This document shows positions 1-53,241 of a stretch of DNA of 53,241 nt, in pieces. The stretch is from the NCBI GenBank assembly GCA_034723545.1, contig JAYEPA010000001.1, positions 2,227-55,467 on the forward strand, read 5' to 3'. Within the stretch, counting starts at the first letter, position 1, and each line of letters starts with the position of its first letter. The stretch comes from Thermodesulfobacteriota bacterium. GTDB lineage: Bacteria > Desulfobacterota > Desulfobulbia > Desulfobulbales > SURF-16. The translations under genes were made by a program, and so were the position numbers. Under the pieces are notes generated by a model that worked only from the letters and a program-made list of their open reading frames with translations, had not been told where the DNA came from and ran no database searches.

Positions 1-2049
1 ACCGGCTATATTCTGGCCGGTCTGCTTCTGGGACCCAGTGGATTCAATCTTGTCTCCACGGCAACCATCGGTTCCAGGCTGGATCATTTTACCCAGATTG
101 CCCTGATGCTGATCGCCTTTGGTATCGGAGAGCATATTGAACTGTCCCGCCTGCGCACCACAGTCAAAAGCATAGGATTGATTGCAGTTTTACAAGCCCT
201 CGGCGCCTTTATCCTGGTTACCGGAGCTATTTTTTTTGTTGCTGAAGTGACCGGCTTTAACGGGGGAAGCTGGCACCTGAACGATTACTTTGCCCTGGCG
301 ATTCTTCTTGGCGCTGTCGGCGTGGCCACGGCACCGGCGGCGCTTCTTCATGTCATTCGTGAACTCAGGGCGGCGGGACCGTTAACTTCCACGTTAATGG
401 CCGTTGTCGCCATTGATGACGGCCTGTGCATCATGATTTTCGGCCTTTCCCTCTCCATCGCCGCCAATGTTGCTGGCGCGGCGGGCGGGTCACTTGCCGG
501 AGCCGTGCTCACGGGATTGAGCGAGATTTCCCTGTCACTTCTGGCGGGAATTTTAACCGGCCTTCTCCTGGATTTTGTCCTGCCCCGTCTGAAAAAGCAG
601 GAGGAAATGCTCACCGCCGGACTTGGCCTGTTGTTGCTCTGCGGAGAGATTTGTCGTCATTTTCATCTCTCGCCGCTTCTGGCCGGCATGGCGGCCGGCT
701 TTATCATTATCAACCGGGACACCCGGGATGTCCGGCTTTTCAGGGCGCTCAATGCCTTTGAGCCGCCGATTTATGTCCTTTTTTTCACCCTGGCCGGCAC
801 TCACCTTGAACTGTCGGCCGTGACCAGTGCGGGTTGGATCGGCCTGATCTATTTTTTGACCCGGATTCTCGGGAAAATAGGCGGCTCCTATCTTGGCGCA
901 AAGATGAGCGGCGCATCACGCCAGGTGCAATTGTATCTGGGGCCGGCCCTGATTCCCCAGGCCGGCGTCGCCATCGGTCTTATTTTTTTGATCAGTGGGG
1001 ATGCAAATCTCGCAGTCTATGCCGAAATTATCACCCCTGTCGTATTGACCACTGTTGTGCTCTCCGAATTGATCGGTCCCCTCTGTGTAAGATATGCTGT
1101 TGAAAAGGCGGGCGAGGTTCATGAATTTCGGCGGCTCGTTCCTGAATATGAAGGGAAAAATGAGAAAACCTGTGAGCTTTGGCATCAGGTTTCCCACGGC
1201 ATCAGGGTTGTTCCCTGGACCTGGAAAAAGCTGATCCCCCCTCCCGGCACCGAAGGTGTTGTCGCCTTTGGCTCTTCAAACCCATCCACGGTTCCTGGAC
1301 TTGCCCGTATCGCCACTTTGCTGGCTTATCATTTCAAGGCCGTGCCCATGTCGGTGCGTATTTTAACTCCGGGTCAGCCTGATCCGGTGCTTTCCCCGTT
1401 AATGGACCTTTTTCGTCCCGAGCGTGATGAGGTAAAAAATCTAGGCTATAATCTGGAAACAGAGTTGATTCACTATGAAAATGTAGCCGAGGCGCTGGTT
1501 TCAGCGGTGGAATATAATGAAGCAAAGGCGGTCATCCTGGGATTTCCTGTTGAGGGAACCTTTCAGGGATTTCAGGAGATTCTTGAAACCGTGGCGCGTC
1601 ATGTTGCCTGTCCGGTGCTTGTCCTCCGTATGTATGACTCTCCTCTGCATACCGAACGTATTCTCGTTTCGGTGGTTGACAGTAAGGATCTGCAGGTGCT
1701 GGGGCCTGTGATTCAGGCCCTTTCCCGTATCGGCCCACATAGGCTGACCATGCAGTATCTCCTCCATGCCGGTGCCAGTCTGGATGAGGTGGAAACCAAA
1801 AAAAATGAGCTGGTTGACTGGTCGAATCGGAATAACATCGCCTCGCCGCTCAGTGTCGATGTGGTCTCAACGGAAGCAAGGCAGGAAACAATTGTTGCCG
1901 AGTCAGCCAAACATGATCTTGTCGTCATGGGGGCCTCGCGTAAAAATGTTCTTAAAAAGCTTTTTTTCGGCTCTCTGGCCGAGACGGTGGCCCACGATTG
2001 CCGGAAATCCCTGCTCATTGTCTACCGGTCACAGCAAGATCTATCCTAG
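1..2049 (+). CDS. Cation:proton antiporter (CPA2/Kef-like) fused to C-terminal universal stress protein domains; 5' end lies outside the window
   Basis: Frame is open from base 1 (TGYILAGLLLGPSG...). Many TM helices with ATAPAA, VAIDD and IPQAGVAIGL motifs; C-terminal USP signature DLVVMGA...FFGSLAETV. Confidence 0.85.
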   Translation, partial: TGYILAGLLLGPSGFNLVSTATIGSRLDHFTQIALMLIAFGIGEHIELSRLRTTVKSIGLIAVLQALGAFILVTGAIFFVAEVTGFNGGSWHLNDYFALAILLGAVGVATAPAALLHVIRELRAAGPLTSTLMAVVAIDDGLCIMIFGLSLSIAANVAGAAGGSLAGAVLTGLSEISLSLLAGILTGLLLDFVLPRLKKQEEMLTAGLGLLLLCGEICRHFHLSPLLAGMAAGFIIINRDTRDVRLFRALNAFEPPIYVLFFTLAGTHLELSAVTSAGWIGLIYFLTRILGKIGGSYLGAKMSGASRQVQLYLGPALIPQAGVAIGLIFLISGDANLAVYAEIITPVVLTTVVLSELIGPLCVRYAVEKAGEVHEFRRLVPEYEGKNEKTCELWHQVSHGIRVVPWTWKKLIPPPGTEGVVAFGSSNPSTVPGLARIATLLAYHFKAVPMSVRILTPGQPDPVLSPLMDLFRPERDEVKNLGYNLETELIHYENVAEALVSAVEYNEAKAVILGFPVEGTFQGFQEILETVARHVACPVLVLRMYDSPLHTERILVSVVDSKDLQVLGPVIQALSRIGPHRLTMQYLLHAGASLDEVETKKNELVDWSNRNNIASPLSVDVVSTEARQETIVAESAKHDLVVMGASRKNVLKKLFFGSLAETVAHDCRKSLLIVYRSQQDLS

Positions 2050-2070
2050 AGGTTTTCATGTTGTTTTCCG

Positions 2071-2100
2071 TTGACAGTCCCTGAGTCCCGCTGGTATGTT
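2071..2100 (+). promoter_or_regulatory. Putative sigma70 promoter for thiC
   Basis: TTGACA at 2071-2076, 18-nt spacer, then TATGTT preceded by TGG. Confidence 0.45.
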
Positions 2101-2170
2101 AAAATGTTTTAACCCTGCAAGATAATCAATGCCGTGTTCCCGGCCTGGCCGGGACCGCTGGAGATAAAAG

Positions 2171-3475
2171 ATGAGTATTCGAGAAGATGCCATTAACGGC
2201 AACAAAACACCGCTTTTTGAAAGCTGTGCTGAAAACGAGGGAGTCACCTGCGCCCAACTCATGGAAGGGGTGGCCACGGGAGTGATTGCCATTCCCAAAA
2301 ATAGACATCATGATGTTGAAAAAATAATGGCTGTTGGTAAAGGATTGTCCACCAAGGTAAACGCCAATATCGGCGCCTCGAGAGATCTGCCCGGCCTCCA
2401 GCAGGAGCTGGAAAAACTTTGTGTGTCCCTGCGGGCCGGGGCTGATACAGTGATGGATCTCAGTATGGGTAAGGATCTCAATGAGATCAGGCGCGGTATT
2501 CTTGAAAAATGCCCGGTTCCTCTGGGAACGGTGCCGGTCTACCAGACCGTGGCCGAGGTGGTCGAGGAACGGGGACAGGATATCGGCGATATAACCGTGG
2601 ATCAGCTGTTAAAAAATATTGAACAGCAGGCCTTGGACGGAGTGGACTTCATGACCCTCCACTGTGGCCTGACCAGCGATTCTTTGGCCAGGGTCAAGAA
2701 TCATAAGCGTCTCATGGGAGTGGTGAGCCGGGGTGGATCGTTTACTATCGAGTGGATGACCGCTAATAACAGGGAAAATCCGTTTTATGAGTATTATGAT
2801 GATTTGCTGGCCATTCTCAAGGAACATGAGGTGACCATCAGTCTGGGTGACGGGCTTCGTCCCGGCTGCCTGGCCGATGCCACTGACCGCGGCCAGATCC
2901 AGGAATTGATTCATCTCGGTGAGCTGACCCAGCGGGCCTGGGATGCCGGAGTGCAGGTGATAGTAGAAGGGCCGGGGCATATGCCCATGGATCAGATCCA
3001 GGCGAATATTCTGCTCCAGAAACGGCTCTGCCACGGCGCTCCCTTTTACGTGCTTGGGCCGCTTGTCACCGATATCGCGCCGGGCTATGATCATATCACC
3101 GGTGCCATCGGCGGCGCCATTGCCGCTGCCGCCGGGGCCGACTATCTCTGTTATGTGACACCGGCTGAACACCTGAAGCTTCCTAATCCCCATGATGTCA
3201 GGGACGGGGTGATCGCTTCCCGGATTGCCGCCCATGCGGCCGATATTGTCAAAGGATTCCCCGGTGCGATCGATAAGGATAATGCAATGGCCAAGTGCCG
3301 GAATCGCCTTGACTGGAAGGGCCAGATCGATCTCTCTCTTGATCCGGATAAGGCAAAGCAGTTTCGGGAAGAAGGAAATTCATACACAGGGGATGCCTGC
3401 AGCATGTGCGGTTCTTACTGTGCCATCAAGGTCTATAAAAAGGCGACTGGATCGCAACGCGGTGACAGCGAGTAG
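2171..3475 (+). CDS. thiC: Phosphomethylpyrimidine synthase (radical SAM)
   Basis: KVNANIG, VSRGGS, SLGDGLRPG, EGPGH, APFYVLGPL, GYDHIT, YVTPAEHL and CSMCG..C motifs. Confidence 0.92.
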   Translation: MSIREDAINGNKTPLFESCAENEGVTCAQLMEGVATGVIAIPKNRHHDVEKIMAVGKGLSTKVNANIGASRDLPGLQQELEKLCVSLRAGADTVMDLSMGKDLNEIRRGILEKCPVPLGTVPVYQTVAEVVEERGQDIGDITVDQLLKNIEQQALDGVDFMTLHCGLTSDSLARVKNHKRLMGVVSRGGSFTIEWMTANNRENPFYEYYDDLLAILKEHEVTISLGDGLRPGCLADATDRGQIQELIHLGELTQRAWDAGVQVIVEGPGHMPMDQIQANILLQKRLCHGAPFYVLGPLVTDIAPGYDHITGAIGGAIAAAAGADYLCYVTPAEHLKLPNPHDVRDGVIASRIAAHAADIVKGFPGAIDKDNAMAKCRNRLDWKGQIDLSLDPDKAKQFREEGNSYTGDACSMCGSYCAIKVYKKATGSQRGDSE

Positions 3476-3532
3476 GCTAATGAAACAGGTCTGTTTTTCC
3501 GTGTCGATTGAAAATGAAATGATAGGAGGTGA

Positions 3533-3865
3533 ATGATGGAGATCATGGCATCAATCATGGATTTTGTACAGAATACCCAAGTTGTAGATCAGATCAGGGA
3601 AGTGGACGCCAAAGGCTTATTTACCAATGCCTATTTCCTGGTTCCCTTTATCATGCTGGTTGCTTACTGGCTTTATAAACAGGCCGTTAACAGTCTGGTC
3701 CTGCTGGCTCTTTCCATTGGATTGTGGATTTTTTCCGGTAGTTCGTATGCCCAGAATATGATTGTTAACGGTGAGATGCAGCTGGATAAGGTGCTGCCGG
3801 TGGCCGGGGTCGGCGTTGGTGTTATCGCTGTGCTTGTCTATATCGTCTTTATCCGTTCTGATTGA
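3533..3865 (+). CDS. Small membrane protein (3 predicted TM segments), function unknown
   Basis: Strong SD GGAGGT upstream; three hydrophobic stretches. Confidence 0.75.
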   Translation: MMEIMASIMDFVQNTQVVDQIREVDAKGLFTNAYFLVPFIMLVAYWLYKQAVNSLVLLALSIGLWIFSGSSYAQNMIVNGEMQLDKVLPVAGVGVGVIAVLVYIVFIRSD

Positions 3866-4554
3866 GAAGAGTGAGTCCTCTCCGGGAAATTTATACAGCT
3901 CTCCACGATCATTTCGGCCCCCAGAACTGGTGGCCCGCCGATTCCGTTCTCGAGGTCATGGTCGGCGCGGTATTGACCCAGAACACGAACTGGCGGAATG
4001 TCAGCCGGGCCATTGACAACCTGAAACAGGATCATCTCCTTTCCCTGAATACGCTCCACCACATCCCGGTGGAACTCCTCGCTGAAAAAATCAGACCGTC
4101 CGGATATTATAATCTGAAGGCCGCACGGCTGAAAAATCTTGTTCGTCTGCTGTATGAAGAGGGGCAAAACAGCGGGGAAAGCGATTCTGAAATGCTGAAC
4201 GGTTTTTTTGCCGATGACACGGCCATCCTGCGCGAAAAGCTTTTATCCGTGAAGGGGGTTGGCCCGGAAACCGCTGATTCCATCCTTCTTTATGGCGGCG
4301 GAAAACCTGTTTTTGTCATAGACGCCTATACCTATCGCGTCCTTGTCCGCCATGGCCTGATTGGTGAAGAGGCGGATTATGGGGAGATGCAGGAGTTTTT
4401 TATGGACAGCCTGGACGAGGATGTGCGTCTATACAATGAATACCACGCCCTGCTGGTTTGTCTGGGAAAGGATTTTTGCAAAAAAAGGAACCCTCTTTGC
4501 GACCTATGTCCGCTAAGGGAGTTTGAACCGATTTATGTTGAAGATCCTGTTTGA
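3862..4554 (+). CDS. HhH-GPD / endonuclease III-related DNA glycosylase (start may be GTG 3871)
   Basis: PQNWWP, GAVLTQNTNW, HhH GVGPETADSILLY, IDAYT and C-terminal Cys cluster. Confidence 0.88.
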   Translation: MRRVSPLREIYTALHDHFGPQNWWPADSVLEVMVGAVLTQNTNWRNVSRAIDNLKQDHLLSLNTLHHIPVELLAEKIRPSGYYNLKAARLKNLVRLLYEEGQNSGESDSEMLNGFFADDTAILREKLLSVKGVGPETADSILLYGGGKPVFVIDAYTYRVLVRHGLIGEEADYGEMQEFFMDSLDEDVRLYNEYHALLVCLGKDFCKKRNPLCDLCPLREFEPIYVEDPV

Positions 4555-4576
4555 GTTAACAGGTTTTTAAATGGCT

Positions 4577-4990
4577 TTACCTTCGCTTCAGCAACCCGAT
4601 AAGTGCCGCTAAAACCGCGCCAATTGCACCGATGAGCGCGATGATGATCCCTTGAGGGAGCCCGTTTTTTTCCACGTGGCCGCTTTTTTCATCAGGTTGC
4701 CGGCATTGGGAAAATTCTTCTTCCAATGGCCCGAGTTGCTGGTTCAACTCGTTCTGCTCCCGTTCAATATCTCTGATCCGCATCTCGATCTCATGTTCGT
4801 GCTCAGCGCTTGGAGTCTCGCGCCGCTCCTCATGGAGCATTCCCTTTTCGCCTTCGAGTTTTTCGAAATGGATGCGGTTTTCGTGAATTCGATGCTCCAA
4901 GTCTTCGCAGGCAGCCACGGCAAGCGTTGGGAGTGACGCTGCCAGCCCGGCAATAATGTAAAGAAGTAAAAGAACGCGTCCGAGTTTCAT
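4577..4990 (-). CDS. Hypothetical exported coiled-coil protein with C-terminal membrane anchor
   Basis: Signal-peptide-like N terminus, charged coiled-coil core, terminal TM helix followed by KRR. Confidence 0.6.
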   Translation of the reverse strand: MKLGRVLLLLYIIAGLAASLPTLAVAACEDLEHRIHENRIHFEKLEGEKGMLHEERRETPSAEHEHEIEMRIRDIEREQNELNQQLGPLEEEFSQCRQPDEKSGHVEKNGLPQGIIIALIGAIGAVLAALIGLLKRR

Positions 4991-5122
4991 TGATCCATCC
5001 TGGTAGCTGTTAAAGGTGTTGCTGTTTCTTCAGTTTGCGTTTGTCGATAGTAAAGCGAATCCTTTTGATTTACCTGCTTTTTGATCAAAGGTTACTGTTT
5101 CATCACAGTGAAGAAAAATTTG

Positions 5123-5518
5123 TTATTCACTCATACCTTCTAAATATTTATCCATATTCCCACCTAGCACAGGAGCGGGGCCACCTGTTATTGGAGTGTT
5201 TCCACCATGGATGAATATATAACTTGGCAACACAGACATCTTCAACTCTTCAATTGCTGCTTTAGATGGCCTTACAGGTGTGTATTTTAAGAAAGACCTG
5301 AGCGCCCATTCTCTAATGGCTCTAGTTTTATCATTTGGCTCTGCCCTCAATACATCTACAGCCATTTCCAAGTTTTTTACATTTAATTCTTTTTGTTGCA
5401 ATGTTTGATTAATGAACCATCCAGTAACAGCCAGCACAACCGGAATAAATATGTATCCAATTATCTGTGCAATTATTTGCGCTTTATCCCAACAATCTTT
5501 AGTGAAGTTATTGTTCAT
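5123..5518 (-). CDS. Hypothetical single-TM protein, AT-rich
   Basis: SD AGGAG upstream; one TM helix; visibly lower GC than neighbours. Confidence 0.6.
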   Translation of the reverse strand: MNNNFTKDCWDKAQIIAQIIGYIFIPVVLAVTGWFINQTLQQKELNVKNLEMAVDVLRAEPNDKTRAIREWALRSFLKYTPVRPSKAAIEELKMSVLPSYIFIHGGNTPITGGPAPVLGGNMDKYLEGMSE

Positions 5519-5595
5519 TTATTCTCCTACTCTACTGTTCCACGAAAAAGCATGAAAAAGGGGGCGGGTTTATTTTCAAGCAGAAATCCTAATGC

Positions 5596-6693
5596 TTAAA
5601 TATCCAGAAAAGTCCTATCCCGGTTGAGATCCCGGCAGCCGTCAGCCGTGACAACAACCATATTTTCCAGCCGGATTCCACCCCAGCCTGGAAGATAAAT
5701 CCCCGGTTCCACCGTGACAATCATACCGGAGCGCAGTTTTTTTCTGTTGCGGCGGTTCAGTGAAGGAGCTTCGTGAACAGCAAGCCCAACGCCATGGCCA
5801 AGACCATGGCCGAATTGTTTGCCATAACCGGCTTTGTCGATCACATCCCGTGCGGCCCGGTCGGCCTCTTTCCCGGTGACACCGGCGCGAATGGCTGCCA
5901 TGCCGGCTAGCTGAGCCTTTCTGACCAGCCGGAAGCGATGCACTGTCTTCGTATCCGGTCGGCCCAGGACAACGGTGCGGGTCATGTCGGAACAGTAGCC
6001 GTCCAGCACCAGCCCCATGTCAATGACAATGGGCTCTCCCTCCTTTAAAGGCCGGTTTGATGGCACGGCATGGGGAAGGGCACCGTTGGGTCCGCCCGCG
6101 ACAATGGTGTCAAAGGAGGGGCGTTCCGCTCCTTTGAGTTTCATGGCGGTTTCAATGCGCAGAGCTACCTCCTGCTCGGTCATTCCCGGCCGCAATTCTT
6201 TGTAAATATCCTGGAAGACCTCTTCGTTCAAGCGGACGGAGCGGCGGATTTTTTCAATTTCCTCATCTGTTTTCCGAACGCGGAAATTTTCAACAAGCCC
6301 GGACAGCCCAACCATGTCAATGTCGAGTCGGGCCGCCATTTTTTCAAAGGCTAGCGCGGTGGAATGGAGAGTGTAGTGGCTTTCAAAGCCAAGTCTTTTC
6401 ACGCCGAGTTGGGGCAGCATTTTTTTGAGCAAAGCAATGAGCCCCCTGGGATAAAGAACCACCTCGAAATCGGGGGCCTCTTTTTCGGCATGGAGCTGAA
6501 AGCGGGAGTCGGTGAGCAGAAAAGGGTTGCCGCGGGCCGGGATGAGAAGAACGCCTGAACTTTCCGCGATGCCGTGATCAACAGCGCTGTAACCGCTAAG
6601 ATAGCGGCGGTTTTCCGGTTGACTGATGAGCAGGACGTCGAGTTTTCGCCTTTTCAGGCTGGCTCGAATTTTGGAGAGGGGAGGTTGCGTCAT
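5596..6693 (-). CDS. Xaa-Pro aminopeptidase (M24B)
   Basis: Creatinase-N domain, ALPH, IDMG, YCSDMTRT, HGLGHGVG, TVEPGIY, GIRLEN. Confidence 0.92.
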   Translation of the reverse strand: MTQPPLSKIRASLKRRKLDVLLISQPENRRYLSGYSAVDHGIAESSGVLLIPARGNPFLLTDSRFQLHAEKEAPDFEVVLYPRGLIALLKKMLPQLGVKRLGFESHYTLHSTALAFEKMAARLDIDMVGLSGLVENFRVRKTDEEIEKIRRSVRLNEEVFQDIYKELRPGMTEQEVALRIETAMKLKGAERPSFDTIVAGGPNGALPHAVPSNRPLKEGEPIVIDMGLVLDGYCSDMTRTVVLGRPDTKTVHRFRLVRKAQLAGMAAIRAGVTGKEADRAARDVIDKAGYGKQFGHGLGHGVGLAVHEAPSLNRRNRKKLRSGMIVTVEPGIYLPGWGGIRLENMVVVTADGCRDLNRDRTFLDI

Positions 6694-6723
6694 GGTGATT
6701 TTCCATATTGGCGTTTCAGCACT

Positions 6724-6999
6724 TCAGCGTTCATCATTACCTTGTTCGATATTCTGCGGTTCAATTTGCACTTCAAAAGAGACGCCAAGAGAATACAGTT
6801 TCTGGTGCAAATCATGAATTGCCATGAGAACATCGCCTTCTTTCAGAGGGACTGTCCAGGAAAATGATTTTGTCCTGCTGAAATGAGGCTTAGGAAAATG
6901 AAAGGAGCCAGTGCCGTATTCATCAAACCAGGCCCGGACTGCCGCCTCAAAATTTCGGGCTGGATCTGAATCCTGCCAAAAAGAAATCTCAAGGTTCAT
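6724..6999 (-). CDS. Hypothetical protein
   Basis: 91-aa ORF tightly packed in a minus-strand gene run. Confidence 0.65.
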   Translation of the reverse strand: MNLEISFWQDSDPARNFEAAVRAWFDEYGTGSFHFPKPHFSRTKSFSWTVPLKEGDVLMAIHDLHQKLYSLGVSFEVQIEPQNIEQGNDER

Positions 7000-7004
7000 T
7001 GTGC

Positions 7005-7595
7005 TCAGGCAGCCGTCAGTATCTGTTTAATCATATTTTTATGCTGGTCCAGAGCCTGGCCATACTGATCGTTTAATTCGGTGGAAAGCCGTTGCCATTC
7101 CTCGGCGAATTTTGGATGCTGGGACGGTTCGAGCTTGAGCTGTGTACCGGTTTGCTGGGTCAGGTTCTGCTCCAGTTGGCCAATCTGCTGGGCAAAGGAC
7201 TCCTCAAGCTGTTGCCTCAGCTGTTTCTTATGATCCAGGTAACGGTCAAGAAAGGTTTTCATTTCACTTAAAATTCCGATCAGTTCGGGATCGGCCCGTC
7301 CCATTTCAATCAATCCCTGCATGGCTTTTTCACTATCAGCCTGATTTTCCTTTTCTCTGGGCAGGACGATATTGCGCAGCAGGGCCTGAATCACCCCCTT
7401 GAGCATGGCCGTTTTTTCGGCCTCGTCATGTTGATCCAGGGCCTTGGACAGGTTGATATCGTCTCCGCGCAGATACCCGGCTCCAAGCCGCATTCCCTCC
7501 CGGATTCCTTCATCCTCAGTTCCGGCCAGGGCCGTTTGGCTCATTTTTGCCGCTCTTTCCAGTACCATTTCAAGGGTGCTTCGTATTTCCGCCAC
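7005..7595 (-). CDS. Hypothetical helical protein
   Basis: 196-aa ORF, SD AAGGAG before GTG start, operon context. Confidence 0.75.
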   Translation of the reverse strand: MAEIRSTLEMVLERAAKMSQTALAGTEDEGIREGMRLGAGYLRGDDINLSKALDQHDEAEKTAMLKGVIQALLRNIVLPREKENQADSEKAMQGLIEMGRADPELIGILSEMKTFLDRYLDHKKQLRQQLEESFAQQIGQLEQNLTQQTGTQLKLEPSQHPKFAEEWQRLSTELNDQYGQALDQHKNMIKQILTAA

Positions 7596-7628
7596 AACTT
7601 ACTCCTTATTTTGTACAATGACAGCCTT

Positions 7629-7656
7629 CTGACTCCTGACTCCTGTCTTCTGTTTT
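7629..7656 (+). repeat. Degenerate heptamer tandem repeat (CTGACTC-type, 4 units)
   Basis: ctgactc ctgactc ctgtctt ctgtttt. Confidence 0.55.
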
Positions 7657-7666
7657 CTAAACAAAA

Positions 7667-9754
7667 TTACCTCGGAAATGCCGCCATAATGCCGCCGTCA
7701 ATGGGCAGGGTGGCCCCGGTGGTGGGAGTCTGGCCCGAGGCAAAAAAGACAACGCCATTGCCCACATGGTCGGCCAGGATTTCGGTTTTGAGCAGATTGC
7801 GTTGTCGGTAATACTCTTTCAGTCCGGCTGGATCAAGATTGCGGGAACGCATCCGATCCGGCCCGACAACTTCCCAGAGACCCGAGGGGACCGTATCATC
7901 AAAGATGGCATCGGCGTTAATCATGTTGACTCGGACATCCATGGCCGCAAGCTCCAGGGCGGCGATTTTTCCCAGCTGATGCGCCCCGGCCTTGGAGGCG
8001 CTGTAAGCGCCGAACTCGGCGCCGGGCGCAAAGACGTTTTTCGAACTGTTGATAATGATATGGCCGCCTGTTCTCTGGCGTTTGAATATCGGGATGGCCG
8101 CCTTGATTACCTGGTAGACCCCCATCATATTGACATCAATGACTTTTCTGAATGCTTTTTCGTCAAGGTCGGCAAGAGAGGCCACATGGGCAATGCCGGC
8201 ATTGGGGACCAGAATATCCAGTCCGCCGGAAAAAGAGATGATATCTGAAAACCCCCGGCTGACCGATTCCCTATCCGTGACATCCATGAGCAGCGGCCTG
8301 ACCATGAGATCGCCATACAGGTCAGCCAGCTTCCTGTGGACTTTTAAAAGATGCTCTTCGTTGATATCGCATAAAACTACGCGGGCGCCGGCCGCAAGGA
8401 GTTGCCGGCCGATGCCGCCGGCAATGGCACCCCCGCCCCCGGTGACCAGAGCTGTTTTTCCCTGGAGGGGAAGTCCGGTTTTGTTGCCCAGCTTGGCCTG
8501 CTCAAGGCTCCAGTACTCCATATCGAAAATAAAGGATTCGTTGAGTTCCCGGTAACATCCCACTGCCGCAGCCCGGATTTTGGCAAGCAGGGTATGCTCG
8601 GCGATATCCGCCGCAATGACCGCTTCTTTTGCAGTTTTTCCGCCGGTGACGATGCCGAGTCCCCTGACCAGCATCACTCTGGGCATGGAATCCAGTATGG
8701 TGCGGCTGAGCTGTTTGCTTTCGGTCTGGTGGTTGAAATAATTGCGGTATTTCTCTTGATAATCCGCAATGCTTTTTTGAATTTTATTTTGGGCCTGTTC
8801 TTCGTTGCAATCGGAAAAATCAAAAAAAAGCGGGTAGTTTTTGGTGCGGATCACATGATCCGGTGTCAGCACGCCGGAGACAAAGAGTTCTTCCGCGTCA
8901 GTCCGGTCCAAGGCCGCAAGAATTTCATCACTCTGGCAGAGATGAAGAGTGAAAAGTTGTTTTTGCCCATCCGGCAGATCATAATTCAAGCCGCCGCGCA
9001 AAAGAGGAAGGATCAGGTCCGGATCGGCCGGGGTAACCGTCTCGACCTGGGGAGCCTGCGCCCGGTTCATGGCTGCTTTAATAAAATCTTCCGCCAGGCT
9101 GACATAATGAATCATCCGTTCGTAGGAGGTTTCGGCATCATTTCCAAAGGTGAATATGCCGTGATTCATTAAAATAAGACATTCCATATCAGGCATGGAT
9201 TCATAGAGATCCGCCACAGCTTTGGCCAGGGGAAAGCCGGGCATGATAAAGGGCAGAATACCGATTTTTTCTCCCAGGGCCTCACGCAGAAGTTCTTCGG
9301 CCTTCTCCTGGTTGGTCAGGGTGACGATGGCATCTGCATGGCTGTGGTCGATAAAGGTGTGGGGCAGAAAGGCATGCACCAGGGTCTCAATGGAGGGGGT
9401 GGGAGAAGATGAGTCCAGCAGATGGGTTCTGAACTGGTTGACCATCTCTTCATCACTGAGGCTGTCAATTGATCTCAGCTTTTTAAGGTAAGCGAGATCA
9501 AGCCCTGGATGGCCTTCAGGCTCGATATTGCCAAGATCCCAACCACTGCCTTTAACATAGATGACCTCTATTTCCTCGCCAAGAAGATTTGTCGCCCTGC
9601 CCTTCACCGAGGTGTTGCCGCCGCCGTGGAGAACAAGAGAGTCTTCCCGGCCGATGAGGCGGGAGGTGTATACCCTTAAGGCCAGTTCCTCCGGCTGGTT
9701 TGCGTATGAATTAATATATAATTGCGCCTCGTTTTCGTCATATTTGTTTTTCAT
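7667..9754 (-). CDS. Bifunctional class II aldolase / short-chain dehydrogenase (RhaD-like fusion)
   Basis: HGGGNTSVK, VKGSG, PSIET, HSH, NHG, TPDH aldolase motifs; SDR motifs TGGGGAIA, NAG and YSASK. Confidence 0.9.
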   Translation of the reverse strand: MKNKYDENEAQLYINSYANQPEELALRVYTSRLIGREDSLVLHGGGNTSVKGRATNLLGEEIEVIYVKGSGWDLGNIEPEGHPGLDLAYLKKLRSIDSLSDEEMVNQFRTHLLDSSSPTPSIETLVHAFLPHTFIDHSHADAIVTLTNQEKAEELLREALGEKIGILPFIMPGFPLAKAVADLYESMPDMECLILMNHGIFTFGNDAETSYERMIHYVSLAEDFIKAAMNRAQAPQVETVTPADPDLILPLLRGGLNYDLPDGQKQLFTLHLCQSDEILAALDRTDAEELFVSGVLTPDHVIRTKNYPLFFDFSDCNEEQAQNKIQKSIADYQEKYRNYFNHQTESKQLSRTILDSMPRVMLVRGLGIVTGGKTAKEAVIAADIAEHTLLAKIRAAAVGCYRELNESFIFDMEYWSLEQAKLGNKTGLPLQGKTALVTGGGGAIAGGIGRQLLAAGARVVLCDINEEHLLKVHRKLADLYGDLMVRPLLMDVTDRESVSRGFSDIISFSGGLDILVPNAGIAHVASLADLDEKAFRKVIDVNMMGVYQVIKAAIPIFKRQRTGGHIIINSSKNVFAPGAEFGAYSASKAGAHQLGKIAALELAAMDVRVNMINADAIFDDTVPSGLWEVVGPDRMRSRNLDPAGLKEYYRQRNLLKTEILADHVGNGVVFFASGQTPTTGATLPIDGGIMAAFPR

Positions 9755-9800
9755 AGGATCTTCTCATACAAAGTTTTTTCGTTGGAATGGGAAATGGCCT

Positions 9801-10757
9801 TTAAAGTAAACTGTACATATATCCACAATAAGCCAGCAGCAGGACACCTCCGTGGAACCGATTTAAACCATGACGGAAAAATATAACAGGTATCAGCACT
9901 GCAGAAAAGCATATCATTATCGGCAGATCACGGATCAGGGTCTGGCCTGGCAGGGCAAATGGACGAAATATGGCGCAGATCCCGAGAACCATCATCAGGT
10001 TAAAGAGATTGCTGCCGATGACATTACCCACCAGAAGATCTCCCTCATTGCGGCGGAGTGCGGACAACGAGGAGGCGAGTTCCGGAAGCGAGGTTCCCAC
10101 AGCCGCCATGGTTAAACCGATCACCAGATCCGAGATCCCGAAAAAGCGGGCCAGATCAATAGCGCCGTCAATAAAAAGATTCGAGCCCAGAGCCAGGATC
10201 ACCAGGCCGGTCACACATAAACTGACAACAAAAAAGTAGGACGAGACCTTGGCGTTGTCACTTTTTTCCGGGGTCTCTTGATTATTGCCGCCGACGCGAT
10301 AGGCCTGATAGGTATAGAGAAGGAGAACCCCGAAAAAAATAATACCGTAAAGCCGGTTGAAAATTCCAATCAGTCCGATTCCGACCACGGTAAAACTTGC
10401 GGCAACAAGAAGATAAAGCTCCAGGGATATTTTTTTAAAATGAACGGTCAGTGGGTAAAGTAATGCGGAAAAGCCCAGAACAAGACCGATATTGGCAATA
10501 TTGCTGCCCACGACATTACCCAGCATGATATCGCCATGATCCTGTGATACGGCTGACAGGCTGACGAATAGCTCCGGGATTGAGGTGCCGAACGCCACCA
10601 CGGTCAGACCGATCAGCAATGAACTCATTCCCAGTCTTTCGGCCAGTTTGACCGCACCGGAAACCAGTAATTCTCCACCAGCCACCAGCATGACCAGGCC
10701 ACTGACCGCGGCAAGGGTTGCCATGGGAATCGAAGAAAAGTTTTGTGCGATATCCAT
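9801..10757 (-). CDS. Calcium/sodium antiporter (YrbG family)
   Basis: Two alpha repeats: GTSIPE...GNVVGSN and GTSLPE...GNVIGSN. Confidence 0.92.
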   Translation of the reverse strand: MDIAQNFSSIPMATLAAVSGLVMLVAGGELLVSGAVKLAERLGMSSLLIGLTVVAFGTSIPELFVSLSAVSQDHGDIMLGNVVGSNIANIGLVLGFSALLYPLTVHFKKISLELYLLVAASFTVVGIGLIGIFNRLYGIIFFGVLLLYTYQAYRVGGNNQETPEKSDNAKVSSYFFVVSLCVTGLVILALGSNLFIDGAIDLARFFGISDLVIGLTMAAVGTSLPELASSLSALRRNEGDLLVGNVIGSNLFNLMMVLGICAIFRPFALPGQTLIRDLPIMICFSAVLIPVIFFRHGLNRFHGGVLLLAYCGYMYSLL

Positions 10758-10820
10758 TTAAGTGCCTTACGCCTGAACTTCTGTCAAAAAAACAAGCAAC
10801 TCAGAAATGTTTGAAATAAG

Positions 10821-10989
10821 GTAACTATTCAGCTGCACCCCATCTTCGCCCATTTAGAGCTTCTCGAGTAACATTAGTACGCTTCAAATCTCTAAATGAA
10901 CAGGTAAGCGTAGACTCCGAATATGGGGCACATCTGAACAGTTACAGACCAAGTTTTTCGTAACATTTTTATACACGCTGAATAGTTAC
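10821..10989. mobile_element. Family A MITE (IS66-like ends)
   Basis: GTAACTATTCAG...CTGAATAGTTAC; 8-bp TSD GAAATAAG on both sides; micro-insert at 10902-10918. Confidence 0.9.
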
Positions 10990-11008
10990 GAAATAAGTTA
11001 GTTCTGTC

Positions 11009-11160
11009 GTATCTATTCAGCTACACCCCATCTTCGTCCATTTAAGCCTTTTCGAATAGCACCAGTATGCTTCAAAGTCTTAAATAAACGAATATGGGGC
11101 ACATCTGAATAGATACATTCGGTGGTTTTGGTTATTTTGAGATACTCGCTGAATAGTTAC
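11009..11160. mobile_element. Family A MITE (152-bp copy without insert)
   Basis: GTATCTATTCAG...CTGAATAGTTAC; TSD GTTCTGTC. Confidence 0.9.
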
Positions 11161-11247
11161 GTTCTGTCTAGTACCAAGGCACTTACACCCGCCAAGCGAG
11201 TACTGAAAAGAGTCCTGAAAGCTAATGTGGTTTTCCGCTTTAGTGGG

Positions 11248-11964
11248 TTAGGGAAGGTGGAATCCACCCTCGTGCAGGGAAGAGGCCTTATCCGCCAGCT
11301 GTTTTAATTTACTTTTAATCCGGGACAGCGGAACCAGGGACGGAATAACGGGCATACTCTCCTCAATGGCCTTAGGTGGATGGAGCTTCATCTTTTTTTC
11401 CATACTTTGGGAAAAATCCGTTTGAATTCCTCCATCCATGCCGGAAGCTGGTGATCCAGTACTGTCGATACTGCGGAGAAAGCTCATGATACTACCAATA
11501 TCGTTTTTTTGATAAAACAGTTTGATTTCCTCTTCAATGATTTCTCGGCTTTCCAGCAGTTCAGCATATTTTTCCCGGTAGGTTTCAACATGGTCCACCA
11601 GCATTTCATAGCAGTCCAGCACCAGATTCTTAAAACGGCCGGATTGAGTCAATCCCCGTGTTTTCACTCCTGCAAAAACTTTTTTTCTTATGGTTGGAGA
11701 CTGCAGCAGATAGGGATCGAAAAATATCTTTTTACCCAGTCCAGAGAGATCCAGAAATTTACGGATCAGACCATCGTCCTGGAGAAGGATGTACAGGCGA
11801 ACCAGATCCTGGATGATTTTATGCTCCACCGTGATTGAGGAAAAATGAAGCTCTTTGGCTAATTCTTCCTTATCCTCTTCAATGAGCTTACGAAAACCGA
11901 AGTAGCGCTCCGCAAGCTCCTTTTTGATTTCAAAGCTGAGAACTTTTGCAATATCTTCTGTCAT
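11248..11964 (-). CDS. Hypothetical protein, divergent from dnaG
   Basis: 238-aa ORF with strong SD AGGAGGG. Confidence 0.8.
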   Translation of the reverse strand: MTEDIAKVLSFEIKKELAERYFGFRKLIEEDKEELAKELHFSSITVEHKIIQDLVRLYILLQDDGLIRKFLDLSGLGKKIFFDPYLLQSPTIRKKVFAGVKTRGLTQSGRFKNLVLDCYEMLVDHVETYREKYAELLESREIIEEEIKLFYQKNDIGSIMSFLRSIDSTGSPASGMDGGIQTDFSQSMEKKMKLHPPKAIEESMPVIPSLVPLSRIKSKLKQLADKASSLHEGGFHLP

Positions 11965-12109
11965 ATTTCCCTCCTGGAAGCCTGTTTTTCTGTTTCTCAG
12001 TATAGTACCGATTTTTTGACAATCGATTTTATGGCCGGAAAGCGCCCCCTTGAAACATCAGGAGACAGGGTTTAAAAAAAACATTTTCAGATTTCGTAAA
12101 ATGCCTTAT

Positions 12110-12269
12110 TTAGTGCCTTACACCTGAAATCCTGTAATAAAAAACAAGAAATAAAAAAAATTACTTTTAAAATAAATGTACACCTACTGTTAAGGCACTT
12201 ACACCCGCCAAGCGAGTACTGAAAAGAGTCCTAAAAAATCTGATGTTTTCTTCCGCTTTAGTGGGTTAG
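12110..12269. mobile_element. Family B repeat, copy 2 (uninterrupted)
   Basis: TTAGTGCCTTA...TAAGGCACTTA followed by cacccgccaagcg...ccgctttagtgggttag. Confidence 0.7.
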
Positions 12270-12271
12270 GA

Positions 12272-12521
12272 TATAGTTGCGTAATCAAACCAGGTGACAA
12301 AATTTGACGCTTGAGCTGACATTTTGTAATATGTTGATATTGTTATTGTTTTAGTCAATATTTGCCTATCTCGTTTCCATATTGATCTACGGCATGGTTT
12401 CGACTGTAGGGGCAACCCTTGTGGTTGCTCTTTTTTGATTGCCACGCAGGGAAAGGTACCCACAAGGGGCACCCCTACGATTCGTGATTATTTTAATTCC
12501 ATACAAGTTTACGAAACTATA
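12272..12521. mobile_element. Putative MITE with 13-bp TIRs enclosing a REP doublet
   Basis: TATAGTTGCGTAA / TTACGAAACTATA (12/13 inverted match). Confidence 0.5.
12406..12478. repeat. GTAG-class REP doublet
   Basis: GTAGGGGCAACCCTTGTGGTTGCTC ... GGTACCCACAAGGGGCACCCCTAC inverted pair. Confidence 0.75.
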
Positions 12522-12581
12522 CTATCTTGCTTCTGATTATGCATCCGCCTTTTTTTGCATGGCGGATGAACCTAGAAAATT

Positions 12582-14351
12582 ATGACGACAGCCTTCTCTC
12601 AAGACAACACGGCACAGCTGGTTAAAGATGCGGCGGATATCGTCGATGTGATCGGCGAGCAAGTCAGTCTGCAAAAAACAGGGATCAATTATAAGGGGTT
12701 ATGTCCGTTTCATTCCGAGAAGACCCCCTCTTTTACGGTGAATCCGGAAAAAGGGATTTTTCATTGTTTTGGTTGCGGTGCAGGCGGCGATGTCTTTACC
12801 TTCATGATGAATTTTCATCAGATGACTTTTCCGGAAGCCCTGAAAGAGCTGGCTGGAAGATATCATATCCAGTTACCCGAGCAGAAATTATCAGCAACGG
12901 ACCAAGCCCGCCTTAGGAAGAAAGCCAGGCTTTATGAAGCCAATGAAAAGGCGGCAGACCTGTATCATGATTTTTTATTGCATCAGCCTGGTGCCCGGGC
13001 AGCCAGGGAATATTTAGAGAAAAGAGGGGTTCCCCCTGACATTGTTACATCCTTTAAGCTTGGCTATGCGCCCGAACGCTGGGATTTTCTTATCAAAGCC
13101 CTGAGGAGCGCCAATATCAGCCCTGAAACTGCGGCTGATGCGGGGCTTGTTGTGGAAAAGAAGCAAGGCGGTCATTATGATCGGTTTCGTGACCGGATTG
13201 TCTGTCCTATTTTTGATGTCAGCGGCCGGGTGATCGCCTTTGGCGGCCGGATTCTCGGCAGTGGTGAGCCGAAATATCTGAACTCTCCGGAAACCTTGCT
13301 TTTCAACAAAAGTCGTACATTGTACGGTCTTTATCAGAATAAGCAAAAAATTCGAAAAGAAAATCAGATTGTTCTGGTTGAGGGTAATTTTGATTTATTG
13401 TCTTTGGTGGCCCACAACATCGGTAATGTCTGCGCTCCCCTGGGCACGGCCCTGACCCCGCATCAGGTCAAAATTTTAAAAAGATATGCTTCCGGTGTGA
13501 TCCTGCTGTTTGATGGCGATGCCGCTGGTCTCAAAGCGGCAATGAGGGCGGTGCCTCTATTTTTGACCGAACAGCTTGATGCGCGGGTTGTTCTTTTGCC
13601 GCCTGATCATGATCCCGATACCTTTGTCAGAGCCTTTGGCGAAAAACAGTTAGAGAAAGAGATTGCCATGGCCCGATCCCTGCCGGAATTTGTTTTTGAG
13701 CGTCTGGTGGAGGAGCACGGCCTGACCTTGGAAGGAAAAGGGAAAATTGTCAATGAGTTGAGACCCATCATTAAAAGCATTGGCGACTGGAATCTGCAAC
13801 GTTCTCTTTTTGTGTCACATTTCAGTCGGAAACTGGGTCTGCAGCCGGAGCAGCTTTTAAAAAATGATAAACAATCTGTTTCGTCAACAGCGTCCGCCGG
13901 GCATAAGCGGAAAAATTGTTCTCCTGATCTGCCGTTGAAACAGAGGCAGATTCTGGAATTTTTACTCTACTATCCTGAGTTTTTTGAACCGTTTCTTGAC
14001 GCGGGTATCGAAAAAGTCATGGATCACGACAGCTGCCAAGTGATTCTTAATTGCATGAAAGACATTGTAGCGGCCGAGGGAAGTGCAGTCGTGGACCTGC
14101 TTCTGGAACGGCTTTCCGGCAGGGAGAGGTCTCTGATCTCCAGTCTTCTTGTCAAAATGCCTGCCTTTTCGGAGGAGAAGAAAAATGAGGTAGCCGGTGA
14201 GATGACAAATTGGATTAAGTATCATATTCTTGACCTGAAAAAGGACGAAATAACTCGGCGGATTAATGAAGCTCATCAGGCGAATGATGTGGTACTGCTC
14301 ATGGAACTCCTTGAAAAGAAAAAAGAAATGGACGAAACGTCGACAACATAA
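12582..14351 (+). CDS. dnaG: DNA primase
   Basis: Zinc finger CPFH..KTPSF..HCFGC, DRFRDR, KYLNSPET, TOPRIM EG and FDGDAAG. Confidence 0.97.
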   Translation: MTTAFSQDNTAQLVKDAADIVDVIGEQVSLQKTGINYKGLCPFHSEKTPSFTVNPEKGIFHCFGCGAGGDVFTFMMNFHQMTFPEALKELAGRYHIQLPEQKLSATDQARLRKKARLYEANEKAADLYHDFLLHQPGARAAREYLEKRGVPPDIVTSFKLGYAPERWDFLIKALRSANISPETAADAGLVVEKKQGGHYDRFRDRIVCPIFDVSGRVIAFGGRILGSGEPKYLNSPETLLFNKSRTLYGLYQNKQKIRKENQIVLVEGNFDLLSLVAHNIGNVCAPLGTALTPHQVKILKRYASGVILLFDGDAAGLKAAMRAVPLFLTEQLDARVVLLPPDHDPDTFVRAFGEKQLEKEIAMARSLPEFVFERLVEEHGLTLEGKGKIVNELRPIIKSIGDWNLQRSLFVSHFSRKLGLQPEQLLKNDKQSVSSTASAGHKRKNCSPDLPLKQRQILEFLLYYPEFFEPFLDAGIEKVMDHDSCQVILNCMKDIVAAEGSAVVDLLLERLSGRERSLISSLLVKMPAFSEEKKNEVAGEMTNWIKYHILDLKKDEITRRINEAHQANDVVLLMELLEKKKEMDETSTT

Positions 14352-14366
14352 TATCATAGAGATTAT

Positions 14367-14787
14367 GTAACTATTCAGATGTGCTCCATCTTCGCCCATA
14401 TTTGGTCTTCTCGAATAGCACCAGTGCGGAGTCTTCGCTTCGCTCCGCTTACCGTTCAAAGCCCAGGTAAGCGTAGACTCCGAAATGAACGAATATGGAG
14501 CACATCTTAACAGTTACAGGCCGAGTTTTTCGTAACATTTTCACATACGCTTCTTCTAAGTAACAAGATTCTGATTAGCCTGTATAAAAAACGAAGAATC
14601 AGCACGATAAGTTAAAATTGGCCACTTACGTCATCCCGGCATGTTTTTAGCCGGGATCCAGGATGGTGTGTGTGGCTACTTTCTGGATTCCGGCTAAGGA
14701 CATGCCGGAATGACGATATAATTTATTTTGTTACTTGTAAAATAGATGCCGGGATCTTTACCCCCGGTTGCCTTGCTGAATAATTAC
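14367..14787. mobile_element. Composite family A MITE with two micro-inserts and nested repeats
   Basis: GTAACTATTCAG...CTGAATAATTAC; TSD GAGATTAT; internal end copy ends at 14517. Confidence 0.88.
14629..14715. repeat. CGTC-class REP doublet inside an AAGTAACAA...TTGTTACTT-bounded segment (14558-14736)
   Basis: CGTCATCCCGGCATG...GCCGGGATCCAG / CTGGATTCCGGC...CATGCCGGAATGACG. Confidence 0.75.
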
Positions 14788-14968
14788 GAGATTATTTACA
14801 ATAAAATTGAACGTTTTAAATTTTGAGGACACATCACAGACGATAGATCTCGTTAAAAAGCCAACCGTTTAATATTGTAACTTATTTATTACACATGCAA
14901 TAGTTCCATTCCTAGACGTGTGGCCTGAGATTCTAGGTTCAGGATCCCGATGTCTGGACGATAGAAAA

Positions 14969-16513
14969 ATGCGTAAAAAGCACAGAAAAACCGGCGAAGA
15001 GCCCATGGATGATTTAACCTCAATATTTGATAATAAAAAGGTTGAGGATTCAAATCAGGATCCGTCCAATATTGATGACGATGAATTGGCAATGATTCTT
15101 CCTAAAAAGGGGAAGCGTCGCAGTAGGAAATCGCTGTCATCTCCCAAGGAGGCAAGCCCTAAACTTGACCCTGTAAAAGCCTACTTGCGGGAAATGGGCG
15201 CCGTTGCCCTTTTGAGTTCAGCAGAAGAAACGAAAATTGCCAAGCGTATTGAACAGGGTGACAGGCAGATTCAAAAAACGATTCTGGCTGTACCGACAGC
15301 TTTGGCAAGCCTTGCCAAAATGAAGGAAGATCTTCTTTCGGGCAAACGGCAGATTTCCGATATTCTGCGTGGCCTGGATGAATCCGACCATGAAGGAATC
15401 AGGGCACGGCACGAGCAGTTTCTTTGGCAGATCGGAGAAGCAGAACGAATTGACCGTGAACGAGAAGCCTTGCGGGCCGATCTCCTTGATCCTGAAACTG
15501 ACAAGGGAAAGGCCGTAAAAATTATGGTTCGTCTTGAAAGATGTAATTTTACGATTGCCAGCCTTTTTCAGGATGATCGAATTTGTGCCAAGTATCTTTC
15601 TGAGATTATAGAGAATGTTAAGGGGCTCGCAAAAAGGTTTTCCGCTATTATGCTGAAGATGAAAAAACAGCCGGAAAAAGCGGAGAAACTGGAAGTGATG
15701 CTGTGTGAATTTGAGGATGAACATGGGATTGATCAAGAGTCGCTGGCCCAGATCATGGAAGGGATGGCCCTGGGGGAAAAGATTTCCAGTGTAGCCAAGC
15801 AGGAATTGACCCGCGCCAATCTTCGTCTTGTTGTCAGTGTGGCAAAAAAGTATGCAAATCGCGGTCTGCAACTTCTTGACCTGATTCAGGAAGGAAACAT
15901 CGGCCTGATGAAGGCAGTTGAAAAATTTGAATACCGCCGTGGTTATAAATTCAGCACCTATGCCACTTGGTGGATCAGGCAGGCGATTAACAGGGCCATT
16001 GCCGATCAGGGCCGAACGATTCGTATTCCGGTGCACATGATCGATACCATCAACCGGTTGATGAAGGGGGCAAAAGAATTTTCCCGGGAGCATGGCCGTG
16101 AACCAACGCCTGAGGAAATGTCGGAGCGGCTTGATCTTGATCTGGAAAAGGTGCGTAACATTCTTAAGATTACCAAGGAGCCCGTTTCTCTCGATACGCC
16201 AATAGGAGACAGTGAGGACAGTTTTTTAACTGATTTTATTGAAGATGTTGACGCTGTTTCTCCACATGAGGCAACAATAATGCATGATTTGCGCCAGAAT
16301 CTCAGGAAGGTAATGTCATCGTTGACGCCGCGGGAAGAACGGGTGCTGCGTATGCGATTCGGGATTGGCACGCGATCGGATTTGACCCTGGAGGAGGTTG
16401 GTAAAAGTTTTTCCGTGACCAGGGAGCGCATCCGGCAAATTGAGGCAAAGGCGTTGAAAAAGCTGAAACATCCATCCCGGCGGAAACAGCTTGAGAGTTT
16501 TATGAAAGACTGA
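14969..16513 (+). CDS. rpoD: Primary sigma factor sigma70 (start uncertain: 14918, 14969 or 15005)
   Basis: [63 protein letters not shown]; follows dnaG. Confidence 0.95.
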
Positions 16514-16549
16514 TCGTTTTTTTCTGCTTTTTCCCCCAAAGATATTCTC

Positions 16550-16602
16550 CTGAACAGTTACGGAACGGTTATGCCAATTTGGCGGTCCACCTGAATAGAT
16601 AC
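16550..16602. mobile_element. Family A remnant (spacer module only)
   Basis: CTGAACAGTTAC-29 nt-CTGAATAGATAC; closely matches the reverse complement of 35398-35454. Confidence 0.75.
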
Positions 16603-16607
16603 CTGAT

Positions 16608-17717
16608 ATGAAAGGAAATCTGCAAGACTGGATCAGTCTCTATTTAACTCCGGGCCTGGGGTCAACCTGGTGTATCCGGCTTGTGGATTATTTTGGCGGT
16701 CCTCAAGAAGTTTTCAAGGCGACATTAAAAGATTTTCAGCAGATTTCCGGGCTCAGAAAAAATGCGGCTGCCGCCTTGGCCGCAGGCCCTGATTTAGTCC
16801 GAGTGGAAGCTGAAATCAAGAGAGCGAAAAAAAGTGGAGTGAGTATTATTCCTCTCCATGATTCCTCTTATCCATCCCGTTTGCGTGAAATTCACAATCC
16901 ACCATTTCTTCTTTATGTCAAGGGGGATCCCGCAGTTCTCGATCAGGCCTCGGTGGGTATTGTCGGGGCCAGGGCGGCAACCATTTATGGGCAGAGGATA
17001 GCCCATGATTTGGCAACCAGACTTTCCAGGCGGGGGCTTTCTATTGTCAGCGGTCTGGCCCTGGGGATTGATACGGCCGCACACCAGGGCACTCTGTCAG
17101 CCGTCGGCAGAACTGTTGCTGTGCTGGGATGCGGGCTAGATGTGGTTTATCCTCCCCGGAACAGAAAACTGTACGACCAGATTCCTGTCAATGGAGCTCT
17201 GGTGTCGGAATATCCTTTTGGTACCAAGCCTGACGGTTTTCGTTTTCCCGCCAGAAATCGGATTATCAGCGGTCTGTGTCTGGGGATTGTGGTGGTAGAG
17301 GCGGCCAGTCGCTCCGGCTCGCTGATCACGGCGGAACTTGCCTTGGATCAGGGCCGGGAGGTTTTTGCCGTGCCGGGCCGAATTGATTCCAGCAAGAGCG
17401 AGGGAAGCCACCGGCTCCTCCAGGAGGGGGCTAAGCTGGTTCATACTGTTCAGGACATTATTGAAGAACTTCCCTGGTCCGGCCCTCAGCATGTTTCCCA
17501 AGCAGAGAAAAAACAAAGCAAAGGGGGGCAAGTGCTTTCCGAGGAAGAAAGGCGTCTCTTTACTTTTCTTGATATTTATCCCATGACTGTTGATGAGATT
17601 ATCACTAAAAGCGGATTTCCAGCCCACAAGGTCAGCGAGTTGTTGTTGATGCTGGAGCTGAAAGGGGTTGTGGAGGCGCTGCCGGGTAAGCAGTTTCATA
17701 AAAAAGAGGAAAGTTAA
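16608..17717 (+). CDS. dprA: DNA-processing protein DprA
   Basis: YPSRLREIHNPP, IVSGLALGID, FPARNRIISG, SGSLITA; adjacent to topA. Confidence 0.95.
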   Translation: MKGNLQDWISLYLTPGLGSTWCIRLVDYFGGPQEVFKATLKDFQQISGLRKNAAAALAAGPDLVRVEAEIKRAKKSGVSIIPLHDSSYPSRLREIHNPPFLLYVKGDPAVLDQASVGIVGARAATIYGQRIAHDLATRLSRRGLSIVSGLALGIDTAAHQGTLSAVGRTVAVLGCGLDVVYPPRNRKLYDQIPVNGALVSEYPFGTKPDGFRFPARNRIISGLCLGIVVVEAASRSGSLITAELALDQGREVFAVPGRIDSSKSEGSHRLLQEGAKLVHTVQDIIEELPWSGPQHVSQAEKKQSKGGQVLSEEERRLFTFLDIYPMTVDEIITKSGFPAHKVSELLLMLELKGVVEALPGKQFHKKEES

Positions 17718-17773
17718 GCATTAAAAGAATTTTCCAGTTGACTTTCACTGGTTGAATTTGTTTTATCGGTTCT

Positions 17774-17944
17774 GTAAATATTCTGCTAGCATCCCAATTT
17801 CGTCTGATTCGCCTTACTCACATATGACTAATATTGCTCGCAAGGCGACTTGAACGAACTTGGGGCTGACACCGCTACGCTGTTATCCAAACATTTACAA
17901 TTTATTGGCTTTAGCACTGATTTAACTCCAACTCGAATGTTTAC
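17774..17944. mobile_element. Family A-like MITE, subfamily A2 (171 bp)
   Basis: GTAAATATTC...GAATGTTTAC; TSD TCGGTTCT; near-identical inverted copy at 41305-41475. Confidence 0.9.
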
Positions 17945-18023
17945 TCGGTTCTGCTGATTTAGCTGATCCAGTTAGTCCAACCAAATAAAACCAGTTCAAC
18001 TAAATAAAACTAATAAAACTAAT

Positions 18024-20312
18024 ATGTCAAAATCATTAATTATTGTCGAGTCTCCCGCCAAGGCGAGAACATTGCAGAAATATCTTGGTAAATCTTTTGC
18101 CGTCAAGGCCTCGGTAGGTCATATCCGTGACCTGCCGGTCAAAACTCTTGGTGTGGATGTTGAGCACGATTTCAAGCCGGAATATGTTACCATCCGTGGC
18201 AAAGGTAAAATCATCAGTGAGTTGAAAGCTGCCGCTAAAAGCGTTGATGCGATTTATCTGGCCCCTGATCCGGACCGTGAGGGCGAGGCTATTGCCTGGC
18301 ATATTGCCGAGGCGCTCAAAGCGGCCAAAAAGCCGTTTCACCGGGCCCTGTTTCATGAGCTGACCAAAACAGCAATTTTTGATGCCATTGCTAATGCCAG
18401 CGAGATTAATCATCATCGTTTCGAGGCTCAACAGGCTCGCCGTATTCTTGATCGTTTAGTAGGGTATCAGATTTCACCCCTGTTGTGGGACAAGGTGAGG
18501 CGCGGATTGAGTGCAGGTCGTGTCCAGTCAGTGGCGGTTCGCATGGTTTGTGAACGGGAAGAGGCTATCCTCGCCTTTAAATCCGAGGAATACTGGTCTG
18601 TGTCCGCCCAACTGCAAAAAGGCGCTCCCCCTGTTTTTCTTGCTCAACTGGATCAGGTTGACGGGAAAAAAGTCGATGCCAGGAAAAATAAGATTTCTGA
18701 TGAGACCACCGTCAAAAAAATCGTCGAGGACTTAAAAAAAGCGAATTTTACCATTTCCAAGGTAAGTAAAAAGAAAAAAAGACGATTTTCAAGTCCGCCT
18801 TTTATTACCAGTACCATGCAGATGGATGCAAATCGGAAACTGCGGTTTTCCGCCAAAAAGACCATGACCCTGGCTCAGAAGCTGTATGAGGGGATTGAGC
18901 TTGGCGCTGATGGCCCTACCGGTCTGATCACCTATATGCGAACCGATTCCATCCGGGTAAACGACCAGGCCCTGGCCCAGGTCCGTGAGTATATTGCCAC
19001 GGCCCATGGTGCTGATTATCTGCCTGCAAAACCTAATACTTATAAAACAAAGAAGTCGGCCCAGGATGCCCACGAGGCGGTTCGGCCCACGGATGTGAGC
19101 CTGACCCCGGAAAAAATGGCGCCCTTTCTGGAAAAGGATATGCTTTCTCTCTATACTCTGATCTGGAAGAGATTTGTCGCCAGCCAGATGGCTCCTGCCG
19201 TTTATGATCAGACTTCGGTTCAGATAGAGGCCGGTAACCATCGTTTGAAGGTCGTTGGTTCAATCATGCGTTTTCTGGGTTTCATGACTCTTTATGTTGA
19301 GGCGGAGGAGGAGAGCAGCCCGAAGCCGGCAGCCTCGGGCAAAGATGTCACTCTGCCCGATCTGAAAGAAGGTGATGTCCTTGATCTTCTGGAACTGCTG
19401 CCGAAACAGCATTTCACCCAACCGCCGCCCAGGTATACGGAAGCGACTCTTGTCAAGGCCCTGGAGGAAAACGGCGTCGGCCGGCCCAGTACCTATGCTG
19501 CCATCCTGTCCACCATCCAGGATAAGGAGTATGTCTCCCTGGAACAACGAAAATTCAGCCCCACTGATCTGGGGAAACTGGTCAATGAACTGCTGGTTCA
19601 ACATTTTCCGGAGATCATGAATGTCGAGTTTACCGCCTCCATGGAACAAAATCTCGACAAGGTTGAGGAGGGACAGGTTGAGTGGCTCAAGATTCTGCAG
19701 GATTTTTATAATCCATTCAAGGAAACCATGGAAAAGGCCAAAAAGGAGATGAGATCAGTGAAGCGCAGCGCAACTCCCACTGATATTGTTTGCAAGCTCT
19801 GCGGGGGCGGGATGGTCATTAAATGGGGACGGATGGGAGAATTTCTGGCCTGCGAAAATTATCCTGATTGTAAAAATACCCAGGATTTTAAAAAAGATGC
19901 CGACGGCAAGATCCTCCCCGTGGAAAAGAAGGAGCCGGAGGATTCAGGTGAGGTTTGTGAAAAATGCGGCAAGCCCATGGTGTACAAGTTTGGCCGCTAC
20001 GGCCGATTTCTGGCCTGTTCGGGCTATCCAAAATGTAAAAATATTCAGTCGGAAAAAACCGGAGTGAAATGCCCGGAGAAAGGATGCGGCGGGAATATTG
20101 TCAAAAAGGTCTCAAAGCGCGGCAAGGTCTTTTACAGCTGCGACCGCTATCCGAAATGTACCTATGCCCTGTGGGATAAGCCGGTGGACATCCCCTGCCC
20201 GCAATGTCAGGCACCTTTTTTGCTAGAAAAAGAGACCAAGAAGCGGGGACGTCATCTCAAATGCGCCAACAAAGACTGTGGATACAGCAAAGACATTGAC
20301 GATGAAAGCTGA
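18024..20312 (+). CDS. topA: DNA topoisomerase I
   Basis: IVESPAKA, DPDREGEAI, SAGRVQS, ITYMRTDS, C-terminal zinc ribbons. Confidence 0.97.
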   Translation: MSKSLIIVESPAKARTLQKYLGKSFAVKASVGHIRDLPVKTLGVDVEHDFKPEYVTIRGKGKIISELKAAAKSVDAIYLAPDPDREGEAIAWHIAEALKAAKKPFHRALFHELTKTAIFDAIANASEINHHRFEAQQARRILDRLVGYQISPLLWDKVRRGLSAGRVQSVAVRMVCEREEAILAFKSEEYWSVSAQLQKGAPPVFLAQLDQVDGKKVDARKNKISDETTVKKIVEDLKKANFTISKVSKKKKRRFSSPPFITSTMQMDANRKLRFSAKKTMTLAQKLYEGIELGADGPTGLITYMRTDSIRVNDQALAQVREYIATAHGADYLPAKPNTYKTKKSAQDAHEAVRPTDVSLTPEKMAPFLEKDMLSLYTLIWKRFVASQMAPAVYDQTSVQIEAGNHRLKVVGSIMRFLGFMTLYVEAEEESSPKPAASGKDVTLPDLKEGDVLDLLELLPKQHFTQPPPRYTEATLVKALEENGVGRPSTYAAILSTIQDKEYVSLEQRKFSPTDLGKLVNELLVQHFPEIMNVEFTASMEQNLDKVEEGQVEWLKILQDFYNPFKETMEKAKKEMRSVKRSATPTDIVCKLCGGGMVIKWGRMGEFLACENYPDCKNTQDFKKDADGKILPVEKKEPEDSGEVCEKCGKPMVYKFGRYGRFLACSGYPKCKNIQSEKTGVKCPEKGCGGNIVKKVSKRGKVFYSCDRYPKCTYALWDKPVDIPCPQCQAPFLLEKETKKRGRHLKCANKDCGYSKDIDDES

Positions 20313-20422
20313 CTGCTTAGGTTTTTAGGCTGTAGGCTATTGGTTTTGGAAATTTTCGGAGTAAGGCGCTAAAAAATTTTATTGTCGGTATTCATCTTTT
20401 TTATAGCAGGGAGGGAATCGTT

Positions 20423-20779
20423 ATGATTTCGGGCATCAACTCTACACTTTCGGCCATGCAGGCCTTTCAGAAAAAAATGGAATCCGTGGCCGATAATACG
20501 GCGAACGTCAACACCGATGGGTTTAAAAAAACAAAGGTAACCCTGCATGAAGGGACGGGACAGAGCATTGCCGCACAGGTCCATCGAATAGAGACCCCCG
20601 GGCCGCTGGTCTATGAGCAGACTTCGGAAGGTTCGGAGCTGGTGGAAAAATCAAATGTTGAATTGACGGAAGAGATTCCGCAAATGATGCTGAATAAGCG
20701 ATTCTATCAGGCCAATATCAAGATGCTGCAGGTCGAAGATGAAATGTTGGGGAGCCTGCTGGACATAAAAAAAGTGTAA
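20423..20779 (+). CDS. Orphan short flagellar basal-body rod family protein
   Basis: ADNTANVNTDGFK N-terminal motif and SNVELTEEI...YQAN C-terminal motif. Confidence 0.8.
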   Translation: MISGINSTLSAMQAFQKKMESVADNTANVNTDGFKKTKVTLHEGTGQSIAAQVHRIETPGPLVYEQTSEGSELVEKSNVELTEEIPQMMLNKRFYQANIKMLQVEDEMLGSLLDIKKV

Positions 20780-20831
20780 GCGTTCACAGGAGAAGGCTGG
20801 TAACACTGTGCTCCACCCTGTGAACAGTTAC
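20776..20831. mobile_element. Short IS66-like inverted-repeat element
   Basis: GTAAGCGTTCACAGG / CCTGTGAACAGTTAC (13/15); overlaps the stop codon of the upstream gene. Confidence 0.55.
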
Positions 20832-20845
20832 AGCCCGGAGTTAGG

Positions 20846-21019
20846 GGTTATTTTCAGCTGCACCCCATCTTCGCCCATTTAGAGCTTCTTGAGTAACATT
20901 AGTACGCTTCGAATCTCTAAATGAACAAGAGGAGTCTCGCCAACTCGCTTACCGGGGGCACATCTGAACAGTTACAGTCTGGAGTAAAGGGAAATTTCCA
21001 GCCTACGCTGAATAGTTAC
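20846..21019. mobile_element. Family A MITE with degenerate left end
   Basis: Interior nearly identical to the 10821 copy; micro-insert at 20931-20954; no TSD found. Confidence 0.85.
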
Positions 21020-21069
21020 AGTAAATGTTGCTTTTTTATTGACAGAAGCCGTGTCCCACCAATAATTTG

Positions 21070-21100
21070 TTGCCCCTTTGCCCCTTTGCCCCTTTGCCCC
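21070..21100 (+). repeat. Octamer tandem repeat (TTTGCCCC x4)
   Basis: ttgcccc tttgcccc tttgcccc tttgcccc just past the pyrC stop. Confidence 0.8.
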
Positions 21101-21106
21101 CTCTAT

Positions 21107-22408
21107 TTACCCTTCCTGAAACATCACACGACCGCCGACAATGGTCATTACGGCTTTGCCCTTGAGCTGCCAGTCAATAAAGGGTGAATTTTTGCTTTTT
21201 GAAACAATTTTATCCGTACTGTAGATAAATTCCATTTCAGGATCGATCACCGTCACATCAGCCGTTGCACCGATTGTGAGCGATCCGCCGGTGACGTCTA
21301 AAATTCGGGCCGGATGAATGGACAGGAGTTCGATCATTTTCTCCGGAGTAAGGACACCTTTCCTGACCAGGGCCAGGGTCAGAGATACAGCCGTTTCAAG
21401 GCCTATAATGCCGTTGGCGGCCTGGTCAAACTCAACATCTTTTTCCAGCGTGCTGTGAGGCGCATGATCAGTGGCAATAGCGTCAATGGTTCCGTCCCGC
21501 AGGCCCTCTTTAATCGCCTTTACGTCATCATCGGTCCGTAATGGCGGATTCATTTTTGCGCGGGTGTTATATTGGCCCACAGCCTCTTCAGTCAGGGTAA
21601 AATAATGGGGTGTGGTTTCAGCTGTCACGGGCCAGCCTTTGGCCTTTGCCCTTCTGATCAGACTGACCGATTCCCTGGTGCTGATATGGGCAATATGAAT
21701 CGGCCGTTTGACATAATTGGCCAGGGCCATATCCCGGTAGATCATAATTTCCTCGGCAGGATGAGGAATTCCATTAAGGCCGAGCCGGGTGGAGAGCACG
21801 CCTTCATTCATTGCGCCATTTTCACTTAAGCTCATTTCCTCTGAATGGGAAATGAGCAGCAAATTATGATTTGCACTGTATTCCAGGGCACGGCGCAAAA
21901 GCTGGCTGTTGGCCACCGGCCTGCCGTCATCCGACAGGGCAACGACGCCGGCCTCTTTCATCTCGCCAAATTCGGCAAGTTCTGTTCCCTCGCTGTTTTT
22001 GCTGATGGCCCCGACAGGATAGACCCTGGCAAAACCTTGTCCAGCCTTGGCCAGGATAAGTTGAGTCACTGACTGGCAGTCATTGACCGGCTGAGTGTTG
22101 GGCATACAGGCTACTGCAGTGAAGCCGCCGGCTGCGGCAGCCCGGGTGCCGCTGACCACGGTTTCCTTATACTCTTCACCGGGCTCCCGAAGATGGACAT
22201 GCATATCGATCAGGCCGGGCAGAACCCACTTGCCGGCCAGGTCAAATGAGGGAAGATTCTGACCGGAAAGGTCGTTTCCCGTTCCAGCCGGAATGATCCG
22301 CTCAATTTTTCCATCAGCAATGAGGACATCAGCCTGCTCGTCCATTTTGTTTAGAGGGTCAATTATTCTGCCGTTTTTCAGCAGGAGAGACTTGCTCTGT
22401 TCATTCAT
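21107..22408 (-). CDS. pyrC: Dihydroorotase (type I)
   Basis: DMHVHLREPG, MPNT, KMNPPLR, ATDHAPH; ATG 22408 abuts the pyrB stop. Confidence 0.95.
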   Translation of the reverse strand: MNEQSKSLLLKNGRIIDPLNKMDEQADVLIADGKIERIIPAGTGNDLSGQNLPSFDLAGKWVLPGLIDMHVHLREPGEEYKETVVSGTRAAAAGGFTAVACMPNTQPVNDCQSVTQLILAKAGQGFARVYPVGAISKNSEGTELAEFGEMKEAGVVALSDDGRPVANSQLLRRALEYSANHNLLLISHSEEMSLSENGAMNEGVLSTRLGLNGIPHPAEEIMIYRDMALANYVKRPIHIAHISTRESVSLIRRAKAKGWPVTAETTPHYFTLTEEAVGQYNTRAKMNPPLRTDDDVKAIKEGLRDGTIDAIATDHAPHSTLEKDVEFDQAANGIIGLETAVSLTLALVRKGVLTPEKMIELLSIHPARILDVTGGSLTIGATADVTVIDPEMEFIYSTDKIVSKSKNSPFIDWQLKGKAVMTIVGGRVMFQEG

Positions 22409-22409
22409 T

Positions 22410-23351
22410 TTATTCGTTTCCTTCACGGCCCATAATGAGATAAAGAAGGGCCATTCTAACGGCCACACCATTTGTGACCTGATCAAGGATCACGGAACGA
22501 GAGCCATCGGCGATATCCGGATCCATTTCCACCCCGCGATTAATGGGGCCGGGATGCATGATCAGCGCATCGGGCCTGGCCAGTTGAACCACTTTTTTGG
22601 AAACTCCAAAAAAAGTAGCATATTCTCGCAGGGATGGAATTAAGGGATCGGTTTGCCGTTCTTTTTGAATTCGCAGGGCCATGACCACATCGGCCCCTTC
22701 TACGACCTCTTCCCTTGATCCACAAACCTTGGCGCCCAGCTCTTCAATTCCAACCGGCAGCATGGTGGATGGACCGCAAACACACACCTCCGCTCCCATT
22801 TTCGAAAAGCCGATGATGTCGGAGTGGGCCACCCGGCTGTGGCTGATATCGCCGATGATGGCGATTTTTAATCCGTCGATGCGCCCCTTGTTTTCCTTGA
22901 CTGTCATCAAATCAAGCAATCCCTGACTGGGATGTTCATGGGTCCCGTCACCGGCATTGATCACCGAGGCGCCGATGTGGTTGGCTAACAGCCGGGGAGA
23001 GCCGGAGCTGGAATGGCGGATGACAATGATATCTGGATTCATGGCTGCCAGATTCATGGCTGTGTCAACCAGGGTTTCACCTTTCTGGGCACTGCTGGTT
23101 GAGGCGGAAATATTAAATGTATCGGCACTCATCCGTTTTGCAGCTATTTCAAAGGAAAGACGGGTTCTGGTACTCGGTTCAAAAAAGAGATGGATGACTG
23201 TTTTACCGCGAAGGGTGGGTACTTTTTTGATGGGTCGTGTTGATATTTCCTTAAACGAATCAGCCGTGTTCAGGATAAATTCAATATCGGTCCGGGAAAG
23301 ATCTTCAAGACCTAAAATATGCTTATGGTTGAAACGGTATTCGTTTTCCAT
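22410..23351 (-). CDS. pyrB: Aspartate carbamoyltransferase catalytic subunit
   Basis: [29 protein letters not shown]. Confidence 0.97.
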
Positions 23352-23470
23352 ATCATTAAAAGAGGCGGGCAGTTATTGACTCTGTTGATGAAAAGTTGCC
23401 AAAGTCCATATGTGAAGAAACAGAAAATAGATTTTTTAGCCCATTTGGCCTTGTTTTATGGATTCTAGTA

Positions 23471-24088
23471 TCAGTGGATCAAGTCACCCAGTCGGTTCCA
23501 GCGGACGGCAAAATCTTCTCTGTTCCATGACCAATAGAGGATAAAAGCTTTGCCTTTAATCTCCTTCAAATCGACAAATTTCCAAAAACGGCTGTCATGG
23601 CTATTATCACGGTTGTCTCCCATGACAAAAAGAGAATTTTCCGGAACCACGATGGGACCAAGGTTGTCACGTGGGGTCACATCTCTCGGAAAAATCCGTT
23701 TATCACGATAAACAGCATTGTCAACTTCCAAAATCTCACCATTAACATAGACCTTTTTGTCAATAATTTCAATGCGGTCACCGGCAACACCAATGACACG
23801 TTTGATAAAGTCCTGTTTGGGATTTTCCGGATATTTAAAAACAATGATGTCCCGACGGTTTGGTTCGCCAATCGAAATCCAGGTGGCCCCGGTGAAAGGA
23901 TTTTTTATACCGTATATAAATTTATTTACCAGAAGATGGTCGCCAATCAGTAAAGTTGGAATCATGGAGCCGGACGGAATTTTGAATGCCTGGACAATAA
24001 ATGAGCGAATAAACAGGGCGAGAATCAGGGCGATGACGATAGCCTCGGCATATTCTCTAACTACTGATTTTTTATGTGTTTTTGTCAA
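23471..24088 (-). CDS. lepB: Signal peptidase I
   Basis: IPSGSMIPTL, FIKRVIG, GDNRDNSHDSR. Confidence 0.95.
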   Translation of the reverse strand: MTKTHKKSVVREYAEAIVIALILALFIRSFIVQAFKIPSGSMIPTLLIGDHLLVNKFIYGIKNPFTGATWISIGEPNRRDIIVFKYPENPKQDFIKRVIGVAGDRIEIIDKKVYVNGEILEVDNAVYRDKRIFPRDVTPRDNLGPIVVPENSLFVMGDNRDNSHDSRFWKFVDLKEIKGKAFILYWSWNREDFAVRWNRLGDLIH

Positions 24089-24347
24089 AAAAATACCCTA
24101 TGTGTATGCTTGAATCGACAGAGTCGAGCGTCTGTCTGTTTATCGCATTTTGTAAACCAAAATGGTGTAAAATTCAAGAATCTTTATCTGCGGCTTAAAA
24201 ATTGCTCCATTTAAGAAAATACAAGCTTGGTCTCCGTAGAAAATAAATTGTTCAGGATACAGACTAAAAAAAGCACTGACTCATTTCAGCAGAAACTATC
24301 TATAATTTTTTTTATTTTTTATTAATTTTGGAACTAGAAAAATCCTT

Positions 24348-24395
24348 CTACTATATATAGTGTTTTGCTGTTTTTGGCAGTACTAAATGTTGTAA
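24348..24395. promoter_or_regulatory. Tandem NrdR-box-like sites between lepB and pilM
   Basis: CTACTATATATAGTGT (24348-24363) and GTACTAAATGTTGTAA (24380-24395), offset 32 bp, compared with consensus acaCwAtATaTwGtgt. Confidence 0.55.
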
Positions 24396-24562
24396 AAAAT
24401 GATTTCTGATTTGTTTTAATGACTCTTAAATTGTTGCTTGAAAAAATATTGCGTAGTATTTTAAAGAGTTTCCAGCTTGACAGGTTAAAAAATTTCTGCG
24501 TTTAATAATTTATAAACGTTTCACAAAAAAAGAATAATCTTTTCGGATGCTCATCAATTTTC

Positions 24563-25642
24563 ATGGCTAAAATGAATATAAATTTCAGTCTTCCCTTTGT
24601 TCAGAAACAAACCCTAGCTGTTGGCTTGGACATCGGTTCGCATGCCGTCAAGGTCTGTGAGATGCATGACAGCGGAAATGGGTTGGAGTTAATCAGTTTG
24701 GGAAGCGCTCTTTTGCCTGCTGGTTCAGTTGAAGACGGTGAACTTCAGGATCCGGAGGCTGTCGCCGAGGTCATTAAGTCCCTTGTTAAGAATTTAAATA
24801 TAAAGGGTAAAAAGGTGGCCATCTCGATTTCCGGTTATTCCGTCATTATGAAAAAGGTGAATTTGGCCGTTATGACAGAGACGGAACTAGCCGAGCATAT
24901 CCAGACGGAAGCTGAACAGTACATTCCTTTTGATATTGAAGAGGTTTATCTGGATTTTCAGGATTTGAAAACAAACAGCGAAACGGAAGATCGAACTGAT
25001 GTCATGCTGGTTGCCGCTAAAAAAGAGGTTGTTGACGGTTATCTGGATATGTTGAACTCCGTCGGGCTGAAAACCGTTGTTGTTGATGTTGATGCATTTG
25101 CCCTGGAAAATTCTTATGAAGCGAATTATGGCAGCGAAGGAACAATTCTTCTCGCTGATATCGGTTCTTCAAAAATGAATATCAATATTATCTCTGACGG
25201 CACATCAATTTTTGCACGGGATATTATGATGGGAAGCCGGCAGCTGACAGAAGATGTCCAGGCCAGGTTCGGTCTCTCCTTTGATGAGGCCGAATCCCTG
25301 AAACTCGGTTCAGTCGCTCCGGAAGATAAACAGGAAGAGCTTGAAGAAATTTTTGGCAATATCTGTACGCAATGGATTATGGAAATCAAAAAAGCTGTTG
25401 ATTTTTATAATTCCAACTATCCCGATAAACCCATTGAAAAGATGGTTTTAGGTGGAGGCGGAGCCAAGGTAAAGGGGCTTGATCAGTTTTTCAGTGAAGA
25501 AACCGGATTTCCAGTCGAGCTGTTTGCTCCTTTTTCGCATGCTACCGTGGATACCGAAAAAATTGAGCTGGACTATTTAGGTTACATTTCCCCTGAAATG
25601 GCTATTGCCATGGGTCTTGCGACAAGAATTATTCCATTTTGA
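24563..25642 (+). CDS. pilM: Type IV pilus assembly protein PilM
   Basis: GLDIGS, EAEQYIPF, VDVDAFALEN, LGGGGAK. Confidence 0.93.
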   Translation: MAKMNINFSLPFVQKQTLAVGLDIGSHAVKVCEMHDSGNGLELISLGSALLPAGSVEDGELQDPEAVAEVIKSLVKNLNIKGKKVAISISGYSVIMKKVNLAVMTETELAEHIQTEAEQYIPFDIEEVYLDFQDLKTNSETEDRTDVMLVAAKKEVVDGYLDMLNSVGLKTVVVDVDAFALENSYEANYGSEGTILLADIGSSKMNINIISDGTSIFARDIMMGSRQLTEDVQARFGLSFDEAESLKLGSVAPEDKQEELEEIFGNICTQWIMEIKKAVDFYNSNYPDKPIEKMVLGGGGAKVKGLDQFFSEETGFPVELFAPFSHATVDTEKIELDYLGYISPEMAIAMGLATRIIPF

Positions 25643-25742
25643 GGAACTTTCAGGTGGAGTGCTGCTGAATAGTAACCATTTTGACAAGAAGTGATCGAGC
25701 TAAAACCAGGAATCTCCCCTTATCAGGTAGACTCATAAAAAA

Positions 25743-26324
25743 ATGATACAGATTAATCTTTTGCCGATCAGGCAAATTAAACAGAGAATTCGAGTTCGTA
25801 ACGAGGTTTTGGTTTTTTTCGTTGCTTTTCTGGTGTTGCTTGGCCTGCTTGGCTTGTTTGCAGCCGGGATGAGTCAGAAAGTTTCGACCTTGCATGAGAA
25901 CATCGCCAAACTCAACGCTAAGAAACAATCGTATACTCCGATTTTAAATCAGATTAAAAAACTCGAGAAAGACAAAAAGGCGCTTGACGCGAAAATAGAT
26001 GTCATAAAAAAATTAAAGGAAAATTCGCAAATCACGGTGCAGGTTCTGGATCAAATAGCCTCAGTCTCACCTGCTAACCGGCTCTGGTTGAAGAGCGTAA
26101 AACAGTCGGGTAATAATGTGAGTTTACAAGGGGTAGCTCTGGATAACAGAACAATTGCCGAATACATGAAAAGTTTGAAGGCTTCGCCTATTTTTGCCGA
26201 TGCCGTGCTCGGTAAATCTTCTCAGGTGACAGTTGCCAGCAAAAAGCTAAAATCCTTTTCCTTAACCCTGCAAACCCAGAATCCGGGTAAGGAAGAGAAT
26301 TCTCTCCAGGGAAAAAAGAAGTAA
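25743..26324 (+). CDS. pilN: Type IV pilus assembly protein PilN
   Basis: MIQINLLP motif, TM helix, coiled coil. Confidence 0.9.
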   Translation: MIQINLLPIRQIKQRIRVRNEVLVFFVAFLVLLGLLGLFAAGMSQKVSTLHENIAKLNAKKQSYTPILNQIKKLEKDKKALDAKIDVIKKLKENSQITVQVLDQIASVSPANRLWLKSVKQSGNNVSLQGVALDNRTIAEYMKSLKASPIFADAVLGKSSQVTVASKKLKSFSLTLQTQNPGKEENSLQGKKK

Positions 26325-26957
26325 ATGAAACCAAACAAGACAAAAGAGGCCGTCAACTCGTTTCTCGATAACAAGGTTGCCCGTCTCAATCAAAAACATA
26401 AAATAGGGATTTGCATTGTAGCGGCCCTTGTTCCGGCCCTTGCCTTTTACTTTCTGTGCTATACTCCTAAAAGTAAAGAAATTAAGCAGTTAAGGGCCAA
26501 AGAGCAGAAGTTGGAGCAGGAAATAAAACGGGTTGAGGCAACAGCCAGAAATCTCGAGAAGCATAAAGCTGAAATGAAAGAGACAACCGAGATGTTCCAG
26601 ATGGCATCTCAGTTTCTGCCTCAGCAGCAGGAAATACCAACTCTGTTGACCAATATTTCCAGCAAGGGAACAAGCTCGGGTCTGGAGGTTGAGACGTTTA
26701 AACCGAAATCAGAGATTCTCAAAGAATTTTACGCGGAAATTCCCGTGGATATTCAGGTGCGCGGCCCTTATCATAATGTTGGTATTTTTCTTTATGAAAT
26801 CAGCAAACTTTCCAGGATCGTTGCTGTTTCCAGCATCAATATGAGTTCCCCAAAAAAAGAGGCCGGGGAGATGATCCTGAATACAAAATTTAATCTGGTT
26901 ACCTACCGCTTTATCGAGTCTTCTGGAAAGACTGATGAAAAAAAGAAAAACAAATAG
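26325..26957 (+). CDS. pilO: Type IV pilus assembly protein PilO
   Basis: LP..QEIP.LL, FYAEIPV, GPYHNVG..L.RIV; operon position. Confidence 0.9.
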   Translation: MKPNKTKEAVNSFLDNKVARLNQKHKIGICIVAALVPALAFYFLCYTPKSKEIKQLRAKEQKLEQEIKRVEATARNLEKHKAEMKETTEMFQMASQFLPQQQEIPTLLTNISSKGTSSGLEVETFKPKSEILKEFYAEIPVDIQVRGPYHNVGIFLYEISKLSRIVAVSSINMSSPKKEAGEMILNTKFNLVTYRFIESSGKTDEKKKNK

Positions 26958-27543
26958 TCGACTGACGGAAAACATGATTTCAATTTCTTCCATATTGCCC
27001 TACTGTTCCATTAAGCGGATGCTTGCGCTTGTTTGCTCTTGCTGTGTCATGGTCTTTTGGGGATACAGCTCTGTTTGCGCAAAGCCCGGACCCGTTTCGA
27101 AATCAAACTCATCCTCGGCAAAAGAAGCAGGCTGTCTTCCCGAGAGTGTCGTTGAATTGGAAAAAATGCTTTCTGGTTCCAGTAATACATTTGTTTACAA
27201 AAGAGAGGGGCGATTGGATCCTTTTATGCCTTTTATTTCCGAACAAGTTGTACAGACGGAAATTGATTTTGAGGAAGAAGAGTTAACTGGAATGCGCCAG
27301 TATGAACCAGGTCAGTTGACCCTGGTCGCTCTCGTTTTTGCAGAAGAAGGCCCGCTGGCCATGGTTCAAGATTCTGTCGGCATGGGATATGTTCTCCGTA
27401 AGGGAACAAAAATCGGCAGATCAGGAATTGTTGACCGGATTACCGCTAACATGGTGATCATAAAACAAAGTTTTCAAACGACCTCGGGTAAAACAAGACA
27501 TCACACCGTTCAAATGGTGTTAAAGAAAGATGGGGAGATGTAA
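26935..27543 (+). CDS. pilP: Type IV pilus assembly protein PilP (start may be later)
   Basis: GRLDPFMPF, AMVQDS.G.GY...G..IG; operon position. Confidence 0.8.
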   Translation: MKKRKTNSRLTENMISISSILPYCSIKRMLALVCSCCVMVFWGYSSVCAKPGPVSKSNSSSAKEAGCLPESVVELEKMLSGSSNTFVYKREGRLDPFMPFISEQVVQTEIDFEEEELTGMRQYEPGQLTLVALVFAEEGPLAMVQDSVGMGYVLRKGTKIGRSGIVDRITANMVIIKQSFQTTSGKTRHHTVQMVLKKDGEM

Positions 27544-27544
27544 A

Positions 27545-29443
27545 ATGACCCTGAAAGTTCAAATGAATCAATTTCTTCAGGTTGGAGTTCTACTGACCTT
27601 GGCTCTGGTCCTGGGTGTTCCCATGACTTCACAGGCTGTCATCGAGAAGGGTGCGGAAAAAAACAAAGAATATCATATTCAGACGGTCCAATGGGAGAAG
27701 ACGGATCATAATCGCCTGCGCATTCAGGGTGAAACGTCTCCGGTTTTTACCGTTTATGAACTCTTCAATCCTGCCCGGCTTGTTATTGATATTGCTGACG
27801 GCATTTTGTCTGAATCGGCAGGTCTGCCCCTGGAGTTTACCGCAGGTCCGGTCAGCTTTATTAAAGGAAATGTGGTTTTGGGTCAGACTCCCAAAATCGC
27901 CCGGCTTCAACTTCTTTTTGCCGAAAACAGAGATTACAGCGTTGTTCGTGAAGAAAATGATATCGTCGTCCAATTTGGTCAGCTCAAGGAAGAGAACGAT
28001 AGCCAGCCGCAAAAGGTGCGCGTTATTCGCAAGATTACAGTTGAGACGACTGCCCTTGAAACACGACTCCATGTCTTGGCGGACGGTCCCATAAAGGAAT
28101 TTACCACAACCCGGCTCGCTAAAAGCATGGGCCATCCCCATCGTTTGCTGCTTGATCTGCCTGACATGGAAATGAAAAAGACCGAGTTCGTGGTTGGTAA
28201 TTCGCCACTGGCCGCAGTCAGGACAGAAATGCTGGACATTTCTTCCGGCGTTCGACTTGTTCTGGATTCAACCCTTGACACTCTTTTCGATTATGACATT
28301 GAGCAGAATGAAAATGGCTTGGACGTGATTATTCAAGCATCCCCGAAGAAAGAAACAGATCCGGTAAGCGCACTTGTTGCGACAGGTCTTGTTGCGCCTG
28401 GGCAGAAACAGGCTTTTATTTCTAAAGACAGGAAAAAACAGTCTGTTCTGAAACCGGCTTCCGCAAAAAATTCAGCGCCGAGGAAAACCGCATCCTCCTC
28501 TTCCGGCAAAAAAGGGAAAAGTCCTGAGTTCTCAGCTTTTGCCGGTTACAATGCCCAGAAAATTTCTATGGATTTTTTTAAAATAGATCTCCATAATGTT
28601 TTCCGCTTAATCGGTGAAATCGGTAAACGTAATATTGTTGTTGATGAGTCGGTGAACGGCTCTCTGACCCTTGCCTTAAATGATGTCCCCTGGGATTTTG
28701 CCCTGGATATTATTTTGAATCTGAAAGACCTGCAAAAAGAGGAACGATTCAACACCATCGTCATTTCGCCCAAAGACAAAGGGTTTACCTGGCCTGAAAA
28801 TGCCTCTGCGAATTTGGAAATAGAGATGGATACAGATTCGTTAAAGGTTCAGAAACGGCTTGATGTGCCCAAGGAAAAACTGGAGGCAAAAAGATTGATC
28901 CGCCAGGCCAGGGATCTTGAAAAAGAAAAAGACTATCAGGGTGCGGTGGCGTTGTATGAAAAAGCCATGGTCTTATGGCCTGAAAACAGTAAGCTAGCCG
29001 ATAGAATCGCTTCTCTCTGCCTTGGCCGTCTCGGCCTGAATGCTAAAGCCGCCCACTACGCCAAAAAGGCATTAAAATTTGATCCTGACAACGCGAAAGC
29101 GGCTTTAACCGCGGCAATCAGTCTGGCTAATCTTGAAAAAGTTCAGGAAGCTAAGGGCTATTTTGACATTGCAGTCAACACGCATAATCCGTCGAAACAG
29201 GCCCTGGCAAGCTATGCTGCCTTTTGTGAGCAGAATCAGAGTTATGAAGCGGCTGTTAATCTTCTGCAAAGGTATGAGCAGGCTTTTGGCAGCTCTCTGC
29301 AGATTATGATTTCCAAGGCACGTCTTTACGATAAGCTCGGCCAAAAAGATCTTGCTGACGCTGAATACCGTTCCGCTCTTTATTCCGGCGATGCGATGCC
29401 TGAAAACTTAAAAGGCTATATTCAAAATCGTCTGGGTCTGTAA
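27545..29443 (+). CDS. PilQ-like protein: AMIN domains + secretin N0 domain + TPR repeats, no secretin barrel
   Basis: NPARLVIDI and HRLLLDL (AMIN); ISMDF...LHNVFRLI...VPWDFALDIIL (N0); C-terminal ~200 aa of TPR-like helices. Confidence 0.8.
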   Translation: MTLKVQMNQFLQVGVLLTLALVLGVPMTSQAVIEKGAEKNKEYHIQTVQWEKTDHNRLRIQGETSPVFTVYELFNPARLVIDIADGILSESAGLPLEFTAGPVSFIKGNVVLGQTPKIARLQLLFAENRDYSVVREENDIVVQFGQLKEENDSQPQKVRVIRKITVETTALETRLHVLADGPIKEFTTTRLAKSMGHPHRLLLDLPDMEMKKTEFVVGNSPLAAVRTEMLDISSGVRLVLDSTLDTLFDYDIEQNENGLDVIIQASPKKETDPVSALVATGLVAPGQKQAFISKDRKKQSVLKPASAKNSAPRKTASSSSGKKGKSPEFSAFAGYNAQKISMDFFKIDLHNVFRLIGEIGKRNIVVDESVNGSLTLALNDVPWDFALDIILNLKDLQKEERFNTIVISPKDKGFTWPENASANLEIEMDTDSLKVQKRLDVPKEKLEAKRLIRQARDLEKEKDYQGAVALYEKAMVLWPENSKLADRIASLCLGRLGLNAKAAHYAKKALKFDPDNAKAALTAAISLANLEKVQEAKGYFDIAVNTHNPSKQALASYAAFCEQNQSYEAAVNLLQRYEQAFGSSLQIMISKARLYDKLGQKDLADAEYRSALYSGDAMPENLKGYIQNRLGL

Positions 29444-29451
29444 TAAAGGTT

Positions 29452-29596
29452 TAGGAAGTTGTCCGAGAATAGGAATTTTTTCTCAAATCAAGGCATTTTG
29501 AAAAAATAAGAACAGTCATATAGTTGATATTACGAGCATTATTTTTTCAAAATAACGAAGAGTTGGGGAAAAAGGGCATTCTCGGACAGCCTCCTA
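29452..29596. mobile_element. MITE-like palindromic element (IS5-like ends)
   Basis: TAGGAAGTTGTCCGAGAAT / ATTCTCGGACAGCCTCCTA (17/19); interior also self-complementary. Confidence 0.7.
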
Positions 29597-29631
29597 GGCA
29601 GAAATCTTAAAGTAACAAATTGGTACTCATT

Positions 29632-31281
29632 ATGAAAGATACGGGAAAATTTATTTGTTCCGCTTTTGTCCTTGCCCTGCTTCTCTCTCTCTTGGCAGCC
29701 TGTGCTCCAACGAATTCCCATACGGAACAGGAAGTGCGCGACTTTTTGGATCAGAACACCGCCGGATCCCGTGATGTGTTGGCGGAGCATGATATGGAGC
29801 AGCAAGCGGCTGAAAAGAGCGAGGAGTTGCCCCAGAGATTTCAGAATCCGATGTTTCTGCTTGATGATGTTGATCAGCTTGATATGGCCAGTGAATTTTC
29901 AATTCCGGTGGGCGCAGACATCTCGTCTGTGGAGCCTGTATCGCTGCGGGATATTATGAAAAAATTGGCAAAATTTCATAATATGAATATCAGCTGGGGC
30001 AGTGATGTGAACCAGAAATTTCTTGTTGATGTTCATATCCGGGCCGAAGAAGATTTCTTTGCAGCCATCGATAATATTTTGAGACAAGTTGATTATCATT
30101 ACGAGGTTGAAGGACAGACCCTGGTCATTAAAAATAAAGAGACAAGAAAATTTTACATTGCTGTTCCGGCCATGGCTTCAATTTATTCCACCGCCACCGG
30201 AGGTGATGTTCTTGGTGGCACGGGCGGCGATGATCACCAGATGACCGGCACCCTTGACCTGAAGAATTCTCTCTCTGAAGATGAGGCTCTTGATGTCTGG
30301 AAAAGCATCAAAGGCAATCTCGATAAAATTTTGCAGATATGGAGCGGTCGGACAGGTGAGGTGGCGACAGAGTCGGCCGGGGGTGAAGAAACCGCGTCTA
30401 CGGCAACCTATTCCACAGGCGAGGGATTTTATTTCATTGATAAGAGTGTAGGCATGATTACCGTAACCGCACCTCACTCCATCATGGAGCAGTGTGCAGC
30501 TTATATTGATAATTTAAAAACAGAACTTTTTCGACAGGTAACTATTGAGGCAAAGATTATCGAAGTTACTCTTGCCGCTGACAATCGAACCGGAATTGAC
30601 TGGGCAAAACTTCTGGAACAGTCAGCTGATCTGGCCAATGGTTTTGTCGGTAATTTTGATTTTCAAAAGCTGAATCCTCGTTACCATGACAATGGCACCA
30701 CGAATAGATTCTTCACGTTGGATTCTTACTCTTTTGAATTTTTTCTCGATGCCATGACCCAGCAGGGCAGCGTGGAAGTTCTGTCCAATCCACGCATCAA
30801 TGCCATGAACGGCCAGCCGGCCATGATTTCAATCGGCACAACGATTCGTTTTATTGAGAGTGTCAGCGTTGATATTGATTCTGATACAGGTGTTCGTACC
30901 TATACCGCCGAACCTGGAACCGTGATGTCCGGTCTTGGCTTGGGTATTGTCGCCACCATTGTCGAGGATAAAGAGGTCGTTCTCAACCTGACGCCGGTCA
31001 CTTCGAGCCTTGAGGAGGATCCGATTGAGACGGTCACCTTTGGTGATGGCGGTGTGATCGGTCTGCCCAGGGTAAGGATCAGGGAAATGAACACCAATGT
31101 CAGGGTGAAAAATGGTGAAATGCTCATCATCGGCGGCTTGATTGACGACAGAGATGCCTATGATGAGAATAAGGTTGTCGGGCTCGGTGATGTTGCCGGA
31201 AAACTTTTTATGCAAAACGGAGACGTATTTCGTAAATCCGAACTTGTTGTGATTCTGCGTCCGGTGATTCACAGTTTGTAA
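29632..31281 (+). CDS. Lipoprotein secretin (MshL-like)
   Basis: Lipobox LAAC; QVTIEAKIIEV..GIDW, LSNPRI..NGQPA, IIGGLI, KSELVVILRP. Confidence 0.85.
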   Translation: MKDTGKFICSAFVLALLLSLLAACAPTNSHTEQEVRDFLDQNTAGSRDVLAEHDMEQQAAEKSEELPQRFQNPMFLLDDVDQLDMASEFSIPVGADISSVEPVSLRDIMKKLAKFHNMNISWGSDVNQKFLVDVHIRAEEDFFAAIDNILRQVDYHYEVEGQTLVIKNKETRKFYIAVPAMASIYSTATGGDVLGGTGGDDHQMTGTLDLKNSLSEDEALDVWKSIKGNLDKILQIWSGRTGEVATESAGGEETASTATYSTGEGFYFIDKSVGMITVTAPHSIMEQCAAYIDNLKTELFRQVTIEAKIIEVTLAADNRTGIDWAKLLEQSADLANGFVGNFDFQKLNPRYHDNGTTNRFFTLDSYSFEFFLDAMTQQGSVEVLSNPRINAMNGQPAMISIGTTIRFIESVSVDIDSDTGVRTYTAEPGTVMSGLGLGIVATIVEDKEVVLNLTPVTSSLEEDPIETVTFGDGGVIGLPRVRIREMNTNVRVKNGEMLIIGGLIDDRDAYDENKVVGLGDVAGKLFMQNGDVFRKSELVVILRPVIHSL

Positions 31282-31322
31282 AAAGTTTGGCAGGCTCTTA
31301 AAGAGCCGTTAAAATTGTACTA

Positions 31323-31368
31323 ACAAAAAGGGGTTAAATGCTGATAATCGCATTTAACCCCTTTTTGT
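31323..31368 (+). terminator. Intrinsic terminator of the pil operon (bidirectional type)
   Basis: ACAAAAAGGGGTTAAATGC-8 nt-GCATTTAACCCCTTTTTGT perfect stem. Confidence 0.85.
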
Positions 31369-31582
31369 ATTGAAGAACACAAAGCAGGACGGGCGAATCA
31401 TTTCCACTGTCGTGGAAGTGGTTGTTTTTCTCGTTTCTACGTAGAGCGTGGAAACGAGACACAAAATCAAAGTTTCAGGCTGGAGGAAGAGAACTTTCTA
31501 TTTATTCACATTCAATTTATGGTATATTGAGCCCGTTTTCTTGAATAAAAATAAATCAACCAATCAACGTATCAACTATATC

Positions 31583-32962
31583 ATGAACCAGAAAAAAACC
31601 ATTCTTCTCTTTCTCCTGTTTCTTTTTGTTTTTTGTGGATGCGCACAAAATTTGACCATCAAAAATGCCAGGAAGGCTGGAGCAAAGCAACTTACAGGAA
31701 ATCAGTTGATTCAGCTGGTATCAGATAATACCCTGCATATGATAACTTGGGATCAATCCCTGGAGGCCGATGTCTTCTGTCAGGAAAACGGGCGGATCCA
31801 GGCGGAGAACAACAAGGGGGAAATCAGTGACGGCAGATGGCAGATCTCCAAGGGCGATCAACTTTGTCTGCAATTTAAGGACTGGGGCGATGGAGACAAA
31901 ATTTGTTATTCGATTTTAAAAATGAATGACAGCTATCAGGCTTTCCGGGGAGATGGGGGACTTGAATATACCTTTACCCTCTCCCATGAAGTTTTTAATG
32001 ATTCCCTTGAATCGGCCTCTCCGACAAAAAAGGCTGTAGAGGCACCGGTACAGGCCCAGGAAGATCATTGGTATGATTTTTTAATTTTTCCCAGAAAGGA
32101 AAAGGATTCATCGCCAGAATCCAGCTCAGTTGCCGTCGAGAAAGCCCAGCCGCCTGCCAAGTTTAAGGAGCAGGAGAGTCATTGGTATGATTTTATGACC
32201 TTTGGTGGTGATTCTAGCGACGAAGTGAAAGAGCCTACCCGTACCGAAGCGCACAAACGGCTTCTCGAAACAAAGAGCTGTTCAACGTGTGATCTGAGCG
32301 GCGTGGATTTGCAGAAGGCAGTGTTGAAGAAAGCAGATCTTGCCGGTGCTAATTTAAGTGGTGCCGATCTTTCCCTGGCTAATCTGGCCAAAGCGAATCT
32401 GTCCGGCGCTAACTTGTCCGGTGCCAACCTGGCGGAAGCAAATCTTGTCCAGGCGGATCTTTCCGGTGCGGATCTTTCCGGTGCCAATCTTCACTGGGCC
32501 ATATTGACCAGAGCCAATTTGTCCGGAGCCAATCTGAAAAATGCCTTTCTCGTCAAAGCCGACTGTTATAAAGCCGACTTTACCGATGCTGATTTGACCG
32601 ATGCCATTACGCAAAGAGCAAATTTTGACAAGGCTAAAGGAATTGATCTGGTGCTTGATGGGATTGAGCCGGCACCTGATCTGATTGAGCCGACGCCTGA
32701 TGGGAGTGAGTTGGCGCCTGTTGGGATTGATCCGGTACCTGATGTAACTGAGCCGACGCCTGATGGGAGTGAGTTGGCACCTGTTGGGATTGATCTATCG
32801 CCTGGTGAGGTTGGTCCGGCACCTGTTGGGATTGATCCGGCATCTGATGGGGTTGATCCGGCACCTGTTGGGATTGATCTGGCACCTGATGGGGTTGATC
32901 CGGCACCTGTTGGGATTGATCTGACGCCTGTTGAGATTGAGCCGGCGCCTGATGGTGAATAA
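31583..32962 (+). CDS. Pentapeptide-repeat lipoprotein with a Pro-rich heptad tail
   Basis: Signal with lipobox FCGC from ATG 31583; A(D/N)LSG repeats; 15 seven-residue repeats. Confidence 0.85.
   Translation: MNQKKTILLFLLFLFVFCGCAQNLTIKNARKAGAKQLTGNQLIQLVSDNTLHMITWDQSLEADVFCQENGRIQAENNKGEISDGRWQISKGDQLCLQFKDWGDGDKICYSILKMNDSYQAFRGDGGLEYTFTLSHEVFNDSLESASPTKKAVEAPVQAQEDHWYDFLIFPRKEKDSSPESSSVAVEKAQPPAKFKEQESHWYDFMTFGGDSSDEVKEPTRTEAHKRLLETKSCSTCDLSGVDLQKAVLKKADLAGANLSGADLSLANLAKANLSGANLSGANLAEANLVQADLSGADLSGANLHWAILTRANLSGANLKNAFLVKADCYKADFTDADLTDAITQRANFDKAKGIDLVLDGIEPAPDLIEPTPDGSELAPVGIDPVPDVTEPTPDGSELAPVGIDLSPGEVGPAPVGIDPASDGVDPAPVGIDLAPDGVDPAPVGIDLTPVEIEPAPDGE
32639..32953 (+). repeat. Coding 21-bp tandem repeat, 15 units
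   Basis: GIDPAPV / GVDPAPV-type units (gggattgatccggcacctgtt). Confidence 0.9.
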
Positions 32963-32973
32963 AGTTGTATTGG

Positions 32974-33051
32974 TTTTTTTTAACGCAAAGATCGCAAAGA
33001 GACACAGAGAGATTGTTTTTTGCGCTCTCTGTGTCTTTGGGTTGAAAAAAA
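32974..33051. terminator. Palindrome between convergent genes (bidirectional terminator or dispersed repeat)
   Basis: agacacagagag / ctctctgtgtct stem flanked by T and A runs. Confidence 0.55.
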
Positions 33052-33067
33052 GTTTTTCAGGATCCCC

Positions 33068-34417
33068 TTATTTAATTTTACGAATTCGTTCGTAAAATTC
33101 CTTCAAGTCTTTGTTGAGAAATTTAACGATTTTTCCCAGATTGGTTTGATGCACAAACCATATCTCGCTTATCTGCATATTTTTCAGTAATTCATAGACC
33201 CGGTTTTCCACTTTTGACCAGAGATTTTTTCGGTAATCTGTTTCCAGGGTAATCAGATTGCTCAGGCTGTTGCGGGCTTTTTGTCGGAGACGGGGGAAAG
33301 TCCATTTTATAAACAGGAGAGAGGCCACAAGCAGGGTACCGGCCACGCCGCAGGCTGGAACAAGAAAATGATGCATCTGCACTGTGCCGCCGAGCAGGGC
33401 CGCTAGAAAGGTTTCCTCGGGAAAGCCTGTCATTCCTTTAAGGATAACGCCAAGAAAAAAGAAGACGAACAGCGCCACGGCAAAACCGAATTTGGCGGTA
33501 TCCCCCAGCTTGGCACGGCCTTTTCTTGCCACGGCATTCATGGCCTCGGCAATTAGTTTGATTTCATTTACCTGACGGTCAATATCCTGCAGGATATGAT
33601 TGATGCGGAACTCGGGAGCAGACTGTATCTTTTGCTTCAGCTCGTTACGTTCTTTCTTCCACTCGGCATAGAATTCGGGGTTGGCTGCCAGTTCCTCTGA
33701 AAATGTCAGGAAAATTCTTGGTATATCCTTGCGGCCTGTCATCTGGGAGAGGTTCCAGCACAGTGTGCCAAAGGAACGTACCAGATCGCTCACGTTGTCA
33801 CACTCGTCAATACGGCTCATGACAAAAATAATCCGGTCTTCACCGGAGGACTCAGGCAGGGTGTCCCGTATTGCCGTGTAGGTTTCCTTGATTGTGCCGG
33901 CTTTATGAGGGTCGAACATCAAAACAACCAGATCAGCCAGCTTGGCAAACTCGCCGAGAACGCGCATGTAATCGTAACCGCGGTCTTTTTCCGTTACCGT
34001 GTCAAGCATGCCCGGGCTGTCAATGATGGCCATATTTTCCAGGAAAGGCTCATCCACTTTCTTTAGACGAAAATGGGAGATGAACTGCTCGCCGAAATCC
34101 TTGAAGTACGTAAAAGGTAATTTTTCGTCGCTGACCAGGGTGGAGCCGGGAATCAGCCCTTCGCCGGAACCGTCGGAGGTAATGATAGTAAAGGAATCGT
34201 CGGTGGGCGCCTGACCGGTACGTTGGAGATCATGGCCAAGGAGTTCATTGATGAAGGTCGATTTTCCAGAAGAATAGTTGCCGATCATCAGGACAACGGG
34301 TTTCCACTTGAGAATGGCCTGCAGGCTGTCGGTATCGGTTTTATATGTTGTAAAGAGAGCAGATAATTTTTTTTGAACCCTGCTTTCTATCTCTGTCTGA
34401 ATTTCTTTTTCGTTCAT
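33068..34417 (-). CDS. Dynamin-superfamily (EHD-like) P-loop NTPase with two TM segments
   Basis: GNYSSGKS, PTDDSF, DSPG, RGYDY, MFDPHK. Confidence 0.85.
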   Translation of the reverse strand: MNEKEIQTEIESRVQKKLSALFTTYKTDTDSLQAILKWKPVVLMIGNYSSGKSTFINELLGHDLQRTGQAPTDDSFTIITSDGSGEGLIPGSTLVSDEKLPFTYFKDFGEQFISHFRLKKVDEPFLENMAIIDSPGMLDTVTEKDRGYDYMRVLGEFAKLADLVVLMFDPHKAGTIKETYTAIRDTLPESSGEDRIIFVMSRIDECDNVSDLVRSFGTLCWNLSQMTGRKDIPRIFLTFSEELAANPEFYAEWKKERNELKQKIQSAPEFRINHILQDIDRQVNEIKLIAEAMNAVARKGRAKLGDTAKFGFAVALFVFFFLGVILKGMTGFPEETFLAALLGGTVQMHHFLVPACGVAGTLLVASLLFIKWTFPRLRQKARNSLSNLITLETDYRKNLWSKVENRVYELLKNMQISEIWFVHQTNLGKIVKFLNKDLKEFYERIRKIK

Positions 34418-34584
34418 TTTTACCCTGCCTTTATCTGCAAATACTTAGATGCGGTGAGGATTCCAGCTATTTTCATCTTTGCTTATTGGGCCGGAAAAAT
34501 CTTTTTCATGTGTCTGTTTCAGAAATACGCATCCATTTTTTGCCGATTTCGTCTGATTCCAGCAATTAAATTGAATTGAATTGA

Positions 34585-35271
34585 TCAGTGAACCATCTTC
34601 TCCTCGGACCAGTCATTATGCTCGAATTCTGAATGATCCGGTTTGGGAGGTTTGGCCTCGTCCATCCGCTGTTTGAGCCAGATGAGAATTTTATCAAATT
34701 CAGAAGCCGCCTCGGCCAGGGCCCTGCCGCGATGACTGACCTGATTTTTTTCTTCCATACTTGCTTCGGCAAAGGTTTTGTTAAGATCAGCCGAATAAAA
34801 TACCGGATCATAACCAAAACCGTCTTTTCCCCGGATTTCGTTGGTTATTTCACCCTCGCAGCGTCCCTCATATGTCAGGGCCGGGCCACTGGGGACGGCA
34901 ATAGACAGGACACATTCAAAGGCGGCTGCCCGGTCTGTCTTACCGGTCATTTCCTGGAGAAGTTTTTCTATGTTATCCTGATCAGTGGCACTCTCGCCTG
35001 CATAACGGGCCGAGTGTACGCCCGGGGCTCCATCAAGGGCCTTGACAACCAGACCGGAGTCGTCAGCAATGGCGGGCAGACCCAGAATTTTTGCCGTAAA
35101 CAGCGCCTTTTTATAGGCATTGTCATCAAAGGTCTCACCGTCTTCTTTGACCTCCGGGATTGGGCCAAAATCATTCAAATTCTTTAGCTCAACAGGAAAA
35201 TCCTTTAATAGGGCCTTAAACTCTTTGACTTTTCCCTCATTTCTGGTGGCGAGGACAATAATGTTATCCAT
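34585..35271 (-). CDS. rdgB: XTP/dITP diphosphatase (HAM1 family)
   Basis: ATRNEGK, ADDSGL, PGVHSAR, GFGYDP, SHRG. Confidence 0.95.
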   Translation of the reverse strand: MDNIIVLATRNEGKVKEFKALLKDFPVELKNLNDFGPIPEVKEDGETFDDNAYKKALFTAKILGLPAIADDSGLVVKALDGAPGVHSARYAGESATDQDNIEKLLQEMTGKTDRAAAFECVLSIAVPSGPALTYEGRCEGEITNEIRGKDGFGYDPVFYSADLNKTFAEASMEEKNQVSHRGRALAEAASEFDKILIWLKQRMDEAKPPKPDHSEFEHNDWSEEKMVH

Positions 35272-35321
35272 AAATGATCTCCTTGATAGAAAAATATGTG
35301 AAACGGATTAAATGCCAACTC

Positions 35322-35351
35322 CCCATACCCGCATTTTCATGCGGGTATGGG
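35322..35351. repeat. Perfect 13-bp hairpin upstream of rdgB
   Basis: CCCATACCCGCAT-TTTC-ATGCGGGTATGGG. Confidence 0.7.
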
Positions 35352-35397
35352 TATAGTCACCGAGTCACATACGTTTACTGATTTTTTAAAATATTTT

Positions 35398-35598
35398 ATA
35401 ACTATTCAGGTGGGGCCACCAAATTGGCCTAACCTCCGTTCCGTAACTGTTCAGATGTGCTTCATATTCGTTCATTCGGAGTCTCGTTCCTCACTTACCT
35501 GGGGCTTTGAACGGTAAGCGGAGCGAAGCGTAGACTCCGCACTGGTGCTATTCGAGAAGACCTAAATGGGCGAAGATGGAGTGCAGATGAATAGTTAC
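35398..35598. mobile_element. Family A MITE (inverted) with two micro-inserts
   Basis: ATAACTATTCAG...ATGAATAGTTAC; TSD AATATTTT. Confidence 0.9.
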
Positions 35599-35707
35599 AA
35601 TATTTTTTTGAATCTCTGTAGACTCTGTGAAAATTCTAAATAAAGTATCATAGGAAGTAATATACATAGATGGCGATGAAGTCAACTTTGACAGTAAGCG
35701 ATGAAAC

Positions 35708-35736
35708 AAAAAAAGCCCCTCCCGAAGGAGAGGCTT
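35708..35736 (-). terminator. Intrinsic terminator of the peroxiredoxin gene
   Basis: Minus strand AAGCCTCTCC-TTCG-GGAGGGGCTT followed by a T run. Confidence 0.8.
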
Positions 35737-35764
35737 GAGAAAAGAAAGGGAAAAAAGAAGAAAT

Positions 35765-36379
35765 TTACTCCAGAGCCTCAAAAACGTGACCCACCATTTC
35801 CGGAGAAGGGGTTAGAGTCTTGCTGCCTTCCTGCCAGTTTGCCGGACATGCTTCTTCCGGGTGGGTGGCTCCATAGATACAGGCTTTTAATTTACGAAGG
35901 GTCTCGGCAACGTTGCGGCCCACGTTGTAATAGTTCACCTCTGAGGCGGACAGAACACCTTCAGGGTTGATAATAAAGGTGCCGCGCAGGGCGAGTCCGG
36001 TGGCTTTATCATAAACTCCGAATAGTCTGGATACCTTGCGGGTGGGATCGGCACCCATGAGATATTGGGATTTTTCCAGCATTTTTTCATCGTTTTTCCA
36101 AGCCAGATGTGTGAACTGGGTGTCGGTGCTCACTGAAATTACCTCGGCGCCCACAGCCTTGAAAGCTTCGTACTGATCTGCCAGATCAGCATGTTCAGTC
36201 GCTCAGACAAAGGTAAAGTCTGCCGGATAAAAGAAGAGTACCGTCCATTTCCCCTCACCTTTTAACTGCTCCAATGAAATTTCACCGAAGGTAAATTCGC
36301 TGGGAATATATGTTTCCATTTTAAAGTCGTCGACCTGCTGGCCAACCTGAATTCCGTTGCCGCTTACACAATGAGCCAT
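35765..36379 (-). CDS. prxU: Selenocysteine-containing peroxiredoxin (AhpC/Prx1 type)
   Basis: The two tracked ORFs join in frame through TGA 36203-36205: FYPADFTFV-U-ATE; resolving motif EACPANW; SD GGAG before ATG 36379. Confidence 0.88.
36171..36191 (-). promoter_or_regulatory. Bacterial SECIS element
   Basis: TGCTGATCT-GGC-AGATCAGTA stem starts 11 nt after the UGA; G in the apical loop. Confidence 0.75.
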
Positions 36380-36461
36380 TTTTTTCTCCATAAAATAATT
36401 TTGACTTTTTTATACAAAATAAACGCTAATGAGCCATCTCAAAGAGTTTGTAGTATGTTTT

Positions 36462-36476
36462 TGATAACCATTATCA
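36462..36476. promoter_or_regulatory. Fur/PerR-family box upstream of the peroxiredoxin
   Basis: TGATAACCATTATCA, one mismatch from TGATAATnATTATCA. Confidence 0.6.
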
Positions 36477-36652
36477 TTGATTGGCTATCTTGTAAAGAAA
36501 AAAATGAAGAGTTCATGGTTTAACGGTATAATGTTGTCATAAATTTTTTTCTGAAGTCCGGATGTTCATTTTTTACGATCTTGTTAAGATCATTTCCCGC
36601 CCTTGACATCTCATTTTGAAAAGACTTAAATGGCGTCAATGCTAAAAAAAAC

Positions 36653-36821
36653 ATAACTATTCAGCGTAGGTAAAATATTCCGAAAAATTCGGTCTGTAAC
36701 TGTTCAGATGTGCTTCATATTCGTTCATTTCGGAGTCTACGCTTACCTGGGCTTTGAAGCATACTAGTGTTATTCGAGAAGGCCAAATATGGGCGAAGAT
36801 GAAGTGCAGCTGAATAGTTAC
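36653..36821. mobile_element. Family A MITE (inverted) inserted into the 5' end of aroK
   Basis: ATAACTATTCAG...CTGAATAGTTAC; TSD AAAAAAAC; micro-insert at 36732-36748. Confidence 0.9.
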
Positions 36822-37352
36822 AAAAAAACAAAGGTGATTTTGACAGGTTATCGGGCAACAGGAAAAAGTTCGGTTGGCAGGATCCTGGCCTCTATGCTGG
36901 ATTGGCGCTTCATTGATACCGATTTTGAAATCGAAAAAAGGCAGGGATTCTCAATCAGCCGGATAGTTGCCAAAAAGGGTTGGAAATTTTTCAGGGAACA
37001 GGAAAAAAAAATCCTTACAGAACTAGCGGAACGGGAGCAGGTTGTTATCGCCACCGGCGGCGGAGCCATCATGCATCAGCAAATATGGAACCGTCTGATG
37101 AAAAACGGGCTGGTTGTCTGGCTGACCGCTGATCCCCAAGTCATCTGTCAACGCCTTGCCGCCGATCCTGTTACGGAAGGTCAGCGGCCCTCTTTGACAA
37201 GCAGTGATATTTTAACAGAGGTCGAATCCGTGCTGCAGGAACGGGAACCTCTTTACCGGGCCGGCTCACATCTTAAAATCGATTCATCTTGTTCCGTTGT
37301 GGAAATCACTGAGGAAATAATGGCCTTTCTGGGTCGGATAAACCGTAATTAA
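36789..37352 (+). CDS. aroK: Shikimate kinase (N terminus derived from the MITE)
   Basis: GYRATGKS P-loop, DTD, FREQE, ATGGG, RPSL, REPLY. Confidence 0.9.
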   Translation: MGEDEVQLNSYKKTKVILTGYRATGKSSVGRILASMLDWRFIDTDFEIEKRQGFSISRIVAKKGWKFFREQEKKILTELAEREQVVIATGGGAIMHQQIWNRLMKNGLVVWLTADPQVICQRLAADPVTEGQRPSLTSSDILTEVESVLQEREPLYRAGSHLKIDSSCSVVEITEEIMAFLGRINRN

Positions 37353-37361
37353 AAATAAAAC

Positions 37362-37553
37362 TAGTGCTTGAACGAAAAGTATCCATCCATATGTTAACAC
37401 GGGTTGCGGACGATTCTTTGTGACGAAGATTTGTTAAAAAGTTGTTAGCAATTAGCTTTTAGCCGTTAACAGCTAATTGCTAAAGTCTTTATTTTGGAAT
37501 CGGATCTTAACTTCCTGAATAAAGTTTGTTTTTGACTTTTTGTTCAAACACTA
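37362..37553. mobile_element. MITE-like element between aroK and aroC with an internal palindrome
   Basis: TAGTGCTTGAACGAAAAGT / ACTTTTTGTTCAAACACTA (17/19); internal TTAGCAATTAGCT / AGCTAATTGCTAA at 37445-37483. Confidence 0.7.
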
Positions 37554-37589
37554 ATAATTCGTAATTAACCAACCACAGGCAACAATTAA

Positions 37590-38660
37590 ATGGCAGGAAA
37601 TACATTTGGACAGGTTTTTCGGGTGACGACCTGGGGCGAGTCCCATGGCACGGCGGTGGGGGCAACTATTGACGGATGTCCCCCAGGCTTATTGTTGACC
37701 CAGGAGATGATTCAAAAGGATATGGAGCGGCGGCGGCCCGGAACCGGAGGGGCAGCCAGTCCGCGCAAGGAACCGGATCAAGTGGAGATTCTCTCCGGTA
37801 TCTACGAGAATAAAACCACCGGCACCCCTCTTACCCTGGTTATCTACAATAAGGATGCCCACAGCAAGTCCTATGATACCCTGAAGAATATTTTTCGACC
37901 TGGTCATGGCGACATTACCTATCTGCGGAAGTATGGTATCCGGGATCATCGTGGCGGCGGCCGGGCATCGGCCAGGGAAACCGCAGCCCGTGTTGCTGTT
38001 GGAGCTGTGGCGCGGCAGCTGCTCGCTTCCAGAAATATTCAGGTTCAGGCTTACACCATAGCCCTGGGTGGTGTTGAAATCAGCAAGCGGGACATGAACG
38101 ACATTTCGAAAAACAGACTGTTTTGTCCTGATAATGAGGCGGCGGAACGTATGGAGGAGAGGATTGTCGAGGTGCGAAAGCAGCATGATTCGCTGGGCGG
38201 CATCGTCGAGATCCTCGCAAAAGGGTGTCCTGCAGGACTGGGAGAGCCGGTTTTTAACAAACTTGACGCGGAACTTGCCGGAGCCCTGATGTCCATCGGC
38301 GCTGTCAAGGGAGTGGAAATTGGCGCAGGTTTTGAGGCGGCTCGCCTGACCGGATCGGAAAACAATGATCCCATCACGCCTGGTGGCTTTGCGACAAACC
38401 GCTCGGGCGGAATCCTGGCCGGGATTTCCAACGGTGACGATATCGTCGCCCGTGTTGCCGTTAAGCCCATTCCTTCCATTGCCAGAGAGCAACAGACTGT
38501 TGACCTGGACAACAACCCGACCACCATCAAGGTCGGTGGACGTCATGATATCTCAGCGATACCGAGGATTATCCCTGTTTGCGAGGCCATGGTCTGTTTG
38601 ACCTTGGCCGATCATTTTTTGCGTCAGCAGGCGATTATGGGTTTCGCTGATCAGGAGTGA
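37590..38660 (+). CDS. aroC: Chorismate synthase
   Basis: GESHG, RPGH, RASARET, KPIPSI, GRHD. Confidence 0.97.
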   Translation: MAGNTFGQVFRVTTWGESHGTAVGATIDGCPPGLLLTQEMIQKDMERRRPGTGGAASPRKEPDQVEILSGIYENKTTGTPLTLVIYNKDAHSKSYDTLKNIFRPGHGDITYLRKYGIRDHRGGGRASARETAARVAVGAVARQLLASRNIQVQAYTIALGGVEISKRDMNDISKNRLFCPDNEAAERMEERIVEVRKQHDSLGGIVEILAKGCPAGLGEPVFNKLDAELAGALMSIGAVKGVEIGAGFEAARLTGSENNDPITPGGFATNRSGGILAGISNGDDIVARVAVKPIPSIAREQQTVDLDNNPTTIKVGGRHDISAIPRIIPVCEAMVCLTLADHFLRQQAIMGFADQE

Positions 38661-40264
38661 GGAGCCGAAAAAATATCGTGAAAGAACAAAAATATCCGTT
38701 GAAAACGATCTGGATGATCAGCCGGGAGTATGACGGCCTGGCCGGTGCAGGAGGGGTAAAGGATGTTTGCCGCCAGCTTGCCGAAGCCCTGGTCGCGGAA
38801 GGGAAAAATGTCAGCGTTATTCTGCCGTTTTATGGGTTCATGAAACTGGAAGAGACCGGCTTCAGGCTGTTTGATTCCTTTCAGGTTGATATGAACTATG
38901 TCGGCGTGGAACGCAGGGAGCAGGTGCAGATTTGGATCAGACAGCACGAGGACAAACCGACAATCTATCTGGTTGACGCGGCACGCTATCAGGAAAAGAA
39001 ATCCGTCTACACCTATACTGCCGAGGATGAGGCCGAAGATCCCGCCCATGTTCAGGGCACGGGCCATTATGATTACTTTGCCATGAATGTTCTGCTGCAG
39101 AAAACGGCAATTGATCTCATGCTCTGCCTGGGAGAAAAGGTGGATCTCATTCATTGTCATGATGGTCATACCGCCCTGTTGCCGGCCATGATTAAGGAAA
39201 ATGAGGGATATCGCCATTATTTTAGAAAAACGGGCCTGGTGGTGACCATCCATAATGCGGGATTGGGTTATCATCAGGAAGTGGCGGATTTGCCTTTTGC
39301 CAAAGTCGTTTCCGGCTTGCCTGGAAAGGTGCTTGCCAGAAATTTGCTGAAGGGCAGCTTTGACCCCTTTCTTGCCGCTTCCTCCTATGCTGTTCTTAAT
39401 ACCGTCAGTGAAAATTATGCCCGTGAGCTGCGGGAAACAGATGATGATGAACTGACGGGATTTCTGGGCCACATCCTGCTTTCCAGGGGAGTGACGCTTG
39501 AAGGTGTGACCAACGGCATCTCACCGGCCGATTTTGATACCCGAGAGCATGAAAAGCTCGGCATCGACGCCGGCTATTCGGTGATGGCTGGAGATTTTGC
39601 CGGTAAGATTATCTGTCGGCAAAAACTGATCCAGGATATTAACGGCAAAAAATTGACTCATGTTCAGCAGAACGGCAGCCTGACCCAGGCAGATGACGTG
39701 CCGCTTTTGACCCTGATCGGTCGTCTGACCGCCCAGAAAGGGGTGGATAAATTGATCGGCGCTCTTGAAACACTGTTGCCCACGGACAAAGAATTTCAGG
39801 TTTTGATTCTCGGAAGCGGTATCAGGGAGATTGAAGACGGATTGCTCCGGTTGACGAAAAACAGTGCAAACAAGGGACGGGTCTGTCTGTTGCGGGGCTA
39901 TGATCCTGGGCTTGCGAACCGGATTTATGCGGCTGGAGATTTTTTTCTTGTTCCGTCGAGATACGAGCCCTGTGGCCTGACGGATTATATTGCCCAGCTT
40001 TTCGGTAACCTTCCCATTGTTCATCATATCGGCGGGCTGGTGAAAGTAATTGACGGCAAAACAGGATTTACCTATCAGGATCACAGTTCCGCTGCTCTTA
40101 TGGGCGCCATGCAGAAGGCGATTCGCGTCTATCGGAAGCAGAATGGCCGGATCAAAGAAATGCAGCTGCAGGCTGTCACAACGATTTCAGAAAAATATAC
40201 CTGGAAAAAAATTGTCCATCGTTACCTGCATCTCTACGGCAAGGCTCTGGATATGGCCGGATAA
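38657..40264 (+). CDS. glgA: Glycogen synthase-like glycosyltransferase (GT5)
   Basis: HCHD, TIHN..Y, TVSENYA, GRLTAQKG, PSRYEPCGL; atypical N-terminal GAGGVKDV. Confidence 0.8.
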   Translation: MRSRKNIVKEQKYPLKTIWMISREYDGLAGAGGVKDVCRQLAEALVAEGKNVSVILPFYGFMKLEETGFRLFDSFQVDMNYVGVERREQVQIWIRQHEDKPTIYLVDAARYQEKKSVYTYTAEDEAEDPAHVQGTGHYDYFAMNVLLQKTAIDLMLCLGEKVDLIHCHDGHTALLPAMIKENEGYRHYFRKTGLVVTIHNAGLGYHQEVADLPFAKVVSGLPGKVLARNLLKGSFDPFLAASSYAVLNTVSENYARELRETDDDELTGFLGHILLSRGVTLEGVTNGISPADFDTREHEKLGIDAGYSVMAGDFAGKIICRQKLIQDINGKKLTHVQQNGSLTQADDVPLLTLIGRLTAQKGVDKLIGALETLLPTDKEFQVLILGSGIREIEDGLLRLTKNSANKGRVCLLRGYDPGLANRIYAAGDFFLVPSRYEPCGLTDYIAQLFGNLPIVHHIGGLVKVIDGKTGFTYQDHSSAALMGAMQKAIRVYRKQNGRIKEMQLQAVTTISEKYTWKKIVHRYLHLYGKALDMAG

Positions 40265-40270
40265 CATGAA

Positions 40271-40419
40271 GTAAATATTCGACAGCACTCCACAGGAAGG
40301 CGATCAGGCTACCCCGCATACCGATGTGTAGCAAGTTAGCCTGCTTAACTCCCTGTGAAGCGCTGTCAAACATTTACAAGTTGGTGGTTTGAGTTATTTT
40401 CATTGAGCCGAATGTTTAC
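40271..40419. mobile_element. Family A-like MITE, subfamily A3
   Basis: GTAAATATTCG...CGAATGTTTAC; TSD AACATGAA; internal end copy ends at 40377. Confidence 0.88.
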
Positions 40420-40454
40420 AACATGAAAAGCACTTATTTTCTGAAGATAGTATC

Positions 40455-41279
40455 ATGACTGAGCTAAGGCAACAGCAATCCCCCGTTGTTTTATCAAACC
40501 GATGGTTTGCCCAGCGACATGATTTTTTTGTCAAAAATGTGTTTGAAGGGTTTTATAAAAATCGGACCTTCTTCATTGGGCTGTATGATCGGTATAACAA
40601 TACCGGGCAGATCTCGTTTTCTGATATAGCCGAACTGGTCGGTGTTGAAAATCACAAAGGGTTGTGGCTCGTCAAGGATCGCTGTCATCAGCTCTGGCGC
40701 GATGGTGAATCCCGGTTTGACAGCAATGGTTTTTTTCTTGATTGGGTGATCGGTTCTCTTTTTCATGAGGCTGTCAAGCTGAAAGAAAATATCTATATGT
40801 TTCACTTCTATGCGCCCCAGGCGGATGAGATTAAAAAGCAGTTCAAAAATGAAATAATGGGAAGCGATGCAGCATGCCTGAGTTTTATGGAAGGAACCGA
40901 GGTGGAGATTCGGAAGCAGATGGATAATCTTGCCTTGCTGTTTGGCCGGGCCAATTATCTGCTGCGCTCCATGCTGGTCAGCCAGTCCGGCAATGTGTTG
41001 TTAATTCGCTATCTGATCGAAAGAAAAGATGTTGTACAAGAACTTTGGTCCGAGTCCCTGGAAGAACTTTTTGACGATATGTATCCCGGCGGGCCGGAGC
41101 AGGGGTTTTGTCTGGCCGGGAAAAACTATCTTGACGGACATTGGCATGACAGGGCATTTATGGCCTATTCCGCCGCCTTGGAGATCAACCCGAAATGTGA
41201 CGATGCTCTGCGCAGGATCTCTCAGATCAAGATCACGTTACGGCATAAGGAAGAATTCGGCCAGGTTGAATTAAATTGA
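40455..41279 (+). CDS. Hypothetical protein with a C-terminal TPR-like helix pair
   Basis: 274-aa ORF; AYSAALEINP TPR signature. Confidence 0.75.
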   Translation: MTELRQQQSPVVLSNRWFAQRHDFFVKNVFEGFYKNRTFFIGLYDRYNNTGQISFSDIAELVGVENHKGLWLVKDRCHQLWRDGESRFDSNGFFLDWVIGSLFHEAVKLKENIYMFHFYAPQADEIKKQFKNEIMGSDAACLSFMEGTEVEIRKQMDNLALLFGRANYLLRSMLVSQSGNVLLIRYLIERKDVVQELWSESLEELFDDMYPGGPEQGFCLAGKNYLDGHWHDRAFMAYSAALEINPKCDDALRRISQIKITLRHKEEFGQVELN

Positions 41280-41304
41280 ACAAAAAATTCTACACGATAA
41301 AATG

Positions 41305-41475
41305 GTAAACATTCGGGTTGGAGTTAAATCAGTGCTAAAGCCACTAAATTGTAAATATTTGGATAACAGCGAAGCGGTGTCAGCTCCAATTTAGTTCAAG
41401 TCGCCTTGTGAGCTATATTAGTCATATGTGAGTAAGGCGAATCGGACGAAATTGGGGTGCTAGCCGAATATTTAT
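41305..41475. mobile_element. Family A-like MITE, subfamily A2 (inverted), next to the gap RBS
   Basis: GTAAACATTCG...CGAATATTTAT; TSD ATAAAATG. Confidence 0.9.
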
Positions 41476-41494
41476 ATAAAATGGGAGACAGGTT

Positions 41495-42499
41495 ATGACG
41501 GTAAAGGTTGGAATTAACGGATTTGGACGAATCGGCAGAAATATTTTCAGGGCCATTGATAAGGATGAAACATTTGCGGATATCGAGGTCGTAGCCATCA
41601 ATGACCTTACCAACAATGAAACACTGGCCCATCTGCTCAAATATGATTCGGTTATGGGTGTGTATGAGCGGGATGTGAAGGCAGATGAAAAAGGCATTGT
41701 CGTTGATGGCCGGCATATCGATATTTTTAATCACCGCAATCCAGCCGAGATTCCCTGGGGCAGTATCGGCGTGGATTATGTCATTGAGTCAACCGGTCTG
41801 TTCCGTGACGCTGAAAGTGCCGGCGCTCATCTTGATGCAGGTGCTAAAAAAGTGGTGATTTCAGCACCGGCCAAGGGAAAAATTAGAACCATTGTCATGG
41901 GTGTCAATGAGCATGAGTATGATCCAAGCAAGGACCATATTGTTTCAAATGCGTCCTGCACCACCAACTGCCTTGCCCCGGTTGCCAAGGTTATTCTTGA
42001 TCATTTCGGCATCAAAAAGGGCCTGATGACAACGATCCATGCCTATACTAATGATCAGCGCATTCTTGACTTTCCCCACTCGGATCTGCGCCGGGCCAGG
42101 GCTGCCGCTGTTTCAATGATCCCGACCGGGACAGGGGCTGCCGCCGCTGTTTCCCTGGTTATTCCGGAGCTGAAAGGAAAATTTGACGGCCTGTCTGTCC
42201 GGGTGCCGACACCCAATGTCTCCCTGGTGGACATGGTTATTGAAGTGGAGCAGGAAACCACGGTTCCGGAAGTGAATCAGGCCTTGAAAGACGCAGCTGA
42301 CCGCTTTCTCGGCTACTCGGACGAGCCCCTGGTTTCCATCGATTACCAGGGCAACCCTCACTCCTCGATTGTTGATGCCATGTCCACTAAGGTCATCGGC
42401 AACATGGTCAAAATTATGACCTGGTATGATAATGAATGGGGCTATTCCAACCGGATGCTGGATTTGATTCTGTTCATGGAAAGCCAGAAACCGTTGTAG
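41495..42499 (+). CDS. gap: Type I glyceraldehyde-3-phosphate dehydrogenase
   Basis: GINGFGRIG, ASCTTNCL, TGAA, RVPT, WYDNEWGYS. Confidence 0.97.
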   Translation: MTVKVGINGFGRIGRNIFRAIDKDETFADIEVVAINDLTNNETLAHLLKYDSVMGVYERDVKADEKGIVVDGRHIDIFNHRNPAEIPWGSIGVDYVIESTGLFRDAESAGAHLDAGAKKVVISAPAKGKIRTIVMGVNEHEYDPSKDHIVSNASCTTNCLAPVAKVILDHFGIKKGLMTTIHAYTNDQRILDFPHSDLRRARAAAVSMIPTGTGAAAAVSLVIPELKGKFDGLSVRVPTPNVSLVDMVIEVEQETTVPEVNQALKDAADRFLGYSDEPLVSIDYQGNPHSSIVDAMSTKVIGNMVKIMTWYDNEWGYSNRMLDLILFMESQKPL

Positions 42500-42557
42500 A
42501 GGAATCAGTTAGATTGGTTTTATTGGTTGGATTTGTTTAAATAGTTCTTCAACCAGT

Positions 42558-42711
42558 GTAAATATTCGGGTAGCACCTCATCTTCGCCCATTAGGCCCAG
42601 CTCGAGTAGCACTAGTACGCTTCGCTGCCCCAAATGAACGAATATAAGGCACTACCCAAATATTTACAGTTCCAGGTTGTTGCGATTTTTTCGTATAACC
42701 CGAATATTTAC
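42558..42711. mobile_element. Family A MITE with variant ends, inserted in a 9-mer repeat tract
   Basis: GTAAATATTCGGG...CCCGAATATTTAC; TSD CAACCAGT. Confidence 0.9.
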
Positions 42712-42765
42712 CAACCAGTTCAACCAATCTAACCAATTCAACCAGTAAAACCAGTTTAACCAATC
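42712..42765 (+). repeat. Nonamer tandem repeat (NAACCART[CTA], 6 units), with inverted units at 42508-42538
   Basis: caaccagtt caaccaatc taaccaatt caaccagta aaaccagtt taaccaatc; a similar tract flanks the element at 17748-18022. Confidence 0.75.
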
Positions 42766-42778
42766 CAACAAAAAAACC

Positions 42779-45700
42779 ATGCCCCCCATCCAATCAGATG
42801 CCCTGAAGGCAAATCTCGAGGAAACCGCAGTTGACGAGGTCGTCATCGATCCCGCCATGGAGGTTCTCATCGAGATTGTCCACGATATGAAGGGAATTCG
42901 CAACTCCATCGAAGAGTTGCTCTATGAGATTCATCATCCCTTCCGAAACTGGAACATGATTGTTCCCAGACTGCGGACATTTGTTCTGAAAAACGAGAGA
43001 TTGTATCATCGTCATCCTATGGGTGCCGAGGCCTTCAGCCGTTTTACCGATATCTTTTTTCTGGCCCTGCAAGAGGCTGGTAAAAACCATACCCTGCTGG
43101 CCCTGACTATGGAATCTCTCCTTGCCTATTTTGCAAAGAGCGTAACCCTGGAACCAAAAACCCTGCCGCGTTTTGAACCTGCCCATGCCGCCTGTTTTGA
43201 AAAATTGCGCGGCCTTGATGATCAGATCATTATGTACATGGTTCAGGGTCGTCATCCCATGAAGAAAATTGCCATCTTTCTTTTGCACTACAGTGAGGAG
43301 GAAAACCAGGCCTATGATCTGCGGCCCGTGGGATGTCTCATGCAGCGGGTGCTGACGTTAAATTACGAATACTGGCTGGCGGAAGAGGATCCCCTGCCCT
43401 GGTTTCTGGCCGAGTGCAGCGATATGTGCAATGACTGGCAGGCCGGCAAACTTTTCCATGCTGTTTCCCATGAGCAGCTCACGCTCCATCTGGACGCTCT
43501 TGGCAGGATTGATATTGAAACATCACCCGGTCGGTTGCTGGAGATCCTTGCCCTGCCCTCCCATATGGATCTTGTCCGCCTGTACAAGGATATCCCGAAA
43601 AAACTGGCTGAATTGCAGAAAAACGGGGAATCCGGAGAGGGAAAGGACAAAGCGGACCGGTTTGCCGAGAACCGGAAATTGCTTTTTCTCTTTCGGATCA
43701 TGAGGACCTCCGGTCTTTACCTGATTCACGAAGAGACCCTGCGGGAAATCAACCGCAGCCTGGTGCAGCTGATTCGCCTCCAGACCTTTGAAGAGATTAA
43801 ATCCTTTTTGCTCACCACGCTGCATCTCTTGAAGGCCAATGTCAGAAAATATCCCCATACCTCCATGCAATGCATTCAGGTTCTGGGAACCGAGGTCTTC
43901 AAGCGCGGCAATAGCAGGCTTGTGGAAACCTTTCTTTTTGAAGTTGTTCGTTTCGGTTTCCAGTTCGCCAATGTCGTCGGGGTTGATGAGGATTGGCAGC
44001 CCATAACAAATCCTGCTCATCTGGCTAATATTCGCGTCTGGCTGAACATGATCATGCAGGAGCCCAAATGGTGCTCCATCCTGTTCTCGGCCCTGATCAT
44101 TAACCTCAATCTCTCCGGAACCTGCGTCAAGGATACCGACCTCTTTCAACGTGACATTACCAGGCTTCTGAATCATCCCATTGAGCCGGTTTATAACCTG
44201 GTAAAACAGTTTGCCAAGATCATGCCGGTTTTCTTTAACGAAATCGGCGCGGAAGGAAAGCTGCGTGATGTCTCCACCGAGATTGACGAGACCCACAAGC
44301 GAAAGGATCTCCTGATCCATTTTCTCCGCAAGCAGAGCCATGTGGAAAGCTCAAATCTCATTGTCGATTTTATCCGAGCCATTATCATCTTCTGGAAAAC
44401 AAGGGACAAGGAGGAGTTACGGGATTACCTGCCCGATGAGATCCTGAGCCAGGTGGCGACCGAGGGTGTTTTTGTTAATGATCTTCATTTGCTGGTCAAC
44501 CGAGCCTTTGCGCTGCCTAATATCAGCACGGAGAAAGATCTGCTTGACTGGGACCAGCAGCACATCGACCTTTTTTTGGCTGAGCAAACCGACCTGAACC
44601 CGGTCGAGGTCAACCGGTTTTCCTTGCTGGTCAAGATGTACAAGCTGCTGGATCAGAAATACAATCTGGGCCTGCAGCAGTTTCGCCAGCAGCTTGAGCA
44701 GGCAATTAACTCCGGCTTTCCGGAGATGGAGGAACTGCTGGCCGATCTGGAGATCTGTGACACCTTCCAGTGTCTTGGCGCCCTTCTTGACGGACTGGAG
44801 AGATTGAAGGATATTATCCAGAGTGACGAGGTTTTTCCCGTGCAGGAGGATATCTATCATAAGAGGCACATTGCCGTGGATATTCCCTCGGTTTATGGTC
44901 GTTACAGCGAGAAAAAATTTGATGCCCTGGGCCTGACTTTTCGGCTGGAAAGTTTGGCCAACATCTATCTGGAAAAGTTGCCTTCCACGGTGAATCTTTC
45001 TTTTATCACCCGGGCCACTTTTATTGACATCGTCAAATGTCTCAAGCTGTACCTGCGAGCCTTGAATATTGACGGCATTTCCAGCCGCAGGCTGCAGACT
45101 TATGTCTCGCTGCTGTCAAGTTCCCTGAAACTCAGGCGGTTTTCCTATACCCAGTATCTGGACATTCTGCGCGGTCTTTCAGAAGGGGTCAAGGATGTCA
45201 TTTATGCCTATTACACCAATATTCACCAGAATAATCTTTCTATTATCATTCCCCAGATCGGTTCAAGAAATTTACTGGCAAAATACCGCAATCTCTGGCA
45301 CCAGGCCGCAGTCCATGGGCAGGGGAAAGTTCCTGTCGACGATGTGGTGGATTTGCCGACCAAGGCCAGTATTCATCGTTTGTCCGAGGCCTTTCTCCGT
45401 GATCTGATTGCCACCACTTTTGGACTGCAGCATCTGGATAATTTTATCACCAGGATCTACCAGACCCTGGAGCGGCAAATAAAAGTGCTGGACGAAGAAC
45501 GCCTTGACCTTCTGATGACCTATAATCCGGAAAGGGTTATTCATCTGCTGCACCGGCGGAATCCCGAAACCCATAATTTGATTCTCCTCGGCAATAAGGG
45601 TTTTAATCTGACCCTGCTGGCCGATGATGATAAACCGGTGCCGCCTGGTTTTATCATCACCACCGAAATTTTCCGCTGCTGGCCGGTGGTCAAGGATTTT

Positions 45701-47068
45701 TTCAAGGCCCGTGACGAGTTCATGAGCCAGATCCGCCAGGCCTTAACCCAGATTGAAGATAAGACAGGCCGACTTTATGGCGCTCCGGACAGGCCGCTGT
45801 TGGTGTCAGTACGCAGTGGCGCCGCCGTTTCCATGCCAGGCATGATGGCCACTATCCTTAATGTCGGATTGAACAGGGACATTGTCGAGGGTTTTGCCCA
45901 GAGCACGGGTCAGACCTACCTGGCCTGGGACAATTACCGGCGATTTCTGCAGACCTGGGCCATGACTCTGGGCGTGGAACGGGAAACTTTTCAGGCCTTG
46001 ATGAACGAGGCTAAAGCCAGACATCAGGTGAGCGTAAAAAGGCTGTTTACCGCCGGCCAGATGAAAGAACTTGCCTTAAATTATCAACAGACCATCCGTG
46101 ATCTCGGCATCACCATTCCAGACGATCCCTGGCTGCAGCTCATCGGGGCGGTTGAAATGGTGCTGAACTCCTGGAGTGCCGAAAAAACAAAGGATTTCAG
46201 AAAATTGATGGATGTCTCCGACTCATGGGGCACAGCCGTGATTGTTCAAAGTATGGTTTTTGGAAATATGGGCTCTCACTCCGGCAGCGGTGTGGTTTTT
46301 ACAGCCCACCCCTATCGTAAGGTGCGGCGGGTTGCCCTCTGGGGTGATTATGCCAGCAGTGATCAGGGCGAGGATATCGTCGGCGGTTTGGTCACCACCT
46401 ATCCCGTCTCCGTGGAGCAGGCCGAGATCGATGGCCGGCCCATAAAATTTACCCTGGAAAAAAAATCACCGGAAATCTATGATGAACTTCTTGCCATAGC
46501 CCGTGACCTGGTTTACGAAAAGCGATGGAATCCCCAGGAAATCGAGTTTACCTTTGAAGGTCCCAGTCGCTCTGATCTTTATATTTTGCAGACCAGGGAC
46601 ATGATCACCATCAAGAAAAAAGAGCGTTTTGATGTTTTTGTGGATGACGCAGAGTCGGGTAGTGATTTCTTGGGTAAGGGTATTGGAGTCAGTGGCAGTG
46701 CCCTGTCCGGCCGGGCCGTTTTTACGGGGGAAAATGTTAAACAGCTCCGCAGGGAAGACCCGGAGACTCCACTTATCCTTATCCGCCAGGATACGGTCCC
46801 CGAGGACATTCGGGAGATTTCACTTGCAGACGGACTGCTCACGGCCCGCGGCGGCCAGACATCCCATGCCTCGGTGGTGACCTTGCGTCTGGAGAAAACC
46901 TGCGTGGTGGGCTGCCGCACTCTGCAGGTGTATGAGACCGATGAGCGCTGCGAAATTGACGGTCAGATCATCCGCTTTGGCGATCCCATCAGTATTGACG
47001 GCAGAAAGGGGCTTTTTTTGAAAGGAAGTCACCCCGTGGAAGAGAAGATTCATATTCTGCCGATTTAA
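42779..47068 (+). CDS. PPDK-like dikinase: large N-terminal region + ATP-grasp + phospho-His swivel domain, no pyruvate barrel
   Basis: LGNKG, PVPPGFIITT, LVSVRSGA..SMPGMM.T, VQSMVFGN, QGEDIV, LQTR, GGQTSHASVV. Confidence 0.85.
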   Translation: MPPIQSDALKANLEETAVDEVVIDPAMEVLIEIVHDMKGIRNSIEELLYEIHHPFRNWNMIVPRLRTFVLKNERLYHRHPMGAEAFSRFTDIFFLALQEAGKNHTLLALTMESLLAYFAKSVTLEPKTLPRFEPAHAACFEKLRGLDDQIIMYMVQGRHPMKKIAIFLLHYSEEENQAYDLRPVGCLMQRVLTLNYEYWLAEEDPLPWFLAECSDMCNDWQAGKLFHAVSHEQLTLHLDALGRIDIETSPGRLLEILALPSHMDLVRLYKDIPKKLAELQKNGESGEGKDKADRFAENRKLLFLFRIMRTSGLYLIHEETLREINRSLVQLIRLQTFEEIKSFLLTTLHLLKANVRKYPHTSMQCIQVLGTEVFKRGNSRLVETFLFEVVRFGFQFANVVGVDEDWQPITNPAHLANIRVWLNMIMQEPKWCSILFSALIINLNLSGTCVKDTDLFQRDITRLLNHPIEPVYNLVKQFAKIMPVFFNEIGAEGKLRDVSTEIDETHKRKDLLIHFLRKQSHVESSNLIVDFIRAIIIFWKTRDKEELRDYLPDEILSQVATEGVFVNDLHLLVNRAFALPNISTEKDLLDWDQQHIDLFLAEQTDLNPVEVNRFSLLVKMYKLLDQKYNLGLQQFRQQLEQAINSGFPEMEELLADLEICDTFQCLGALLDGLERLKDIIQSDEVFPVQEDIYHKRHIAVDIPSVYGRYSEKKFDALGLTFRLESLANIYLEKLPSTVNLSFITRATFIDIVKCLKLYLRALNIDGISSRRLQTYVSLLSSSLKLRRFSYTQYLDILRGLSEGVKDVIYAYYTNIHQNNLSIIIPQIGSRNLLAKYRNLWHQAAVHGQGKVPVDDVVDLPTKASIHRLSEAFLRDLIATTFGLQHLDNFITRIYQTLERQIKVLDEERLDLLMTYNPERVIHLLHRRNPETHNLILLGNKGFNLTLLADDDKPVPPGFIITTEIFRCWPVVKDFFKARDEFMSQIRQALTQIEDKTGRLYGAPDRPLLVSVRSGAAVSMPGMMATILNVGLNRDIVEGFAQSTGQTYLAWDNYRRFLQTWAMTLGVERETFQALMNEAKARHQVSVKRLFTAGQMKELALNYQQTIRDLGITIPDDPWLQLIGAVEMVLNSWSAEKTKDFRKLMDVSDSWGTAVIVQSMVFGNMGSHSGSGVVFTAHPYRKVRRVALWGDYASSDQGEDIVGGLVTTYPVSVEQAEIDGRPIKFTLEKKSPEIYDELLAIARDLVYEKRWNPQEIEFTFEGPSRSDLYILQTRDMITIKKKERFDVFVDDAESGSDFLGKGIGVSGSALSGRAVFTGENVKQLRREDPETPLILIRQDTVPEDIREISLADGLLTARGGQTSHASVVTLRLEKTCVVGCRTLQVYETDERCEIDGQIIRFGDPISIDGRKGLFLKGSHPVEEKIHILPI

Positions 47069-47147
47069 GGAATCGAATGAAGTAGCTTTAAAAGGCACAT
47101 TTCCAGAAAGTGGCAGTAATTGGGCAATGTATACACTAGAGAAATTG

Positions 47148-47324
47148 GTAATAGTTCACCAGCACCCCATCTATGCACGATCAGGCCGGCTCACAGGACT
47201 ACTATCGTTCGCTGGCCTGATCGGAGTCTCCGCTACACTATGCTTACCTGCACATATATGAGGCACTGGTAAACTATCATATTTCGGAATTCCCCCAAGG
47301 ATTTAGCCCTTGGTGAGCTGCTAC
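47148..47324. mobile_element. Family A-like MITE, subfamily A4, with micro-insert
   Basis: GTAATAGTTCACCA...TGGTAAACTATCAT...TGGTGAGCTGCTAC with the same geometry; no TSD retained. Confidence 0.7.
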
Positions 47325-47381
47325 AACTCGAATGGTCTCTAACTGGAACAGCCACTATTCAGGTATATTTATATAAGGAAA

Positions 47382-48503
47382 GTGCTAATGGTTTGTAGAA
47401 GAAATATAATTAAAACAATTTTAATATGTTCGTTTGTTTTGTTAACCTCTGCATTTTCATCCAATTTATTTGCTGAAGAACTGAATGCGAATATAAACAA
47501 TGTTTTCCTAAAAATTATTTCCTCGGTCAATAAACAGGAAATTTTTAATTTAGAGAAAAATTACGCTCCGAGCGCTTCTTTTTCAGGAGAATCCTTTCAA
47601 CCAGCTGCGTCCTCACCATCTACCTATGTTCAATCGTACTTTCCTTTAAATAACAATGATGTAAAATATTATGAAGGTGACGTAGCTGGTACAACATATT
47701 ATGCCACTTATCGTTATTCTCAGGTCGACTACAATGGTAATATATGTTTTCTTGAATATGATTCTCTGGATGGCAGTAAAGGTTATTATGGGCATTCTGG
47801 CAGTAATCTTAACATGTATGGAGTAAGTATTGAGGGTGAAAGTTATCCTTTTGATAGTCCTCTTACCATTCTTAATGATTCAATATTAAATGATGGCGGT
47901 TCCCTTCAGTCAAGCACCACTTTCTCTGCGGAGGGGTATAGCATCGATGTGAATTTGACAGTAAATTCACAAAATATCGGTTCTGTATCTATTCCCCTGG
48001 GGTCAGTGGATAATTGTAGATCAATAGAAATGATTTTCAATTTTAGTGTTCAAGGTGAATCAGAAACATTTGATATGAAGGAGGTGTGGATTCTGGCACC
48101 GAATATCGGCAAATTGAGAATAGCTTTAATGGATCAATTCTTTAATGATAGAGGATGGCTTGATCTTACCGGTGGCACTGTTGGAGGACAAGACATTGTC
48201 GATATTATTACACCGATTATTGCAAATTTTAAGGCTGATCTCTTTGGTGGATTTTCGCCCCTTACCGTTCAGTTTACTGATCTATCTTCAGGATCAATCA
48301 ACTCATGGTATTGGGATTTTGGAGACGGAACAAATAGTTTCAATAGCAACCCACAGCATGTTTTTTCAAGCCCCGGGGCATATACAGTGAGCCTGACTGT
48401 TACTGGTCCAAATGGTTCAGATGCAGAGAGCAAAGCTGACTGTATTAATGTGAAAGAGATGAAAGCCATGCCCTGGATACCGAACCTGCTACTTGACGAT
48501 TGA
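47382..48503 (+). CDS. Exported PKD-domain protein, AT-rich
   Basis: Signal peptide; PLTVQFTD.S...SWYWDFGDG...PGAYTVSLTV. Confidence 0.85.
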   Translation: MLMVCRRNIIKTILICSFVLLTSAFSSNLFAEELNANINNVFLKIISSVNKQEIFNLEKNYAPSASFSGESFQPAASSPSTYVQSYFPLNNNDVKYYEGDVAGTTYYATYRYSQVDYNGNICFLEYDSLDGSKGYYGHSGSNLNMYGVSIEGESYPFDSPLTILNDSILNDGGSLQSSTTFSAEGYSIDVNLTVNSQNIGSVSIPLGSVDNCRSIEMIFNFSVQGESETFDMKEVWILAPNIGKLRIALMDQFFNDRGWLDLTGGTVGGQDIVDIITPIIANFKADLFGGFSPLTVQFTDLSSGSINSWYWDFGDGTNSFNSNPQHVFSSPGAYTVSLTVTGPNGSDAESKADCINVKEMKAMPWIPNLLLDD

Positions 48504-48741
48504 TATGTGAATTGCATAAAAAGCCGGGGGCATTGTGACACTGTTTTGAGCAGATAATAACAGGTGTATTCCCATTTTGTCGCAGATCAGTCTGCAACCG
48601 TAAAACAAGTGTCACTAGAGGAAATCTCCGTTTTCCACTCGGAATGGCACCAGTCATGATTTAACATGACATGAATACCAAGACTACGTTTTACCGCTCA
48701 GGATGTTGCTTTCGATACATTCAAATCGGTCTTTAAATTTT

Positions 48742-50415
48742 TTATCGTGTCTGTCTTTTTTGCCCGACCTGGCGTTTTCTGAATTTAAAGTTTTCGTTCA
48801 AACCCAGCAGGACCTCGGCATCTCTTTTATAGGGATCTTTTTTAAAACGCACAGTGCCGTCCGGTTCTACAGCCGTCGTCCAGTAAAACAGCAAGATTGG
48901 CACCGGTTTGGGAAGCCTGACCGTTTGGGTTCGTCCGGAATCGATGGCCTGCTTAAAGCTTTCCGGGTTCCACTTGTCGGGATCGTCCAGTAAAATTTGG
49001 GCGAGTTCAAAGGGCTTTTTAGTACGGATACAGCCGGAGCTAAAGGTACGATCGGTGCGTTCAAACAGGGATTTGCTGGGGGTGTCGTGAATAAAAACAA
49101 GGTGTTTGTTTGGGAACATTATTTTTATCAGTCCCATAGCGTTATCAGGTCCGGGGTCCTGGCGTAGCTGGTAGGGAAAATTGCGACCGGTGTATTTCGA
49201 CCAATCGATTGTATCCTGGTTAACCGTTTTTCCGGTGCGATCGATGACTCTGATATTGCGGTCTTTTAAGTAATTGCGGTCTTTTTTGACGGCCGGAAGG
49301 GTATCTTTAGCTAGGATACCTGGTGGGATCGTCCAAGTTGGATTCAAATCCAGATATGTGATTTCTGATTTAAATACCGGTGTCTGGCGATAGGGCCTTC
49401 CAACCTGAACGCGGCTGGTCCAGACAATTTTATTATCTTGATAAACAAACACTTCGAAACCGGCAATGTCAACAATGACAAATTGGCCGCTGATCGCATG
49501 CAGCACCCATCGCAGCCGTTCCAGGTTAATCCGGATCTGATCAATTCGGTTCTCAACCGGAACATTGAGTGCCTCAATCGTCTGTTTACCCACAGATCCG
49601 TCGGTAGTGAGATGATGGCGGGCCTGGAATCGTTTCACGGCTTGTTCAAGCGCGTCATCAAAGATTTCAGACGTCGATGCTTCCATTGAAAAATCACCGG
49701 TGATTTGCAGGCGTTTGCGCAAAAGCAGAACCCGGCCATCTTGCATGCCTTTTTTGAGTGTCGGACCTGCTGGTATCGCCTCCCAGCCCCCGTTTGCCTG
49801 AAAGGCACGGTATTTTTTAAGTGCAGATTTCAATTTGTTGTAAACGATAGGTTGCGGCCTGAGTTCTTCAATTTTTTTAGAAAGATTACCGGCATCCAGT
49901 ATCTCTTGAATATAAATTGCAGGACGGTCATCATCGATTTCTACCATAAGGTTCCAGTGAGGGTGATGGTCTTCAGGGTCGACCTTACCGAAAATAAGGT
50001 GATAGCCCATACGGATCAGACTGTCTGTCAGCAACAAGTCAAAATCGGCTAAAAGTGCTGGATCAGAAGAGGTGCCGGAACCGATCCGGGATCGCAATTG
50101 CTCGATTTTCGTAAAGTGATAATCATCCGGTTTAAGTCCATCTTCCTCAATTTGTTTAATGGCCTCAAACAGATCTTCAACATTTTTAGGATTGGTCCAA
50201 AGCCGTTGAAAGCCATTTTCTTCATAGAGCTCGGGCAGAACGGTGATGGAGGCAATCTGAGCTTCATCGATTTGCAACGTATGGGTGGATCTTATTTGTT
50301 CAACATTGTTTCTGATAATCTCGGTGATTGCATGATCAGCAGCTAGGGCATAACCTGTAATCAAAAGGATCTGAACACAGCCGATTAAAACGATCCTGTG
50401 CAAGTAGCGTGTCAT
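48742..50415 (-). CDS. L,D-transpeptidase (YcbB/LdtD family) with peptidoglycan-binding domain
   Basis: AVKRFQARH.L..DG, NLERLRW, HDTP...SSGCIR. Confidence 0.92.
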   Translation of the reverse strand: MTRYLHRIVLIGCVQILLITGYALAADHAITEIIRNNVEQIRSTHTLQIDEAQIASITVLPELYEENGFQRLWTNPKNVEDLFEAIKQIEEDGLKPDDYHFTKIEQLRSRIGSGTSSDPALLADFDLLLTDSLIRMGYHLIFGKVDPEDHHPHWNLMVEIDDDRPAIYIQEILDAGNLSKKIEELRPQPIVYNKLKSALKKYRAFQANGGWEAIPAGPTLKKGMQDGRVLLLRKRLQITGDFSMEASTSEIFDDALEQAVKRFQARHHLTTDGSVGKQTIEALNVPVENRIDQIRINLERLRWVLHAISGQFVIVDIAGFEVFVYQDNKIVWTSRVQVGRPYRQTPVFKSEITYLDLNPTWTIPPGILAKDTLPAVKKDRNYLKDRNIRVIDRTGKTVNQDTIDWSKYTGRNFPYQLRQDPGPDNAMGLIKIMFPNKHLVFIHDTPSKSLFERTDRTFSSGCIRTKKPFELAQILLDDPDKWNPESFKQAIDSGRTQTVRLPKPVPILLFYWTTAVEPDGTVRFKKDPYKRDAEVLLGLNENFKFRKRQVGQKRQTR

Positions 50416-50600
50416 TTTACAATTTCCTTTCTCATTTTTTGTTTAATGATGGGTTTGATCCTACGATTGATAAATTTAGATAGAATATAATGCTTCAATG
50501 TAACTTTGTACAGGAACAATGGGAGGTGTATTGGGAACCAGGGAATAGGTTTTTCTATAATTGATAAGAAAGGATGGTTTGGGATACTTTCATTACGAAT

Positions 50601-50645
50601 CAAAAAAAGCCTGTTGCGCTGATCAGCGCAACAGGCTTTTTTTTG
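50601..50645 (-). terminator. Intrinsic terminator of hcp
   Basis: AAAAAAAGCCTGTTGCGCTGA / TCAGCGCAACAGGCTTTTTTT palindrome. Confidence 0.85.
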
Positions 50646-50656
50646 TCAAAATACGA

Positions 50657-52288
50657 TTAACCGAGGATGGCTTTCAGGTCTTCCTCGGGAGTTGCGGCAA
50701 TGGGTTTTAAGTCAAAGTTCTGAACCAGAACATCCAGTACCGCCGGCGAGATAAAAGCGGGTAGGCTCGGTCCAAGCCGGATATCTTTTATTCCCAGGAA
50801 GAGCAAGGTCAAAAGGATTGCCACGGCCTTCTGCTCATACCAGGAGATGATCATGGACAGGGGCAGATCATTGACGCCGCAGTCAAAGGCCTTGGCCAGG
50901 GCCACGGCGATCTGGATGGCGGAGTAGGCATCATTGCACTGTCCCACATCCAGCAGTCGTGGAATGCCGCCGATATCCCCCAGTTGTTTATCAAAAAAGC
51001 GAAACTTACCGCAGGCCAGGGTCAGGACCACGCAGTCTTGCGGCACCTGCTCAACAAACTTGGTAAAGTAGTCACGGCCCGGTTTGGCACCGTCGCAGCC
51101 GCCAACCAGGAAGAAGTGACGGATATCCTTGTTCTTGACCGCTTCGATGATTTTGTCGGCCACGCCCAGTACGGCGTTATGACCAAAACCAACCATGACC
51201 GAACCGTTGTCAGCATCGTCGGTAAAACCGTCCATTTTCAGGGCCATGTCAATAACCGCGCTGAAATCCTTTTTAACCAGATGAGTGCAGCCGGGCCAGC
51301 CCACAAGACCAGTGGTAAACACCCGATCCTTGTAGGAATCTTTTGGCTTCTGGATACAGTTGGTGGTGAAGAGGACAGGCCCGGGGAAGTTGGGAAACTC
51401 TTTATGCTGATTTTGCCAGGCTGTGCCGAAGTGACCATAAAAATGATCATATTTTTTCAGTTCCGGATACCCGTGGCAGGGCAGCATTTCACCGTGGGTG
51501 TAAATATCGATTCCTTTACCCTTGGTCTGCTCAAGCAGCAGGGCCAGATCATGAAGATCATGACCTGTGATCAGGATGGCCTTGTTCTTGCGGTGACCCA
51601 GCGGCACAGTGGTGGGCACTGGATGACCGTAGGTCCCGGTGTTGGCCTCATCAAGTAATTGCATGGTGCGCAGATTGATCTCGCCGGCCTTGAGAGCAAC
51701 ACCAACACAGTCCTCAACGCTTAAACCTTTTGCGGTCAGGGCAGCCAGGGCTTCGTAAACAAAGGCGGCAACAGCATCGTCGTGTTTACCAAGAATCCAG
51801 GCATGATCCGCGTAGGCGGCAATGCCCTTGAGTCCATAGAGCAGGGTCTGTTTCAGGGAGCGAATATTCTCATCATCGTCAAGAGTCGGGATCAGATGAG
51901 TTTCAAGTCCCTGAGCGGCCAACCCTTCCAGGCTGTCCGCCGGAGCAAATGTGGCTGCGGCAACATCAAAATCAGTCTTGCCGCCGGCGGCAGCGACTTT
52001 GTCTTTCATTGCGTCGCGCAGTTCAACGGCACGTTTAATCAGGACGACAAAACGCTCCGGGTCAAAATCAACATTAGTCAAAGTTGAGAAGACCGCTTCC
52101 ATGGTAAAGCGATCGGTTTCCTCATCGACAATGCCGTGCTGACGTCCTTCATGGGCATAGATGGCAAGACCCTCCATGGCATAAATCAGCAGATCCTGAA
52201 GATCGGCAATTTCCTCATTTTTGCCGCACACGCCAATCTTGGTGCAGCCGGTTCCCTTGGCAGTCTGTTCACACTGGTTACAAAACAT
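50657..52288 (-). CDS. hcp: Hybrid cluster (prismane) protein
   Basis: MFCNQCEQT..C...GVCGK, TGHDL, YTHGEMLP, TTNC, GGCD, GQCND, SWYEQKA. Confidence 0.97.
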   Translation of the reverse strand: MFCNQCEQTAKGTGCTKIGVCGKNEEIADLQDLLIYAMEGLAIYAHEGRQHGIVDEETDRFTMEAVFSTLTNVDFDPERFVVLIKRAVELRDAMKDKVAAAGGKTDFDVAAATFAPADSLEGLAAQGLETHLIPTLDDDENIRSLKQTLLYGLKGIAAYADHAWILGKHDDAVAAFVYEALAALTAKGLSVEDCVGVALKAGEINLRTMQLLDEANTGTYGHPVPTTVPLGHRKNKAILITGHDLHDLALLLEQTKGKGIDIYTHGEMLPCHGYPELKKYDHFYGHFGTAWQNQHKEFPNFPGPVLFTTNCIQKPKDSYKDRVFTTGLVGWPGCTHLVKKDFSAVIDMALKMDGFTDDADNGSVMVGFGHNAVLGVADKIIEAVKNKDIRHFFLVGGCDGAKPGRDYFTKFVEQVPQDCVVLTLACGKFRFFDKQLGDIGGIPRLLDVGQCNDAYSAIQIAVALAKAFDCGVNDLPLSMIISWYEQKAVAILLTLLFLGIKDIRLGPSLPAFISPAVLDVLVQNFDLKPIAATPEEDLKAILG

Positions 52289-52374
52289 AATAGTTCTCCT
52301 GTGTTTTATTTAAAAAAGTTTTTTACCTTATGATTGAGGTTAGTTTGATCATAATGAATTTTCCTCAATTTCCA

Positions 52375-52388
52375 TTGACTTATGTCAA
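52375..52388 (-). promoter_or_regulatory. HcpR/Crp-Fnr-family site upstream of hcp
   Basis: TTGAC-TTAT-GTCAA, centred about -41 relative to a TATGAT -10 box (52353-52348). Confidence 0.75.
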
Positions 52389-52499
52389 CAGTATGAATTT
52401 TGTTTGTTTTTTTGGGTCATTATCCTCCCACCGCCTGTAATCGTTAGAATCTGCGATTCTTCACAAAATAAAATATTGTCATTGTAAGGCTGAACACAC

Positions 52500-52508
52500 T
52501 GTATTACA
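52500..52508. promoter_or_regulatory. Putative TA operator overlapping the -10 region
   Basis: TGTATTACA palindrome within TTGTAA-17-TACATT. Confidence 0.45.
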
Positions 52509-52528
52509 TTGTAGGCAGGAGGTGTTTT

Positions 52529-52795
52529 ATGACAACTACTACTATGAGTTTAAGGTTGCCAAAGGAGCTGTCAGAACAACTGACGTCACTTGCCCGGTCG
52601 ACTAAGAGGACCAAATCTTTTTGTGCAGTTGAAGCAATAAAAAATTACTTAAGGCAAGAGTCCTGGCAAATTGAAGCAATTGAGGAAGGGCTTGAAAATG
52701 CTGATGCTGGCAGAATGATCAAGCATGAAGATGTTAACAATTGGGTTTCAAGCTGGAACACATCACATGAAAAAGAACTGCCGAGATGCAAGTAA
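52529..52795 (+). CDS. Ribbon-helix-helix (CopG-like) antitoxin
   Basis: MSLRLP...LA..T.RTKS..AVEAI..YL..E.WQI.AI.EG; SD AGGAGGT. Confidence 0.88.
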   Translation: MTTTTMSLRLPKELSEQLTSLARSTKRTKSFCAVEAIKNYLRQESWQIEAIEEGLENADAGRMIKHEDVNNWVSSWNTSHEKELPRCK

Positions 52796-53064
52796 GGTGG
52801 ACAGAGCAAGCCATAGCCGATATCCAGTCTCTCCGTGCATACATTGAGAAAGATAAACCTCAGGCCGCCAAAAAAATTGTTTTAAGAATTATTAGCATTG
52901 TAGAAAATGATTTGCTTTTGCAGCCTGGAATGGGTAGGCCGGGCAGAAAGCCGGGAACAAGAGAACTGATTATCTCAGGGACACCATATTTTATTCCATA
53001 TCGAATAAAGGACAATTGGTTAGAAATAATCAGGGTGTTGCATGGGGCAATGAAGTGGCCCTAG
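52786..53064 (+). CDS. RelE/ParE family toxin
   Basis: VRWT..A..D, GRPGR..GTREL, PY.IPYR, IIRVLHGA; overlaps the antitoxin. Confidence 0.9.
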   Translation: MQVRWTEQAIADIQSLRAYIEKDKPQAAKKIVLRIISIVENDLLLQPGMGRPGRKPGTRELIISGTPYFIPYRIKDNWLEIIRVLHGAMKWP

Positions 53065-53241
53065 AAAAAAGCTCAGGGTCAGATTTTGAAATATAAGTTT
53101 TTTGTAGTATCCGCATTAAACAAGGGAAAGGCACAACCGGTAGCGCAGTTCCGGCTGTGGGCGGCTTAAAAGATCTTTTTTGAAACCGATTCGTTCATGG
53201 AGGGTCAGAGAAGGGATATTGTCTTTATCTGTGTAGGAAAT

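Follow-up and report, generated by a model that had tools for sequence, protein, structure and literature searches.

Very small mobile repeats, the small dispersed repeats SDR1-8 with the 21-nt SDR5 among them, were reportedly described by Elhai et al. in 2008 (Genome Res 18:1484) in Nostoc and its relatives. SDR are also reported to nest in MITEs and in heptamer repeats. In later papers, SDR are presented as dispersed repeats of ~20-27 nt that are thought to be mobile, are confined to one lineage and have an unknown mechanism (PMC2884548, PMC4390886, PMC5861425, PMC13756078, PMC3116915). The same papers state that SDR occur in tandem as well as singly (PMC2884548), that SDR5 was inserted precisely in HIP1 (PMC4390886), and that none were found outside Nostocaceae (PMC5861425), and a 2026 paper still gives the function of SDR5 as unknown. 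Our literature search of article texts returned only these SDR papers and nothing on repeats of Desulfobulbales.

The repeat reported here was noticed in the window, that is, the whole stretch of 53,241 nt that was analysed, from a Desulfobulbales MAG. A preliminary description of this DNA had likened it to SDR, and the likeness holds as far as the descriptions above go: the repeat is dispersed, of similar size and present in many copies (17-30 nt, 190 copies in the genome of the window), it is inserted precisely and has empty counterparts, and it occurs both singly and in head-to-tail arrays of 2-4 units, the latter at seven loci of other genomes. It differs in its lineage, the order Desulfobulbales of the Thermodesulfobacteriota rather than the Nostocaceae families, in a comparison drawn from the citing papers' descriptions and not from SDR sequences. 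HIP1 is nearly absent here (9 GCGATCGC in 3.3 Mb), and the target is (C)A^A instead of HIP1. The build, two 8-nt ends and a variable seam, also differs from what those descriptions convey. The features of the window are as follows.

10821..10945, host hairpin MITE (GTAACTATTCAG...CTGAACAGTTAC), IS66-derived
10903..10919, plus strand, micro-element of 17 nt, core T, at site ACA^AAT in the right arm of the hairpin MITE, empty paralogue at 97.8% identity; pattern match 10903-10918
11009..11116, hairpin MITE without micro-element, the empty reference
14367..14517, host hairpin MITE with two copies
14427..14453, minus strand, micro-element of 27 nt, core GAGCGAAGCGA, near the apex of the hairpin MITE; pattern match 14428-14453
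14466..14482, plus strand, micro-element of 17 nt, core T, site CCA^AAA; pattern match 14466-14481
20930..20953, minus strand, micro-element of 24 nt, core AGTTGGCG, last base T and not G; pattern match 20931-20953
35443..35598, host hairpin MITE with two copies
35477..35499, minus strand, micro-element of 23 nt, GGTAAGTG-AGGAACG-AGACTCCG, left end with one change; pattern match 35478-35499
35513..35539, plus strand, micro-element of 27 nt, core GAGCGAAGCGT; pattern match 35513-35538
36696..36821, host hairpin MITE with one copy
36731..36747, minus strand, micro-element of 17 nt, core T, site CCA^AAA; pattern match 36732-36747
42558..42667, hairpin MITE of another subfamily, without micro-element
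47222..47248, minus strand, micro-element of 27 nt, left end diverged (GGTAAGCA); pattern match 47223-47248

A search of the window for GGTAAG-N(2-25)-AGACTCC recovered each of the eight copies noted earlier in its place (8/8), and 100 dinucleotide shuffles of the window gave a mean of 0.01 matches and never reached 8. The constant ends and varying core first described were seen again in these copies, all of which lie within hairpin repeats, at five or more different positions, on both strands and in at least two repeat subfamilies. The hairpins at 11009 and 42558 indeed lack the unit. The parent IS of the MITE at 10821..10945, with the same terminal repeat, lies at G000:C36:123-1854. The copy at 36731..36747 has an empty paralogue at 98.9% identity, the empty paralogues for the site class of the 20930..20953 copy differ by 2-3 further bases, and the copy at 47222..47248 is hosted by a different MITE subfamily. 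In the predicted fold, the copy at 14427..14453 pairs with that at 14466. In a related strain, one public-read contig joins 10757 to 11248, so both MITEs of this interval are absent there; this material consists of Logan contigs, mostly of a few hundred bases, in which repeats draw in paralogous pieces, and it yielded nothing on the 17-nt block itself. No RNA run was among the matches listed. Two genomes of the same genus (~91-93% identity) have either no element or other occupants at the MITE loci of the window, so they provide no orthologous filled/empty pair for the micro-element.

The unit reads 5'-GGTAAGCG-core-AGACTCCG-3', with two fixed 8-base ends. It is 17 nt long with a 1-nt core and 17-30 nt overall, and cores elsewhere range from 0 to 14 nt. 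In 57 of the 74 comparisons between filled copies and empty paralogues (≥93% identity), the inserted block was exactly GGTAAG..AGACTCC plus G with zero positional ambiguity, and several pairs were 98.9% identical across 90 nt. Neither target-site duplication nor loss of target bases was seen in these comparisons. The true borders lie one base to the right of those first given, so the leading A or C is a target base and not part of the unit, and the site is A^A, usually CA^A. Of the original reading, a C^G site without duplication, the missing duplication stands and the site itself has to be replaced by (C)A^A. Among 83 contexts unbiased by the search seed, position -2 was C in 54, -1 was A in 74 and +1 was A in 61, and all other positions were near background.

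The unit differs from several described systems. Like IS200/IS605 elements and their PATE derivatives, it has asymmetric ends, no target duplication and insertion beside a short target word. IS200/IS605-type transposition needs subterminal hairpins and a target word of 4-5 nt, whereas the unit has no hairpin and a target of only 2-3 nt. With MITEs it shares block presence/absence and a non-autonomous, multi-copy nature, but it has neither terminal inverted repeats nor target duplication (GGTAAGCG and CGGAGTCT are unrelated) and measures 17 nt against 100-300. Positions 2-8 of the unit (GTAAGCG) equal the tip of IS66-type MITE ends in the window's genome and in genome G080. REP/REPIN sequences (RAYT, Y1 HUH) are likewise short, very numerous, non-autonomous, moved in trans, and in or forming hairpins. 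The 17-mer, however, has a fold of 0 kcal/mol and is therefore not a REP-like palindrome; longer forms fold no better than shuffles, and the unit sits inside other repeats rather than forming a hairpin.

Almost no variation is seen at the 16 end positions, whereas the centre is hypervariable. At two host sites where copies were found by their flanks alone, 3 changes were counted in 320 end positions of 20 copies (site c; position 9 was A in 10, T in 9 and C in 1) and 0 changes in 208 end positions of 13 copies (site b; T in 8 and C in 5). More than one core variant occurred within 13 of 40 contexts. In the window's genome, the core was 0 nt long in 2 copies, 1 nt in 96, 2 nt in 3 and 6-14 nt in 72. 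The core base is mostly T or A, and in the long cores the neighbouring GCG(N)AG is repeated in tandem across a spacer of 3-4 nt, as in GCGAG-TAT-GCGAG and GCGGAG-CGCA-GCGGAG.

The 190 copies of the window's genome fall into 46 flank contexts; together with 137 loci of other genomes, 395 copies in 147 contexts were obtained. The view of a very small unit whose presence or absence is that of a whole block, at many positions, in both orientations, in several repeat families and with empty counterparts, is borne out. Copies were located in hairpin MITEs of IS66 origin and in further repeat families, within a group II intron and its RT gene, within the transposase gene of an IS3 element, and on phage-like contigs. 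Removal of the 17 nt at locus L013 restored a 247-aa frame whose downstream half is RVT_1, and at L123 it restored a frame whose upstream half is rve (IS3). At L127 and L118, copies lie inside a group II intron, adjoining its D1D4-3 region. The first impression that no copy lies outside hairpin elements therefore holds for the window and fails for the genome and the order. Unique intergenic sites with the unit exist, and at one of them the only orthologous copy compared, a 24-mer, was identical in a sister species. Heptamer-rich flanks were found around some copies. Single copies in terminator-like loops also occur. Eighteen matches in viral contigs were about the number expected by chance from a rough estimate, and their flanks show that most are real copies. 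No replichore or strand bias was found in a 2.95-Mb contig.

Palindromic DNA had been suggested as the target. Stems of at least 5 bp around the site were present in 5.4% of the 147 contexts and in 4.6% of 5000 random CA^A sites, and copies also occur in the rve and RT frames and the group II intron; hairpin-loop targeting as a rule was rejected. The excess in hairpin MITEs fits tolerance and hitch-hiking at least as well as palindrome targeting. In trees of MITE flanks (140 nt), filled copies were scattered among empty ones about as in shuffles (at site c, the 20 filled copies required 18 changes, against a mean of 19.4 in shuffles), trees so poorly resolved that they neither count events nor separate gain from precise loss.

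The unit is confined to one order. Within Desulfobulbales, 140 of the 301 genomes and 45 of the 76 genera had the 17-mer, very unevenly at 0 to ~150 copies, and the reversed-pattern control gave 0 in every one of the 301 genomes. None of 291 genomes sampled elsewhere in the phylum had it. In a scan of 185,579 species, the titles of all matches listed, at least 80, were of Desulfobulbales type or unclassified delta/Thermodesulfobacteriota. Within single genera the copy number ranged from 0 to ~200, and in one genus (g26) 3 of 28 genomes were positive. Genera such as g26, g41 and g47 include members with no copy as well as members with more than 100.

We consider it somewhat probable that the unit is a very small non-autonomous mobile element that is moved in trans and has multiplied mainly by hitch-hiking. 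On this reading it has entered unrelated DNA on many separate occasions, in either orientation and always precisely between the two A's of (C)A^A, and its copy numbers then grew mostly passively through transposition of the repeats that host it, the IS66-derived hairpin MITEs among them. A point against the reading is that most copies sit at fixed positions of repeat families and so need no insertion of their own. Movement in trans, a single-stranded intermediate and a dedicated enzyme all belong to this proposal, and we tentatively suggest, with less assurance than for mobility as such, that a trans-acting protein confined to Desulfobulbales joins a short copy at CA^A. Such a protein would be encoded elsewhere and would read only the two 8-nt ends, and the short, probably single-stranded copy would be joined into a nick or break. 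The centre would either go unread or be the seam that joins two halves, from which a centre of 0-2 nt, or one with a tandem copy of GCG(N)AG, would follow. Against this mechanism, no movement of the unit was observed in the public runs or in the orthologous copy compared, excision footprints or template jumps would likewise give an 8+N+8 build with a variable seam, and a 17-nt substrate is far smaller than any that known transposases handle.

No candidate for the mover emerged among the enzyme families tested (IS66, Y1/HUH and IS110). The presence of IS66 was not associated with the unit, which by hand count was found in 53 of 110 IS66-positive and 87 of 191 IS66-negative genomes. The HUH/RAYT enzyme and the IS110-type enzyme proposed initially fared no better. 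Y1_Tnp occurs in 257 of the 301 genomes and so discriminates nothing; 14 of the 20 Y1-negative genomes listed still carry the unit, and one of these, 84% complete, has 149 copies. IS110 was absent from two of five carriers tested, one of these a 3-contig, 100%-complete genome. An IS110/IS1111-borne element was rejected on this ground and because the long version that the preliminary description had suggested looking for, with the same ends enclosing a recombinase or transposase, was not found in the window's genome or in 1.04 Mb of loci from other genomes. DGR-like mutagenesis was dropped since other template adenines do not vary. GAGTC-type nicking enzymes, the splice-site likeness of CAG|GTAAG and a likeness to the tRNA T-arm were also weighed and dropped.

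It is possible, if rather unlikely, that the unit is a true 'nano-transposon', or that it is built at the target by an order-specific protein or RNA-guided machine. In the latter case, two fixed 8-nt modules would be attached to both sides of a CA^A break, the seam would be untemplated or locally templated, and each insertion would have its own core. The machine might act preferentially on other mobile elements.

Excision footprints provide a further, quite improbable account of the 8+N+8 build. A larger transposon with the ends GGTAAGCG... and ...AGACTCCG might insert at CA^A and leave by cuts staggered 8 nt inside its ends; with similarly low probability, the two 8-nt donor tails would then be sealed together, with 0-2 bases added or with templated fill-ins that are short. 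The footprints of the P element and Tc1/mariner are two element ends joined by a variable, partly templated seam. The unit is alike in its joined ends, in its core lengths and mostly T or A core base, and in long cores whose tandem GCG(N)AG copies look like templated end-joining. No parent element was found, however, in a search that covered closed genomes by pattern counts only and left plasmids aside. In the window's genome, a single chance candidate had the same two ends. Half elements were at chance level (83 solo left and 106 solo right; letter-shuffled 8-mers gave means of 91 and 102). No solo ends recurred in 1.04 Mb of loci from other genomes, and of the 18 'solo' left halves inspected in a near-closed genome, which has 200 copies, all proved to be genes, MITE termini or copies altered by mutation. 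Ku, for which a Bacillus subtilis control was positive, was not found in any of five high-copy carriers. The exact retention of 8+8 nt is far more uniform than in known footprints, and arrays of up to 4 units would require repeated insertion and excision at one point.

Addition of an RNA-templated copy is about as doubtful as excision. An RT might prime on the ...CA 3' end at a nick and copy a short RNA, 5'-(U)CGGAGUCU-N-CGCUUACC(UG)-3'; equally doubtfully, end-to-end template jumps would give the arrays, and untemplated bases or jumps the variable centre. Template jumping and untemplated addition are known of enzymes of the group II intron RT type. Microhomology with the ends of the template would call for CA and A as target bases, as observed, the absence of target duplication and the head-to-tail arrays agree with such a copy, group II introns and their RTs (RVT_1) are present in four of five carriers tested, and the unit lies inside group II introns. 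Yet no truncated forms were found, 5'-truncated copies included, and RVT_1 had no match in the window's own MAG with its 190 copies, which is 93.8% complete and may have unassembled repeats. A template locus was not found either; the only context that is conserved between genera belongs to a hairpin repeat, and no Rfam family was found in it or in the window.

Much less probable still is a repeat module without mobility of its own, spread by repeat transposition, homologous recombination, gene conversion and arm-to-arm copying templated by the hairpin. Most copies do sit at a few fixed repeat positions, the six largest contexts holding 123 of the 190 copies in the window's genome. Mirrored minus/plus pairs ~102 bp apart are common in one genome, and one repeat family has the unit at the same place in six loci, among which are a viral contig and, judged by their record titles, different organisms. 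Against this account, the contexts share nothing except (C)A^A, copies interrupt rve and RVT_1 frames and the group II intron, and unique intergenic sites are occupied. The core base also differs between the members of the 10 mirrored pairs inspected, so neither member was copied from its partner.

Host selection that maintains every copy as a motif, for instance a protein binding site in two parts or a signal of the uptake type, would account for 16 near-invariant positions across genera with a free spacer and for confinement to one order, but is hardly credible given 0 to ~200 copies within single genera (3 of 28 in g26), arrival by insertion and not by point changes, broken reading frames and a spacer of 0-14 nt.

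As a very small non-autonomous element, the unit would be among the smallest apparently mobile pieces of DNA known, and would represent a second, unrelated family of very small mobile repeats in another phylum than that of the Nostoc-type cyanobacteria. Its anatomy is clean, with exact borders, a 3-nt target, invariant 8-nt ends, a hypervariable seam, tandem arrays and hundreds of copies. A seam made afresh in every event would turn the copies into a record of their own insertion history. If construction at the target or a nano-transposon were true, no mobile DNA with a defined insertion chemistry would be smaller than this unit, and its mechanism would have no described counterpart. In practice, such units break assemblies, disrupt transposase and RT genes and alter MITE hairpins adjacent to genes. 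The uneven copy numbers are what a gene-association search for the enzyme needs. Among the matches listed, two records with the motif come from named strains in culture, which makes it possible to test how a piece of 17 nt can move.

The data show that a pre-defined unit, consisting of two fixed 8-nt ends and a variable core, has been inserted repeatedly, because it is present or absent as a block, has exact borders and a shared 3-nt target, sits in unrelated hosts and breaks reading frames. The window lies in its genome (G000) as follows:

C1:2227-55467, the window, in an assembly of 3.32 Mb and 307 contigs

The preliminary description had listed eight copies, and their places and strands were correct when the window was scanned with the pattern GGTAAG-N(2-25)-AGACTCC, which gave a mean of 0.01 matches in the shuffled window. 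All eight lie inside long imperfect hairpin repeats with the ends GTAAC.ATTCAG...CTGAA.AGTTAC or a related form, and the absence of the micro-element from the copies at 11009 and 42558 was upheld. The same loose pattern found 190 copies in the window's genome.

For the empty-site search, each copy was cut out by script and the joined flanks were searched against the window's genome; junction-spanning matches were obtained for 177 of 183 usable copies. The border comparison was limited to the 74 copies for which the closest match other than the copy itself reached 93% identity or more. The difference was a single block in 57 of them, GGTAAG..AGACTCC and the G after it, which had no room to slide, and the final base is G in 184 of the 190 copies. 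Because these 57 comparisons show one unslidable block, the commonest form is a 17-nt, G-terminated unit placed between two A's. The remaining 17 had other block boundaries or several gaps; among them were two site classes, one being the 27-mer located close to the apex of the hairpin and the other that of window copy 20930, and in both the empty relatives differ by a few further bases. The C^G site proposed previously was a wrong parse, because the empty copies carry a G/A polymorphism, and the empty-paralogue borders place the target at A^A. No target base was seen duplicated or deleted in these comparisons, which agreed with the lack of clear duplication noted earlier. Among 83 contexts unbiased by the search seed, the target consensus was C (54) A (74) ^ A (61), and no other position stood out.

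Core statistics were taken from the 173 copies in the window's genome with both 8-mers exact. The core was a single nucleotide in 96 (64 T, 17 C, 14 A and 1 G) and 6-14 nt long in 72; 3 copies had a 2-nt core and 2 had none. Long cores repeat the central GCG(N)AG across a spacer of 3-4 nt; examples are GCGAG-TAT-GCGAG and CGAG-GAA-CGAG in the window's genome and GCGGAG-CGCA-GCGGAG in another. Copies located through the MITE flanks alone, and so free of bias from the motif, had near-invariant ends and a polymorphic centre: one site with 20 copies showed 3 changes in 320 end positions and A10/T9/C1 at position 9, and a second with 13 copies showed 0 changes in 208 and T8/C5. More than one core variant occurred in 13 of 40 contexts, with short and long forms mixed. 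Half units were found at chance level. The 17-mer alone forms no secondary structure; two units in opposite orientation within one MITE can pair together. In two genomes, the tips of IS66-type MITE ends are identical to positions 2-8 of the unit (GTAAGCG), which may be a matter of origin, mimicry or chance.

A machine reading both ends may be involved, because the ends are invariant across genera beside a free centre. Since the seam varies with local duplications, a joining step might take place at the unit's middle, or the centre might simply not be read. We infer that a trans-mobilised nano-element is the best explanation. Excision footprints and RNA-templated addition come second, and the lowest rank goes to a host motif or a module that spreads only passively. 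The high copy number is mostly second-hand, and the 395 copies in the window's genome and 137 loci fall into 147 contexts. Differing cores at one site may reflect recurrent insertion or in-place core turnover; short-flank trees were poorly resolved.

The window's hairpin repeats likely derive from an IS66-family insertion sequence, and the likely parent is:

G000:C36:123-1854 (L151:123-1854), full-length IS66-family element of 1.73 kb with perfect 18-nt terminal repeats TGTAACTATTCAGCGTAA

It codes one 484-aa ORF with DUF6444 and DDE_Tnp_IS66 domains. GTAA ends and 8-bp repeats are hallmarks of IS66. A related MITE at ~17775-17950 of the window (GTAAATATTC...GAATGTTTAC), missing from a sister genome, has the 8-bp direct repeat TCGGTTCT on its flanks, the only clean target duplication seen for this MITE superfamily. 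From sequence comparison, the MITEs have moved after the split of same-genus species. MITE-bearing intergenic DNA at window 10757-11248, 14374-14948, 20785-21094 and 36654-36817 is absent from two genomes of the genus (~91-93% identity) or has other sequence in its place, and in a related-strain contig 10757 is joined straight to 11248.

No copy had been noted outside hairpins, which is true of the window; in the genome and the order, the hosts also include other repeat families, genes and intergenic DNA. Further hosts in the window's and other genomes were several additional repeat families, REP-like palindromes (ATTCCCGC..GCGGGAAT), heptamer-rich stretches, unique intergenic DNA and group II intron RNA. 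The unit also lies inside an rve (IS3-type) frame and the RT frame of a group II intron, and deleting the 17 nt restores both. IMG/VR contigs carry it, one with 4 copies. Insertion sites were not surrounded by a stem more often than random CA^A sites were, which, with the non-hairpin hosts, speaks against the earlier idea of palindrome targeting.

A ~260-bp MITE on G000 contigs C8, C18, C74, C115, C218 and C232 (ends CAGACCTCGTAAAAAA.../...TTTAACGAGGTCTG) contains (GAACCTT)n heptamers followed directly by AGACTCCG, which is the micro-element's right half. In one of these MITE copies there is, in addition, a complete unit with slight mutations, at CTCA^AAA. Phage-like contigs bear the unit at GA^A in degenerate CGAACAA-type heptamer runs (L156, L160 and L162, all from the same 49-kb IMG/VR contig, and L159/L161/L164/L165/L167/L170), and one such context is common to six contigs of different metagenomes.

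In a conserved ~175-nt hairpin family, the unit occupies the identical place in six loci (L007:905-1095, L044, L158, L058, L213, L017), which are from different organisms as judged by record title and include one viral contig. Fifteen base pairs are preserved by compensatory two-sided changes, and in all six the unit stands out as a bulge on one side, with a core that differs between copies. Rfam gave no match for this element, a possible structured RNA or else a MITE that has spread widely.

An HUH/RAYT or IS110-type mover had been suggested, and co-occurrence did not bear this out. Y1_Tnp was found in 257 of the 301 genomes of the order; 14 of 20 listed Y1-negative genomes have the unit, and one of these, 84% complete, holds 149 copies. 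IS110 was present in 3 of 5 carriers tested. One of the two carriers that lack it is a 100%-complete genome in 3 contigs, which has 4 strict 17-mers and, when any core is allowed, 12 copies. IS66 was found in 110 of 301 genomes, and by hand count the unit occurred in 53/110 IS66-positive versus 87/191 IS66-negative genomes. Ku was detected in none of five carriers tested; RVT_1 was found in four of five, with no match in the window's own MAG. Long versions with the same two ends, which might enclose a recombinase or transposase as previously envisaged, were not found in the window's genome, in loci from other genomes or in a near-closed carrier genome. The window's genome has three Y1 genes, all of the 218-248-aa type, and one bears its own unrelated flanking repeats. 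At L148:480-1210 (G000:C248), a 218-aa Y1_Tnp gene lies between its own inverted repeats (GGGGACACCATACTTAATT), and its 3' end is partly duplicated at the contig start; it has no sequence kinship to the MITEs or micro-element. The closed genome G151 of the order has 48 RVT_1 matches, mostly 446-458-aa frames, a large expansion of group II introns.

Elhai reportedly described the small dispersed repeats of Nostoc in 2008. These are the nearest described systems, as outlined in citing papers (PMC2884548, PMC4390886, PMC5861425, PMC13756078, PMC3116915). As far as can be told from that outline, the micro-element family would work in a similar way; it differs in phylum and target and is not a member. 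The border comparisons distinguish it from MITEs, the unfolded 17-mer from REP/REPIN, the target and lack of a fold from IS200/IS605 derivatives, and the IS110-negative carriers from IS110 derivatives. No prior description of the micro-element or of Desulfobulbales MITEs was found in the literature searched.

Exact 18-mer matches occurred in more than 113 stretches in a collection of 185,579 species, and among the matches listed 80/80 titles were Desulfobulbales-type or unclassified delta/Thermodesulfobacteriota. The 17-mer was carried by 140 of the 301 sampled genomes of the order (45 of 76 genera) and by 0 of 291 from the rest of the phylum. Carriers had 1 to ~150 copies, with strong differences inside single genera, and the reversed-pattern control gave 0 in every genome of the order sample. 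Another repeat is also abundant in the window's genome, with 16-mers such as TATATCGTCATTCCGG and CCGGCTAAAAACATGC (30-34 occurrences each), and is unrelated to the micro-element.

A near-closed genome has 200 copies (cores of 0-16 nt allowed), with no strand bias along its 2.95-Mb contig and many -/+ pairs ~102 bp apart; its MITE holds three units, two of them at CA^A and the third at GA^T. Units stand head to tail in arrays of 2-4 at 7 loci outside the window's genome and at none within it. At L125:1480-1700 (G121:C1), seven variants, some with the left end TCAAAGCG in place of GGTAAGCG, are arrayed downstream of a 23S-5S rRNA operon and abut a 44-nt piece of a second 5S gene.

Follow-up and report, generated by a model that had tools for sequence, protein, structure and literature searches.

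Intergenic miniature elements with IS66-type ends and a covarying, strand-biased hairpin in Desulfobulbales

Introduction

IS66-family elements are common, and the mechanism by which they transpose is poorly understood. Their ends begin with 5′-GTAA, and the members of the ISBst12 group, about 1.35-1.9 kb in length, carry one transposase ORF without tnpA or tnpB. The window, by which we mean the whole stretch of 53,241 nucleotides analysed here, contains a series of short repeats with GTAA ends, whose full copies consist of a hairpin, a spacer and a further end motif. The question raised by this locus is which enzyme mobilises these repeats, and what has kept their hairpin and their spacing.

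Results

Copy number, termini and target duplications

The blastn census revealed a family member at each of the 12 starts that a sequence-only reading had proposed in the window (Table 1). All 12 copies are real and located between genes, many of them amid runs of genes in the same direction; their description required amendment in that the copy at 16550 is a tail only, the copy at 47148 is degenerate, and several coordinates were corrected. The nine exact 8-bp target duplications proposed earlier were recovered with the same words. When end pairs with an exact 8-bp duplication were collected across the genome, 153 were obtained, against 0 in three shifted controls, and the tail pattern described below occurred 91 times, against 0 for a backwards control, so that the duplication pairs lie far above chance.

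The census comprised about 428 loci, which amount to 56.6 kb or 1.7% of the genome. The elements are small, non-coding and present in high copy number, the commonest length being 152 bp (47 copies). In a set of 116 oriented copies, the left motif was GTAACTATTCAG in 69 and the right motif was GTAACTATTCAG in 79, while the internal motif, which differs from the terminal one at a single base, was GTAACTGTTCAG in 70. The first four positions of the left end were G (97%), T (100%), A (100%) and A (90%), with a much similar composition at the right end, and the target duplications were 76% A+T. Many copies lie close to a contig end, at a distance of up to about 200 bp, and for 30 of the 116 no gene was called on one flank in the contig concerned.

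Table 1. Positions of the family members in the window, with the parts of each copy and its target duplication.
Copy	Type	Span	Strand	Hairpin	Internal motif	Spacer	Terminal motif	Duplication	Remarks
10821	full copy, 169 bp	10821..10989	+	10821-10945	10934-10945	10946-10977	10978-10989	GAAATAAG	17-nt insert 10902-10918 in hairpin
11009	canonical 152-bp copy, GTATC subfamily	11009..11160	+	11009-11116		11117-11148	11149-11160	GTTCTGTC	
14367	421-bp composite	14367..14787	+	14367-14517		14518-14549		GAGATTAT	two inserts in hairpin; terminal motif broken off after 2 nt and joined to a 5′-truncated second MITE type, whose right end is the closing end of the element; duplication brackets the entire composite
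16550	tail-only fragment	16550..16602	+		present	29 nt	present	none	
17774	full copy, GTAAAT subfamily, 171 bp	17774..17944	+		17887-17898	17899-17932	17933-17944	TCGGTTCT	
20846	remnant and 5′-truncated copy	20821..21019	+		20964-20975		21008-21019	none	remnant (hairpin arm and tail) 20821-20845 fused to 5′-truncated copy 20846-21019
35398	full copy, 201 bp, left-hand tail	35398..35598	-	35443-35598		35410-35442	35398-35409	AATATTTT	two inserts in hairpin
36653	full copy, 169 bp, left-hand tail	36653..36821	-	36696-36821		36665-36695	36653-36664	AAAAAAAC	one insert in hairpin
40271	full copy, 149 bp	40271..40419	+	40271-40377		40378-40407	40408-40419	AACATGAA	
41305	full copy, 171 bp, left-hand tail	41305..41475	-			41317-41350	41305-41316	ATAAAATG	
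42558	full copy, 154 bp	42558..42711	+		42656-42667	42668-42699	42700-42711	CAACCAGT	
47148	degenerate copy, GTAAnnGTTCACC subfamily	47148..47324	+		mutated		mutated	none	

Candidate transposase and recent mobility

The link to the IS66 family, which had been proposed from the GTAA ends and the 8-bp duplications, is now strengthened by a matching DDE_Tnp_IS66 element and by empty sites. On contig 36, another contig of the same genome, a resident element was identified at about 124-1853 of locus L001; it spans about 1730 bp, encodes a single 484-aa ORF with the DDE_Tnp_IS66 domain (E 2e-45) and is ISBst12-like in having one ORF within this length. Both of its ends are identical to the termini of the miniature elements over 12-17 nt, for the main subfamily only, and its two ends are identical to each other for 13-17 nt; the resident element has no target duplication of its own. 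Relatives of it at 61-62% identity (L014, L015 and L140) possess the same ends together with exact 8-bp duplications, and a further relative at 70% identity (L139) possesses the same ends and no matching duplication. For the GTAAAT and GTTCACC subfamilies, no matching transposase element was found in the genome, which is a 94%-complete assembly of 307 contigs with only two PF03050 hits, and no long element (600-8000 bp) with such ends and exact duplications was found in this genome. The other PF03050 hit lies on contig 61 and was rejected as a partner because of its different ends and its ORF with a DruA domain.

A search of relatives for unoccupied insertion sites gave precise empty sites with a single target word for two window copies, namely that at 41305 in both of the same-genus genomes G001 and G002, and that at 42558 in G001. 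At the site of the 40271 copy, G002 retains only a 7-bp remnant. Among DNA contigs of related strains from four runs, the stretch 16524-16601 is absent and a divergent allele stands in place of 14367-14947, neither of which is a clean empty site. The elements have thus been mobile recently, and they occur in sulfate-reducing bacteria across the order Desulfobulbales. A hit is also listed for a cultured strain, Desulfogranum marinum DSM 2058. In an even phylum-wide sample, the exact tail pattern was found in 0 of the 300 other genomes, and the phage and plasmid collections gave no match to the element. Nine pattern hits in viral contigs were all rejected (0/9 genuine), as none has a left end that matches and their appearance is that of tandem repeats embedded in other sequence.

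Most probably, the elements are MITEs that descend from an IS66-family element of the ISBst12 group, distributed across Desulfobulbales and mobilised in trans, the resident element being the candidate source of transposase. What the analysis shows are the termini, the target duplications, an element that matches them and the empty sites, together with the covariation and the strand bias described below. A DDE transposase supplied in trans, perhaps by the resident single-ORF element, would recognise the outer left and outer right motifs and insert the element into A+T-rich DNA via an 8-bp staggered cut. The body is a hairpin of roughly 108 nt whose so-called internal end is the complement of the left end, followed by a variable spacer of 30-37 nt and then by the true right end.

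The internal motif as part of a covarying hairpin

Each full copy had been described as carrying three end motifs. All three are present; however, the internal one pairs with the left end and almost never serves as an end, just two hairpin-only elements with duplications having been identified in the element lists. The "internal end" is therefore not a transposon end; within a covarying hairpin, it is the sequence with which the left end pairs. The consensus hairpin contains 36 pairs, at 24 of which changes were found on both sides, and 95.5% of the cells were paired as compared with 82.4% after shuffling, with 0 of 500 shuffles attaining the observed values. Compensatory change was detected even within the 12-bp terminus, where the GTATC of the subfamily of that name pairs with GATAC.

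The proposal of a fixed hairpin length, 106-110 bp with inserts removed, has to be refined. The hairpin measured 108 nt in only 50 of the 116 copies, and the others carry inserts of 17-27 nt with their duplications retained; insert-bearing copies have been able to move, therefore the hairpin is not of one set length. The subfamilies are mutually alignable with a mean column identity of 69%, therefore part of the geometry that they share reflects common descent. The same alignability would suit a frozen accident, in which one arm was duplicated once by folding back and the strand bias described below arose from one-sided C-to-T mutation rather than from selection. This we regard as very improbable, in view of the changes on both sides at two thirds of the pairs and of the strand data given below.

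The tail and its spacing

The right-hand motifs had been placed 41-46 bp apart with a mode of 44, and this was borne out: the distance from internal to terminal motif was 41-46 bp in the window copies measured, and its genome-wide mode was 44. The exceptions in the window are the 14367 composite, the tail of which is interrupted, and the 47148 copy, at which no motif was found. The spacer was 32 nt in 84 of the 116 copies (range 30-36) and 30-37 nt in other genomes, so that its length is kept across Desulfobulbales while its sequence varies. The earlier view of a widely varying spacer needs one qualification, as the sequences group into about eight or more families, which are exchanged among hairpin types and are not free-form. 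The companion claim of selection on geometry rather than sequence is supported by this order-wide spacer length, with the qualification noted above that part of the shared geometry reflects common descent. In the tail alone, a consensus fold gave no structure, and no conserved sequence was found.

These observations can also be read in another way, namely that the internal motif is an extra duplex binding site for the transposase, kept a set distance away from the right end as in the two-site ends of Sleeping Beauty type transposons, with the hairpin and its strand bias as side effects. The tight spacing suits such a site, as do the one-base difference between internal and terminal motifs despite the near-absence of internal ends in use, and the avoidance of the tail by small inserts (2, against 154 in the hairpin). 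Nevertheless, an extra duplex site would leave unexplained the covariation over all 36 pairs, the compensatory change within the GTATC terminus and the excess of G.U over A.C cells reported below. Moreover, six autonomous copies whose ends were inspected have plain ends with neither a hairpin nor an internal motif about 44 bp in. We consider this possibility unlikely, though not negligible. In the Sleeping Beauty type of IR/DR (PMC5224488), two sites are present at both ends and bound by the transposase; the likeness lies in an end motif that recurs in direct orientation a set distance away within one end, whereas here only one end has two sites, their binding is putative, and what was measured is their spacing.

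Strand asymmetry of the hairpin

We consider strand asymmetry, which the sequence-only reading missed, to be the most informative feature of the elements. The better-folding strand was the one with the tail at its 5′ side in 116 of 116 copies from this genome (mean −59.6 versus −40.3 kcal/mol) and in 68 of the 73 that came from other genomes (−60.1 versus −46.4 kcal/mol). The bias was also seen with DNA parameters, and the gap between the strands was wider with RNA parameters. The paired columns of 43 representatives, which are related to one another so that the cells are not independent events, contained 231 G.U cells and 7 A.C cells. A count by geometry only gave about 237 versus 25, because it includes a symmetric column pair outside the predicted structure, in which A.C occurs in 17 of the 43.

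The strand bias points to selection on a single strand, whether as ssDNA or as RNA. Singleton changes in young clusters lean the same way (32 versus 10), with a much weaker bias than the fixed changes (Fisher p 2e-5), and in clusters of at least 97% identity they gave 10 G.U versus 4 A.C; since singletons still lean to G.U, some mutational bias is possible. This leaning would be expected of the frozen accident considered above. Against it, the bias is far stronger in fixed than in singleton changes, the route from C-G to U-A requires a change on each strand and yet the A.C intermediate is nearly absent, and the favoured strand has a tail rich in A rather than in T.

The insertion orientation showed no bias with respect to flanking genes (25 versus 25), GC skew (40 versus 30) or the majority gene strand (24 versus 21), therefore these comparisons give no tie between the favoured strand and transcription or replication. 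Whether the favoured strand is the sense or the antisense strand of the transposase was also considered; two weak hints conflicted, and no assignment was made.

It is possible, in our tentative estimate, that the hairpin works as RNA, either as a small RNA made by the element or as a stabiliser, processing site or terminator in host transcripts. In paired columns, C-G, U-G and U-A were found together without C-A, a pattern of RNA-like evolution, and a tandem U.G/G.U step was retained in 35-39 of the 43 representatives; the wider energy gap with RNA parameters and the position of the window copies between genes, often in same-direction runs, agree with such a role. On the other side, the even orientation towards flanking genes, a tail with neither conserved sequence nor fold, and the absence of any site recurring in the copies in a promoter and terminator scan of 35000-43000 speak against it. 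Rfam gave no match at the gathering score, and none for any of the copies when E values as high as 1 were admitted. Among the 20 public runs listed as holders, none was of RNA.

Returning to trans-mobilised MITEs, we infer that selection has maintained the hairpin in those lineages in which transposition continues, and that the hairpin acts when one particular strand, which has the tail on its 5′ side, is unpaired. It may act as a folded ssDNA form, the reading that we prefer, though at well under even chances, and a strand-specific RNA role appears about equally likely. Folded ssDNA would form at the replication fork or as a copying intermediate. As folding collapses the body, the left terminus would always come to lie about 44 nt from the right one, whatever the length of the hairpin; at one end, duplex DNA would give way to the hairpin, and the separation of the two termini would be determined by the 44-nt tail.

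Discussion

In the literature, no description of an IS66 or ISBst12 MITE was found, and nothing was found on ISBst12 together with MITE, on miniature inverted repeats of Desulfobulbaceae, or on cable bacteria together with IS66. The available portions of PMC10969869, PMC3189936, PMC12888890 and the preprint 10.1101/2024.01.18.576219 contain nothing relevant. No match to an already described element, which would have removed the novelty assumed earlier, was found within the literature searched and Rfam. With the ISBst12 group, the elements share GTAA termini, 8-bp duplications and, over 12-17 nt, the ends of a partner with a single DDE_Tnp_IS66 gene; they differ from the six autonomous copies inspected in possessing a hairpin and an internal motif.

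Several known elements resemble the present ones in part. Correia elements of Neisseria and ERIC/IRU elements of enterobacteria are likewise intergenic palindromic units, 100-150 bp in length, which fold into hairpins when transcribed. Correia elements duplicate TA, in contrast to the 8 bp duplicated here, and we know of no third-motif tail, nor of a strand bias this strong, in either group. REP/BIME and the palindromic elements of the IS200/IS605 type are also high-copy intergenic hairpins with one-strand character, one strand being read as ssDNA, but they rely on HUH enzymes and make no target duplication, whereas the present elements have 8-bp duplications and DDE-type ends. In integron attC sites, structure is kept over sequence and one strand only folds into the active form. 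The likeness to them is a mechanistic analogy only. Recombination at attC is carried out by a tyrosine integrase and leaves no target duplication, whereas the present elements are bounded by inverted ends and by duplications of 8 bp. Were a folded strand the substrate here, the situation would resemble that of attC sites or of IS608 ends, apart from the inverted termini and the 8-bp target duplications.

What is new here is a hairpin that folds far better on one strand. The hairpin appears to be under selection on that strand only, which is unusual for such an element. The hundreds of natural variants reveal the features that survive in still-moving lineages, namely ends of 12 bp, a hairpin pairing one end and maintained on a single strand, and a variable spacer of fixed length. 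By analogy, small derivatives of IS66-family DDE elements might require a folded single strand of fixed polarity, either as an intermediate or as the form that is recognised, the alternative being a structured RNA made by the element and needed for movement; we put this forward as a doubtful generalisation. The family offers a direct and cheap handle on whether this DDE enzyme family uses a single-stranded or folded substrate. In addition, the elements disrupt metagenome assemblies, and the presence or absence of individual copies can be used as a strain marker. Elements of this family are also present inside Desulfobulbales operons.

Genome-wide census of the MITEs

The source assembly comprises 3.32 Mb in 307 contigs with 47.8% G+C, and was estimated to be 94% complete. 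An unbiased blastn census recovered all 12 copies that the sequence-only reading had claimed in the window, at the same starts, and the nine exact 8-bp target duplications claimed with them were confirmed, their words being identical to those stated. Genome-wide, the census yielded 428 loci of the MITE family, which sum to 56.6 kb (1.7% of the genome). Since 30 of the 116 oriented copies lacked a called gene on one side inside the contig, and a contig end lay within about 200 bp of many copies, this copy number is a lower bound.

In the end-pair scan, each forward end-like motif was paired with each reverse one lying 60-600 bp apart, and identical outer 8-mers were required. The results revealed 153 pairs with identical flanking 8-mers, and none in controls whose 8-mers lay 10, 20 or 30 bp farther from the ends. 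The length distribution had its peaks at 152 bp, with 47 pairs, and at 169 bp, with 19. An internal reverse motif was located 38-52 bp from one end in 121 of the 153 pairs (mode 44), to which a relaxed test added 14; the pairs left over were composites and further small elements that share these termini. Two hairpin-only elements were picked by eye from the end-pair lists.

Empty sites, proposed earlier as a check in relatives, were sought by comparing a 4.6-kb stretch with two same-genus genomes whose flanks are 88-94% identical. The sites of copies 41305 and 42558 were found there without the element and with a single copy of the target word, and at the site of copy 40271 one of these genomes (G002) retains 7 bp of the right end and one target copy. 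Relatives of the source genome carry the Desulfobulbales names Desulfobulbus, Desulfobulbaceae, Desulfocapsaceae, Desulfurivibrionaceae, Desulfopila, Desulforhopalus and Desulfogranum marinum. The exact tail pattern occurred in 13 of 41 close relatives, the source genome counted, as well as in many named Desulfobulbales assemblies, and in none of 300 other genomes evenly sampled from the phylum. No published description of the family was found in the searchable literature, a scope that leaves ISfinder and supplementary tables outside.

Candidate partner transposase element

Two PF03050 (DDE_Tnp_IS66) matches were present in the genome. The element on contig 36, of roughly 1730 bp, carries one 484-aa ORF (DDE_Tnp_IS66, E 2e-45, plus DUF6444) and has no duplication of its own. 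Comparison of ends within the genome bore out the proposed IS66 link: the termini of this element equal those of the MITEs over 12-17 nt at both ends. We consider the assignment of the family as IS66/ISBst12-type MITEs solid. Five other genomes of the order encode transposases 61-70% identical to the contig 36 enzyme, inside elements that share its element's ends; three of these elements (L014, L015 and L140) are bounded by exact 8-bp duplications, the 70% relative at L139 has none, and the left flank is missing at L141. Neither the hairpin nor an internal motif some 44 bp from the end occurs in the contig 36 element or in its autonomous relatives examined. A degenerate second end-motif copy in the contig 36 element is a direct repeat, with an offset of 13-15 bp and not 44 bp.

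The second match, an IS66-like element on contig 61, was rejected as the partner, as its inverted ends of roughly 25 bp differ from those of the MITEs; in it a DruA-domain ORF (152 aa seen) immediately precedes the 530-aa DDE_Tnp_IS66 ORF. At L142, a locus in another genome (G060) with a 43% identical transposase, the right end of the element resembles the MITE internal motif (CTGAACAGTTAC), so that a related enzyme may use that motif variant as a true end.

A covarying hairpin with strand asymmetry

Most copies have GTAACTATTCAG as the outer motif on the left and on the right, and the internal motif, on the opposite strand, is GTAACTGTTCAG, which differs from them at position 7. Members of the GTATC subfamily show a joint change of left end and internal motif, and their right end is unchanged. 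The spacer has the constant length and variable sequence noticed before: a length of 32 nt was measured for 84 of the 116 copies, with extremes of 30 and 36, and 73 parsed foreign copies ranged over 30-37 nt; the sequence is poorly conserved. No consensus fold was found for the spacers, which fall into some 8 or more families that have recombined with hairpins of different families.

Forty-three hairpin representatives sharing less than 88% identity, 20 of them from this genome and 23 from others, were aligned; RNAalifold gave a consensus of 36 pairs, 24 of which showed compensatory changes on both sides. Paired cells amounted to 95.5%, versus 82.4% after shuffling and 32-47% with the partner slid, and none of 500 shuffles reached any observed pairing measure. 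The hairpin is very probably a selected fold. The internal motif reported as a third end motif is indeed present; it serves as the pairing partner of the left end in this covarying hairpin and hardly ever as an end.

The present analysis newly recognised a strand asymmetry, which the sequence-only reading did not contain. The strand with the tail at the 5′ side of the hairpin folded better in all 116 copies of this genome (mean −59.6 versus −40.3 kcal/mol for the complement) and in 68 of 73 foreign copies, the 73 being those with a findable left end among 98 pattern matches (means −60.1 versus −46.4 kcal/mol); window copies showed the same bias with RNA and with DNA folding parameters. The 36 paired columns held 1244 Watson-Crick, 231 G.U and 7 A.C cells, with G.U exceeding A.C in 43 of 43 representatives. 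One symmetric column pair outside the predicted structure held A.C in 17 of the 43, which makes a geometry-only count about 237 G.U to 25 A.C. Columns with both C-G and U-A also contained U-G and lacked C-A, a pattern that one-strand mutation alone cannot yield. Singleton changes in young clusters were only mildly biased (G.U to A.C, 32 to 10 in clusters of ≥90% identity, 10 to 4 in those of ≥97%), in contrast to the fixed pattern (Fisher p 2e-5), which we read as selection acting at element propagation, not on each resting copy.

Hairpins with inserts of 17-27 nt still moved, and small inserts were found in the tail in only 2 of 156 cases. From this tolerance of the still mobile hairpin, the near absence of inserts from the tail and the fixed tail length, we tentatively favour a folded single-strand state, in which the left and right termini would always lie 44 nt apart. 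A putative auxiliary binding site on duplex DNA and a function of the hairpin as RNA, compatible with each other, are alternatives of similar or somewhat lower probability. Against a role as host RNA, orientation relative to same-direction flanking genes was balanced (25 against 25), bias relative to GC skew or gene-strand majority was absent, the copies scanned had no recurring promoter-like site, and no Rfam match was obtained.

Other repeats beside the MITEs

Features located in the window and in the resident contig 36 element (L013/L001)
Position	Feature	Remark
10902-10918	Tiny insert	
14427-14453	Tiny insert	
14467-14483	Tiny insert	
16550	Tail-only MITE fragment	No exact 8-bp duplication
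20821-21019	5′-truncated MITE copy fused to remnant	No exact 8-bp duplication
47148	Decayed MITE copy	No exact 8-bp duplication
14552-14787	Second MITE type	
11176-11252 and 12192-12270	Pair of direct repeats, about 1016 bp apart, with identities of 98% and 86%	Bracket ORF 11248-11964
12000-12399	Sharp rise in metagenome contig depth	
32618-32995	At least 12 tandem 21-bp units, 61-77% identical to reference copy	Inside long ORF 31448-32962
L013/L001 1826-1853	Degenerate second end-motif copy	1 nt inside right end of resident element

The tiny insert has fixed 8-nt ends (GGTAAGCG ... AGACTCCG) with 1-12 variable nt between them, most copies measuring 17 nt. The genome contains 223-227 copies; 171 lie within the MITEs, where they are concentrated at a few hairpin hot spots, and most of the others examined lie within other repeats. 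The contexts of the insert comprise 129 different 8+8-nt sequences, nearly always between CA and AA, and no duplication is visible. How so small a unit could be mobile is not explained by any mechanism known to us.

Many genome loci contain a second type of MITE, roughly 220 bp in length, that has the same 12-14 nt termini. It is often joined to the hairpin family in composites of 300-450 bp; a single 8-bp duplication around each whole indicates that these composites moved as units. The rise in metagenome contig depth at 12000-12399 suggests another dispersed repeat family.

Follow-up and report, generated by a model that had tools for sequence, protein, structure and literature searches.

The window analyzed here, the whole stretch of 53,241 nt, lies within the genome that we searched, an assembly of 3.32 Mb in 307 contigs. 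Immediately 3' of the stop codon that ends a starch-synthase-like glycosyltransferase ORF (38657-40264), the window contains a long hairpin for which a preliminary description of the sequence had given the span 40271-40377. This span holds as the extent of the hairpin, which is the core of a non-autonomous transposon (MITE) of approximately 150 bp. It does not hold as the extent of the whole element, which runs from 40271 to 40419 and takes in a spacer of 29 nt as well as the true right end. The MITE is non-coding, its termini read GTAA...TTAC, and it lies between two copies of an 8-bp duplication, the left of which overlaps the glycosyltransferase ORF by two bases, the final two of its stop codon. 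The parts of the element are as follows:

40271-40419, minus strand: MITE of 149 bp, whose folding strand (F) is the minus strand; the order on F is outer end, spacer, hairpin
40271-40377, minus strand: long, imperfect hairpin, whose 3' arm on F finishes in a transposon end
40378-40406, minus strand: spacer of 29 nt, separating the foot of the hairpin from the outer end
40407-40419, minus strand: outer terminal inverted repeat of 13 nt (the third repeat), the true end of the element, with the target duplication directly after it
40263-40270, no strand: left copy of the 8-bp target-site duplication, AACATGAA, identical to the right copy
40420-40427, no strand: right copy of the 8-bp target-site duplication, AACATGAA, identical to the left copy

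The architecture of hairpin, spacer and end is common to the elements at 40271, 42558, 10821 and 11009, and recurs in the opposite orientation at 35398 and 36653. The sequence of the spacer varies from subfamily to subfamily. Besides the element at 40271, the window hosts the following copies:

42558-42711, minus strand: MITE of 154 bp, related subfamily, with target duplication CAACCAGT at 42550-42557 and 42712-42719
10821-10989, minus strand: MITE of 169 bp, subfamily SF7 with a 17-nt module, target duplication GAAATAAG at 10813-10820 and 10990-10997
11009-11160, minus strand: MITE of 152 bp, subfamily SF6, target duplication GTTCTGTC at 11001-11008 and 11161-11168
35398-35598, plus strand: MITE of 201 bp with module insertions, F being the plus strand, target duplication AATATTTT at 35390-35397 and 35599-35606
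36653-36821, plus strand: MITE of 169 bp, SF9-like, F being the plus strand, target duplication AAAAAAAC at 36645-36652 and 36822-36829
47141-47285, minus strand: hairpin of a diverged subfamily, assigned by the hairpin alone and left unoriented, as its outer end was not identified

The window also contains other repeats. A module of 16-26 nt, GGAGTCT...GCTTACC, occupies varying positions within the hairpin arms of different copies; it is found in the window at 10849-10866 and 36698-36715, and in the genome 181 times, with 140 occurrences within MITE loci. Among 40 oriented cases, 31 have the module in the 5' arm and 28 have it reading on F. Its appearance suggests a nested micro-insertion or an exchanged cassette. 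The inverted repeat at 14629-14715 (33-nt arms, 88% complementary, with a gap of 21 nt) adjoins a degenerate MITE copy and is unrelated to the MITE in sequence. The tandem array at 32618-32995 is composed of approximately 18 units of 21 nt (12 overlapping 147-nt copies with 21-nt spacing and 61-77% identity); it is probably part of a coding region, where it would encode a repeat of 7 residues. The MITE at 42558-42711, which sits between GAPDH and a PPDK-like gene, is flanked on both sides by degenerate short repeats rich in GGTT/AACC (42502-42546 and 42711-42776), which are mutually inverted. Since these repeats are also present at the empty site of relatives, they are not parts of the MITE.

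Using nine window copies as BLAST queries, we identified the family at 364 loci, including the one at 40271, which account for 1.27% of the genome. Since 96 of the 364 loci lie no more than 300 bp from a contig end, the family is probably one cause of the fragmented assembly. The median length of the 119 copies that could be oriented is 152 bp, and 95 of them show both an 8-bp duplication matching at at least 7 of 8 positions and ends matching at at least 9 of 10. These 8-bp duplications are rich in A and T, approximately symmetric and without a preferred orientation, T exceeding A in 41 and A exceeding T in 44. We compared one insertion site with its empty counterpart: at a collinear intergenic region of a genome related at 97% (locus L153), the position of the 42558 copy is occupied by a single CAACCAGT and no element. 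GAPDH beside this copy shares 97-98% identity with GAPDH of Desulfobulbaceae genome bins, of which L153 is one.

Short and filled by the hairpin, the MITEs have, to judge from their sequence, no room for a transposase gene. The same genome contains a single-copy, single-ORF IS of 1730 bp (C36:124-1853), whose transposase belongs to DDE_Tnp_IS66 (PF03050, E = 2e-45) and whose 16-bp ends are those of the MITEs. The terminal match between MITEs and the IS66-family IS spans 13-16 bp, the outer repeat at 40407-40419 falls in the same terminus class, and no homology between the MITE interior and this IS was found beyond the ends. We retained 79 loci of transposase relatives from many phyla: 54 of them have like ends at a spacing of 1.7-2.0 kb and, by our reading, 23 have identical 8-bp flanks. 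GTAA at the ends and a duplication of 8 bp, both of which the MITEs have, are features given by ISfinder for the IS66 family, and the single-ORF group within it corresponds to the ISBst12-like group of ISfinder. These similarities point to a single-ORF IS66-family DDE transposase as the probable partner that mobilizes the MITE family in trans. When the spacer end of the MITE was compared with the left and right IS ends in order to relate it to the transposase strand, the scores were no better than those of shuffled sequences. The left ends of related IS66-type ISs (L034-L039 and C36:124-1853) share a conserved CTTGACA approximately 44-50 nt inside the end, likely the -35 box of the transposase promoter, and the MITEs do not have it.

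To compare the mismatches of the two strands, we delimited the stems with a stem-only dynamic programme that penalizes A-C and G-T alike. Local alignment of each sequence with its own reverse complement was dropped because it joined neighbouring elements and crossed loops. The orientation of each element was assigned from the side of the outer (third) terminal repeat only, which is a landmark independent of the mismatches. A first version of this rule left 88 of 181 genome hairpins unoriented, as their stems ran a few bases into the flanks; with the revised rule 62 hairpins remained unoriented and were excluded from the oriented counts. In the outer 26 pairs of the hairpin at 40271-40377 there are four mismatches (arm positions 7, 10, 17 and 20), all of them A-C on the plus strand and G-T on the minus strand, exactly as first described. 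Over its full length, this hairpin has 38 Watson-Crick pairs, 8 A-C, 1 G-T and 3 transversion mismatches on the plus strand. The same bias had been claimed for the copies at 10821, 42558 and 47148, and it recurs in each: the plus-strand counts of Watson-Crick, A-C, G-T and transversion pairs are 23, 3, 0 and 2 for 10821-10945, 35, 6, 0 and 4 for 42557-42668, and 26, 5, 1 and 1 for 47141-47285.

The polarity extends to the whole genome. The 119 of 181 hairpins that are orientable lie 60 one way and 59 the other, and G-T exceeds A-C on F in 118 of them, with one tie and no reversal, although this count overstates the number of independent events because many G-U positions are inherited by descent. 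In total, the F strands of the 119 elements hold 692 G-T and 78 A-C mismatches. The 62 unoriented hairpins, many of which are at contig ends, are mostly strongly polarized one way or the other. Transversion mismatches are also asymmetric: on F, 351 are purine-purine (mostly A-G and G-A) and only 29 are pyrimidine-pyrimidine, and the purine-purine bias is detectable in 114 of the 119 elements and inverted in none. The imperfections of the F strand are G-U/G-T wobbles and G-A purine pairs, which on the complement become A-C and C-T clashes.

The difference between strands is also evident from the folding energies, a comparison that the preliminary description had proposed. With RNA parameters, the mean energy is -59.4 kcal/mol for F and -38.7 kcal/mol for the complement, and F is the more stable strand in all 65 distinct hairpins. 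With DNA parameters, the corresponding values are -29.4 and -19.4 kcal/mol, and F is again more stable in 74 of 74 hairpins. The consensus sequences of the subfamilies fold on F into two competing structures. In one of them, which is the minimum-energy fold of SF7 and SF9, a perfect pairing of 13 bp between the 5' and 3' ends closes a multibranch loop; in the other, found in SF6, SF8, SF10 and SF11, the internal arm pairs with the 3' end via wobbles. According to these predictions, the two folds could be a switch.

Pairing is maintained through coordinated changes. Variable pairs shift between C-G, U-G and U-A and almost never pass through C-A: pair 18 is C-G in 50 copies, U-G in 12, U-A in 32 and C-A in none, and pair 19 is C-G in 40, U-G in 23, U-A in 30 and C-A in one. 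Most copies retain the tandem U-G/G-U of pairs 15-16 and the A-G of pairs 12 and 23. We measured covariation on a structure-blind MAFFT alignment of 22 copies from 13 genomes, for which RNAalifold predicts 42 pairs. Standard pairing occurs in 94.5% of the cells compared to 88.7% in shuffles, and both-side changes affect 19 pairs compared to 6.3 expected; none of 500 shuffles was as high in either measure. The same cells read on the complement are paired in 77% of cases (701 + 10 of 920), and slid controls pair at 40-46%. The earlier reading had named equal A-C and G-T frequencies and no covariation as the outcome that would speak against it; we observe 692 against 78 and covariation well outside the shuffles. 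In SF6 (for example 11009-11160), a compensated A/T swap is common to the internal arm and the 3' end and is absent from the 5' end. This swap breaks the symmetry with the 5' end, and therefore it is the pairing of the hairpin that is conserved and not the identity of the three end-like sites.

We then considered the point in the life of the element at which selection acts. Taken together, six subfamily consensus sequences contain 34 G-U and no A-C. On a FastTree phylogeny of 79 distinct hairpins, parsimony assigns to the internal branches 28 changes from Watson-Crick to G-U, one from Watson-Crick to A-C, 22 from G-U to Watson-Crick and 58 double compensations. On the terminal branches of the same tree, which derive from de-duplicated sequences and mix changes after insertion with earlier history, the ratio of G-U to A-C is 36:6. 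Variants common to at least two copies show the same tendency (15 changes to G-U compared to 5 to A-C, p = 0.04). Singletons in copies that are 80-90% like the consensus show 11 G-U against 12 A-C, with 24 further breaks by transversion, and the ratio for all singletons together is 21:16. Although the counts are small, we read this as selection acting mainly in lineages that go on to transpose, followed by near-neutral decay. Some weak selection may act on resident copies too, again on small counts, as in the 36:6 of the terminal branches.

Three explanations of the polarity do without selection on the folding strand. If deamination (C>T and A>G) preferentially hit a more exposed strand, it would yield G-T with no selection on the fold, and in purely formal terms every polarized transition is expressible as C>T or A>G on F. 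Such a skew should also be detectable outside the stem, and it is absent there: the singleton substitutions at unpaired sites of 104 copies are symmetric (C>T 16 and G>A 16, A>G 9 and T>C 9), the base composition of unpaired sites shows no consistent excess of G over C, and no bias towards F is seen in the spacer beside the hairpin (10 G-U and 22 A-C, with -5.6 kcal/mol on F and -6.7 kcal/mol on the opposite strand, R). Strand-specific mutation, moreover, cannot produce compensatory double changes such as the 58 on internal branches, and it is already so largely refuted that we give it hardly any credit. Scarcely more credible is directional repair, in which hairpins of R would lose G-T through G-T-specific repair and keep A-C, equivalent to G-T on F. 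It predicts the same intermediates as selection on F, but it should operate on every resident copy, whereas old copies gain the two kinds of mismatch equally (11:12), and it explains neither the purine-purine polarity nor the complementarity kept by double changes. The third explanation is a frozen accident, namely that a founder with about six G-U pairs on one strand transmitted them to all copies and that selection does not continue. The wobbles at pairs 6, 15, 16, 28 and 29, common to nearly all subfamilies and to other genomes, would be expected from such a founder. New events, however, keep the polarity on internal branches and in shared variants, pairs 18-20, 26 and 28-30 hold C-G, U-G or U-A depending on the subfamily, and SF6 compensated its A/T swap between the internal arm and the 3' end in spite of the broken symmetry with the 5' end. 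We therefore consider a frozen accident improbable.

The family and its polarity are not restricted to this genome. BLAST with one copy returned matches in 22 of 41 genomes of the same order (G000 included), and in 14 of the 24 other genomes of the same bacterial family. Out of 65 loci from other genomes, 23 were oriented (12 genomes), 27 were unorientable and 15 had no hairpin above threshold. All 23 oriented copies show the same polarity, with 129 G-U and 6 A-C on F. When we searched a species-representative collection for an exact 18-base word of the 5' arm, at least 98 stretches matched, nearly all from Desulfobulbales bins. In 46 distinct copies from these matches, considering only pairs outside the search word, the ratio of G-U to A-C is 114:31; 42 copies favour G-U, one favours A-C and three are tied. 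The exact word also occurs at two loci (L238 and L246) in bins labelled Coleofasciculus (cyanobacteria), where its presence could be due to chance, mis-binning or transfer. The MITE family is abundant in Desulfobulbales, and its hosts are sulfur-cycling bacteria of sediments.

A fourth explanation keeps selection on the fold and places it at the level of the host. The copies would be co-transcribed with their neighbours, and the RNA hairpin of F would stabilize the mRNA, be cut by RNase III or terminate transcription, functions that have been suggested for Correia, ERIC and REP repeats. According to crude ORF calls, 117 of the 119 copies are intergenic, as expected of such elements, and structured RNAs typically contain G-U and tandem G-A pairs. 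No Rfam family matched the window at gathering thresholds; at permissive E-values only generic long-hairpin models of microRNA precursors appeared, far below their cut-offs, and these sub-threshold matches scored better on F (37.1 bits) than on the other strand (24 bits). The bias that remains on terminal branches also fits a function in resident copies. Orientation with respect to genes, however, is mixed: relative to the upstream gene, F is sense for 44 copies and antisense for 38, and relative to the downstream gene for 49 and 57, respectively. This agrees with the initial statement that the folding strand reads spacer first irrespective of host transcription. A scan of positions 40000-43000 returned 8 promoter-like sites (5.0 ± 2.1 expected) and no terminator-like site. 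The features of an intrinsic terminator are lacking, as the stem is not followed by a U-tract and is not co-oriented with the upstream gene. A T-rich target site serving as a built-in terminator tail was ruled out by the symmetric consensus of the duplication. Finally, old copies lose their pairing with no polarity. On balance, we regard a host-level RNA element as unlikely, less so than the three explanations discussed above.

The hairpin remains foldable on F alone, and we consider it probable that this single-stranded fold is a cis-acting requirement for the propagation of the IS66-mobilized MITE. Selection of the fold in single-stranded form and on one defined strand was proposed from the sequence at the outset, with a small RNA, an RNase III substrate or a single-stranded intermediate as possible roles. 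The covariation, the half-compensation through G-U and the lack of skew at unpaired sites and in the spacer all support such selection, though not any particular one of these roles. The contrast with a plain double-stranded DDE substrate stands as well, since the element, with its target duplication, is a DDE-type MITE of the IS66 family. The polarity cannot arise from a cruciform, in which any transition difference, whatever its direction, carries a penalty of one G-T plus one A-C. It requires a strand-specific single-stranded state that is tied to the asymmetry of the element itself. On F the element reads a 13-nt end, a spacer of approximately 31 nt and a hairpin of approximately 108 nt whose 3' arm finishes in the other end. 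According to our model, variants that retain the F fold would be copied, inserted copies would decay neutrally, and the fold would act during mobilization.

The active molecule may be single-stranded DNA, that is, a strand-specific intermediate of transposition or replication in which the hairpin would rebuild a duplex end; slightly less probable is RNA, as a transcript of the element, and the remaining weight falls on other molecules. The tandem U-G/G-U motif and a wobble content of approximately 10-16% look RNA-like, and the DNA nature of the element and the failure to find a promoter argue against RNA. The preliminary description had suggested a comparison of orientation with the replichore, and here no bias emerged: the strand that is locally richer in G coincides with F in 44 of 94 cases, GC skew being a crude proxy for replication direction in an assembly of 307 contigs. 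In this respect the family is unlike known ssDNA transposons, which is a point against our proposal. It is conceivable, though we think it rather doubtful, that IS66 DDE mobilization itself proceeds via a strand-specific single-stranded intermediate. The hairpin would then rebuild the duplex end through pairing of the internal arm with the 3' end, and the wobble and G-A pairs would keep F foldable while keeping the duplex from becoming a perfect palindrome or a competing end. We know of no IS66-family DDE transposase that needs a single-stranded substrate. If true, this would be a DDE element with a single-strand requirement, a property so far tied to HUH and integron systems.

MITEs are usually seen as passive double-stranded substrates with a freely drifting interior. 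The interior of this DDE-type MITE instead behaves as a structured single-stranded molecule across a whole bacterial order, and selection appears on the transposing lineages and not on the resident copies. If this holds, the family offers a testable entry into the almost unstudied mechanism of IS66 transposition and explains how long hairpin repeats persist in bacterial genomes without becoming perfect palindromes. The test of polarity itself, based on symmetric scoring and on orientation by an independent landmark, is reusable on other repeat families.

With the single-ORF ISs of the IS66 family the MITE shares GTAA ends, an 8-bp duplication and a terminal repeat of 13-16 bp. The left part of the MITE contains an additional, slightly modified version of the end that is the foot of a hairpin of 43 pairs, and no such hairpin was seen in the 1730-bp IS. 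REPIN/REP-RAYT and IS200/IS605 resemble the MITE in having a strand-specific hairpin as cis element for mobility, with conserved irregularities of the stem. REP/RAYT and IS200/IS605 rely on an HUH partner and transpose as ssDNA, with neither terminal inverted repeats nor target duplication, and IS200/IS605 elements show an orientation bias relative to the replication strand. The present MITE differs from both in its inverted ends, 8-bp duplication and DDE partner, and in the lack of a skew-linked orientation bias.

A long hairpin at the RNA level is a classic feature of MITEs, according to a review (PMC3184786). The same source describes bcr1 of the Bacillus cereus group as a transcribed MITE-like repeat in which compensatory changes keep the RNA fold (PMC3184786). 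Unlike the present MITE, bcr1 duplicates 5 bp of its target and is a member of another family. In the bcr1 literature consulted, we found no polarity test of G-U against A-C and no contrast between propagating and resident copies. More generally, the openly accessible literature searched yielded neither a description of this MITE family nor a bacterial MITE subjected to a polarity test of this kind. Correia (CREE/NEMIS) of Neisseria and ERIC/IRU of enterobacteria are intergenic MITE-like repeats of approximately 100-170 bp, and these too form long hairpins at the RNA level, as reported in the same review (PMC3184786). In Correia and ERIC/IRU the two terminal repeats by themselves make up the hairpin, and the effects reported for these repeats are tied to host transcription. 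The hairpin of the present MITE, by contrast, is placed asymmetrically in the element, its polarity goes with this asymmetry, and the orientation of the copies with respect to genes is random.
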